The notes: a model not told the origin generated them from the sequence alone. Positions 1 to 42,128 are shown, counted from the stretch's first letter. The stretch is DNA of 42,128 nt from an uncultured Gemmatimonadales bacterium (GCA_963850905.1 CAWKMU010000005.1:1-42128); one strand, 5' to 3'. Made by a program: numbers and translations.

Positions 1-18
1 TAGGCCGCGAGGTTTGTT

Positions 19-53
19 TCCAGCGTCCAGCGTCTAGCGTCCAGCGTCTAATA
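19..53 (+). repeat. Heptamer tandem repeat (TCYARCG)x5, preceded by a hairpin-arm-like sequence at 3-18
   Basis: Units tccagcg tccagcg tctagcg tccagcg tctaata read directly. The same unit recurs at 13928, 33728 (minus strand) and 42004. Confidence 0.85.
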
Positions 54-77
54 TCCCCACAGACCTTGCCCGAACTG

Positions 78-758
78 TTACCAAATGTACGGGACGAGAC
101 GGTAGCGCACGGCGCGCGTGTATTCCGTGTACCCAGGTAGATTCTCGCGAAGGTATTTCTCTTCGTCGAAGAGTCGCCACGCGAGCACACCAATGACGAT
201 CGGCGTCAGGAGGAACCCGTACCATGAGCCAAGCGCGAGCGGCGCCCCGAGACACACCAGGATCGCGCCGGCATACATCGGGTGCCGGACGATCGCATAG
301 GGGCCGGTCGATACGACCGTTTGCCCTTCGACGACGCCTATCGTTGCAGCGGCGAAGCGGTTCTCCCTGACCACGAGGAAGTAGATAAGAATCCCGAGTG
401 CGGCGAGAATGTCACCAAACACCGAAAGCTGCGTGGGCATAACAGGTGACCAGCCAAAGCGGTGGTCGAGCGGCATGATCACGAACACTGCAGGGACCAC
501 AAGCCGGGCAATGGATGTGATGCTTTGTTGAACTGCTGTTTTCTCGACAGCCGGGCCCTTGCGCAAACGGCTCTCGAGGAGCGGCTTGTCGTTGCGCGCC
601 ATATACATCGTGACGAGGGTCGTCGAGACCATGAGTGTCAGGAAAAATGCCCAACCCTGCCAGTAGTCGAGTGTCCACGCCGGGATGAAGATGACGGCGA
701 AGAACCCAATGGCGCCTGCGAAGGCTGCGTATACGGTCCGGAGGTAAAGATTTGTCAT
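78..758 (-). CDS. Isoprenylcysteine carboxylmethyltransferase (ICMT/PEMT) family membrane protein
   Basis: Multi-TM protein with VVSTGPYAIVRHPMY and EEKYLRENLPGYTEY...RLVPYIW motifs. Start placed at MTNLYL (ATG 758). Confidence 0.9.
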   Translation of the reverse strand: MTNLYLRTVYAAFAGAIGFFAVIFIPAWTLDYWQGWAFFLTLMVSTTLVTMYMARNDKPLLESRLRKGPAVEKTAVQQSITSIARLVVPAVFVIMPLDHRFGWSPVMPTQLSVFGDILAALGILIYFLVVRENRFAAATIGVVEGQTVVSTGPYAIVRHPMYAGAILVCLGAPLALGSWYGFLLTPIVIGVLAWRLFDEEKYLRENLPGYTEYTRAVRYRLVPYIW

Positions 759-819
759 GGTGCGCTGACAAGTTGGTCTCTGGCCGTGCGCCCGTGCGCG
801 AAGACGTCGGCCGACAATC

Positions 820-1029
820 CTAAGCAATAACTCCTGTTACCATCGAGCCGTGGAGTTGCAGAATGACGCGCACCATGAATTCACTCGGCCGCATCACGAC
901 CGGGTCACTGACCCCGACGATCTGACCGCGATCCGCGCGCTCTTCGAACGAGGACGCATCACGCCATGACTTCTCAATGGCTCGGTCAACCACCCGAGCC
1001 GTCGTGTCAAGGATCGCCTGACTTTGCAT
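820..1029 (-). CDS. Possible small hypothetical protein
   Basis: 69-codon ORF (MQSQAILDTT...) fills the gap upstream of the ICMT gene on the same strand. No recognised motif. Confidence 0.25.
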   Translation of the reverse strand: MQSQAILDTTARVVDRAIEKSWRDASSFEERADRGQIVGVSDPVVMRPSEFMVRVILQLHGSMVTGVIA

Positions 1030-1165
1030 CCTGAGCTGAAGCAGCGGACGCGTCAGCCCGGGAAGATCGGGCGCGGGGTGTCGACCGAGCAGGTCCTGAT
1101 GAGCTCGACGTCCGGAAATACGCCGAGCGTCTGGAGCCGCATCACTGCGGGACCTCCCGGCAGGT

Positions 1166-1207
1166 TGTGAGGTTTCCCCCAATGTCCGCATCAGGTTCGT
1201 GGGGACA
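1166..1207. promoter_or_regulatory. Degenerate tandem operator boxes upstream of the BON gene
   Basis: TGTGAG-gtttccc-CCAATG (1166-1184) and CATCAG-gttcgtg-GGGACA (1189-1207), offset 23 bp. TACACT (-10-like) at 1235-1240. Confidence 0.45.
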
Positions 1208-1261
1208 CAATGAGTCAATGCGTGCACCTGCGCGTACACTCAACAAGTGGAGGGACGCAAT

Positions 1262-1924
1262 ATGCAAAGCGACGACATCATTATTCAACAAGACGTGCTG
1301 GCGGAGTTGCGTTGGGATCCGTCGATCACCGACCAGGGGATCGGCGCCACCGTAAAGGCTGGAGTAGTCACCTTGCGTGGCGACGTGCCGAGCTATAGGG
1401 AAAAGCGAGCGGCGGAGCGTGCAGCGGAACGTGTGGCGGGCGTGCGAGCCGTGGTTCAGGAGATCGAGGTCCACGTGCCGACCTCCGTCGAACTGAGCGA
1501 CGAGGCACTGGCGGTTCGTGCCGCGAGCGCTTTGGACTGGGCTGTGCAAGTCCCGAAAGGAACCGTCAAGCCGAGGATCGAGCGGGGATGGGTGACTCTT
1601 GAAGGAACAGTGAAGTACGGGTACCAACGGCTCGGTGCCGAGAGCGTGGTGCGGGATCTGGCCGGTCTGCGGGGCATCACAAACAATGTGAAGGTCGAGC
1701 CGCCGTCCGTATCGCCGACTGCCGTTCGCAATGACATCGAGCAGGCCCTGAAGCGACAAGCTGAGCTCAATGCGACAAGGATCAGCATCGACGCAACAGA
1801 TGGAAGGGTAACGCTGCGCGGAGCGGTGTCGTCCTGGGCCGAGCGACGCGCCGCCGAACACGCAGCGTGGAGCACGCCCGGCGTGACGAACGTCGACGAT
1901 CGCCTCGCCGTGATAACGGGTTGA
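1262..1924 (+). CDS. BON-domain protein (three BON domains, OsmY-like)
   Basis: Three repeats of the G.VTL.G.V...E...AE..A....GV..V pattern. SD GGAGG lies upstream of ATG 1262. Confidence 0.93.
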   Translation: MQSDDIIIQQDVLAELRWDPSITDQGIGATVKAGVVTLRGDVPSYREKRAAERAAERVAGVRAVVQEIEVHVPTSVELSDEALAVRAASALDWAVQVPKGTVKPRIERGWVTLEGTVKYGYQRLGAESVVRDLAGLRGITNNVKVEPPSVSPTAVRNDIEQALKRQAELNATRISIDATDGRVTLRGAVSSWAERRAAEHAAWSTPGVTNVDDRLAVITG

Positions 1925-2093
1925 TTCGAAGCCGATGAGGCAAAAGCTTCGCATGCGGATTCGAAGAGGAAAGTCAGCCCGCATCCTTGTCATACCTATT
2001 GGCGCGCCGGCGCGAGAGCCGGCGCGCTTGGTGCAGGCAGCAGTGGGGGTCGCGACGGCGGATCCAGTGAGCCCCAATGCGATCCGGGAGGTG

Positions 2094-2480
2094 ATGAGCG
2101 TGACGAGACCCGCGCAACAGCGCCCTGAGGGGATTATGCTCCTTCGCCAGAGCTTGGTGGAGGCGTTGCAAGAATCCTGTCGGACGCGTCGCTATGACTC
2201 GCCGCAACTTCGACGTGCTATTCAGGAATTCGCACGGGGTGCAACTCATGCAGGGCTCGGTCTCGAGTGGGTCCAGACATCAGTTGAGGACGCGATTGAG
2301 ACGGCAGTCGTGCCGTCGCTCGACGAGTATCAGAGGGAGACCCTCTGCTCTGCCGTAGGCCGTATGGTCCAGGACGCCGACGTCGTTTGGCCCGCTGCAG
2401 ACTTTTACTCGCGACATGCCGCAGGTGCCACGCCTTCTGCCGCTCGAAGTAAAAACGGGAGGCGAAAGCGGAGCCCGTGA
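2094..2480 (+). CDS. Hypothetical helical protein, paralog of 20115-20537 (start uncertain)
   Basis: Aligns by eye with the 20115-20537 product (YDSPQLRRAIQEFARGATHAGLGLEW vs FDSSSLRAAVGEFARNARHRGLDLKW). Confidence 0.7.
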   Translation: MSVTRPAQQRPEGIMLLRQSLVEALQESCRTRRYDSPQLRRAIQEFARGATHAGLGLEWVQTSVEDAIETAVVPSLDEYQRETLCSAVGRMVQDADVVWPAADFYSRHAAGATPSAARSKNGRRKRSP

Positions 2481-2660
2481 GCGAGCGGGGATCCAACCCC
2501 GTCGGGACCTGTGGAGTGGCTGGAGGAGTCCGGTCTGTCGACGTGTCGTGGCCGAGCGCTTCGTCAGCGCGCTGCAGGTCGACGCCAAGAAGGAACGTGG
2601 ATCACGGCGGCGGCCGTGGGGTGGGTTGAGCCACAAGGCTTGCCCGCGCGATGAGGCCAG

Positions 2661-3332
2661 TCAATGTGCACGCGATCCCACCACGATCAACGTATCGCCT
2701 GTCGCGAGCCGCAGGTCAGGCGGCGGATTCGTCATAAAGGCGCCTGCACTGCCCCGTCGGACGGCGACGAGGTTGGGGAGTCCGGGCAGATACGGTATGG
2801 CGTCGAGGATCGTTTGACCGACCATTGAGCTGCCCGCCGCGAGGGTAGCCTCTTCCATCCACAGGTCGACTTGCTCCGCATCCCGAATGGTGTCGAGAAA
2901 CGCCACGATTCCTGGCGACACAAGCTGGGTAGCCATACGATGCGCGCCGATGGCATACGGGGACACCACTCGAGTCGCTCCCGCTCGCAGCAGCTTGGCT
3001 TCTGAATCCTGTTCGTTCGCCCGGGCTACGATCCGAAGCGTTGGGTTCAGCGCGTGAGCTGAGAGTGCGATCGAAAGATTGATAGCGTCACTTCCTGTCG
3101 CGGCGACCAGGCCACGCGCATGCGCAACGTGAGCGCTAATCAAGATCGCGTCATCGGTCGCGCTTCCGGTCACGGTGTGTGCCAGATGTGTCTCGGCGAA
3201 CGCCCGCGCATCGACATCGATGGCGACGACAGCTCGACTGCGGCGTCGGAGGGCGAGGACTACCTCACGTCCGACGCGGCCGCAGCCACAGATGATGTAG
3301 TGATCCGTGAGCCCGAGTGGTGCCTGCGGCAT
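2661..3332 (-). CDS. Stand-alone RCK (TrkA-N + TrkA-C) protein
   Basis: HYIICGCGRVGRE Rossmann motif, LLRAGATRVVSPY and a TrkA-C tail (GDTLIVVG). No TM segments. Confidence 0.85.
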   Translation of the reverse strand: MPQAPLGLTDHYIICGCGRVGREVVLALRRRSRAVVAIDVDARAFAETHLAHTVTGSATDDAILISAHVAHARGLVAATGSDAINLSIALSAHALNPTLRIVARANEQDSEAKLLRAGATRVVSPYAIGAHRMATQLVSPGIVAFLDTIRDAEQVDLWMEEATLAAGSSMVGQTILDAIPYLPGLPNLVAVRRGSAGAFMTNPPPDLRLATGDTLIVVGSRAH

Positions 3333-3342
3333 CGATAGCGTC

Positions 3343-4404
3343 TCAGCGAGGGCGTTCTACGGGACGGTGCCGACGGTCGGTCGATAGATGCGCCCGTCGC
3401 CTGCCGACGCCGTCGGCGCGGCTGCCCATTTGGTGTATTGCACTCCGCGGCCCGATCGCCACGAGGGTGTCGCCGGCTGCGAGCGCTGTGTCGTGTCGTG
3501 GATTGGTCACAAACTCGGGGTCGCTCGCTCGCCGAAACGCGACAATGTTGAGGCGGTGTTGTGTGGGCGGGAATGCGTCGCCAAGGGTGCGCCCAATCAA
3601 CACGCTGTCTTCGGCGAGCGTAGCGACCTCGAGCCTCAGGTCGACGTCCGGCGCGTGCACGACTGTATCGAAGAAGGCAGTAATTCCTGGTGATAGAAGG
3701 TCCGCTGCGATACGGTGTCCGCCAATGGCGTAGGGTGAGACGACGTGCGTTGCGCCCGCACGGAGAAGCTTGCTTTCAGCCGCAGGCTCGCTCGCTCGTG
3801 CGAGAATCGTGAGGTCGGGCGCAAGGGCACGTGCGGAAAGGGTGATGACCAGGTTCATTGCATCGTCTCCAGTAGCGGCCACGAGCCCACGGGCCTTCGT
3901 GATCCCGGCGCCAAGGAGGACGGCATCATCGCTCGCGTCGCCAGTGATCAGCAGCTCGTCACTCGTATCCAGCGCCTCGAGCGCTCGTTCAATCACCACG
4001 ACCGCAAACCGACGCCGGCGCAAGTCCGCTGCGACCTGGCGGCCGACGCGCCCATATCCGCACACAATGTAATGGTCGGACAGGCAATGGATACTGCGGG
4101 CAAGGCGTCGCCGACGAAACAGGCCAGTGACCACACCGCCCGTCACGTACTCGCCCAGGGCCGACACAATGTAGGCGGCAACGCTGACGCCGGTGACGAT
4201 GAGTGCGACGGTGAACAGTCGGCCCCGTGGCGAGAGCGGATGAGGAGCCTCGAGGCCAACCGTGGAGAGGATCACCACGGCCATATACAAGGCGTCGCCG
4301 ACGCTCCAGCCCTCGATCACCATGTAGCCGAGCATGCCGAGCACGGCCAGGACGGTCAGAAGCGCCAGCGCGCGTACGATACGGTGTGACCACCATCGCC
4401 TCAT
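3343..4404 (-). CDS. Potassium channel family protein (2-TM pore + RCK, MthK/Kch-like)
   Basis: DALYMAVVILSTVGL pore/filter segment, two TM helices, then HYIVCGYGRVGR RCK-N and RCK-C domains. Confidence 0.9.
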   Translation of the reverse strand: MRRWWSHRIVRALALLTVLAVLGMLGYMVIEGWSVGDALYMAVVILSTVGLEAPHPLSPRGRLFTVALIVTGVSVAAYIVSALGEYVTGGVVTGLFRRRRLARSIHCLSDHYIVCGYGRVGRQVAADLRRRRFAVVVIERALEALDTSDELLITGDASDDAVLLGAGITKARGLVAATGDDAMNLVITLSARALAPDLTILARASEPAAESKLLRAGATHVVSPYAIGGHRIAADLLSPGITAFFDTVVHAPDVDLRLEVATLAEDSVLIGRTLGDAFPPTQHRLNIVAFRRASDPEFVTNPRHDTALAAGDTLVAIGPRSAIHQMGSRADGVGRRRAHLSTDRRHRPVERPR

Positions 4405-4513
4405 GCGTAACCCTCGGGACGCTGAAGAACGAGCTGACAGATTGTGGGGCGTGCCCGCGAGTAATGCCAGGCCCGTGCAGGCCCTCAAGAGTCGCGGCTT
4501 TGGGGTAACAGGC

Positions 4514-4555
4514 TGTCAGGCGACCGCCGACAACAAGCAATGGACTGCCCCGACA
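4514..4555. promoter_or_regulatory. Palindromic operator plus tandem half-site between the divergent K+ channel and USP genes
   Basis: TGTCAG-gcgaccg-CCGACA (4514-4532). A second CCGACA at 4550-4555 is offset 23 bp. Confidence 0.75.
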
Positions 4556-4643
4556 GCGCGGACTTTCCTGGTTGACGATCTTCAGTCACGACACCGGCAG
4601 GATCGTTTTCCCTCCTCATGACGTCCGTCCGGACGAGGAGAGC

Positions 4644-5568
4644 ATGCAAATGGCGACCGGATATGACGCCTATCCCAAACCACCGCAGGCGACAGCCGCT
4701 CCAATGCGGGCAATGGGCTCGCCAATCGTTGTGGGCACCTGTGGCACCCGGGACTCAAACGGGGCGATCCGTCTCGCGCACCTCCTTGCGCAACGAGAAT
4801 GCGAGGGCCGTGTACGTTGTCGGAGTGCTCGACACCGACTGGCAAAGCACGTACGGGACGGGTGAGGGTAGCGAACCCTATGACGCGCGGACGGCGGACG
4901 CATTGCTCGCTCGCATCGAGCGTCAGCTCGTCGAGCTCGGGGTACCGGCAGGACAGTGGCCGGTCGGCATCGTCGGGGGCGAACGCGCTGGCGCGCTGGG
5001 GGACATCGCAGGCAACGACCGCACATCGCTCCTCCTGGTCGGCCTGAAGAGTCACATCGCGCTGGCACGGCTCTGGGGGCGGTCGACCGCACTCGGTGCA
5101 GCGAGCAAGGGCAGGCGCACCGTCCTCGCCGTCGATCCGCTGGCCAGAGCGTTGCCGACGTGCGCGGTCGTGGGCACCACCTTCGGCCCGGCCAGTGAGA
5201 ACGCTGCTCGAGCCGCACTCGAATGCCTTGGGTCGTCCGGATCGCTGCACTTGGTGCATGTCCGACCCTTCATGTCCCAAATCGGCGTGGGGGCGCTATC
5301 GACCGACGTGGCGTACGCGCAGGAGATTGCCGACCGCTTGGGGAGCATGATCTCGGCGCTCGGAGCACCAGATGGTGTCCGGGTGCGATGTCACGATTTG
5401 AGCGGCGACCCAGCGAGCCGCCTGCTCGAAGTCGCAGAGCAAGAGCACGCCGACCTCATCGCCGTTGGCACGCACGACCGTCCCGCCTTTGGTGCGTTCC
5501 TCGTCGGCACCGTTGCCTCACGTGTGCTTGGGGTCCACCGAACGTCCGTCTTGGTCGCCTCAGCCTGA
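4644..5568 (+). CDS. Tandem-domain universal stress protein (one +1 frameshift near 4800 as sequenced)
   Basis: The N-terminus PIVVGTCGTRDSNGAIRLAHLLAQR (SD GAGGAG, ATG 4644) continues in the next frame to ADLIAVGTH...FLVGTVASRVL...SVLV. Confidence 0.85.
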
Positions 5569-5731
5569 TGGCAGCATGCTCAATGGACCAGTGGACCACG
5601 CGATTCATCGTACCCGGGGTATCGGGCAAGATCGCCGAGCGCGCCGACTCCGACGGCCCACGATGGCGCTCGTACATGCTCATGCAAATGTCCGAGGAGC
5701 GCTCACCCGCAGCGTTTGAGCATCCCTCGAC

Positions 5732-8326
5732 GTGTCGGCAAACCCTGGCCTCGTAAGCCGGCGGCGGAAACCGGCCCCGCTAATCGGTGCTGCCGGTGAG
5801 AGTGTTGCCGATGTCTTGCGGCGGTGCGCCTCGGTCGCCGACGGGCTAACGTCGACAGAAGCGGAGGTTCGGCTCGCACGATACGGCGCGAACGAGGTCG
5901 CCACACAGCGGCCGATGCGATGGCCCACACGCTTGCTGCGTGCCGTTCGCAACCCGCTGGTCATCCTGCTATCGGTCCTCGCAGGCATCTCGCTGGCGAC
6001 CGGTGACATTCGCTCGACGGTTGTGATGGTGGCTATGGTGGTGTTGGGGGTTGCGCTTCGATTCACACAAGAGGCGCGAGCCGACCGCGCGGCAGCGGCG
6101 CTACGGGCCATGATTCATGTCACGGCCACGGCGATCCGAGATGGTGCGCCTCGCGAGATCCCTCTCTCTGGTATAGTCCCTGGCAATGTCGTCTTGCTGG
6201 CGGCCGGCGACATGATTCCTGGCGACGCTCGCGTACTGGCAGCCAAGGATTTGTTCGTCAACCAGGCGAGTCTGACTGGCGAGTCGTTCCCGGTCGAGAA
6301 AAGGGACGTCCCAGGGGCCGAGCAGGCCGCAACGCTCGCTGAGCATCCCAACTTGGTGCTTCTGGGAACGAGCGTGCAGAGCGGCACCGCCAGGGCGGTC
6401 ATCATCGAGACAGGCCCGCGCACGGTATTCGGTGGTATGATGCAGGGCGTCGGGGCCAGACCAACACCAACGGCCTTTGATCGCGGGATCGATCGCTTCA
6501 CTTGGCTCATGATTCGGTTCATGGTCGTCATGGTGCCGATCGTGTTCTTGGTGAATGGACTCACGAAGCACGACTGGAGGCAGGCGTTCTTTTTCGCCTT
6601 GGCGGTGGCTGTCGGTCTCACGCCGGAAATGCTTCCTACGATCGTGTCCGTCTGTCTTGCAAGAGGCGCGGTTGCCATGGCGAGGCACCGTGTCATCGTC
6701 AAACGCCTCAACGCCATTCAGAACTTTGGTGCCATGGACGTGCTCTGTACGGACAAGACCGGCACGCTGACGATGGACAGCATCATCCTTGAACGCTATG
6801 TGGATGTGGAAGGTCGGTCAGCCAATGCCGTGCTGCGCGACGCGCTCTTGATTAGTCATTTGGAGACCGGGCTCAAGAGCGCGCTCGATACTGCGGTGCT
6901 CGCGCACCTGGCGGGCCATCCGGAGTTGGCAATTGATCAATACCAGAAGGTTGACGAGATACCCTTTGACTTCGCGCGGAAGTTCATGTCAGTGGTCGTT
7001 CACTGCCCTGACGGTCCTTGCCGCTTGTTGGCCAAGGGAGCGCCCGAGGAAATCCTTCGTCGCTGCGAGTCCGTCAATGTCGGCGGCTGTCCGCGAACGC
7101 TCGATGCGGCGCTTCTTACAGCTGCACATGCGGAATACGAGCGGCTGAGCGGCGAGGGCTTTCGCGTTCTTGCAGTCGCGTCCAAGGATGTGGTGCAACG
7201 GGCCGGGTACGACAAACTCGACGAGTGCCGCCTGGTGCTCTCCGGCTACATCGCCTTTCTCGATCCGCCGAAGGAGACGGCCAACGCGGCAATCGGCGCA
7301 CTCGAAGGCAGCGGCGTGCGGGTCAAGATTCTGACCGGGGACAACGAGCTCGTGACCAGGACCATCTGCAACAAGGTCCAGCTGCCGGTCGAGCATGTCC
7401 GCCTAGGCTCAGAGCTCGCCACGATGTCCAATGCAGCCCTGCAGGAGGTCGTTGAGGAGACGACGGTATTTGCCCGCCTGTCGCCTAGCGACAAGGAGCG
7501 GATCATCAAAGCGCTCCAGCGACGCGGTCACGTCGTGGGGTTCATGGGGGACGGCATCAACGACGCTGCGGCGTTGCACATAGCGGACGTGAGCATCTCC
7601 GTCGACAGTGCGGTCGATGTCGCCAAGGAGGCGGCCGCGATCGTCCTGCTGGAGAAGAGCCTCATGGTGCTGCACGACGGTGTCATGGAAGGTCGCAAGG
7701 TGTTCGCAAACATCATGAAGTACATCCGCATGGGCGCGAGCTCCAACTTCGGCAACATGTTCAGCGTGTTGGGTGCGAGCGCGCTTCTGCCGTTCGTGCC
7801 GATGCTTCCGATTCAGGTGCTGACGAACAACCTGCTCTATGATTTCTCGCAGATACCCATCCCGAGCGACAACGTCGATGCGGAGCTGATCTCGCGGCCA
7901 CGGCCGTGGGACATCGGGGCCATCGGCCGATATATCATAGTCATCGGGCCGATCAGTTCCATTTTCGACTACACGACGTACGCGATGATGTGGTTCCTGT
8001 TTGGTGCGAGCACGGTTGCACATGCGGCGCTCTTCCAGACCGGATGGTTTGTCGAATCCCTAATGACGCAGACCCTGATCATCCACGTGATTCGTACGAA
8101 TCGAATCCCATTCCTGCAAAGCAGGGCGAGTTGGCCTCTGTTGGTGAACACGGCGTTGATCATGGGTATCGCCGCCTGGCTGCCCATCTCCCCGTTTGCC
8201 CGTTCATTCGGATTTGAGCCGCTGCCCGGCCTGTACTGGCCCCTACTCGGCCTGACACTTCTCGCGTACGTGGCGTTGACCCAGGCGATCAAAGTCCTGC
8301 TCATCCGCCGACATTGGATTGCGTAG
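5732..8326 (+). CDS. mgtA: Magnesium-translocating P-type ATPase (P3B)
   Basis: TGES, VGLTPEMLP, DKTGT, GDGINDA and ASSNFGNMFS, FQTGWFVES motifs typical of MgtA/B. Start uncertain. Confidence 0.93.
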   Translation: MSANPGLVSRRRKPAPLIGAAGESVADVLRRCASVADGLTSTEAEVRLARYGANEVATQRPMRWPTRLLRAVRNPLVILLSVLAGISLATGDIRSTVVMVAMVVLGVALRFTQEARADRAAAALRAMIHVTATAIRDGAPREIPLSGIVPGNVVLLAAGDMIPGDARVLAAKDLFVNQASLTGESFPVEKRDVPGAEQAATLAEHPNLVLLGTSVQSGTARAVIIETGPRTVFGGMMQGVGARPTPTAFDRGIDRFTWLMIRFMVVMVPIVFLVNGLTKHDWRQAFFFALAVAVGLTPEMLPTIVSVCLARGAVAMARHRVIVKRLNAIQNFGAMDVLCTDKTGTLTMDSIILERYVDVEGRSANAVLRDALLISHLETGLKSALDTAVLAHLAGHPELAIDQYQKVDEIPFDFARKFMSVVVHCPDGPCRLLAKGAPEEILRRCESVNVGGCPRTLDAALLTAAHAEYERLSGEGFRVLAVASKDVVQRAGYDKLDECRLVLSGYIAFLDPPKETANAAIGALEGSGVRVKILTGDNELVTRTICNKVQLPVEHVRLGSELATMSNAALQEVVEETTVFARLSPSDKERIIKALQRRGHVVGFMGDGINDAAALHIADVSISVDSAVDVAKEAAAIVLLEKSLMVLHDGVMEGRKVFANIMKYIRMGASSNFGNMFSVLGASALLPFVPMLPIQVLTNNLLYDFSQIPIPSDNVDAELISRPRPWDIGAIGRYIIVIGPISSIFDYTTYAMMWFLFGASTVAHAALFQTGWFVESLMTQTLIIHVIRTNRIPFLQSRASWPLLVNTALIMGIAAWLPISPFARSFGFEPLPGLYWPLLGLTLLAYVALTQAIKVLLIRRHWIA

Positions 8327-8331
8327 GAACG

Positions 8332-8784
8332 CTACGATCCCGACGTCGCTTCGCGCCCGGTGACCTCGTCCAAATGCAGGCGAAGCACGAGGAGCCGAAA
8401 CGGTACAGGATCGTCCGCCGTGCCCGTGCCGGGTACGAGCTCGCGGAGGAGTTCAACTCCATGCGCGAACGAATGCTGATCGACCGGCGGCGAATCCGAG
8501 TCGAGGAAATACACGGCGCCGTGCACCACCACACTTCGCCAGTCGAATGTGCCCTTGACCTCATCGACTTCAAAGGCAGCCCAACGATGATGCGGGAGAA
8601 TCGCGCTCTTTACTCCGCGCGACGTGCGGCAGTAGATCCAGCCATCGGCGAACACATAGTTGATCGGCTCGATGTCGACGCGGGCCCCACTGGCGTACGC
8701 GATTCGCCCCACGTGGTGACGAGCGAGAAGGGCCTCGCACTCGGCACGGGACAGATCTCTGATGGTCGGTCGAGCGGTTGGCAC
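8332..8784 (-). CDS. Pyridoxamine 5'-phosphate oxidase-like (split-barrel flavin-binding) protein
   Basis: LSRAECEALLARHHVGRIA...EPINY...AAFEVDE...WRSVVVHG...VTGR pattern. Start placed at GTG 8784. Confidence 0.88.
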   Translation of the reverse strand: MPTARPTIRDLSRAECEALLARHHVGRIAYASGARVDIEPINYVFADGWIYCRTSRGVKSAILPHHRWAAFEVDEVKGTFDWRSVVVHGAVYFLDSDSPPVDQHSFAHGVELLRELVPGTGTADDPVPFRLLVLRLHLDEVTGREATSGS

Positions 8785-8991
8785 GGAACCCTGAATGAAA
8801 GAGAAAGAATCCAGGACCAGCGGCTTCATGACTATTTTATGCCCCCCGGCCACCCGGCGCGAGGCGTTTGATGAATGTCGGTGCATTCTCATCCGGCGCA
8901 ATGGCGAGGATCAACGCCGGGACACTGACTACACGCAGCTTTGGTAACACCAACCCTGTTCACCAAACACAAAGTGCCCGCCCTGCTCGAT

Positions 8992-9033
8992 GCTGAGGGT
9001 TTGCCTGGCCTGGTAGTCGGCGAACGCCTGACG
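8992..9033. promoter_or_regulatory. Palindromic operator pair between the divergent PPOX-like and FecR/DUF6600 genes
   Basis: AGTCGG-cgaacgc-CTGACG (9015-9033). A degenerate GCTGAG-ggtttgc-CTGGCC lies 23 bp earlier. Confidence 0.7.
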
Positions 9034-9171
9034 GTCATTCACCAGACACGCCGCCACCTTCTGCACGCATGAACGCAGTTCGGAACTGATTACCGCGCGG
9101 GGCGTATGAGCACAGTGCATGTAGGGACATTCTGCCGTAATTCCGTACTTCCTATCCAAGAAAAGCGCACA

Positions 9172-11052
9172 ATGAGATGGCACGGTGCTATCGGCCTGAT
9201 GGTGGTGCTCGCGACCGGTCATGCGGCTGCGGCGCAGGGGCCCGTTCCGGCGCCACCGGATGCCAGCGATCCGCCGGCGCGGGTTGGTCGGCTGTCGATT
9301 GCCGAGGGTGTGGTGTCGTTTCGTCCGGCGGCGGCGCACAGTTGGGCGGTCGCCACGCCGAACCGGGTCATCACCACAGGTGACCGGTTGTGGGTTGACT
9401 CGGTGGGACGCGCGGAAATCGAGGTGGGCGCCGACGCGATTCGCATCGCCCGGGAGACGGAGCTCAATGTCCTCCACCTCGACGACGACATGCTGCAGCT
9501 CCGAGTTTCGCAAGGGACCGCCAGCGTGCGTCTCAAGAGCATTCGTGTTGGCGATGTGAACGAGCTGGATGGGTCCAACGCGGCGATCACCCTTTTACAA
9601 CCCGGCGAGTATCGCCTCGATGTCCCAACGAGCGGAGACACGACGCGTCTGGCCGTGTGGGCGGGGCGGGCCGAGGTTACGGCTGCGGGCTCGACGTTCG
9701 AAGTCGATTCGGGCCAGGTGGCAACGGTCGACGGGACTGGGAACCCCACCTATAACGTGGTCACTGTCAGTTCCCCGGACGATTTCGACCGGTGGGTCGT
9801 TGAGCGAGACCAAACGTTGGACCAGGCACCGGCATCGTCGCGCTATGTCTCGTCGGACATCGCAGGTGCCGCCGATCTCAATGCATACGGGCACTGGGTC
9901 ATCGAGCCCGACTACGGCCCGGTGTGGTTCCCGAACACCGTCGCAGCCGGCTGGGCGCCGTACCGGTTCGGCCATTGGATATGGGTCGATCCCTGGGGAT
10001 GGACCTGGGTGGACGACGCGCCCTGGGGATGGGCGCCATTTCACTACGGCCGCTGGGCATCCATTGGCGGCGTGTGGGGCTGGTGGCCGGGGCCAATTCT
10101 CGCCAGCTCGTATGGCTACCCGTACTATCCGCCGTACGCACCTAGCCTGGTCACGTTCATCGGGGGGCCAGGCTGGGGCTTGGACTACTTTGGCGGAGCG
10201 TGGGGGATCGGGTGGTTCCCACTCGGGCCGTGGGACGCGTATGTCCCGCCGTACAGGTTTGGCCCGATGTATGGGCACAGAATCAACCCCCTGCCCCCGC
10301 GCGGTCCTGCGCCAACTCCGTATCGGAACCGCGGCATAGCAGGAGCGGTGACAGCGATTCCGCAGCGCGCCTTTCCCTCTGGCGAGGCTGTGTCCCGAGC
10401 GGCGGTCCGGGTTCCCGGGGAGGCGCTGGCGCGTGCGCCCGTCAATGACGGCAGAGCGCCGGTAATACCGACGACGGCGAGCCTGGTGCGTAGCGGCGCC
10501 ACTGGTCAGGCGGTTGCGTCACCGCCCGCGCGCCTCGCAGCCACGCCGGGCGTTGCATTGCACGCGCCTCCGACGACGATACCGTTTAGCACCGAACAAC
10601 GCGCATTGGGTGCCAATGGAGGACGGCCGCTGACGTGGACGGAACGGGCACAGCTGCGGACAACGATTCCTGCAGGACCGACGGTCACCCATATCCGATC
10701 GGCCGCGTTGCCTTCGAGTGGCGGTACGACGCTCCAGCCTCAACGCTCGGGGCTACCGCAGGCAAGGCCGGCGTTGCCACCCGTGTCGGCGCGGCGTGTC
10801 GGCGCCGCCCAGTCACCCCTCGACGGCGCGTATGCCGCCGAGCGACAACAAATGGAAAGCCGTCACATCACCCAATACGCCAAGCCCCAGGCTGGCGAGT
10901 CGTCGCAAGCACTCTACAACAGGCAGGAGGCAGAGCGCCGAGAGATCCAATCACGCTATCAGTCTGCTCGCAGCCAGGGGATGACTCGCATGCCTCCCAG
11001 TGCGGCAGCGCCTCGCGCGGGAGGGGGCGGGGGCGGAGGGCATGCACATTAG
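9172..11052 (+). CDS. Exported FecR-like/DUF6600-type protein with Pro/Ala-rich tail
   Basis: Signal peptide, DPPARVGRLS..EG.VS..GDRLW FecR-like region, and Trp/Gly-rich YGHW...WGWTWVDDAPWGWAPFHYGRW block. Confidence 0.8.
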   Translation: MRWHGAIGLMVVLATGHAAAAQGPVPAPPDASDPPARVGRLSIAEGVVSFRPAAAHSWAVATPNRVITTGDRLWVDSVGRAEIEVGADAIRIARETELNVLHLDDDMLQLRVSQGTASVRLKSIRVGDVNELDGSNAAITLLQPGEYRLDVPTSGDTTRLAVWAGRAEVTAAGSTFEVDSGQVATVDGTGNPTYNVVTVSSPDDFDRWVVERDQTLDQAPASSRYVSSDIAGAADLNAYGHWVIEPDYGPVWFPNTVAAGWAPYRFGHWIWVDPWGWTWVDDAPWGWAPFHYGRWASIGGVWGWWPGPILASSYGYPYYPPYAPSLVTFIGGPGWGLDYFGGAWGIGWFPLGPWDAYVPPYRFGPMYGHRINPLPPRGPAPTPYRNRGIAGAVTAIPQRAFPSGEAVSRAAVRVPGEALARAPVNDGRAPVIPTTASLVRSGATGQAVASPPARLAATPGVALHAPPTTIPFSTEQRALGANGGRPLTWTERAQLRTTIPAGPTVTHIRSAALPSSGGTTLQPQRSGLPQARPALPPVSARRVGAAQSPLDGAYAAERQQMESRHITQYAKPQAGESSQALYNRQEAERREIQSRYQSARSQGMTRMPPSAAAPRAGGGGGGGHAH

Positions 11053-11088
11053 CTGAGTGAGATTGACGGCAAGACATTGATCCGCTTT

Positions 11089-11120
11089 ATCTACTTTCTA
11101 CTTTCAGACATTCTACTCTC
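11089..11120 (+). repeat. Short degenerate heptamer repeat (TTCTACT) in a convergent intergenic gap
   Basis: atctact ttctact ttcagac a ttctact; AT-rich relative to its surroundings. Confidence 0.5.
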
Positions 11121-11152
11121 TCTGGCGCGAAGCGCCAGCAAGGCCCCTTCCC

Positions 11153-11854
11153 TCACCAGGTGTACGCCGCAGTCGGCTCTGGAGCGCTCAGATAGCGGGT
11201 GAACCAATCGCTCGCGAGTCGGGCGACGGCTTCGAGCGCGCCCGGCTCCTCGAACAGATGCGTCGCGTTCGGCACGATCGTGAGCTCCTTGGGCGCCTGG
11301 AGTTGTCGCAGGGCGCGCTGATTGAGCTCAATCACTCCCTCGTCAGCCCCGCCGACGATCAACAGGGTTGGCGCGTGGACGCGGGAGAGTGCCTTAGCAG
11401 CCAGGTCGGGACGTCCCCCGCGAGACACAACCGCTCGAACCGTGCCGGGCAGCGCGGCGGCGGCCTGCAGTGCGGCAGCCGCGCCCGTGCTTGCGCCGAA
11501 ATAGCCGACCGGAAGGTTCGCGACGGCTCGCTGCCGACGAACCCAGTCCGTCGCCGCTTCGAGCCGCACCGCGAGCAGCTCGATGTTGAATCGCAGGAGA
11601 CGGGTCACCACGTCTTCCCGTTCCTCGAGCGGTGTCAACAAGTCGAGCAGCAGTGTCGCGAAACCACTTTCCTGGAGCACCCGAGCTACGTATTGATTGC
11701 GAGGCGAGTGGCGGCTACTGCCACTGCCGTGCGCGAACACGACAGTACCACTCACGGGGCGCGGGACCGCCAAATCGCCGTGCAGCGTGATCCCATCGAT
11801 CGGGATCTGCACCGGCTGCTCGTGAATGACCACGCTTGACTCATGGTGCAGCAT
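11153..11854 (-). CDS. Dienelactone hydrolase-like alpha/beta hydrolase
   Basis: FAHGSGSSRHSPRN, GYFGASTGAA, VSRGGRPDLA and ATHLFEEPGAL motifs. Strong SD AAGGAGG before ATG 11854. Confidence 0.93.
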   Translation of the reverse strand: MLHHESSVVIHEQPVQIPIDGITLHGDLAVPRPVSGTVVFAHGSGSSRHSPRNQYVARVLQESGFATLLLDLLTPLEEREDVVTRLLRFNIELLAVRLEAATDWVRRQRAVANLPVGYFGASTGAAAALQAAAALPGTVRAVVSRGGRPDLAAKALSRVHAPTLLIVGGADEGVIELNQRALRQLQAPKELTIVPNATHLFEEPGALEAVARLASDWFTRYLSAPEPTAAYTW

Positions 11855-12084
11855 CGCTCCTCCTTTTCTCGACTGCCTGCAAAATGCCCACGGACGGTCC
11901 TCGTGCCCATCAGCTTTGTCTCTAGCGCTACGACGGTATTCCCCTACAGGCTTGCAAGTGATTCCCAACAGCCAGTGCCCCTTCGGGACGATGCCTTGCC
12001 GCTTGGGGCGTGTTGGCAGCGCTCGTAAATCGTTGGTTCGCTGCCGGGCTCGCGCCGAAAGGGCTGAATGCCACGGCGCATCGG

Positions 12085-12846
12085 TTACGGTTTGAGGAGG
12101 CTCAGGAAGAAGAGCCCACCGGCGATCGCCACGATCATAGGGCCGGAGGGTCTGTGTGTCGCCGCGGCGATCCACGCCCCGGACAGCGTGGCGACCAGCG
12201 CGGCCCCGACCGCCACGATGAACATCGTGTCGATATTGCGAGTCAGGCGCTTCGCAAGCGTGGCAGGAATGATGATGAGTGATCCCATGAGCAGCACCCC
12301 GAGGTAGCGCATCCCAAGCGCCACGGTGACCGCAAAGGCGAGCAGGAACGCGAGATCGAGGGCTCTGACGCGCACGCGCGACGCCGTGGCGAGGTCGGCC
12401 GAAACCAAGGACAGGAGCAGGCGATCTCGAGTCCTGATCGTAAAACCGACGACGGACAGCGCGGCAATCGCCCCAAACACCGCCTCGCCGCTCGTGAGGC
12501 GTGTCGGCGCTCCAAACAACGCGTCGATGAGTGCTTCGCCCGTTGCCGTGAGAGCCCCGATCGCCAGGGCAACCGAGAAGACGACCCCCGTAACCGCCTC
12601 GGTCGACAGTCGGGTCTCGCTCTCGATGGCCCAGATCAGCACGCTGCCAGCGACCAACGCGGCGAGCGCGCCAATCAAGGGATTGATCTTGAGCAGGAGT
12701 GCGAGGCCGATCCCCGGCAGCGCGACGTGAGAGAAAGCATCAGCGGCCAACGTCATCTTCCGCATGACGGCAAAGCAACCCACGAGACCCGCTGCGACTG
12801 CCATCGCAGCGCAGACGAGCAGCACCCTAATGTCCACCATCATCAT
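12085..12846 (-). CDS. Metal (Zn/Mn) ABC transporter permease, ZnuB-like
   Basis: RKMTLAADAFSHVALPG and GVLLMGSLIIIPA motifs. Its start overlaps the end of the ATPase gene. Confidence 0.88.
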   Translation of the reverse strand: MMMVDIRVLLVCAAMAVAAGLVGCFAVMRKMTLAADAFSHVALPGIGLALLLKINPLIGALAALVAGSVLIWAIESETRLSTEAVTGVVFSVALAIGALTATGEALIDALFGAPTRLTSGEAVFGAIAALSVVGFTIRTRDRLLLSLVSADLATASRVRVRALDLAFLLAFAVTVALGMRYLGVLLMGSLIIIPATLAKRLTRNIDTMFIVAVGAALVATLSGAWIAAATHRPSGPMIVAIAGGLFFLSLLKP

Positions 12847-13669
12847 GTAGGTGGAAGCGGAGCGGCTCACCGTACAACTCCCCCAATCGTTCCGGCGCCA
12901 GAGCGATATCGGGTACTCCAACCCACGCGTGGTGCCGCGCGAGACAAAGCACCAGCGACGCATAGCGATGCACAACGCTCAGGTCGTGCGAGACGAGCAG
13001 CGTCGTGACGTGCTCCTCTAGACGCAATCTCCGAAGCGCGGTGTTCAGCGCCTCTTGACCCGGCGCATCGACGCCGGCGGCAGGCTCGTCAAGCAGCAGG
13101 ACGGTTGGGCTTCCAATCAGCGCGCATGCGACCAGTAGGCGCTGGAATTGCCCCCCGGACATGCTGCCGATGGGATGCTGCAGCACCTCGAGTGACAGGT
13201 CCACTCGCTTCAGCGCACGCGGTATCTCCTCGGACCTGGCGTGATCGACCGCGGCTTTCGCTCTAAGCAAATCTCGTCCGCTCACCGGTAAATCGCGCTC
13301 GATGTCGAGCTTCTGCGGTACGTAGCCCAGTCGTGTCCCCTGCGCCCATCGAATGGTTCCCTCGTATGGCAAGGCTCCAATGAGTGCCCGCAGCAGCACG
13401 GTCTTCCCGGAGCCATTCGGACCGATAATCGCCAAGGTGTCGCCTCGGCCGACGGCGAAACTAATGTCAGACAGAATTGGGCTGCGTCCGAGGGCGACCG
13501 TGAGATGGCTCACTTCGAGGACGGGTGCCGAGATCCGGACTCCGGGCTCCGGGTTCTGGGGTCCGTCAATCGCGCGCCCCGCCAGCGCCGAATCGTAACG
13601 CGATTGTTGGGACGGGCCGGCTCCGTCGCTGCGCATCTCGTCGCCATCATCCATTCGTGAATGATTCAC
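12827..13669 (-). CDS. Metal ABC transporter ATP-binding protein, ZnuC-like
   Basis: GPNGSGKT, GYVPQK, MSGGQFQR, LLLDEP, VSHD and a His-containing tail. Start uncertain. Confidence 0.9.
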   Translation of the reverse strand: MNHSRMDDGDEMRSDGAGPSQQSRYDSALAGRAIDGPQNPEPGVRISAPVLEVSHLTVALGRSPILSDISFAVGRGDTLAIIGPNGSGKTVLLRALIGALPYEGTIRWAQGTRLGYVPQKLDIERDLPVSGRDLLRAKAAVDHARSEEIPRALKRVDLSLEVLQHPIGSMSGGQFQRLLVACALIGSPTVLLLDEPAAGVDAPGQEALNTALRRLRLEEHVTTLLVSHDLSVVHRYASLVLCLARHHAWVGVPDIALAPERLGELYGEPLRFHLHDDGGH

Positions 13670-13702
13670 GGGCTGAGGGAGGGCGGCAATGACTTGCGCC
13701 CC

Positions 13703-13906
13703 TCAGCGAGCGAGCGGCACCCAGGTCGCACCTTCCTTGACGTACTGCCTTTTGACTGCGGCCCAAGCCACCCGGTGTGCGCGCGGCTCATCCTCACCGT
13801 ATTCATCCCACGCGTGATTGAACGCCTCACGATAGATGCCCTGCGCGTGGGACGGCAACGCGGAGCGAACAGGCGATGGCAACTCATCATTCGCGAGATA
13901 CGGCAT
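13703..13906 (-). CDS. chaB: ChaB family protein
   Basis: MPY..ND.LP..VR..LP.HAQ.IYREAFN.AW..Y...AHRVAWAAVKRQY signature. Confidence 0.92.
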   Translation of the reverse strand: MPYLANDELPSPVRSALPSHAQGIYREAFNHAWDEYGEDEPRAHRVAWAAVKRQYVKEGATWVPLAR

Positions 13907-13927
13907 GCTGGCCCCCGAGATTGGTTC

Positions 13928-13955
13928 TCCAACGTCCACCGTCCAGTGTCCAGCG
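13928..13955 (+). repeat. Heptamer tandem repeat x4
   Basis: tccaacg tccaccg tccagtg tccagcg. Confidence 0.75.
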
Positions 13956-14012
13956 TCACGTCATGGTCGGCATTCCATTGTGCGGCCCATGGCAACGCCA
14001 GCTCTTTCCTTC

Positions 14013-14738
14013 TCACGTCCCTCGCTGGACAACGTCCTGTACCGTGCGGAGAGCGCGTGCTTCACGCAGTATCTCCACGACTTCGCTGTCTTCGGTTTGG
14101 CTGAAATCTCGGTAATACATTCCCACGGCCCAGAATGGGTGAGGCATTGCGAGGCACACAAGCGCATTGGCTTCCGCCTCCAAGGCCGCGCAGGCTTCCT
14201 GGGAACCTACCGGAACCGCCACGACAACCCGAGCTGGGTGATGCGCGCGAACAGCGCGGACGGCAGCGATCATTGTCGCACCGGTCGCCAAGCCGTCGTC
14301 CGTGAGAATCACGGTCCGACCTTCGAGACTCACAGGACTTGTGCCGTCACGCAAGCGCGCGGCCAACAGCTTTCCCTCGGCCATGCGAGTGCGCACCACC
14401 GAATCGATATATGCGCGCGAGACGCCGAGCTCGCGAATCACCTGCATGTTGAAATAGATGCCGCCGTCCGCGGTGACAGCGCCGATCGCAAGCTCATTCG
14501 ACATGGGCGAGCCTAGCTTGCGCACGACCACTACGTCAAGCTCAGCTCCGAGCTCGCGGGCGACCGCAGCAGCGACAGGTACGCCGCCTCGCGCCAGCCC
14601 AAGAACGATCGGGTGCGTCCGTCGATATTTCGCGAGAACGGCACCCAAGTGGGTCCCAGCATTGTCGCGATCTCGGAACAGTCGCGCCAGTCCATCGACT
14701 TCGTCTCCGAATTGGACAACCATGGGCATGGCACTCAT
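14013..14738 (-). CDS. Phosphoribosyltransferase family protein
   Basis: FRDRDNAG, LGLARGGVPVA, ILTDDGLATGATM PRPP-binding loop and AVGMYYRDFSQ. SD GGAGG. Confidence 0.93.
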   Translation of the reverse strand: MSAMPMVVQFGDEVDGLARLFRDRDNAGTHLGAVLAKYRRTHPIVLGLARGGVPVAAAVARELGAELDVVVVRKLGSPMSNELAIGAVTADGGIYFNMQVIRELGVSRAYIDSVVRTRMAEGKLLAARLRDGTSPVSLEGRTVILTDDGLATGATMIAAVRAVRAHHPARVVVAVPVGSQEACAALEAEANALVCLAMPHPFWAVGMYYRDFSQTEDSEVVEILREARALRTVQDVVQRGT

Positions 14739-14880
14739 AGATCCTCCCCAGCGCGCTAATGCGCCCGAACCCACTCACCCCTCGTAATTGGACGGGGCCG
14801 AGTCTGCGTATCTCATCCTTGCCCGGCCCCGCCGACTACTCCGCCGCGCTCAGCGCGACGCTTTCGACTTGATCAGACGA

Positions 14881-15366
14881 CTACTTCGCTTCGGTGACTG
14901 GGATCGTTTTGGCTTCCACCTTTGGCACTGCTGCCTTGGGTACTTCGACCTTCAACACGCCGTCGGTAACAGTTGCCGCGATCTTGTCAGCATTGACCTC
15001 GGTCGGGAACGCGAACACTCGCTCGAAATAGCCGTACGACCGCTCGAAGGTGTAGAAGCGCGCCTCCTCCTGCTTCACCTCCTCCTTCTTCTCTCCACTG
15101 ACTGTGAGCACGCCGTCGGCGAACTCGATTTTCATGTCCTCCTTCTTCAAGCCTGGTACTTCCGCCGTGATCAGGTACTTGTCATTCACCTCCGTCATCT
15201 CGACGAGCGGCGCCCAAGAGAGGGCCTTCTCAGGTGACGTGAACGAGAAGACGGGCGCGAAGAGCCGGCCGAACGGGAAATGAAACAGTCCGGGTGCCTC
15301 CGCCAGGAACCGGTCGACCTCGCGGTCAAACTTCATTGGTGCACGCTGAATCTTGATGCTGGTCAT
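14881..15366 (-). CDS. Hsp20/alpha-crystallin small heat-shock protein
   Basis: ERSYGYFERVFAFP..V.ADKIAA...DGVLKVEVPK and an IPV C-terminal motif. SD AGGAGG before ATG 15366. Confidence 0.93.
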   Translation of the reverse strand: MTSIKIQRAPMKFDREVDRFLAEAPGLFHFPFGRLFAPVFSFTSPEKALSWAPLVEMTEVNDKYLITAEVPGLKKEDMKIEFADGVLTVSGEKKEEVKQEEARFYTFERSYGYFERVFAFPTEVNADKIAATVTDGVLKVEVPKAAVPKVEAKTIPVTEAK

Positions 15367-15462
15367 AACGCCTCCTGCGACTTGTACGAATTCCTTTACG
15401 TCGATCCACGGTGAGGAATCGTTCACCGCGATGCGATAGTACGCCCTTTCGCATCGACAAAC

Positions 15463-15585
15463 AGTCGGGGAGGTCCCGTCGCCGCGTCCGGTTTTGCCTC
15501 TCATCAATGAGCGCGCTCCCGCGCGCGCCTTCAGGAACTCGTCGCGTCGGGGCGTCCCTGACTGTGCGTCAGGCAACACCTGATG
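15463..15585. promoter_or_regulatory. Two tandem pairs of operator boxes between the divergent hsp20 and USP genes
   Basis: AGTCGG-N7-CCGTCG (15463), CGTCCG-N7-CTCTCA (15485), CGTCGG-N7-CTGACT (15545), CGTCAG-N7-CTGATG (15567). Each pair is offset 22 bp. Confidence 0.75.
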
Positions 15586-15654
15586 CCTCGATCGAGGTTC
15601 GGCATGCAGGCTGTACACAGTACGTGCCGACGTCACGAGGTTGCGAGAAGGTTG

Positions 15655-16674
15655 ATGCAGCAGACGGGATTACCAGTGCGGGCCGCGACGGAAAACGACT
15701 CCTTGAGCAAAGAACCACAATCAGGCAGTTCTCCAGTTGCCGATCGGTCTGGGGCGGCCGTGGGGTCCGGTCATCATGCAGTGATCGCGGTGACGATTGG
15801 CGACGCGCATGGTTCCGGTGCCCTTCGAGTTGCTCGAGCGCTTGTGACACGGTTCGGCTCCGAAGCACTGAATTTGCCAGCGACTACTTTTCCGTCGGCT
15901 GTTGGCAGGCAGGCTGATAGCCGTGGACGCGCCATTGTCGTGCTACCATCCCCCGATGCTGCATCCGGTGAGCGACGGACCTACGCCGATCGCGCCTGTC
16001 GAGTCGCCGTCTCAACGCGACACCCTGTGCTACTCGTCCCGGAAGCTGCCGTGTGGCCTCCACGCCGATGCGTCGCGGCAGTGGACTTCGGCCAATCGAG
16101 CATCGCGGCCGCAATGGCGGCCGTCGAGCTGCTCGAGGCGCCTGCCGAGCTCGTGCTAGTGTTTGTGCACCAGGGAGATGACGAGGCTCGCGAAGCCGAC
16201 TCGGTGCCGCGACACGTGCGCCTATTGCTCGAAGCCTTAACGCATACCTTTGTCGCTCCAGCTGGCGTCGCCGCGACGTCCATAGTCTTGACGGGCGCCA
16301 GGATCCCTGCCCTGTTACAGTTTACCCGGCGTAACGGTGCCGATCTCTTCTCCCTCGGCCGGCAAGGACGATCCTCATCGGTGGGCATTGCCACGACGCC
16401 CGTCGGGCCCACGGTGCGTGGATTGCTAGAGACAGCAACGTGCAGCGCGCTCATTCTCGAGCGCGCCGTGAGCACTGTCGCCTTGTGCGGACGGTGTCGC
16501 AATCGCGGAAGCTCCGTTGGGCTCCCGCCGGGCGGCGCTTTGCCAGTCGGTTCACGCACGGCTCACGACGAGTCGGCCTGGCGCCCAGCGAGACTGGGGC
16601 ACAGTGACGAGCGGGTGGTCCACGAAGGTCTCCAATTCAGTGTCATTTTGCGTACCATGGTGACGGAAGCCTAG
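15655..16674 (+). CDS. Universal stress protein (divergent; C-terminal extension doubtful)
   Basis: HPVLLVP...RCVAAVDFGQSSIAA...ADLFSLGRQG...VGPTVRGLLETATCSALI. Confidence 0.75.
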   Translation: MQQTGLPVRAATENDSLSKEPQSGSSPVADRSGAAVGSGHHAVIAVTIGDAHGSGALRVARALVTRFGSEALNLPATTFPSAVGRQADSRGRAIVVLPSPDAASGERRTYADRACRVAVSTRHPVLLVPEAAVWPPRRCVAAVDFGQSSIAAAMAAVELLEAPAELVLVFVHQGDDEAREADSVPRHVRLLLEALTHTFVAPAGVAATSIVLTGARIPALLQFTRRNGADLFSLGRQGRSSSVGIATTPVGPTVRGLLETATCSALILERAVSTVALCGRCRNRGSSVGLPPGGALPVGSRTAHDESAWRPARLGHSDERVVHEGLQFSVILRTMVTEA

Positions 16675-16837
16675 AATCCATTGCTGGATGCGGGGTCGTG
16701 TTCGTGACTTCCCGCAACGAAGACTCTCGCTTGCCTCGCGGTTGCCGCCCGTCACATGATGGCCCAGGGTGATCACCCAACGCACAGCTCGCTAGGGCCG
16801 TGGTGCAGGGTGCCGGCTTCCAATCTCGGTGCACCCG

Positions 16838-19400
16838 ATGGAACCCATGACGACAGAGCCGGCCTGGCAACTCAGCGACGAAGGTTCCCGGGCGGCAAAA
16901 CTGACGGACGTGGCAGCGCAGGCTGCGTTCACGCAGCTCCGGCATCCGATGTATCTACTCTCGCGGGATGGGGTGATTGTCGCCGCTAATCCGGCTGGGC
17001 TGCAGTTTGCGTCAAAGGCAGACATGCCAGTCGTGGGTCAACGCCTCTGGGACGTCGTGGCGAGGGTCGGATCGCAAGACGACGCGGCATGGTTCCGGCA
17101 GGCAATCGGTGAGGCGAACACCGGCGCTCACGGTCTCCTTACGCATGAAGTAGAGGAGCCGACGCGCGAGGGGACGTCTGCATGGTCAATTCGGAGGCTC
17201 GAGGGATCTCAGAACGGCGGCGTGGCGCTGGTTGCGGAGGCGCGAGACGTTACCGAAGAACGCCGCGCGGTGGTCCAGGGCCGGCTGTTTTCGGATCTCG
17301 CACTCGCCCTCGGACAGACAGACTCTCTGGAGCTCGCCTTGACGGCTGCCCTCCAGACCATGTGCACCGCCGGGGGTTGGTCGCTCGGTGAAGCGTGGGT
17401 GCCCTCGCTCGTTGCTGGGAACGAACAGCGGCTGATCCGCGCAGCTGTTTGGGCTGTACCCGATCGCCGGCTGCAGACCTTCATTGCCCAAGGCTCGGGC
17501 TTTCGATTCCAAGAGGGAGAGGGTTTGCCAGGGACGGCCTGGCTGCGGCATGAGCCCGTCTGGGCAAGCCCGCTCGTCGCCTCGCAGGAGTTCACGCGGG
17601 CCTCTTTGGCTGGCCAGGTGGGGCTGCGGGCAGCGGTCGCCATTCCGGTGATGGCTCGGGGAGAGGTGGTCGCAGTATTGAGTTGCTACATGGGCGATGT
17701 CCGCAACCCTTACGGCCGTCTCGCGCAGGCCGCGGCTGGCGTCGCTGCGCAACTCGGTCCGTTGTTGCTGCAAAAGAAGGCGGAGGAGGCGCATCGCAAT
17801 GCGGAGGCGCAGCTCGCGGGCACGATCGCTATCGCAACGGATGCGATCATCTCGATCGATGAGGCACAGCGAATTACCCTGTTCAACTGGGGGGCTGAGC
17901 GCATCTTCGGGTACGCGGCGGACGAAGCGATCGGGGAGCCGCTCGACTTGCTGCTACCGGAACACCTGCGCCGGCATCACGCCACCGACATCGCGGAGTT
18001 TGCCAGGTCCGCGCAGACAGCCCGACGCATGGGCGAACGGTCGACGATCCTGGGACGGCGCAAGAACGGTGAGACCTTCCCGGCCGAAGCCTCGATCTCA
18101 CGGTATATGAGTGGAGGGCAGTGGACATTCACGGTCATGTTGCGAGATATCACCGACCGGCGACGCACCGAAGACGGACTTCGGTTTCTCGCCGAGATCG
18201 GAAGCCTGCTTGGCGATTTGATTCAGGACCAGACCATTCTGCAGCGGGTTGCCGAACGAGCGGTGCCGACGCTGGGCGATGTGTGTGTCATTGACCTGGT
18301 TGAGAACGAGCTGCTACTCACGGCAGCGGTCGCTGCACGCGACATCGACATGACGCGCTCGATGCAACGCATTCGCGATGAGCGGCCGCTGAAGTGGGAT
18401 GACCGTTCGCCGACGATGGACGCCATGCGGACGCGACAGACGCTGCTCCTAGCGGACGGCATTGGCAGCTGGGCTGGGCTGGCCGAGCGTCCAGATTACC
18501 AGCGGGTGCTCTCCCCGCTCGATCTCGGGTCGATCCTCGTAGTCCCCCTCGTGGCACACGAACGAGTGCTCGGCGCATTCAGTCTCGCGATGCAGGCGGG
18601 GGGTCGCCATCACGACGAGACCTACCGCGTGCTGGCGGAGGAATCTGCTGTCCGCATCGCGCTTGCCGTCGACAGTGCGATGCTCTATCAGCGGACCCGC
18701 CAAGCTGTCGGAGCGCGCGACGAGACCCTTGCAGTCGTGTCGCATGATTTGCGCAATCCGTTGAGCGCGATCAGGATGTATATGAGCGCGCTGCGGGATG
18801 ATCCTCCTCCGAGTCCGGAAAGCGTGCGGGAGCTCCTGGAGCTCGTGCAGGAGTCGACGATGCTCATGTCGCGCATCATCGAGGATCTGCTCGACGTCGC
18901 AAGCATCGACGGCGGACGATTGTCGCTCGACCGAAAGGTGCAGCCGCTTCAGCCCCTGCTGGAGCAAGTCGAAGGCATGTTTCGTGGAGCTGCCGACGAA
19001 CGGGGGATCGCGCTCGTGCTCGAGCGCCGTGCGCTCGACCGACTTCCGATGGTGGATGTGGATCGAGACCGCATCGTGCAGGTACTCGGTAACCTGGTCA
19101 ATAATGCGTTGAAGTTCACTGAGGCTGGCGGAATCGTGACCGTGAGCGCTGCGCAGGCGGGCGACAAAGTAGCGATCACGGTTACCGATACGGGTATGGG
19201 GATCGCGCCTGACGATCTCGCGCATGTCTTCGATCGGTTCTGGCACGGTCGCCGCCGGACCAAGATTCGCTCCACCGGGTTGGGTTTGGCGATTGCACGC
19301 GGAATCATTCAGGCCCACGGTGGTCGCATCTCGGTCGAAAGCACGCTCGGTCGTGGCAGTACGTTTGCCATTCGAGCTACCGGCTGCTGCAGAGGGTTAG
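16838..19400 (+). CDS. PAS-GAF-PAS-GAF sensor histidine kinase (HisKA); likely +1 frameshift near 19370, reads to 19582 as sequenced)
   Basis: SHDLRNPL H-box, [16 protein letters not shown] and GLGLAI. Removing one A at 19370 gives the canonical GSTFAFELP end with TAG at 19398-19400. Confidence 0.9.
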
Positions 19401-19654
19401 CACAACAGCCGGGGTTCTGGACCGAGGAAACATCCATACCGACGACGAACGGGGCAGCTGCAGGTCGATCGCATTGCCTGTCCTCGTTCGCCCGACACCG
19501 TCTGGGTGAAATTCCCGGCAGCGGGTGGTTTAGTGGTGCAGTATCGTGCACCAGCCAGGACGGAAGTATGGGACATTCGTGAGGGTCTGCGCGATCTGTC
19601 CAATGTAGTGAGGTGCTCCCTTGGTAGAGGCGTCGGCGCGTTGAAGGAGTCCCG

Positions 19655-20107
19655 ATGAGCGACAGAATACGTTCCCAGTGGCTGGGCCCCGCGAGCCGGA
19701 CAGCGCACCTACTGTTAGTGAGTGTCCTGGTGCTGGTGGGTTTTGCGCCAAGTGGGAGTGCTCAGAGTGTGCATCAGTGGACCGAGATCGACTCGCGGGG
19801 AACCGCCGTCGACTGGCACACGCTTGAACGGACCGAGATCAACTCCTCGAATCCGACGTTGACAGTCTGGGCGAGGACGGTTCAAGGGGGGGACACGGTG
19901 GCTGTGCAAGTCGCCGTCCGGTGTGTGCTGCGGCATACCGCCGTCATCGAAGTGCAGCGAACCCACCCAAACGGCACGACGGAAACGCGCGGACCCATTG
20001 CGCTGTCCAGCCTCGAATGGCTGGACCCGCCGCCACTGAGCTATCTCACGAGCGTTTCGCGTTCGGTGTGCTTGCGTACGCAGCAAGAGCGCCCTCGACC
20101 CTGCTGA
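19655..20107 (+). CDS. Exported protein, possibly surface-adhesin-E-like
   Basis: SD AAGGAG, signal peptide (..GSA/QS) and a TVW...C...EW..PP.S...VC pattern recalled from that family. Confidence 0.55.
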   Translation: MSDRIRSQWLGPASRTAHLLLVSVLVLVGFAPSGSAQSVHQWTEIDSRGTAVDWHTLERTEINSSNPTLTVWARTVQGGDTVAVQVAVRCVLRHTAVIEVQRTHPNGTTETRGPIALSSLEWLDPPPLSYLTSVSRSVCLRTQQERPRPC

Positions 20108-20114
20108 TCCGGTT

Positions 20115-20537
20115 ATGGTAGCTATCATGCCCGACGGCGCACGCCGTTCTGCGGTCGACGGCCGACGACGCCTCGTGTTCTCGTTGCAGCAGGCGTACAC
20201 CGCGCATCGGTTTGACTCGTCGTCTCTTCGGGCTGCGGTTGGCGAGTTCGCTCGCAATGCACGACACCGCGGGTTGGATCTGAAATGGGCTTTGGACGCG
20301 GTGCAAGACGTAATCGACGCGAGCGTATTCCCCGCCTTGAACGACGCGCAACGGCGCGCATTCTCAGAGCCGGTGGAGTGCATGGTGGAAGACGCCTACA
20401 ACCAGTGTCACGAAGGAATCGCGCCTCGCACGTTCCTGACGCCGGCTCAGACACCAGCGGAGCCGTCAGCCTCAACAGACGGTGCTAGTGCTCGAGCGCC
20501 GCTAACACCGCGTCGGGCGTCATTGGCAGGCGTCTGA
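20115..20537 (+). CDS. Hypothetical helical protein, paralog of 2094-2480
   Basis: Internal paralogy (see findings). The tail overlaps the convergent iorB-like gene. Confidence 0.7.
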   Translation: MVAIMPDGARRSAVDGRRRLVFSLQQAYTAHRFDSSSLRAAVGEFARNARHRGLDLKWALDAVQDVIDASVFPALNDAQRRAFSEPVECMVEDAYNQCHEGIAPRTFLTPAQTPAEPSASTDGASARAPLTPRRASLAGV

Positions 20538-22515
20538 CGCGCGCACCGCAGGCATCGAAGATCGCGTTCGCGATCGCAGGGGCAACGGGTACCGCGGGCG
20601 GCTCACCCAATCCGGACAATGGTGTCGAGTCATCACCCGTAAACACGACGTCAATGGAACGAGGCGCCTCGAGGCACGTCGCGATCGGGTAGTCAGCCCA
20701 TGTCGTTCCGGTGACCTCGCCCTCTCGATGGGGTAATTCCTCGAGCAGTGCCCAGCTTGCCGCCATTTGAACCGCGCCTTCGACCTGGTTGCGAGCGCCG
20801 TTTGGATGTACCACGTGTCCAGGGTCGACCGCACACCATACGCGATGGACCTGCACCTTTCCGTCCGCCGAGACGACCACTTCGACGACTTCTGCGACGT
20901 ACGTGTTCCGATAGACCACGCACGCCACACCGATTCCACGTCCGCGCACGCCTGTCTGCCAGTCGCTGCGGTTTCGAACGGTCGTCAACACTCGCCGGAG
21001 CCGCGTGTCTGAGCTGTGCGCGAGCCGGAACGCAATTGGATCTTGCCCCGCGCGATGGGCTAGCTCGTCGATGAACGATTCGGTCGCGAAGGTGTTGGGC
21101 GATGCGCCCAGCGAACGGAGTGCACCGGTCCGAACCTTGGCAGGCACGACCTGTAGGGTGATCATGGCGCGCGGTATCTCATACGGAGGAATGCCGTTCC
21201 GACCCGCCATCATCGCGGCCATCTGCTCCGGCGACCCCCATTCGCCACCTTGCGCAACGGGGTGACTTTTGGCGGACGAGCCGCCGGGAGGTCGTTGGCC
21301 GGCTCCGTCGTAGGCGTACGGGTTGGTTCGAATCGCTGCGCACCACGCCGCGATTCGGCCGCTCGCGTCCAGCGCTGCTTCCAGATCGGCGTGCATTTCG
21401 GGGCGATGCGGAGCCGCTCGCATCTCGTCAACCCGTCTCCACTGGACATGAACGGGACGGCCGACAGCCTTGGAGAGTCGCGCCGCTTCGATCGCGGCAT
21501 CGCTCGCGCCATGCCGGCCGAATCCACCACTCATCGCCTTCGGCTTAAAGTGCACCTGCTCTGCCGAAAGGCCCGCGATATGTGCGACAATCTCACGAAG
21601 TCGAAAGGGCACTTGCGTCGTTGCATAGATCGTCGCGCCGTCTGGCCGCACGTCCGCGATGCCGACGCTGGGCCCCAGCGGCTGCGCCGCGACGTGTGGC
21701 GTGAAATAGTGTGCCTCAGCGCGCACCGGGGCTGACTGTAACGAGGCGTGGACCTCGCTGTCGTTTCGCAATGCGACGTGTATCGTCGGCGACGCGGCGG
21801 CAACAGGCGGGCTCCACACCGGCTTCAGAGCGTCCAGCGCCGCGAACGCCTGAGACTGTCGCTCGGTGACCACTCCGGTACACCCTGGTTCCTGGACGAT
21901 GGCGACCACGCCGGGCATGGCGAGCGCCGCCTCGCGGTCGATGCGCAGCAACGTCGCGCCGTAGGTCGCCGGATGGAGGACCGCCCCGTGCAACACACCC
22001 GGCAACACCATATCGCCTGCAAACTCGAGCTTCCCCGTCACGACGGACACGCCATCCGCTGGCGGCCCGTCCGGACAAGTCGGCGTCGGCGAGGTGAGCG
22101 CGATCGCCTCGGGAATCGCGCCAATGATCGGTGCATCTGCGACGAGCTCGGCGAAGCTCATGGCACGTCCATCCCCCGAGTGCCGCACCATGCCGTCGAC
22201 GATCTCGAGACATGTCACGGGCGATGCCCACCGCTGGGCCGCACGCGCCAGGAGCTCGCCGCGCGCGTACGCGGCTGCTTGGCGCAACTCACGTCCGTCC
22301 ATTTCGACTGACATGCTGCCGAACGTGCCCATATCCCATGGCGTCACATCCGTGTCACCCAGTACGACCCGGATCCGCGTATGGGCAATCCCAAGCTCCT
22401 CGGCAACGATACGTGGATAGGCGGCGCGGAGTCCTTGCCCGTACTCCATTTTGCCAGAAAGCGCTGTGACGGTCCCGTCACGCTCGAATCGCAGGCGTTC
22501 CTCTACTCGCGGCAT
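20485..22515 (-). CDS. Molybdopterin oxidoreductase large subunit (isoquinoline 1-oxidoreductase beta/xanthine dehydrogenase family)
   Basis: GKMEYGQG, GTFGSMS, GGFGR, QVEGA and GLGEP...APAIANAIFDACG.RVRRLP motifs. ATG at 22515 (MPRVEER). Confidence 0.88.
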   Translation of the reverse strand: MPRVEERLRFERDGTVTALSGKMEYGQGLRAAYPRIVAEELGIAHTRIRVVLGDTDVTPWDMGTFGSMSVEMDGRELRQAAAYARGELLARAAQRWASPVTCLEIVDGMVRHSGDGRAMSFAELVADAPIIGAIPEAIALTSPTPTCPDGPPADGVSVVTGKLEFAGDMVLPGVLHGAVLHPATYGATLLRIDREAALAMPGVVAIVQEPGCTGVVTERQSQAFAALDALKPVWSPPVAAASPTIHVALRNDSEVHASLQSAPVRAEAHYFTPHVAAQPLGPSVGIADVRPDGATIYATTQVPFRLREIVAHIAGLSAEQVHFKPKAMSGGFGRHGASDAAIEAARLSKAVGRPVHVQWRRVDEMRAAPHRPEMHADLEAALDASGRIAAWCAAIRTNPYAYDGAGQRPPGGSSAKSHPVAQGGEWGSPEQMAAMMAGRNGIPPYEIPRAMITLQVVPAKVRTGALRSLGASPNTFATESFIDELAHRAGQDPIAFRLAHSSDTRLRRVLTTVRNRSDWQTGVRGRGIGVACVVYRNTYVAEVVEVVVSADGKVQVHRVWCAVDPGHVVHPNGARNQVEGAVQMAASWALLEELPHREGEVTGTTWADYPIATCLEAPRSIDVVFTGDDSTPLSGLGEPPAVPVAPAIANAIFDACGARVRRLPMTPDAVLAALEH

Positions 22516-22995
22516 TGCGACGCTCGGTGAACGGCCCGGACAGCCCGCAGATACACGCCGCAGCGACACAGAATGCGGTGCGAGAGCACCCCGTATCTCC
22601 TCTTCGTCCGGTGTCGGGGATCGCTGCAGCAAGGCAACGGTGGCCAGAATCATCCCGCTCGTGCAGTACCCGCATTGCCAGGCGCCCTCGTCGAGAAATG
22701 CACGCTGTACGGGATGGAGCTCATCGCCCACCGCAAGGCCTTCGATAGTCAGAACCGTGTGGCCCACGACCTCCTCGACTGTCAGCCGACAGGCGGGCAC
22801 TGGTTCTCCGTCCAGAAGTATGACGCAAGCACCACACATGCCGTGGCCGCAGCCGAAACGCGCGCCAATGAGCCGGAGCTCCTCTCGCAAGACGGTGAGG
22901 AGACTCGCACTTGCGGGGCTGGCTATCGTGCACCGCCAATGGTTGATGTCGAGCAAGAGCTGCGGCAGCGGCATTGGTGGCGCGGTGGTCGGCAT
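22503..22995 (-). CDS. 2Fe-2S small subunit (IorA/CoxS-like; +1 frameshift at about 22572 as sequenced)
   Basis: GCGHGMCGAC...C and QCGYCTSG motifs. The final LCRCG motif and a TAG (22503-22505) are in the adjacent frame. Confidence 0.88.
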
Positions 22996-23029
22996 CAATG
23001 TGTGAGTTGGAGCTGCGGATCCACGCCCG

Positions 23030-24175
23030 CTAGGTCAGCGCGGCGACCGAGCGGAACCTGACCAGGGCCAGCGCGAAGAAGATCGCGCCGATCCCGGCAA
23101 CGGCCAGGTACTCGGGCCAGACAACAGCGAATCCGGCGCCCCGATAGAGAATGGCTTGAGCGAAGGACACGAAGTGCGTGGATGGCGACACCGACATAAT
23201 GTGTTGGAGGACGGGTGGCATGCTTTCCAGGGGCGTATTGCTTCCCGAAAGCATGTTCATCGGCATCGCGACCAGCATATAGAGCAACCCGAGTTGCGGC
23301 ATAGACCGGGCGAGGGTTGCGAGGAAGATACCGATCGCCGTCGCGAAGAAGAGATAGAGCGCAACGCCACCCATGAAGAGCGGCACGGATCCGGCGACTG
23401 GGATCGCGAGCAGTGTCCGCACGACCACGGCAAGGGAGAGGCCGACGGCAACCGTGATGACGAGTCCATTGGCCCAGACTTTCGCCATCGCGATCTCGAA
23501 TGGGCGCACCGGCATGACGAGCAAGTGATCCATGGTCCCGTGCTCGCGTTCTCGCACAACGGCCGCACCAGCCAGGATGATGGCGAGCATCGTGACGCTA
23601 TTGATGATGCCCATGACGCTCGTGAACCAGGCGGTGACCAGATTGGGGTTGTAGGCAACCCGAACGGCAAGCGTGACCGGGCTCATCGGGATGCCTTCCG
23701 ATCGGGAGAGAAACACGCCTTCGTTGCGACTGACGAAATTGTTGATCTCGGTCGTGAGGATCTGGTCGATGTACCCCGACCCAAGCCCCGCCTGCACCAT
23801 CGCGGTGGCGTCAATGTTCACCTGCACTGCGGGCGCATGACCGCCGAGTACATCGCGCTCGAAATGCGGCGGGATGTCCAGGATGAAAGTGTACCGGCCA
23901 ACATCCATAAGCCGGTCGACATCGGCAGCGTTCACCGGCTCCGGTATCTTGAAGTACGGTGGCAGCAGACCTGAGACCATTTGTCGCGAGAGGCCTGAAT
24001 GATCCTCATCCACCACGCCCACTGATGCGTTGTGCAGCTCCTGCGAGTTGCTTTGGGACTGCGAGTACACGGCAAGCGAGAACGAGTAGATTACGAGCGT
24101 CAGCAGCACCGCGTCGTGAAAGAAGCTCCGCAGCTCCTTGACTCCGAGCCAGAAGATGGTGGAAAGGCTGCGCAT
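23030..24175 (-). CDS. yhhJ: ABC-2 type permease, YhhJ-like
   Basis: LGVKELRS, REREHGTMDHLLVMP, LSGSNTPLESMP and QAILYRGAG motifs. Lies downstream of rbbA. Confidence 0.85.
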   Translation of the reverse strand: MRSLSTIFWLGVKELRSFFHDAVLLTLVIYSFSLAVYSQSQSNSQELHNASVGVVDEDHSGLSRQMVSGLLPPYFKIPEPVNAADVDRLMDVGRYTFILDIPPHFERDVLGGHAPAVQVNIDATAMVQAGLGSGYIDQILTTEINNFVSRNEGVFLSRSEGIPMSPVTLAVRVAYNPNLVTAWFTSVMGIINSVTMLAIILAGAAVVREREHGTMDHLLVMPVRPFEIAMAKVWANGLVITVAVGLSLAVVVRTLLAIPVAGSVPLFMGGVALYLFFATAIGIFLATLARSMPQLGLLYMLVAMPMNMLSGSNTPLESMPPVLQHIMSVSPSTHFVSFAQAILYRGAGFAVVWPEYLAVAGIGAIFFALALVRFRSVAALT

Positions 24176-24180
24176 GACCG

Positions 24181-26910
24181 TTACGCTTGCTGCTTCCGCA
24201 ACAGCAGGAAGGACAACAGCGTATAGGCCGGCACGAAGAGAGCGACGGCCATGACGTATAGGTACAGGTCGCGAAATCCGAGCGCTTTCGTGAAGGTGCC
24301 GACGCTGATACGGAGGAAATACGTCATGGGAAATGCTTTCCCCATAAACGCAGGCAGCCCTGTGAGAGATGAGACCGGAGTCATCATTCCGGAGAACTGT
24401 GTGGCCGGCAACACAGTGAGGATCGCGGTGCCGAAGAGAGCCGCAATCTGGGTTTGAGTGAAGGACGAGATCACCATCCCGTACCCCGTGGTGGCCATGA
24501 CGTACACGGTGACGCCGATCAGCAGCGTCAGCAAGCTGCCCTTAAGTGGCACCTTGAAGACGAACTCTGCCAACATCATGAGCACGGCAAAGTTGAGCAG
24601 CGAGAGCACAACATAGGGAAGCTGCTTGCCGGTGAGAAACTCGAACCGAGTCACCGGCGTCACATAGAGGTTCGTGATCGAACCGAGCTCTTTTTCACGC
24701 ACCACCGCGAGCGCCATGAGAATGGCAGGTATGAGCGCGAGCAAGAGCGCGATAGTGCCTGGCACCATCGCGTAAATGCTGTCAAAGTCTTGGTTATAGC
24801 GAAATCGCTCCTCGAGCGTTGCTGGCGGAACCACACTATCCCCACTGGTTCGCTGTTGCCAATCGGTGAGAAACTGCGCGTGCGCCGCCTGGAAATATCC
24901 GCGAATGGTCGCCGCTCGAAACGGCATCGCCCCATCGATCCACGCCCCGACTTCGGTTGGCGTGCCGCGCTCGAGATCGCGGCCGAAGTTGGGCGGGATC
25001 TCGATAGCGGCCTTGATCGCGCCTGTCGTGAGGCGACGCTCGAGATCCGCCTCGTCGGTCAGCAGGGGCTTTTCGGCGAAATACGAGGACCCCCGCAGCT
25101 CTTCGAGATACGCGACGCTCTCAGCCGAGCGGTCGTAGTCGAGGACGGCGAACGACAAGTTATTGACGTCCGTGGAAATGCCGGCTCCGAATATGGACAT
25201 CAGCAGCGCCGTGCCGAAGATCGCAAAACCGAGTCGAATCGGGTCGCGTCGAAGCTCGAGTGTCTCGCGGCGGGTATAGGCGTAGAGTCGTCTCAGACTG
25301 AACGGCGCAGGCGCTCGGCGCTGGGACGCTCGCTTCCCAAGCGCGGGCGGGCGCGGGCCCGCAGCGGGCGACGCAGGCGTCGCCCCTCCTTGCTCGAGGT
25401 AGCTAATGAACGCGGCTTCGAGCGTGTCGACCCCTTGAGCTCGCTCCAGTCCTGTCGGCGAGTCGACTGCCAACACACGGCCAGCAGCCATGAGCGCGAC
25501 GCGATCGCATCGTGCGGCCTCGTTCATAAAGTGGGTGGACACGAAGATCGTCACCCCTTGGGCGCGCGAGAGCTCGATCAGCAAGCGCCAAAACGCATCG
25601 CGCGCCAAGGGGTCGACCCCGGACGTCGGCTCGTCCAGGATGAGCATTTCTGGGCGGTGCACCACCGCCACCGCGAGTGAGAGGCGCTGTCGGATGCCGA
25701 GTGGGATGTCGGCGGCGCCCTGGTCGGCGTAGGGTCCGAGCCCAAACTGTTCGAGGAGCTCGCGTACACGGCCCGGGATGGCGGCACTCGGGAGATGGAA
25801 CAACCGGGCGTGCAGCGTGAGATTCTGGCGAACGGTGAGCTCGGTGTACAGCGAGAAGGATTGCGACATGTAGCCAACCCGTCTTCGGGCGTCCATCGCA
25901 TTCGCCGTCACGCGCGCGCCGAATAACAGAGCCTCTCCGCTTGTCGACGGCAGGAGACCGGTCAGCATTCGCATCGTCGTCGTCTTCCCGCAGCCGTTTG
26001 CACCGACGAAGCCGAAGATCTCGCCGCGCTCGATCGTGAAACTCACGTGATCGACCGCCGTGAAGTCACCGAATCGGCGAGTGAGGTCGCGGGCGACGAT
26101 CACTGGAGGTTCGGAGGTCGGCGCTCGGCTGGGCACGGTCAAAACCGTGTGGCCGGCTCGACGAGCTTCCGGCAATAACGCGATGAACGTTTCCTCGAGT
26201 GAGTCAGCGCCCGTTCGTGCCTTGAGCGACAGCGGCGCACCGGTGGCCAGGATGTGACCACCGTCGAGCGCCGCAAGCCAATCAAACTGGTCAGCCTCTT
26301 CCATATACGCGGTGGCGACAATCACGCTCATGCCGGGCTGCCGCGCACGCATGCGCGCAATGAGCTCCCAGAACTGTCGGCGTGACAGCGGATCGACGCC
26401 GGTGGTGGGTTCATCGAGGATCAGCAGTTCCGGGTCGTGGATCAGTGCGCAGCACAGTCCCAATTTCTGGCGCATCCCTCCCGACAGCTGCTTGACTGGT
26501 CGATCGGGGAAGTCTGCGAGACCAGTGCTGTCGAGCAGCTCGCGGATGCGCTCGCGCCGCGCTGCCGCTCCGTGCCCGAACAGCCGGCCGAAGAAGTCAA
26601 TGTTCTCGGTGACACTGAGATCGGCGTACAGATTCTTGCCGAGTCCTTGCGGCATGTACGCAATGCGCGGACAGGCCGCGTCCCGGTGGCGCCGATCAGC
26701 CATGTCGCCGTCCAGGACGAACACGCGACCCTCCTGGATCCGGGTTGCGCCCGCCAGGAGTCCAAGGAGGGTCGACTTGCCCACGCCGTCCGGCCCGATC
26801 AATCCTGCCATGCGGCCGGCGGGGATGGTCACCGTTACGTCATCGAGTGCGGTCGTCGCGCCGTAGCGATGGGTGATCCGCTCGAGCCGAGCGACGGTGT
26901 CGCTCGGCAT
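24181..26910 (-). CDS. rbbA: Ribosome-associated ATPase/ABC transporter with two NBDs and a permease domain
   Basis: GPDGVGKS, RIAYMPQGLGKNLY, a second NBD GANGCGKT, ELRRDPIR and REKELGSITN. TGATG overlap with the upstream gene. Confidence 0.92.
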   Translation of the reverse strand: MPSDTVARLERITHRYGATTALDDVTVTIPAGRMAGLIGPDGVGKSTLLGLLAGATRIQEGRVFVLDGDMADRRHRDAACPRIAYMPQGLGKNLYADLSVTENIDFFGRLFGHGAAARRERIRELLDSTGLADFPDRPVKQLSGGMRQKLGLCCALIHDPELLILDEPTTGVDPLSRRQFWELIARMRARQPGMSVIVATAYMEEADQFDWLAALDGGHILATGAPLSLKARTGADSLEETFIALLPEARRAGHTVLTVPSRAPTSEPPVIVARDLTRRFGDFTAVDHVSFTIERGEIFGFVGANGCGKTTTMRMLTGLLPSTSGEALLFGARVTANAMDARRRVGYMSQSFSLYTELTVRQNLTLHARLFHLPSAAIPGRVRELLEQFGLGPYADQGAADIPLGIRQRLSLAVAVVHRPEMLILDEPTSGVDPLARDAFWRLLIELSRAQGVTIFVSTHFMNEAARCDRVALMAAGRVLAVDSPTGLERAQGVDTLEAAFISYLEQGGATPASPAAGPRPPALGKRASQRRAPAPFSLRRLYAYTRRETLELRRDPIRLGFAIFGTALLMSIFGAGISTDVNNLSFAVLDYDRSAESVAYLEELRGSSYFAEKPLLTDEADLERRLTTGAIKAAIEIPPNFGRDLERGTPTEVGAWIDGAMPFRAATIRGYFQAAHAQFLTDWQQRTSGDSVVPPATLEERFRYNQDFDSIYAMVPGTIALLLALIPAILMALAVVREKELGSITNLYVTPVTRFEFLTGKQLPYVVLSLLNFAVLMMLAEFVFKVPLKGSLLTLLIGVTVYVMATTGYGMVISSFTQTQIAALFGTAILTVLPATQFSGMMTPVSSLTGLPAFMGKAFPMTYFLRISVGTFTKALGFRDLYLYVMAVALFVPAYTLLSFLLLRKQQA
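25366..25389 (-). repeat. REP-like palindrome inside rbbA
   Basis: GGGCGACGC-AG-GCGTCGCCC, identical to 28288-28307. Confidence 0.7.
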
Positions 26911-28103
26911 CAGGAAGTCGGTGCGGCCGCGACACGCCCACGGAGCGACGTCGGCCACGCGGTCGTCGCATCGACACGCACGTACCCCACGCCAGGCAGG
27001 CCAACTCGAACGCCGGCTTCATGCTCGTGCAAGTATGCCGAATCGATGCGGACTTTCACGCGAAACATGAGCTTATCGCGATCGCTCTGCGTCTCGACCG
27101 CCTTCGGCGTGAACTGCGCCTCGCTCGCGAGGTAGGACACGCGAGCGGGGATCGGGAAGTTGGGATAGGCGTCCAATACGATTCGCGAATCGGCGCCGAG
27201 CCGGATGCGGCCCGCGTCGTTCGTCGGCAGATAGATATCCATGTACACCGACGTCGCATCGAGCATCGTGAACACCTTACTCCCCGGGGCGAGCATCTCG
27301 CCAAGGTTGGCGATGCGGTATTGGATGCGACCGTCGCGGGGCGCGACGAGCGTGTTGTCTTCTATGTTCACGTCATCGAGCTCGACTACGTGAAGCGCGG
27401 CGCCGTGGGCTTGCTCCGCTTCGTGCAGCTTCGCGACTGCCGCGTTCAATGTGGCGACGTTCGCATCGTAGGTCTCTTGGCGCTGGTCGAAATCCTCCTG
27501 CGTGACGAAGTCCTTGTGCACGAGGTCCGCATACCGGTCCACCTCTTTTTTTGCGAGGGCAATTTGTGTTCGCTGCTGCGCAATGCCGGCCTGCATCTCA
27601 TCGATGGCTCGAGCTGCTTGGACGAGGGATGCAGCAGCCGCCTTTCGCTGGGCCTCGAGATCGCGCGTGTCCATGCGGGCCACGACTTGACCCGCGTGCA
27701 CGAGATCGCCCTCGTTCGCATAGAGCTCGACCAGGCGCTCATTGAACTTGGTCTGGATATCGATCTCGTCGGCCTCGAGGCGACCATTCCCGTAGACAAT
27801 ACCCGCCGGCAGTCGCGACTGTTGCCCTTGCCACCAACGCACGCCGGCGCGAATGACGAGCAGCGTCGCCAATAGCGCAGCCACCATCGGGAAGAGCTTT
27901 CGCAGCCTTCGCGGCCGGCGCGCCGGCGCCGCTTCCGAAGTCAGCTCCGGTGGTATGGCAGCGCGCTGTCCGTTCCCGCCGATCTCGGGCTGTACGGCAG
28001 GAGGCGGAGCGACGCGAAGGTCCGCGACTCGGTCGCCGACTGATCGTTCCGTCGGTGAATCCGTTGACGAAGCCCTGGGTGTGTTTGGGAGATCTATCAG
28101 CAT
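26910..28103 (-). CDS. yhiI: HlyD-family membrane fusion protein, YhiI-like
   Basis: TM anchor, GNGRLEA, APRDGRIQYR, AQFTPKAVET..DRDKLMFRVK and GLPGVGYVR motifs. Confidence 0.88.
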   Translation of the reverse strand: MLIDLPNTPRASSTDSPTERSVGDRVADLRVAPPPAVQPEIGGNGQRAAIPPELTSEAAPARRPRRLRKLFPMVAALLATLLVIRAGVRWWQGQQSRLPAGIVYGNGRLEADEIDIQTKFNERLVELYANEGDLVHAGQVVARMDTRDLEAQRKAAAASLVQAARAIDEMQAGIAQQRTQIALAKKEVDRYADLVHKDFVTQEDFDQRQETYDANVATLNAAVAKLHEAEQAHGAALHVVELDDVNIEDNTLVAPRDGRIQYRIANLGEMLAPGSKVFTMLDATSVYMDIYLPTNDAGRIRLGADSRIVLDAYPNFPIPARVSYLASEAQFTPKAVETQSDRDKLMFRVKVRIDSAYLHEHEAGVRVGLPGVGYVRVDATTAWPTSLRGRVAAAPTS

Positions 28104-28221
28104 CGGACACCCGGAAAGTCGTTGAGTGGGATCGTAGGAACTCGAAATGCTTCGTGCGGTGAAGCCTCCGGGAAGGTGCGTCCAGGCAAGGGGGGTGGGG
28201 ATCGGGCACTCCGCGCGAACG

Positions 28222-28240
28222 CGTCAGGGTTTCGCCGACA
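28222..28240. promoter_or_regulatory. Palindromic operator upstream of the yhiI-rbbA-yhhJ-iorAB operon
   Basis: CGTCAG-ggtttcg-CCGACA, about 120 bp before the start at 28103. Confidence 0.75.
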
Positions 28241-28287
28241 AGGGCATAACCCCGCCAATTCAAGGGGTTAATGAGCCCGGTAGCGGC

Positions 28288-28344
28288 GGGCGACGCAGGC
28301 GTCGCCCTACACCGCAGTGCCGGCGGGCGACGCAGGGGTCGCCG
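28288..28344 (-). repeat. Two GTAG-type REP-like palindromes at the ppsA 3' end
   Basis: Minus strand reads GTAGGGCGACGC-CT-GCGTCGCCC (28310-28288). A degenerate copy lies at 28325-28344. Confidence 0.7.
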
Positions 28345-30771
28345 CCATGCGGCGACCGTCGGATTCGGGGTTCTCCATAGGGTAGGCGCGCATCGCAGTC
28401 TCTACCTCAGCAATGCGTCGTTTCGTTCGCACCACCGCGTCAGCGTTGAGGCTGACGGATTCGATACCGCGCTCGACGAGGAATGCAGCGAAGTCAGGAT
28501 AGTCCGACGGGGCTTGCCCACAGATCCCCACGGGACGGCCGGCTCGGTGCGCGGCTTCCAATAGGTGGGCGCACGCCCAGCGCACCGCGTCATTTCGCTC
28601 GTCGAAGAGCGCCGCAACCTGGGTCGAATCGCGGTCCACTCCGAGAATGAGCTGCGTCAGATCGTTGGATCCGATCGAGAAGCCGTCGAACAGTTCTGCG
28701 AACTGCTCTGCCAGGATCACATTCGACGGAATCTCGGCCATCACGTATACCTCGAGTCCGTTCACGCCACGTTCGAGCCCGCCCTCGCGCATCACGGCCA
28801 GCACATCTGCCCCCTCCCGTGGTGTTCGACAGAATGGGATCATCACCTTGAGGTTCGTGAGGCCAATGGTCTCACGCACGCGACGAACGGCTGCCACCTC
28901 GAGGAGGAAGCCTTCCTTATAGTCGGGGTGGTAGTACCGACTTGCACCGCGCCAGCCAAGCATCGGATTCTCTTCTGTCTTTTCGAACATCGCGCCCCCG
29001 ATGAGGTGCGCGTACTCGTTCGTTTTGAAGTCCGAAAATCGCAAGATCACGGGGCGCGGGAAGAAGGCGGCGGCCAGCGTCGCAATGCCCTGCGCCAGCG
29101 TGTCCACGAAATACTCGCGTTTATCCGCATATCTGGCGGTCACCGCATCGACTTCCGTCTTCGCCGCCTGAGGAAGGCTCGTGTAACGGGTCAGCGCCAA
29201 GGGATGTACACGGACCCAGCTCGCGAAGATGAACTCCATCCGCGCCAGCCCCACGCCATCGTTGGGAAGAAGTGCCAGCTTGAATGCCTGCTCGGGATCG
29301 CCGACGTTGAGCATGACTTTCGTGCGAGTCTTCGGCAGCGTGGTGGGGTCAATGTCCTCGGTCCGGAACTCGAGGATCCCGTCGTAGACATACCCAATGT
29401 CGCCCTCCGCGCAGGAGACCGTCACCGCGCGACCTGTCGTTAACGTGCAAGTGCGCTCGCAGCACCGACGACCGCGGGGATGCCGAGCTCCCTCGCCACA
29501 ATCGCGGCGTGGGAGGTGCGCCCACCCCGGGCCGTCACAACAGCACGCGCTTGCTTGAGGATGGGCTCCCAGTCCGGGTTTGTTGATTCAGTGACCAGGA
29601 CTTCGCCCGGACGAAAGCTCTCCATTTGTGCCGGATCTTGAATGACACGGACATCGCCTGTGGCGACTTGCTCTCCGACTGCGAGCCCCTGGACCAGTAC
29701 TGAGCTGCGCTGGGTCAACTCATAGAGCTTGATCGTTGGCGAGCGCTTCGCGCTGTGCACGGTCTCGGGTCGGGCCTGCACAAGGTAGAGCGAGCCGTCG
29801 GGGCCGTCCTTCGCAAATTCCAGATCCATGGGTGTTGGTTGGCCCCGTGCGCGGGTGTAGTGGTCCTCGACCGCGAGTGCCCACTGCGCAAGTTGCAGCA
29901 CCTCGTCGTCCGAGAGTGCGAGGCGATCCCGGTCGGCGGCGGACACCGGCACGTTCTCATGCTCGCGCGTCGCGGGATCGTACACGAGGCGGAGCTCCTT
30001 ACTGCCTACGGTGCGTCGGAGGATCGGCCGATAGCCCGCGCGCAGCGTCGGCTTGTGCACGTAATACTCATCGGGCCGAACTCGGCCCTGGACGATATTC
30101 TCGCCGAGTCCGTAGATGGCGTCGATCTGTACGACGTCCCGAAAACCCGTCTCGGTATCGAGCGTGAAGATCACCCCAGAGACCGCCGCGTCGCTTCGCA
30201 GCATCCGCTGGATGCCGACCGATAGGCCAACGTGTTCCTCCGAGAACCCCATGTCGCGCCGGTATCGAATCGCGCGCGGTGTGTAGAGGCTCGCGAAACA
30301 TCGTTTCACGCTCACGAGCAGCTCATCTTCGCCACGGACGTTCAAATAGGTCTCGTGCGCGCCGGCAAAGCTGGCGCCGGGCAGGTCTTCCGTCGTGGCG
30401 GACGAGCGGACAGCAACCTGTAGATCTGACGAGGCAGAGCGGCGGGCCAACTCTCGATAGCAATCACGGATCTCCGCCTCCAGATCGGCGGGCAGCCGGC
30501 CCGACATCATGAGCGCTCGCGCGGCACGACTGCACTCTTCGAGAGCGGACACATCGCTGCCTGCGCGCGTTAGTGCCGTTGCGATCGGGGCCTCGAGGCC
30601 GTTTGCACGCACGAAGTAACGGAACGCGTCGACGGTGACGGCGAATCCGTCCGGAACCGGAACCCCCGCTCTGTGCAATTCGGTCAGCATCTCCCCAAGA
30701 GAGGCGTTCTTGCCGCCGACCAGCGCGACGTCACCAATACCGACCTCCGTAAACCAGCGCATCCATTGCAT
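28307..30771 (-). CDS. ppsA: Phosphoenolpyruvate synthase (one missing base near 29446 as sequenced)
   Basis: VGGKNASLGEM, VAVRSSA.TEDLP.ASFAG, GGRTSHAAIVARE, EENPMLGWRG, SIGSNDLTQ and GICGQAPSD. Split into ORFs 29440-30771 and 28307-29425. Confidence 0.93.
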
Positions 30772-30854
30772 TGATCTACCCTCTCGGCGAAAATCCCGTA
30801 TCTCATGAAGATTGGTTCGCTACCCAAACGATCACTGGCACGACCGGGATGCGG

Positions 30855-30919
30855 GGTCAGGCACCGTGCCGTCCGCGTGTCGGAAAAGCCGATCGGTAGT
30901 CGTCGGCCTTTACCTGACA
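30855..30919. promoter_or_regulatory. Operator array between divergent ppsA and pfkA
   Basis: CGTCGG-cctttac-CTGACA (30901-30919). Left half-sites TGTCGG (30878) and GGTCAG (30855) recur every 23 bp. Confidence 0.75.
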
Positions 30920-31049
30920 GCGGAGAGCGCGGTCCGCCGACTGCCGCCAATGCTGTAGAGGGGCATCGTACATCTCGAATGCGCGCCGGCCGGTCGACCG
31001 ATCCCGGGCCAGTGAGTTGAATGCAGCACAGAGCCGCTCGGGAGGAGTA

Positions 31050-32039
31050 ATGACGCAACCGGGTGCAGTCGTGCGCGTGGCGGTCGTCACAAGTGGTGGC
31101 GATGCGCCGGGGCTTAACGCTGCCATCCGAGCCGTCGTTCGGACCGGGGTTGCGCGCGGTTGGGCAATGGTGGGCGTCCGTCATGGCTACGCGGGCCTCT
31201 CGGAGGGCGACTTTGTGTCCCTCGGCACACGCAATGTCGGCGGCATCATCCAGCGTGGCGGGACGATACTCGGCAGTCGTCGCTGGGCAGCGTTCAAGGA
31301 AGCGCGCGCCCAGGACGACGCGATCGAGTTTCTCGAGACACGCCGCGTCAATGCGCTCGTCGTCATCGGTGGCGACGGCTCTCAAGCGGGGGCGCTGGCG
31401 CTGGCGAAGAAAGGCGTCTCCGTGGTGGGCATTGCATCGACAATCGACAACGACCTGGTCGGGTCGGATATCACGATCGGTGTCGACACCGCGCTCAATG
31501 TCGCGCTCGAAGCCATCGACCGGATCAAGGTGATGGCCTCGTCGCACGAGCGCGCGTTCCTCATCGAGGTAATGGGACGCGCGTGTGGATATCTCGCACT
31601 GATGGCTGGTATCGCGGGCGGAGCCGAAGCGATCGTGCTGCCCGAGCAGAATGTCGACCCTGAAGAGATCGCTTCAGAACTTCGCGCTGCGTATACAATG
31701 GGCAAAGCGCACGCAATCGCCGTCGTCGCTGAGGGCGCGCGGTACAACGCGGAGGGACTGACGAGATATTTTCACGAGCACCGCGAGCGCCTCGGCTTCG
31801 AGCTGAGAGATATCAAACTCGGACACGTCCAGCGCGGCGGTTCGCCGGGGGCCTTCGATCGCTTGCTCGCCACGCGCTTTGGTGCTGCCGCAACCGATCA
31901 CATCGCACGTGGGTGTTTCGGCGTGCTCATTGGACTGACGAACAATGAGATATCGGCCACGCCACTCGCGGAAGTGGCGGGTCGCCGCAAACAACTCGAT
32001 CCCTGCCTCATGGCGCTGGCCCGAACACTGGCGACCTAG
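31050..32039 (+). CDS. pfkA: ATP-dependent 6-phosphofructokinase
   Basis: TSGGDAPGLNAAIR, GGTILGS, IGGDGS, TIDND, EVMGR and LGHVQRGG motifs. SD GGAGGAG. Confidence 0.93.
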   Translation: MTQPGAVVRVAVVTSGGDAPGLNAAIRAVVRTGVARGWAMVGVRHGYAGLSEGDFVSLGTRNVGGIIQRGGTILGSRRWAAFKEARAQDDAIEFLETRRVNALVVIGGDGSQAGALALAKKGVSVVGIASTIDNDLVGSDITIGVDTALNVALEAIDRIKVMASSHERAFLIEVMGRACGYLALMAGIAGGAEAIVLPEQNVDPEEIASELRAAYTMGKAHAIAVVAEGARYNAEGLTRYFHEHRERLGFELRDIKLGHVQRGGSPGAFDRLLATRFGAAATDHIARGCFGVLIGLTNNEISATPLAEVAGRRKQLDPCLMALARTLAT

Positions 32040-32120
32040 CTTCACGCCGGACGCTGGGCAACGAACGTCGAGAGCCTCGGCTACGAGGCGTAGTGGATTC
32101 ATCTCGTTCGCTGGGGCGCT

Positions 32121-33854
32121 CTATCTCTCCGCCGCGTCGCTCGACTGCCCGGCGAGCGCTACTGCGACAACGTGCGGCGGGGAGTGAGAGGGGATGGGCC
32201 CATGCTTCGGGACCTCACCGACTGGCGGGAGGTTCAGCGCGCGCTGCAGCAGCCCATCATGGCCATACAGGTCCGCATAGAAATGGGGTATGTCGTCATC
32301 GTCCACGACCACCGTGCTGTAGAAGACGTATACCTCGACGGGCGGCTCAACGGGGACGTGCACCGTCGTTGCTCCGTGCATGGCCGCGTCGATGCGGGCG
32401 GGGGTCCATCGCTCCCCGCTCGCCAGCACAAAGGCCGCCAGGTCGGCAGGATCCTCGAGACGGATACAGCCGTGGCTAAAGTCACGCCGGGCGCGGGCGA
32501 AGAGCTCTTGTTCGGGCGTCCCGTGTAGGTAGACATCATAGTCGTTTGGGAAGACGAACTTGACCTGACCCAGCGCATTCCGAGGCCCGGGTCGCTGGCG
32601 CAAACGGTAGCCTCCCGAACCTACGCGCTTCAGGTTTTCGGCGGTCGGTGAATCCGGCACTGCGTCGTCACCTCCACCACGGACGATCTCGTACCCCTCT
32701 CGTTCGAAATCCAGCGGATGGCGCAACAGACGCGGGACGAGCTCGGATCGCGCAATGTGTGGAGGCACGTCCCAATAGGGCATGAATACAACGTCCTGCA
32801 TCGCACCAGCGAATACCGGCGTTTGATGGCCGTGGGACTGGCCCACAATCGCATCCATAGCCAGCACGGGGTGCGCAGCCCGTGGATCGTCCTCGAAGGC
32901 ATACAGGCGGAACGCCGGGATGTTGATCACAATGTACCGCGCTGGCGGTTGGCTCGGCAGCCAGCGCCATCGCTCGAGCGCCAGCTCGATCTGTCGAACG
33001 CGGACATTCATTGGAACGCGCAGAGTTGCCATCGTGGCCGCGTCGAGGATACCCGTCGCGTCCAAACCGTGCCGGCGTTGAAATCGCGTCACGGCGCTGA
33101 CTAGGGGCCCCACGTAGAGATCATCCGAGCTCCCCATGGGACCCACGGCGACATCAACGGGTAAGTCGCCAGTTGCCTCGAGCAGGCGATAGAGCGCAGG
33201 CATATCTCCGTATCGGTCGCCGGGGCGGATCGTCCGGCCAACTGGAAGCGGGGGTCGTAACTCCGAGTCAGCAGCAAGCGCACGGTACTGGCGAAGCAAG
33301 CGCTCGAGTGCCGCGTACCCTGCATATCGTGGCTCGACCTTCGACATGTCCGCCCACACGTCGGTTCCGTTGGCGACCGCACGCACCGCGGCATCAATGT
33401 CAATGCCGTCATGCGGCAATGGTAGATGGAATCCCAGAGAATTAGGATCGGCGCGACCCGAATGCAAGGCGAGAAGGACGCGCCTTACCGTCTCTGACAT
33501 CAAGAAATCGAAGTGTACTAAGTCGCTATCAGAGGCTGGCCGATTGAGCTCCAATGCGGTGGCCTCGGCGCCGAGCGCGCCGGGATCGTAATCGCCGGGC
33601 ACCAGCCCCTTCTCGTCTAAGTGGGTAAGGGCTCGGATGACATCGAGCGCCTCGCGTGTGGGGCGACCGGCGTACGTCCAGAGCCAGACAGGATCAATAG
33701 GACGCGTGAGGCCAGGCGCCTGCGAGGTTGGACGCTGGACGTTAGACGTTAAACCTTGGACGGTGGACGCTGGACAGTGCACGTTGGACGCGGCGGCCCT
33801 GCTGCCGGCAGCGACATACGACAGCACGGCCACACAGAATCGCCACCACATCAT
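32121..33854 (-). CDS. L,D-transpeptidase, YcbB/LdtD-like, with peptidoglycan-binding domain (start may be 33899)
   Basis: FQRRHGL..TG, LERWRWLP, INIPAF, RQRPGPRNALG.VKF.FPN and YLHGTP...SHGCIR motifs. Signal peptide present. Confidence 0.9.
   Translation of the reverse strand: MMWWRFCVAVLSYVAAGSRAAASNVHCPASTVQGLTSNVQRPTSQAPGLTRPIDPVWLWTYAGRPTREALDVIRALTHLDEKGLVPGDYDPGALGAEATALELNRPASDSDLVHFDFLMSETVRRVLLALHSGRADPNSLGFHLPLPHDGIDIDAAVRAVANGTDVWADMSKVEPRYAGYAALERLLRQYRALAADSELRPPLPVGRTIRPGDRYGDMPALYRLLEATGDLPVDVAVGPMGSSDDLYVGPLVSAVTRFQRRHGLDATGILDAATMATLRVPMNVRVRQIELALERWRWLPSQPPARYIVINIPAFRLYAFEDDPRAAHPVLAMDAIVGQSHGHQTPVFAGAMQDVVFMPYWDVPPHIARSELVPRLLRHPLDFEREGYEIVRGGGDDAVPDSPTAENLKRVGSGGYRLRQRPGPRNALGQVKFVFPNDYDVYLHGTPEQELFARARRDFSHGCIRLEDPADLAAFVLASGERWTPARIDAAMHGATTVHVPVEPPVEVYVFYSTVVVDDDDIPHFYADLYGHDGLLQRALNLPPVGEVPKHGPIPSHSPPHVVAVALAGQSSDAAER
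33728..33790 (-). repeat. Heptamer tandem repeat x9 inside the L,D-transpeptidase coding sequence
   Basis: ttggacg ctggacg ttagacg ttaaacc ttggacg gtggacg ctggaca gtgcacg ttggacg = 63 nt. Confidence 0.85.
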
Positions 33855-34047
33855 GCTCCGTCGCCATGCCGCAGAGGGTGGCAGTTGCAGTACTTGCATA
33901 TCTTTGCCTGTCCCGATCCAGTGGTCGCGGTTCGCGTGGTGACATCGAGTGCGGTAAGGTTGATCGCTCGTGCGACCACAGAGAGTCAGGTGAGTCCGGC
34001 TGTGCTGCGCGACAATCCCTGACATCGCACGGAAGGGGGGGTGACGG

Positions 34048-35904
34048 TCAGCCTGCGGTGCGAGCCGGTGCGCTACTGATTGCCGGCAGCTGGTCGCGAG
34101 TCAGAGACTCTCGCTCCCGCAATAACTCAGCGCCGTGGTCAAGCGCCCGGCGATTCTCTCGGAGGATAATCAGTGCGCGCTCGAGAGCACGCTCCAACAG
34201 TGCGCGCACTGCTGACTCGATATCGCGCGCTGTCTCATCGCTGTAGGGCCCCCCGTCGATCCGGGCGTAGACGTTTGGCTCGAGCAGGGAGGAAGGCTCC
34301 TGGCCATAGACGACATTTCCGACTTTGGCGTCCATCCCGTATTGGGTTACCATCTCACGAGCGAGCCCCGTCGCGTGCGCGAGATCATCCGCCGCGCCAG
34401 TTGACAGCTCACCGAACACCAGCAGCTCCGCTGCGCGGCCGCCGAGCATCACCGTGAGCCTGCCCTCGAGGTCGTGCTCGGTCGCGATGTAGCGCTCTTC
34501 GGCGGGCCGTTGCAACGTGTATCCGAGCGCACTCTGTCCGTGTGGAATGATCGAGACCTTTTGTACCGGATCGGCGCCAGGTGTTGCGAGGGCGACGAGG
34601 GCGTGCCCCATTTCGTGGTAGGCCGTGATCTCGCGCTCTCGCGGACTCAAGACATGACTGCTCCTGGCCAGTCCAGCCACGATGCGTTCTACCGCCACGG
34701 TGACATCTTGCAGAGTGACACTATCCGCGCCGCGTCGCGTCGCGGTCAACGCTGCCTCATTGACGAGATTGGCGAGGTCCGCCCCAGTGAAGCCCGGCGT
34801 AAGCGCCGCGACCTGGTCGAGCTCGAGGTCGGGCGCGACCCGGACCCCTTTGATGTGCACCTGCAGAATCTGAACGCGTCCGGTTCGATCTGGGCGATCG
34901 ACCATGATCTGCCGGTCGAATCGTCCCGCCCGCAGGAGCGCCGGATCGAGAATCTCGGGCCGGTTGGTCGCGGCCAGTAAGACGACGCCGCTCCCGGGAT
35001 CGAAGCCATCGAGCTCCGCGAGGAGCTGATTTAAGGTTTGCTCCTTCTCGTCGTTAGCGCCGCCCACGGTACTGGCTCCACGAGAACGACCGAGTGCATC
35101 AACTTCGTCGATGAAGACGATGCACGGCGCGCTGCGGCGAGCCTGTGCAAACAGATCGCGCACGCGTGCCGCCCCGACACCAACGAAGAGCTCGACGAAC
35201 TCGGAGCCGTTGATGGAGAAGAACGGCACGCCGGCCTGACCGGCGACCGCACGGGCGAGCAGGGTCTTCCCGGTTCCCGGCGGACCCACGAGGAGAAGGC
35301 CTTTCGGCATTCGCGCGCCGAGGCGGCCAAAGCTTTTCGGGTCGCGCAGAAACTCGACCACTTCCTTGAGCTCCGCTTTTGCCTCATCGACGCCGGCCAC
35401 ATCGTCGAATGTCACTTTGGTATGCTGCTCCGCGTAGACCCGTGCGCGACTCTTGCCAAATCTTGTCGCCTCCGCGGCCGGTGTGGCCACCGAACGACGC
35501 ATGATGAGGAGGTCAATGCCTAATGCGAGCAGTAGGGGGAGTACGGTGAACAGCGACTCCAGCCAGCTACTCTTGGGGCCGGCGCTGAATGTGACGTTGT
35601 GCGCGCGCAAGCGGTCGGCGATCGCCGGGTCGACACGCTCGGTGACGAACGTCGACTCGCCCTCGGGGCCAGGTCTCGTGAACGTTCCTCGCAGCTCCGT
35701 CTCGTCGACTTCGACACGCGCGATCCGCCCAGAGTCCAGGGCCGCGACAAAAGCGCTGTACGGGATCCGCTGTACGGCATGATCCGACTCTGATGGCCAC
35801 AGGAGCATCATGACCACCCCGACCACTACCAGCCAACCCGCTGCTTTTGCGGCGGACAGCAACCTGTGATTGGGAGGACCGTTCGCTTCCGATCTGTTGG
35901 CCAT
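34048..35904 (-). CDS. ftsH: ATP-dependent zinc metalloprotease FtsH (probably an accessory paralog)
   Basis: Two TM helices, [34 protein letters not shown] and HEMGH zinc motif. Confidence 0.95.
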
Positions 35905-36075
35905 GCTCGGCGCGCTCCGTTGGCTAGTGTCATCCTTGGTGCAGCTGTGTGCGTTCGAGCTCCGTAGTGCACCTTATGGCCGCGACGGGGCTTCGGCGCG
36001 GCTGTGAGTGTCATGGATATGACCTACCTCAGCGAGACGCAATGGTCAAAGCTCGGCCGCGGGTCGTTTCGCGTC

Positions 36076-36116
36076 TGTCAGGATCAAGTCGCTTCACTGT
36101 CCGCATTTCGCCGACA
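36076..36116. promoter_or_regulatory. Operator plus half-site upstream of ftsH
   Basis: TGTCCG-catttcg-CCGACA (36098-36116). TGTCAG half-site at 36076, offset 22 bp. Confidence 0.65.
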
Positions 36117-36498
36117 GGACACGGGCGTGAGTGCGATGCGCTGCACGGGGTTGCAACCGGCGCAGAGGCCGACGCTCAACAGGTCCGATCTCTAGGAGGC
36201 TCGCTCAGCTATATGCGTGGGGGCTTCGGACAGGTCACTGGTTCGTTCGAGCTCGCCTTGCGCGGCGCTCGTCTGGGATTCGTTCAGGGGTGGCGAGCCT
36301 GCGTTCTCGTTCTTGCAGGAGGCGCCGCTCGAATGTGTCGGAGTTGCTTGCTGGTCGGCATCATTGTCCCGTGTGACTTGAAGTGTGTTTCGCCAGCGCC
36401 ATTGAAGTCCGTGTCCAGTGGATCGCAAATGGTTTCAGGACTGCCACCAATGTCGACACGTGCCGCAGCCGCACAGTCGGGGACTACCACCGCCGCTC

Positions 36499-36517
36499 TG
36501 TCGGATGAGTCCTCACA
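36499..36517. promoter_or_regulatory. Operator upstream of a small membrane-protein ORF
   Basis: TGTCGG-atgagtc-CTCACA, one mismatch to consensus. Confidence 0.6.
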
Positions 36518-36597
36518 CAGCCCGGGGGAGTACCCAATGGAACACCGGACCCATCGAGAGAGATTGGGGCATACGAGTCGCTCTCGATCCTCTCTCC

Positions 36598-36834
36598 ATG
36601 GAATTGCCAATGCCCACCCGTCATCACCGCGCTTCCGCGCACTCGGCCGTCGAAGGGTCGCATGTGCATCCAGTCTGGCTGATTGTTGTTCTCATCGTGC
36701 TGTTGCTCCTTGCGCTCTTGGCCGCGCGGACCATCGTCGGCAAGCCGCACACGTCAAACACGACAAGTGACCATCGGACTGACGGGCGCTCCTCCGAGAT
36801 CGAAAGGTCGAGAGTTGCTCGACCTCGTGCGTGA
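36598..36834 (+). CDS. Small single-TM hypothetical protein (start uncertain)
   Basis: VWLIVVLIVLLLLALLAARTIV hydrophobic helix. Operator box about 80 bp upstream. Confidence 0.5.
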   Translation: MELPMPTRHHRASAHSAVEGSHVHPVWLIVVLIVLLLLALLAARTIVGKPHTSNTTSDHRTDGRSSEIERSRVARPRA

Positions 36835-37044
36835 GGAACGGTGCACGAGCCACAACCGACGTCCCCGCGAGGCTCCGCGGCGATTGCGCTTCGCGTCTCG
36901 TCTACCATTTGGAGTCCCGGATGCCGAGCCGATAGGCGAGGTGGCTGACGACGATGTCCGCCACGAAGCTCGCGACCGCGCTATCTTCGCGTGGCGTGGG
37001 ACGATTCGGATGACGGGTGGTCGCGCGCGTCCGAGGTGGGCTGC

Positions 37045-38140
37045 TTACCTAAGTGTATACCTCAGGGTGACGGCGATCCCGCCGGCCTCCGCGTCCAGCA
37101 ACTCTGCCCCTCCGTCCGCTACCGATTCGACCGTCGCTCGCCCCTCGAACGCGGCGTGAATGGCTTGTTCCGCATCTGCGGGCGACCGCTCTATAAATCC
37201 CTTGCTGAGGAAGACGCGGGTGACCCGGCCCTCGTTCAGCGCTTGCAGAGTTGCGGCGGCGCCCCTCGCGGCGCGCCCGCCGGCACCTGCTACCTCGAGA
37301 GTGTCGCGAATCGCGGCGAGATCCTCCTCTCTGTGGAGGTCTCGGGCACCCGCGGAAGCCGCGCGCGTGATTTCCGGGGACGTCGCCCGAAGGCGTAAGT
37401 CGCTCAGTACGCGCGAGCGTCTTGCAGCGTGATGCGGCAACGCCGCTAACGCTTCATGAGCAGCCGTGGATGGTCCGCCTACCAGCAGCCATCCGTCCGG
37501 TCCGGCTAGTTCCGTCATCCGCGTGCTGAGCGCAGCCATCAGGCGGTGCCGACCAGCGAGGTGCTCCCGCTGCGCCTGGTCCGTATCCGTGCGACCGCGG
37601 GTGCCCTGATGGAAACCACGTTCAGATGCGGTACCCATGTGGGTGCCCGGCTCCGTGTGCGTCGGGGCGTGCAACGTCTCAACGTGCTCAGCGACGCCAT
37701 CTTGGTATCGATCAGATGTCCGCCTGGCGACTATCGACGATCGCCACAATGGCAGGACGCTCTTCCTTGAGGGCCGAGAGTAAAGGCGCAATGCGAATCC
37801 CCCTGCCCCATGAAATCAGCGTCGGCGTCCTGATCGGCAGGGAAGCGGCAAGGCACACGTGCTCGGCTTCGATATAGCCCACCCAACCGTGTGCCTCGAC
37901 GGTCCCGCCCATTTGAGCGATTTCCCGCTCGAGTCCGGCGAGCGCCCGATCGAGTGCCTCGCGCTCGCCGCGCGGCGCACCCTCATACGTCGTCCGGACG
38001 TCGCTGATTGCATGATCAACCCGCACGCGCCAACCGTGACGGGTGGCTGGATCCGCTGGAGCCTGCTCCAAGAACACGCTCAACAGTCGAGTCGAATGTA
38101 GCCTGCGCTCTAGCTCGACCAATGCCGTATACGTCAACAT
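37045..38140 (-). CDS. Bacterial archaeo-eukaryotic release factor (baeRF/eRF1-like) family protein, interrupted by TGA and a +1 shift at about 37713
   Basis: RLLSVFL...APLL...IVAIVDSRQADI N-half. The C-half has LLVGGP and an eRF1 domain-3-like GRAARG...TLQALNEGRV...GGIAVTLRY end. Confidence 0.75.
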
Positions 38141-38547
38141 TAGCACCTCACAGGCTCCGTTGAAGCGTGTTACTCCGTGCTACCGCGGAGCGATTCAGGT
38201 CATCCCGCCTCTTGTCGGACTCGGCGATCGCCCCGATGACCTTCGCAATCGACGACAGACGTTCCTCCCTGTGCGTCGCGGATCAACGTGCGGAGATCAG
38301 CAGATCGTACCCACCCGCATCCGTGGGCGCTCTATCTCTGCGACCAGTCAGCGCAAGAATATTCAGTGGAAGAACTCGGGGGCCAGGAGGGAATCGCCGA
38401 CGGTCGGCGCGGGATCGCCTGACGCCATACTTCACCGGATGGGTCGCGTGCAGCGCGTCGTAGCGATGTGGATGGCGGGGGATGAGGCCGTTTGGTCGAT
38501 GCAAATTCGACCACAATCCAAGCCGCAGGAGGATCGCGTCAGCAACC

Positions 38548-38593
38548 CGTCGGAGATCCCCTGACTGACATTATCGGATAGCGGGTCCACACT
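38548..38593 (+). promoter_or_regulatory. Operator overlapping a putative -35 of the nitroreductase promoter
   Basis: CGTCGG-agatccc-CTGACT (38548-38566). CTGACA (38565-70), 17-bp spacer, CACACT (38588-93). Confidence 0.7.
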
Positions 38594-38620
38594 GAGGCCT
38601 CACAACCACCGGAGCAATCG

Positions 38621-39271
38621 ATGGCCGCACTCACGATCGTGGAGACCACGCGCAACACTATCAGCCTCATAGACCTCGTTTACGGTCGACGAGCGGTCCG
38701 ATCGTACACGTCAAGGGCTGTTGATGAGCCGTTGCTGCGCGAGCTGCTGGATGTGGCGGTGCACGCCCCAACGGCTATGCATGAGGAACCGTGGCAGTTC
38801 GTGATCGTGCAGAACCGCGAGCTCTTGAGGCGGCTGTCGGATCGCGCCAAGGCAATGGCCAGCGAACAAGCGGTGAACCACGGTAATCTGCTCAAGCCAC
38901 CCGGTGCCGCCGGCGACGGGTTCGCGTCGCCACTTGGCGACCCGGAGTTCAACATCTTCTACAATGCCGGAACCTTGGTCATCATCTGCGCGCGGCAGAC
39001 GAGTGAGTTCGTGGCTGCGGATTGTTGGTTGGCCGCCGAGAACCTGATGCTCGTGGCATCGGCGGAAGGACTGGGCACGTGCTGCATTGGGTTTGCCGTA
39101 GCAGCGCTCAACGCGCCCGAGGTCAAAGCAGAGCTCGGCATTCCCGCGGACGTCCGCGCGTTCGCCCCGATCATCATCGGGGTGCCGCGCACACCTCCTG
39201 CGCCGAGTACTCGCAAGCCGCCCGTCCTATTGAACTGGATCCACGAAGCGACCGTGTTGCGTGGTTCCTAG
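38621..39271 (+). CDS. Nitroreductase family protein
   Basis: RRAVRSY, APTAMHEEPWQF, AAENLMLVASAEGLGTCCIG motifs. SD GGAG. Confidence 0.93.
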   Translation: MAALTIVETTRNTISLIDLVYGRRAVRSYTSRAVDEPLLRELLDVAVHAPTAMHEEPWQFVIVQNRELLRRLSDRAKAMASEQAVNHGNLLKPPGAAGDGFASPLGDPEFNIFYNAGTLVIICARQTSEFVAADCWLAAENLMLVASAEGLGTCCIGFAVAALNAPEVKAELGIPADVRAFAPIIIGVPRTPPAPSTRKPPVLLNWIHEATVLRGS

Positions 39272-39447
39272 CGCGGCGCCTACCCCACTCCCTACCCCGG
39301 CGCCGATCGCGGCGAGGTAGGGGTCTGGTTTGACCTTCGGGCCACCACCACCCCGACTCGGATGCGCAACCGTAATTACAGCGCTGAGTTCAAACTGCAG
39401 CTGGTTCGGGAGAAGGGGTGCGGATGCTGGTGGAATGAGCTCCGTAC

Positions 39448-39488
39448 CGTCGGGCTGCGCCTGACAACTGAACGTGTTTTCTCCGACA
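39448..39488. promoter_or_regulatory. Operator plus half-site upstream of the ba3-type oxidase operon
   Basis: CGTCGG-gctgcgc-CTGACA (39448-39466). CCGACA at 39483-39488, offset 22 bp. Confidence 0.75.
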
Positions 39489-39551
39489 GCCGGTGCGAGA
39501 CGCCGCGGCCATGATCCCGGCATCGTTGAGTGACCCGAACCAGAGGATCTC

Positions 39552-39692
39552 ATGTCCGACATGCCTCCCGGTCTTCCGAAGCATCCCATCGGCACGTTCG
39601 CCTTTGTGGGGACCTACGCCGTGGTGTTCATCATCTTGTGGTTCGCGATCTATTTCTTCATCTACCGCGCGAGGGGGGTCGTCACGCCATGA
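39552..39692 (+). CDS. cbaD: Cytochrome ba3 oxidase subunit IIa (46 aa; absent from the ORF track)
   Basis: MSDMPPGLPKHPIGTFAFVGTYAVVFIILWFAIYFFIYRARGVVTP matches the P.G...W...Y...ARG pattern of subunit IIa. SD AGAGGA; ATGA overlap with subunit II. Confidence 0.85.
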   Translation: MSDMPPGLPKHPIGTFAFVGTYAVVFIILWFAIYFFIYRARGVVTP

Positions 39693-40234
39693 AGGTCGAC
39701 CTGTACGAGCGCATATGGATGGCTGGGGTATCCATTATGCTCGCCATCATGTTCATCACGATGGCGATCGCCGCTATTGGCCACTCGGAGACTCCGCCGA
39801 GTCACGTTGAGACGATCAATCCCAGCGCTGTCTTGCATGACGCGCGGTTCCGGCAGGCAGGCGTATCGACCGACGCCGGCGGCCACGTGCACGTCGCGGT
39901 GGTCGGTACGACCTTCACGTGGCTACCGGCCATGATGACTCTGCCAGCGGCGACACCGGTGACGTTCCACGTCACATCCCTCGACGTGATCCATGGATTC
40001 GAGATCGTCCGGACGAATGGCCAAACAATGGTCATCCCGGGGTACGTGAGTCAGTTCACGACCCAGTTTGACGCCGGCGATTACATGATCGTGTGCAATG
40101 AGTACTGTGGTGTCGGCCACCATCTGATGTTCACCAAGATGACCGTGGTACCTGCTGCCCAGTGGCGGGTGCCGGCCGCGAGATACCCCGGGGCCGCGAT
40201 GGTTGCCGCAGGAGGCACCCATGAGCAGCACTAG
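39689..40234 (+). CDS. cbaB: ba3-type cytochrome c oxidase subunit II
   Basis: Single TM helix after DLYERIW. CuA ligands DVIHGF...CNEYCGVGHHLM. Confidence 0.92.
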   Translation: MKVDLYERIWMAGVSIMLAIMFITMAIAAIGHSETPPSHVETINPSAVLHDARFRQAGVSTDAGGHVHVAVVGTTFTWLPAMMTLPAATPVTFHVTSLDVIHGFEIVRTNGQTMVIPGYVSQFTTQFDAGDYMIVCNEYCGVGHHLMFTKMTVVPAAQWRVPAARYPGAAMVAAGGTHEQH

Positions 40235-41912
40235 TGCATCGCAAGCCGCGACCTACTCGCCCAGAGCAGCGAGCCGAAGTGGGCCGTTCGCCGATCATGA
40301 TCTGATTCTGACGAATCTGTGGGTCGCGATCATTGCGTTTGGCTTGGCAGCCTGCATGGCCGTTATGCAAGCGCTGAGTCGGGCGAGCTTGGAGGTCCCA
40401 TACCGGTCGCCGCGCATGTACTACATGTCCGTGACCGCGCACGGCATCCTCATGGCGCTCGTTTTCACGACCTTCTTCATCATGGCGCTGGGCGACGTGG
40501 TGGTCGATACGGAAATCGGTGAATTGCCGTCGCGCGCGTTGGCGCAGGTCTCCTACGCGGTGGCCATCATCGGCACGGTGCTCACGATCGCGACGGTGTT
40601 CACCTTCAATGGGAGCGTGCTCTTCACGTTCTACCCACCGATGCAGGCGAAGCCCGCGTTCTATATTGGACTCACCCTGCTAGTGGTCGGATCGTGGGGT
40701 TGGTGCGTGAACGTCATTCTGGCGTGGGCGAAGGCCCGTAAGGCACGCGCCGATCGACCTGTCAGCCTCGCGATGCACGCGATGGCTGTGACGGCGATGC
40801 TCTGGCTGCTCGCCACTATCGGCGTCGCCTGCGAGATGCTCTTTCAGCTGATTCCGTGGTCGCTTGGCCTCGAAGCACGCATCGATCCGTTGCTGGCGCG
40901 CACCTTGTTCTGGTTCTTCGGCCACCCGCTGGTCTACTTCTGGGTGCTGCCAGCGTACATGATCTGGTACACGGTGCTGCCGCGTGAAGCCGGTGGCAAG
41001 CTGTTCTCCGAGCCGCTGGGTCGAATGGTCTTCACGCTGTTTCTCGATCATCTCGATACCGGTGGGTTTGCATCACCAATTCCAGGACCCCGGCATCGCC
41101 TCGGGATGGAAGTTGTTCCATACCTTCAACACGATGCTGATCTCGTTCCCCAGCCTTGTGACGGCATTTACCATCTGCGCATCGCTCGAAGTCGCAGGAC
41201 GACTGCGTGGCGGCACCGGCCTTTTCGGTTGGATCCGGGCGCTGCCGTGGGGGAACCCCACGGTTGCAGGCGATCCTCTGTGCGATGCTGCTGTTTCTCG
41301 TCGGAGGGTTCGGCGGCGCGGTGAACGCGTCGTTCGATCTCAACTCCGTCGTGCACAACACCGCGTGGATCCAGGGACATTTTCACCTCACCGTGGGCAG
41401 CGCCGTCGCGCTGACCTTCATGGCGACGGCCTACTGGCTGGTGCCCAAGGTGAGTGGACGCAGCCTCGAGCTCGGCCTCCTTGCCAAAGTGCAGCCGTAC
41501 TTGTGGTTCCTCGGGATGTTGCTCTTCTGCGATCTCGAACCACATCACCGGCCTGATGGGGATGCCGCGTCGCATCTTCGAGGGCGCATACGCTGGCCAA
41601 CCGCAAGCGCAAATGTGGCAGGCCCTCACCTGGGTGTCCGCCATGGGCGGCGTGATTCTCTTCGTCAGCGCGATGTTCTTCGTGCTCGTGATGCTGGGAA
41701 CGCTCTTGGCGGGTCAACGCAAGGATCGTGAGGCGATCATCTGGGCGGAGCCGCTCGCGGCGCCAGCCGACGGATTTCACGTTGGCATTTGGGACAATCT
41801 CGGTCGGTGGGTGCCCGTAGCAGTTGCGCTACTCGTCATTGCGTATGCGGGACCCCTGTGGGATCTCTTCCACTTGGTCAGGTACGGAAGCCCAGGATTC
41901 CGGACGTTCTGA
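40221..41912 (+). CDS. cbaA: ba3-type (B-family) heme-copper oxidase subunit I (three +1 frameshifts at about 41047, 41269 and 41528 as sequenced)
   Basis: TAHG, FTFYPPM, LFWFFGHPLVY, GLHHQF, GHFH and GMPRR motifs spread over four consecutive ORF segments. Confidence 0.9.
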
Positions 41913-41953
41913 GAAGCCGGACACAACGGGGTTCGGGACTCGGGAACGTTAAC

Positions 41954-42002
41954 AAACCTCGAAGGCCAGCTGGAAGCACCGTGGCTGGCCTTCGAGGTTT
42001 TT
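41954..42002. terminator. Perfect 17-bp stem-loop between convergent genes (likely bidirectional terminator)
   Basis: AAACCTCGAAGGCCAGC-13 nt-GCTGGCCTTCGAGGTTT followed by TT. Confidence 0.8.
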
Positions 42003-42003
42003 C

Positions 42004-42031
42004 TCGAACGTCCAACGTCTAACGTCCAGCC
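42004..42031 (+). repeat. Heptamer tandem repeat x4
   Basis: tcgaacg tccaacg tctaacg tccagcc. Confidence 0.75.
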
Positions 42032-42033
42032 CC

Positions 42034-42128
42034 TCACACCTCCGTCAGCAGATTCAATCTGACAGCCAGCTTGACGTAGTCGGCCCAATGATTGAGCCCG
42101 AGCTTCTCGTTGATCCGCTGCTTGTAGG
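42034..42128 (-). CDS. 3' end of a NarL/LuxR-family HTH regulator, probably a response regulator (partial; absent from the ORF track)
   Basis: Minus strand reads ..YKQRINEKLGLNHWADYVKLAVRLNLLTEV*, matching the LuxR-type HTH C-terminus ([TH]..R[IL]..KLG......V..A....L). Confidence 0.8.
   Translation of the reverse strand, partial: YKQRINEKLGLNHWADYVKLAVRLNLLTEV

Follow-up and report, generated by a model that had tools for sequence, protein, structure and literature searches.

DosR (DevR) of Mycobacterium tuberculosis, the regulator of the DosS/DosT-DosR system, and OsdR of Streptomyces are NarL-family response regulators with a receiver (REC) domain and a GerE helix-turn-helix (HTH) domain, as is the regulator described here. 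Members of the DosR regulon that have family counterparts here include PRTase, DLH, erythromycin-esterase and aeRF1-like hibernation-factor genes. In Staphylococcus, the oxygen-sensing kinase NreB, which carries a PAS domain with an oxygen-labile Fe–S cluster, is the partner of NreC, and the NreC box is TAGGG-N4-CCCTA. DosR, NreC and FixJ are activators, with sites upstream of start codons and in divergent gaps. According to the accessible parts of two reports, NreC is a NarL-family protein that binds a GC-rich palindrome before the nitrate/nitrite respiration operons (PMC8139620, PMC5694512). The low-oxygen-activated (lxa) locus of Burkholderia cenocepacia (Sass et al. 2013) is an island of about 50 genes; in the accessible part of that paper, its motif is given as the Anr/FNR-type TGA-N6-TCA, and CRP/FNR proteins are proposed as its regulators (PMC3721108).

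The window analysed here is a whole contig of 42128 bases from a Gemmatimonadota soil MAG (G000). A preliminary description of it had reported seven exact copies of the inverted repeat GTCRG-N7-CYGAC where fewer than one was expected, and all seven are present, each one base further along than first given (4515, 9016, 15546, 28223, 30902, 38549 and 39449), against a computed expectation of 0.53; seven or more copies were reached in 0 of 100 shuffles of the window. All seven are intergenic on a Pfam-supported gene map (ORFs from a crude codon-usage picker; Hsp20 and USP starts at ~15341-15699 estimated), in which intergenic DNA accounts for 4516 of the 42128 bases (10.7%). Five of them (4515, 9016, 15546, 30902 and 38549) are housed in divergent promoters, and copies 28223 and 39449 have a single gene downstream.

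Allowing up to one mismatch raises the tally to 19 against 10.7 expected, so that most of the one-mismatch copies are at chance level. These number twelve, five of which are intergenic (1006, 15464, 15568, 36099 and 36500) and seven coding (5143, 6449, 11522, 26917, 27768, 32206 and 40112). The predicted sites are listed below with bit scores from a matrix trained only on the 30 intergenic sites of relatives (see below), with a threshold of at least 14 bits.

1006..1022: site GTCAAGGATCGCCTGAC, divergent gap between a PEMT-like methyltransferase gene (-) and a BON-domain gene (+); one mismatch, 15.3 bits
4515..4531: site, divergent gap between the K+ channel/TrkA operon (-) and the USP-P-type ATPase operon (+); exact, 14.7 bits
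9016..9032: site, divergent gap between a PNPOx-like gene (-) and a DUF6600 gene (+); exact, 14.2 bits
15464-15480: third copy in the Hsp20/USP gap, weak; one mismatch, 7.8 bits
15546-15562 and 15568-15584: pair with starts 22 bp apart, between the Hsp20 operon (-) and the USP-histidine-kinase genes (+); exact, 15.6 bits, and one mismatch, 14.7 bits
28223..28239: site, upstream of the HlyD/ABC/ABC-2/molybdopterin-oxidoreductase operon (-); exact, 20.3 bits, the top score of the window
30902..30918: site, divergent gap between PEP synthase (-) and phosphofructokinase (+); exact, 16.3 bits
36099-36115 and 36500-36516: two weak candidate sites, long gap upstream of the FtsH/L,D-transpeptidase operon (-); one mismatch each, 10.8 and 11.5 bits
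38549..38565: site, between a hibernation-factor-like gene (-) and a nitroreductase gene (+); exact, 17.1 bits
39449..39465: site, upstream of the COX2/COX1 oxidase genes (+); exact, 15.6 bits

Four one-mismatch copies had been named before, and they are found at 15464, 15568, 36099 and 36500, but the copy at 1006 had been missed, and only 15568 (14.7 bits) scores well, the other three being weak (7.8, 10.8 and 11.5 bits). The placement of these four and of all seven exact copies in promoter-side intergenic gaps, including five divergent promoters, is confirmed. The weaker pairs put forward at 1166/1189, 11943/11965 and 33984/34006 reach at most 6.6 bits with the relatives' matrix and are thus unsupported.

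The enrichment is confined to the N7 spacing: on this contig N7 gives 7 copies and every other spacing from N2 to N13 gives 0-3, and the 4.5 kb of intergenic DNA contain 12 copies of the shorter form GTC-N11-GAC, as against 0-4 for other spacings. Genome-wide there are 69 exact copies, with a density of 16.6 per 100 kb on this contig versus 1.29 on contig C3 (3.65 Mb). The motif is therefore not as common in coding DNA or in the genome at large, being intergenic, dense on this contig and specific to N7. For a degenerate pattern, the whole-genome count equals the tool's control (10 versus 10 in G000), so that the signal is local and the regulon small outside islands. As the preliminary description had held, the motif is neither an FNR box nor a Dev box. 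The FNR box TTGAT-N4-ATCAA gives 20 matches at up to two mismatches (7.0 expected) and only one at up to one mismatch; 18 of the 20 are coding, those at 15353 and 15494 fall in the estimated Hsp20/USP gap, and there is no promoter-located FNR box. For the Dev box, a 20-bp palindrome with the core GGGAC-N4-GTCCC, there are 0 core matches in the window at up to one mismatch.

The half-site centres are separated by 11 bp, roughly a helical turn, and the sites lie mostly ~55-130 bp upstream of start codons in promoter gaps, often between two divergent operons. Some are paired, 22 or 52 bp apart, and others have an extra half-site 16-17 bp beyond (14 of 120 flanks at this offset). A -10 hexamer at a constant distance from the sites was looked for and not found. 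RNA runs were searched for the locus, and none contains it. Between this genome and its relative G004, half-sites are conserved and spacers vary. Site 4515 is the same in G004 at 17/17 bases, with flanks 83% identical, and has an identical copy in the paralogous locus on contig C4; sites 15546 and 15568 are the same in G004 at 16/17 and 17/17 bases, the pair also being present in the C4 locus; and sites 28223 and 30902 each match at 16/17, the difference falling in the spacer. The FtsH orthologue of G004 is preceded by two sites. G004 lacks the stretch bearing site 9016, and in G006 the DUF6600 orthologue is also preceded by sites.

The HTH protein ending at 42034 had been taken for a NarL-family regulator at the edge of the island. 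The family assignment holds in its NarL/FixJ-type form, as judged from a C4 paralogue, but the window has only a 30-residue C-terminal fragment, and the edge is the contig end. The complete REC+GerE protein was read from this paralogue, rather than from beyond 42128 as had been envisaged.

42034..42126, - strand: LuxR/GerE-type HTH response regulator, last 30 residues, the rest cut by the contig end
G000:C4:614450-615211, - strand: complete REC+GerE paralogue

The fragment is identical to the C-terminus of the paralogue at 29 of 30 residues, and the paralogue has a receiver domain (PF00072, 1e-25) and a GerE HTH (PF00196, 1.3e-15); by its sequence, the regulator is a NarL/FixJ-type response regulator. 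In the structure-based alignment, the Asp of '...VVVMDLDMPDGDG' in the regulator shares a column with those of DevR '...VAVLDVRLPDGNG' and VraR '...VILMDLVMEEMDG', which we take to be the phospho-acceptor residue. Its solved-structure matches are VraR (2e-34), then DevR (3c3w, 8e-32), then NarL (1e-31). In an NCBIfam equivalog search, no model was at or above cut-off; the top models, MctR, GacA, NarL and MadR, were all far below it, and the FixJ model (6.6e-17) was also below. Many orthologues carry the automatic JGI name 'NreC'. The recognition helix KTVDTYKQR is identical in 18 rows, including G000's own row and one G016 row, from 100% down to 55% identity; a variant with two residues changed, KTVDAYKHR, occurs in 2 rows (52% and 49% identity), and ten matches at 45% identity or less have different helices. 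On C4, the promoter of the regulator has two sites of 21.0 and 18.6 bits, which are among the best-scoring of the genome and the best two on C4; the pair is conserved in G004, and single sites are found in G006 and G007. Sites upstream of the regulator gene or of a kinase-regulator operon imply, at the sequence level, autoregulation, whereby the regulator would act on its own promoter or on that operon.

Conservation was followed in 16 loci around regulator orthologues from 15 other genomes (258,668 bases), which are centred on the regulator, so that another conserved factor nearby could share them. The family-wide form of the motif in Gemmatimonadaceae, GTMRGG-N5-CCYKAC, occurs there 9 times exactly and 36 times at up to one mismatch, 30 of the 36 being intergenic; the exact counts are partly circular, since the pattern was widened (M/K, inner G/C) following inspection of these loci, whereas the spacing control and the held-out loci are free of that circularity. 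Nine other spacings in the same loci give 0-2 exact copies and 6-11 at up to one mismatch. The matrix finds 9 sites of at least 14 bits on this contig, 4 on C2, 8 on C4 and 8 on C3 (0.22 per 100 kb over 3.65 Mb). Among held-out sequences, the extended G004/G006 island has 11 sites in 92,100 bases and the plasmids of Gemmatirosa kalamazoonensis have 6 in 49,320 bases, and 0 sites were found both in control loci around DUF6600 paralogues (117,563 bases) and around non-orthologous NarL-type regulators (35,194 bases). The targets that recur across genomes are FtsH, DUF6600, USP, an SCO4226-like protein, PAS/GAF kinases and the regulator operon. The motif accompanies orthologues with the unchanged helix in at least 12 genera, among which the neighbouring genes differ; conservation upstream of orthologues was thus borne out, both around the regulator and before target families in other genera.

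The predicted targets lie within 78..41912 and, together with a candidate sensor, were assigned by Pfam and NCBIfam unless stated otherwise.

Predicted targets, part 1: PEMT-like methyltransferase, BON, TrkA/K+ channel, 2 USPs, P-type ATPase, PNPOx-like, DUF6600
Predicted targets, part 2: DLH hydrolase, ABC-3 transporter, PRTase, Hsp20, MoCo oxidoreductase, ABC-2/HlyD
Predicted targets, part 3: PEP synthase, PFK, L,D-transpeptidase, FtsH, MSMEG_1130-like hibernation factor, nitroreductase, COX2/COX1
16829..19582, + strand: cytoplasmic GAF-PAS-GAF HisKA histidine kinase (Pfam), candidate sensor for the regulator

An operator before most transcription units had been claimed, and on the gene map of the window 13 of ~16 units have a site of at least 14 bits in the upstream gap. 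Sites in G000 precede genes for USPs, Hsp20, nitroreductase, a hibernation-factor-like protein, FtsH, P-type ATPase, PFK, PEP synthase, oxidase and NiFe hydrogenase, and the regulon genes of relatives include cbb3 oxidase and NirK-like genes; judged by these families, the regulon appears to comprise stress, hibernation and low-energy metabolism genes. The P-type ATPase gene has 76% DNA identity to Ralstonia megaplasmids. The ORFs at 1935-2480, 13666-14016, 19655-20107 and 20115-20537 have no Pfam family. A terminator hairpin, quite unlike the dyad, was seen at 41946-42032.

HisKA kinases more often partner OmpR/NtrC-type regulators, FixL-FixJ being an exception. On C4, a paralogue of the window kinase with the same make-up (GAF-PAS-GAF with HisKA, PF00512) adjoins the regulator, and related PAS/GAF HisKA kinases adjoin the regulator locus in G021, G010 and G020, with a site in the common gap. 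The window kinase matches the NCBIfam FixL model at 2.7e-46, below cut-off. In relatives, the co-operonic kinase is of the HisKA_3 type, with no GAF by Pfam and a hydrophobic N-terminus that is probably membrane-spanning; an orthologue of it was not found in G000, where the top match has 36-38% identity over the catalytic half only.

We consider it probable that this 17-bp inverted repeat serves as operator for a small regulon under one NarL/FixJ-type (REC+GerE) regulator. A dimer of GerE domains would bind one face of the DNA, to which half-site centres 11 bp apart would be suited, and the pairs 22/52 bp apart, together with the half-sites at 16-17 bp, suggest cooperative, helically phased binding. 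The regulator would activate the stress and low-energy genes of the island in response to oxygen or redox limitation, with a PAS/GAF HisKA kinase as the putative sensor and a membrane HisKA_3 kinase in this role in other genera. The earlier reading of a DosR-analogous regulon with a cognate NarL-family regulator is supported in silico, because the frequency and conservation checks both favoured it; binding, activation rather than repression, and a low-oxygen signal are what we infer.

The operator could be real and yet have another reader, e.g., an unrecognised HTH protein, the NarL-type regulator being a mere member of the regulon; sites upstream of the regulator gene suit a target as well as an autoregulator, and several island ORFs have no Pfam family. 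We regard this as unlikely, since the scanned window ORFs revealed no further DNA-binding domain, the motif follows orthologues with an identical helix through at least 12 genera with differing neighbours, no copy occurs in the 35 kb surrounding non-orthologous NarL-type regulators or in 118 kb of other loci, and the 17-bp dyad with half-sites 11 bp apart would fit a GerE dimer.

That the same regulator represses or acts both ways, with the signal switching the island off, is quite doubtful. The majority of sites are found in divergent gaps, 55-130 nt ahead of the starts, an activator layout, and activators of this kind typically show positive autoregulation through paired, phased sites, whereas site 4515 is only 27 nt from the start of the K+ channel ORF, 15464 is ~9 nt from a possible Hsp20 start, and no constant -10 box was found, all of which would suit repression. 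It is highly improbable that the dyad is a structural element (an RNA/DNA hairpin, a terminator or a dispersed repeat) and no protein site. It is indeed an inverted repeat, and all 7 of the 7 window copies have GTCGG with CCTGAC, so that a G-U pair is possible on one strand; however, the variable positions do not covary among 50 sites of at least 14 bits (positions 3/15: C-G 26, C-T 10, A-G 7, A-T 2; positions 4/14: G-C 15, G-T 12, A-T 11, A-C 10), the spacers and flanks of the copies are unrelated, and the sites are promoter-side rather than at gene ends, and the terminator hairpin at 41946-42032 looks quite different.

Returning to the NarL/FixJ-type regulon, we compare it with the known systems. 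As far as the accessible part of the lxa report extends, both loci have USPs, alpha-crystallin, nitroreductase, PFK and a cation ATPase, a Zn protease/FtsH, ABC/HlyD-type transporters and two-component systems, and one short dyad recurring at many intergenic points (PMC3721108). However, the linked regulator is NarL-type here versus CRP/FNR for lxa in that part of the report, and no CRP/FNR domain or gene was found among the scanned window ORFs. Some sites here, GTAGGG-N5-CCCTAC, resemble the NreC box, with a spacing that is apparently one base different, and the predicted regulon is much wider than the nitrate respiration of NreC. FixL-FixJ of rhizobia also pairs a PAS-containing HisKA kinase with a REC+GerE regulator in low-oxygen control, but there is no sign of orthology, as better matches lie in other families, and FixJ targets and box differ from those here.

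The DosR regulon shares with the one predicted here a palindromic operator before many promoters, often as phased pairs, and autoregulation is likely. In the structure alignment, DevR has KTVKNY where KTVDTY stands here, at positions that in DevR are presumably DNA-contact residues, and relative to the Dev box the G/C runs are closer together here. Kinases of the DosS/DosT type have tandem GAF domains with HisKA_3, whereas the kinases of the window and of C4 combine GAF-PAS-GAF with HisKA, and the co-operonic HisKA_3 kinase of relatives is, unlike DosS/DosT, without GAF. The DosR-like families found here are, within the accessible part of the source, USPs, Hsp20/alpha-crystallin, nitroreductase, phosphofructokinase and a cation P-type ATPase (PMC3721108). 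As would suit a functional analogue, USPs, a small heat-shock protein, a nitroreductase, glycolytic/fermentative enzymes, a cation ATPase and a hibernation factor stand behind one operator. The phylum differs from that of the DosR and OsdR hosts, and the predicted regulon would be a new example, sound and not surprising, of a dormancy-type gene switch in Gemmatimonadota.

The window holds seven exact copies of the inverted repeat GTCRG-N7-CYGAC, where 0.53 are expected, and none of 100 shuffles of the window reached seven. This agrees with the preliminary description, which had listed seven copies, each one base short of where we find it, and had estimated fewer than one by chance. All seven fall within the 4516 of 42,128 bases that are intergenic on a gene map drawn from Pfam-supported ORFs, and five of the site-bearing gaps are divergent promoters on that map, as had also been claimed. 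At other spacings from N2 to N13, the window contig (C5) holds 0–3 copies each, and the shorter core GTC-N11-GAC occurs 12 times in its intergenic DNA vs. 0–4 times at neighbouring spacings. The genome as a whole has 69 exact copies, with a density of 16.6 per 100 kb on C5 vs. 1.29 on the contig C3; thus, the motif is not equally frequent in coding DNA or genome-wide.

With at most one mismatch, the window gives 19 matches vs. 10.7 expected. The 12 one-mismatch copies divide into 5 intergenic and 7 coding; the four reported earlier are present and intergenic, but that list was incomplete, since it left out the copy at 1006. A count of perfect 5-mer and 4-mer dyads in intergenic DNA missed the motif, as each site is an imperfect palindrome. 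All seven exact copies join one GTCGG half to one GTCAGG (CCTGAC) half. A directional reading, with CCTGAC gene-proximal, was dropped, as an unambiguous downstream gene could be named for only 2 of the 7 and, in a broader set of 50 sites, the four R/Y half combinations are about equally common.

Of the regulator, the window contains only a C-terminal stretch of 30 residues, from a GerE-type HTH (42034–42126, minus strand); 29 of these residues are matched by a paralogue on the contig C4, a REC+GerE protein of 220 residues (also 220 in the collection's own gene call). The nearest solved structures to this protein are VraR, DevR and NarL, and no equivalog reached its cut-off in an NCBIfam scan of it. 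In the alignment, the helix segment KTVKNY of DevR, whose residues we take to be DNA contacts, stands opposite KTVDTY. The preliminary description had placed a NarL-family regulator at the island edge; the C4 paralogue bears out the regulator, but the supposed edge is a contig break within the regulator gene, because in G004, a genome of the same genus, the syntenic island (about 89% nucleotide identity) lies inside a 3.98-Mb contig and directly adjoins a complete regulator gene. The remainder of the window's gene is absent from the assembly, which has six contigs and 4.49 Mb, the window being one complete contig.

A search of 41 related genomes gave regulator matches at E ≤ 1e-40 in 26. The recognition helix KTVDTYKQR is present in 18 rows, from 100% down to 55% identity (the genome's own row and one from G016, which is unpublished, included); KTVDAYKHR, with two residues changed, is present in two rows (52% and 49%), and the ten matches at 45% or less have different helices. 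The source names of the closest relatives read "Gemmatimonadaceae bacterium", the best plasmid matches are from Gemmatirosa kalamazoonensis, and among metagenomes the window DNA was found in soil runs of one study only; no RNA run containing it was found.

For 16 orthologues from 15 published genomes, up to 20 kb of surrounding DNA was fetched, 258,668 bases in total. Within the genus, the sites before the regulator approximate tGTcRGG-N5-CCCTACa, and the pattern was therefore widened to GTMRGG-N5-CCYKAC. The 16 loci contain 9 exact matches, a count that is partly circular because the same loci informed the widening, and 36 matches with at most one mismatch, 30 of them intergenic, the intergenic share of the loci being 27% by crude gene calls. 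Nine other spacings, a control that is not circular, gave 0–2 exact matches and 6–11 with at most one mismatch.

A palindromic matrix was then built from the relatives' 30 intergenic sites only, with a threshold of 14 bits. In the present genome it finds 9 sites on C5 (the seven exact copies, 15568 and 1006), 4 on C2, 8 on C4 and 8 on the 3.65 Mb of C3, i.e., 21.4 per 100 kb on C5 vs. 0.22 on C3. The regulator's own promoter on C4, shared with a divergent USP gene, carries two of the genome's top-scoring sites (21.0 and 18.6 bits). The three pairs of weaker copies proposed earlier score at most 6.6 bits with this independent matrix and were not accepted. In DNA outside the training set, the matrix detects 11 sites across 92,100 bases of the extended G004 and G006 islands and 6 across 49,320 bases of two regulator-homologue loci of G. 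kalamazoonensis KBS708, vs. no site at all in the loci of DUF6600 paralogues (117,563 bases) or of non-orthologous NarL-type regulators (35,194 bases). Whole-genome counts of the widened pattern in the 41 genomes do not differ from a reversed-pattern control, a comparison that is powerless at this degeneracy. GTCGG-N6-CCTGAC exceeds its control in many genomes, both with and without a detected regulator orthologue, and no phyletic conclusion is therefore drawn.

The expectation that sites be conserved upstream of orthologous genes is borne out for the regulator, FtsH, DUF6600 and USP genes, as follows.

Genes preceded by a site in related genomes
Regulator: G004, G007
FtsH: G004
DUF6600: G006
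USP-DUF5335: G007, G023
SCO4226-like gene: G007
PAS/GAF HisKA kinases divergent from NirK-like copper oxidases: G021, G010
ccoNO: G019

Between the present genome and G004, half-sites are conserved and spacers and flanks altered, with 17/17, 16/17, 17/17, 16/17 and 16/17 bases identical in five sites; G004 lacks the stretch carrying site 9016, and no alignment was obtained there for sites 36099, 36500, 38549 and 39449. In most genera beyond that of the window, there is also a site before the gene of a HisKA_3 kinase located immediately upstream of the regulator; the N-terminus of this kinase, judged by its hydrophobic sequence, is probably membrane-spanning. The present genome has no close orthologue of this kinase, the best match being 36–38% identical in the catalytic half. 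On plasmid 1 of G. kalamazoonensis (NZ_CP007129.1, 527191–551850), a HisKA_3 kinase is followed by a regulator homologue with 55% identity. There, the top-scoring site (21.5 bits) heads a series of same-strand genes (YceI-like gene, unknown ORF, NosZ-propeller-domain gene), and no site stands immediately before the nosZ-like gene. A PF18764 (nosZ) search of the present genome gave no match, but the search's own control likewise gave none.

In the window, a site of at least 14 bits lies in the upstream gap of 13 of the about 16 transcription units on our gene map. Outside this count fall the FtsH operon, whose two sites are weak, the hibernation-factor-like gene, whose only site, 38549, is distant and shared, and the regulator fragment.

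Genes of the window
Stress and maintenance (Pfam/NCBIfam scans): three-BON protein, two USP, Hsp20, FtsH, L,D-transpeptidase, nitroreductase, PNPOx-like
Hibernation-factor-like: protein with weak similarity to the ribosome hibernation factors of the MSMEG_1130 family
Transport: K+ channel with TrkA, P-type cation ATPase, ABC-3 transporter, ABC-2/HlyD exporter
Metabolism and respiration: PRTase, dienelactone-hydrolase-fold protein, molybdopterin oxidoreductase, PEP synthase, phosphofructokinase, COX2/COX1
Signalling and other: GAF-PAS-GAF HisKA kinase, DUF6600, PEMT-like methyltransferase

Located features of the window
5732–8326: P-type cation ATPase gene
15494–15507: conserved block in the Hsp20/USP gap
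28307–30771, minus strand: PEP synthase gene, split into 2 reading frames
37045–38146, minus strand: hibernation-factor-like gene, split into 2
40203–41912, plus strand: COX1 gene, split into 3
41946–42032: strong bidirectional terminator hairpin

In the G004 island the three split genes are each one intact ORF (842, 588 and 396 codons for PEP synthase, COX1 and the hibernation-factor-like gene). Aligned with G004, PEP synthase and COX1 show single-base indels, none in a long homopolymer, and the aligned stretch of the hibernation-factor-like gene has no gap; the three are either real pseudogenes or assembly errors. The hairpin (−61.6 kcal/mol, z −5.3) separates the convergent COX1 and regulator genes, has short AACGTC-like repeats on its flanks and has about 15 similar copies on C3 (78–91% identity). 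The Hsp20/USP gap holds a 23-base block (…TTTTGCCTCTCATCAATGAG…) that is fully conserved in G004 between variable flanks; it carries an FNR-like half-site (ATCAA) or else may be the ribosome-binding region of Hsp20 on the minus strand. Compared with plasmids by megablast, 25 kb of the window gave a sole match of 600 bp, to Ralstonia, and part of the ATPase gene (7502–8098) is 76% DNA-identical to Ralstonia solanacearum megaplasmids, a likeness that hints at exchange of island genes between phyla.

Both ends of C5 are partly repeated in a compact 7-kb locus (C4:607649–614539), which carries, in the gene order of the window, PEMT, USP, PNPOx-like, USP, GAF-PAS kinase and regulator genes, without the ~35 kb that lies between them in the window. 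The repeated parts are the window ends 62–790 and 41952–42126 and five internal blocks, at 81–96% identity. Either the compact locus and the 42-kb island are diverged paralogues, or they stem from two strains in the bin.

The best site on C2 (21.4 bits) has a NiFe hydrogenase operon on one side and a multihaem cytochrome gene on the other, and other C2 sites are near USP, BON and SCO4226-like genes. C2 (49 kb) is a second site-rich stretch (sites 4633, 4970, 8924 and 29447), with genes for NiFe hydrogenase with hyp, multihaem and bc-type cytochromes, PGK, a malic enzyme-PTA fusion, USPs, BON proteins, an erythromycin-esterase-family protein and ccm. One of its site-bearing segments (TauE promoter) has a second copy on C4, at 626.4 kb.

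Measured from centre to centre, the half-sites are 11 bp apart, i.e., one turn, a spacing that would suit a GerE-domain dimer. The variable positions of the two halves vary independently rather than in a compensatory way, which argues for recognition by a protein and against a hairpin. Paired sites lie 22 bp apart (15546/15568) or 52 bp apart (the regulator's own promoter), and 14 of 120 flanks have a lone extra half-site at an offset of 16–17 bp from the site vs. 0–2 at most other offsets, which suggests phased cooperative binding. A −10 box at a fixed distance from the sites was not found. From site position, gene content and analogy with DosR, NreC and FixJ, we infer activation, a promoter geometry and a signal.

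The regulator subfamily, the operator and the phylum are well supported as new for a known kind of system, a further case of one stress/low-oxygen gene set under different regulators in different phyla. Gemmatimonadota are abundant in soil, their gene regulation is almost undescribed, and the literature searched gave no report of a regulon or operator from the phylum. On a bolder reading, which is less likely than not, the two-component system could be the master low-oxygen/dormancy switch of Gemmatimonadaceae, a third independently recruited regulator of the "dormancy" set. If so, it would follow DosR (Actinobacteria) and Anr/FNR (Burkholderia lxa locus) as recruits for the same gene set, and would tie stress and hibernation genes to respiratory enzymes of the phylum that matter in soil, namely NiFe hydrogenase (C2), cbb3 oxidase (G019) and NirK-like copper oxidases (G021, G010), possibly also the nosZ neighbourhood of Gemmatirosa; the timing of H2, nitrite or N2O consumption by Gemmatimonadota in soil could then be predicted from the operator. 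The main prediction yields a testable operator and a regulator subfamily defined by the helix KTVDTYKQR, both present in a cultured strain, G. kalamazoonensis KBS708 (plasmids 1 and 2).

Compared with known systems, the motif is neither the DosR consensus nor an FNR box, as first described: the Dev-box core has no match in the window at up to one mismatch, and FNR-like matches are loose and mostly coding. Automatic JGI names label many regulator orthologues "NreC", and the NreC box, presumably TAGGG-N4-CCCTA, resembles the GTAGGG-N5-CCCTAC variant among the present sites. NreC is described as binding a GC-rich palindrome in the available excerpts of two reviews (PMC8139620, PMC5694512). In a transcriptome study, Gemmatimonas phototrophica is reported to induce cbb3 oxidase, hemN and a USP at 10% O2, and the accessible sections of that report contain no motif analysis (PMC11406998). 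The lxa locus of Burkholderia cenocepacia has the same kinds of genes as the window and, as presented in excerpts of Sass et al. 2013 (PMC3721108), overlaps with the DosR regulon and has a repeated motif of the Anr/FNR type, TGA-N6-TCA. The proposed system in the window works like the DosR regulon and the lxa locus but belongs to neither.
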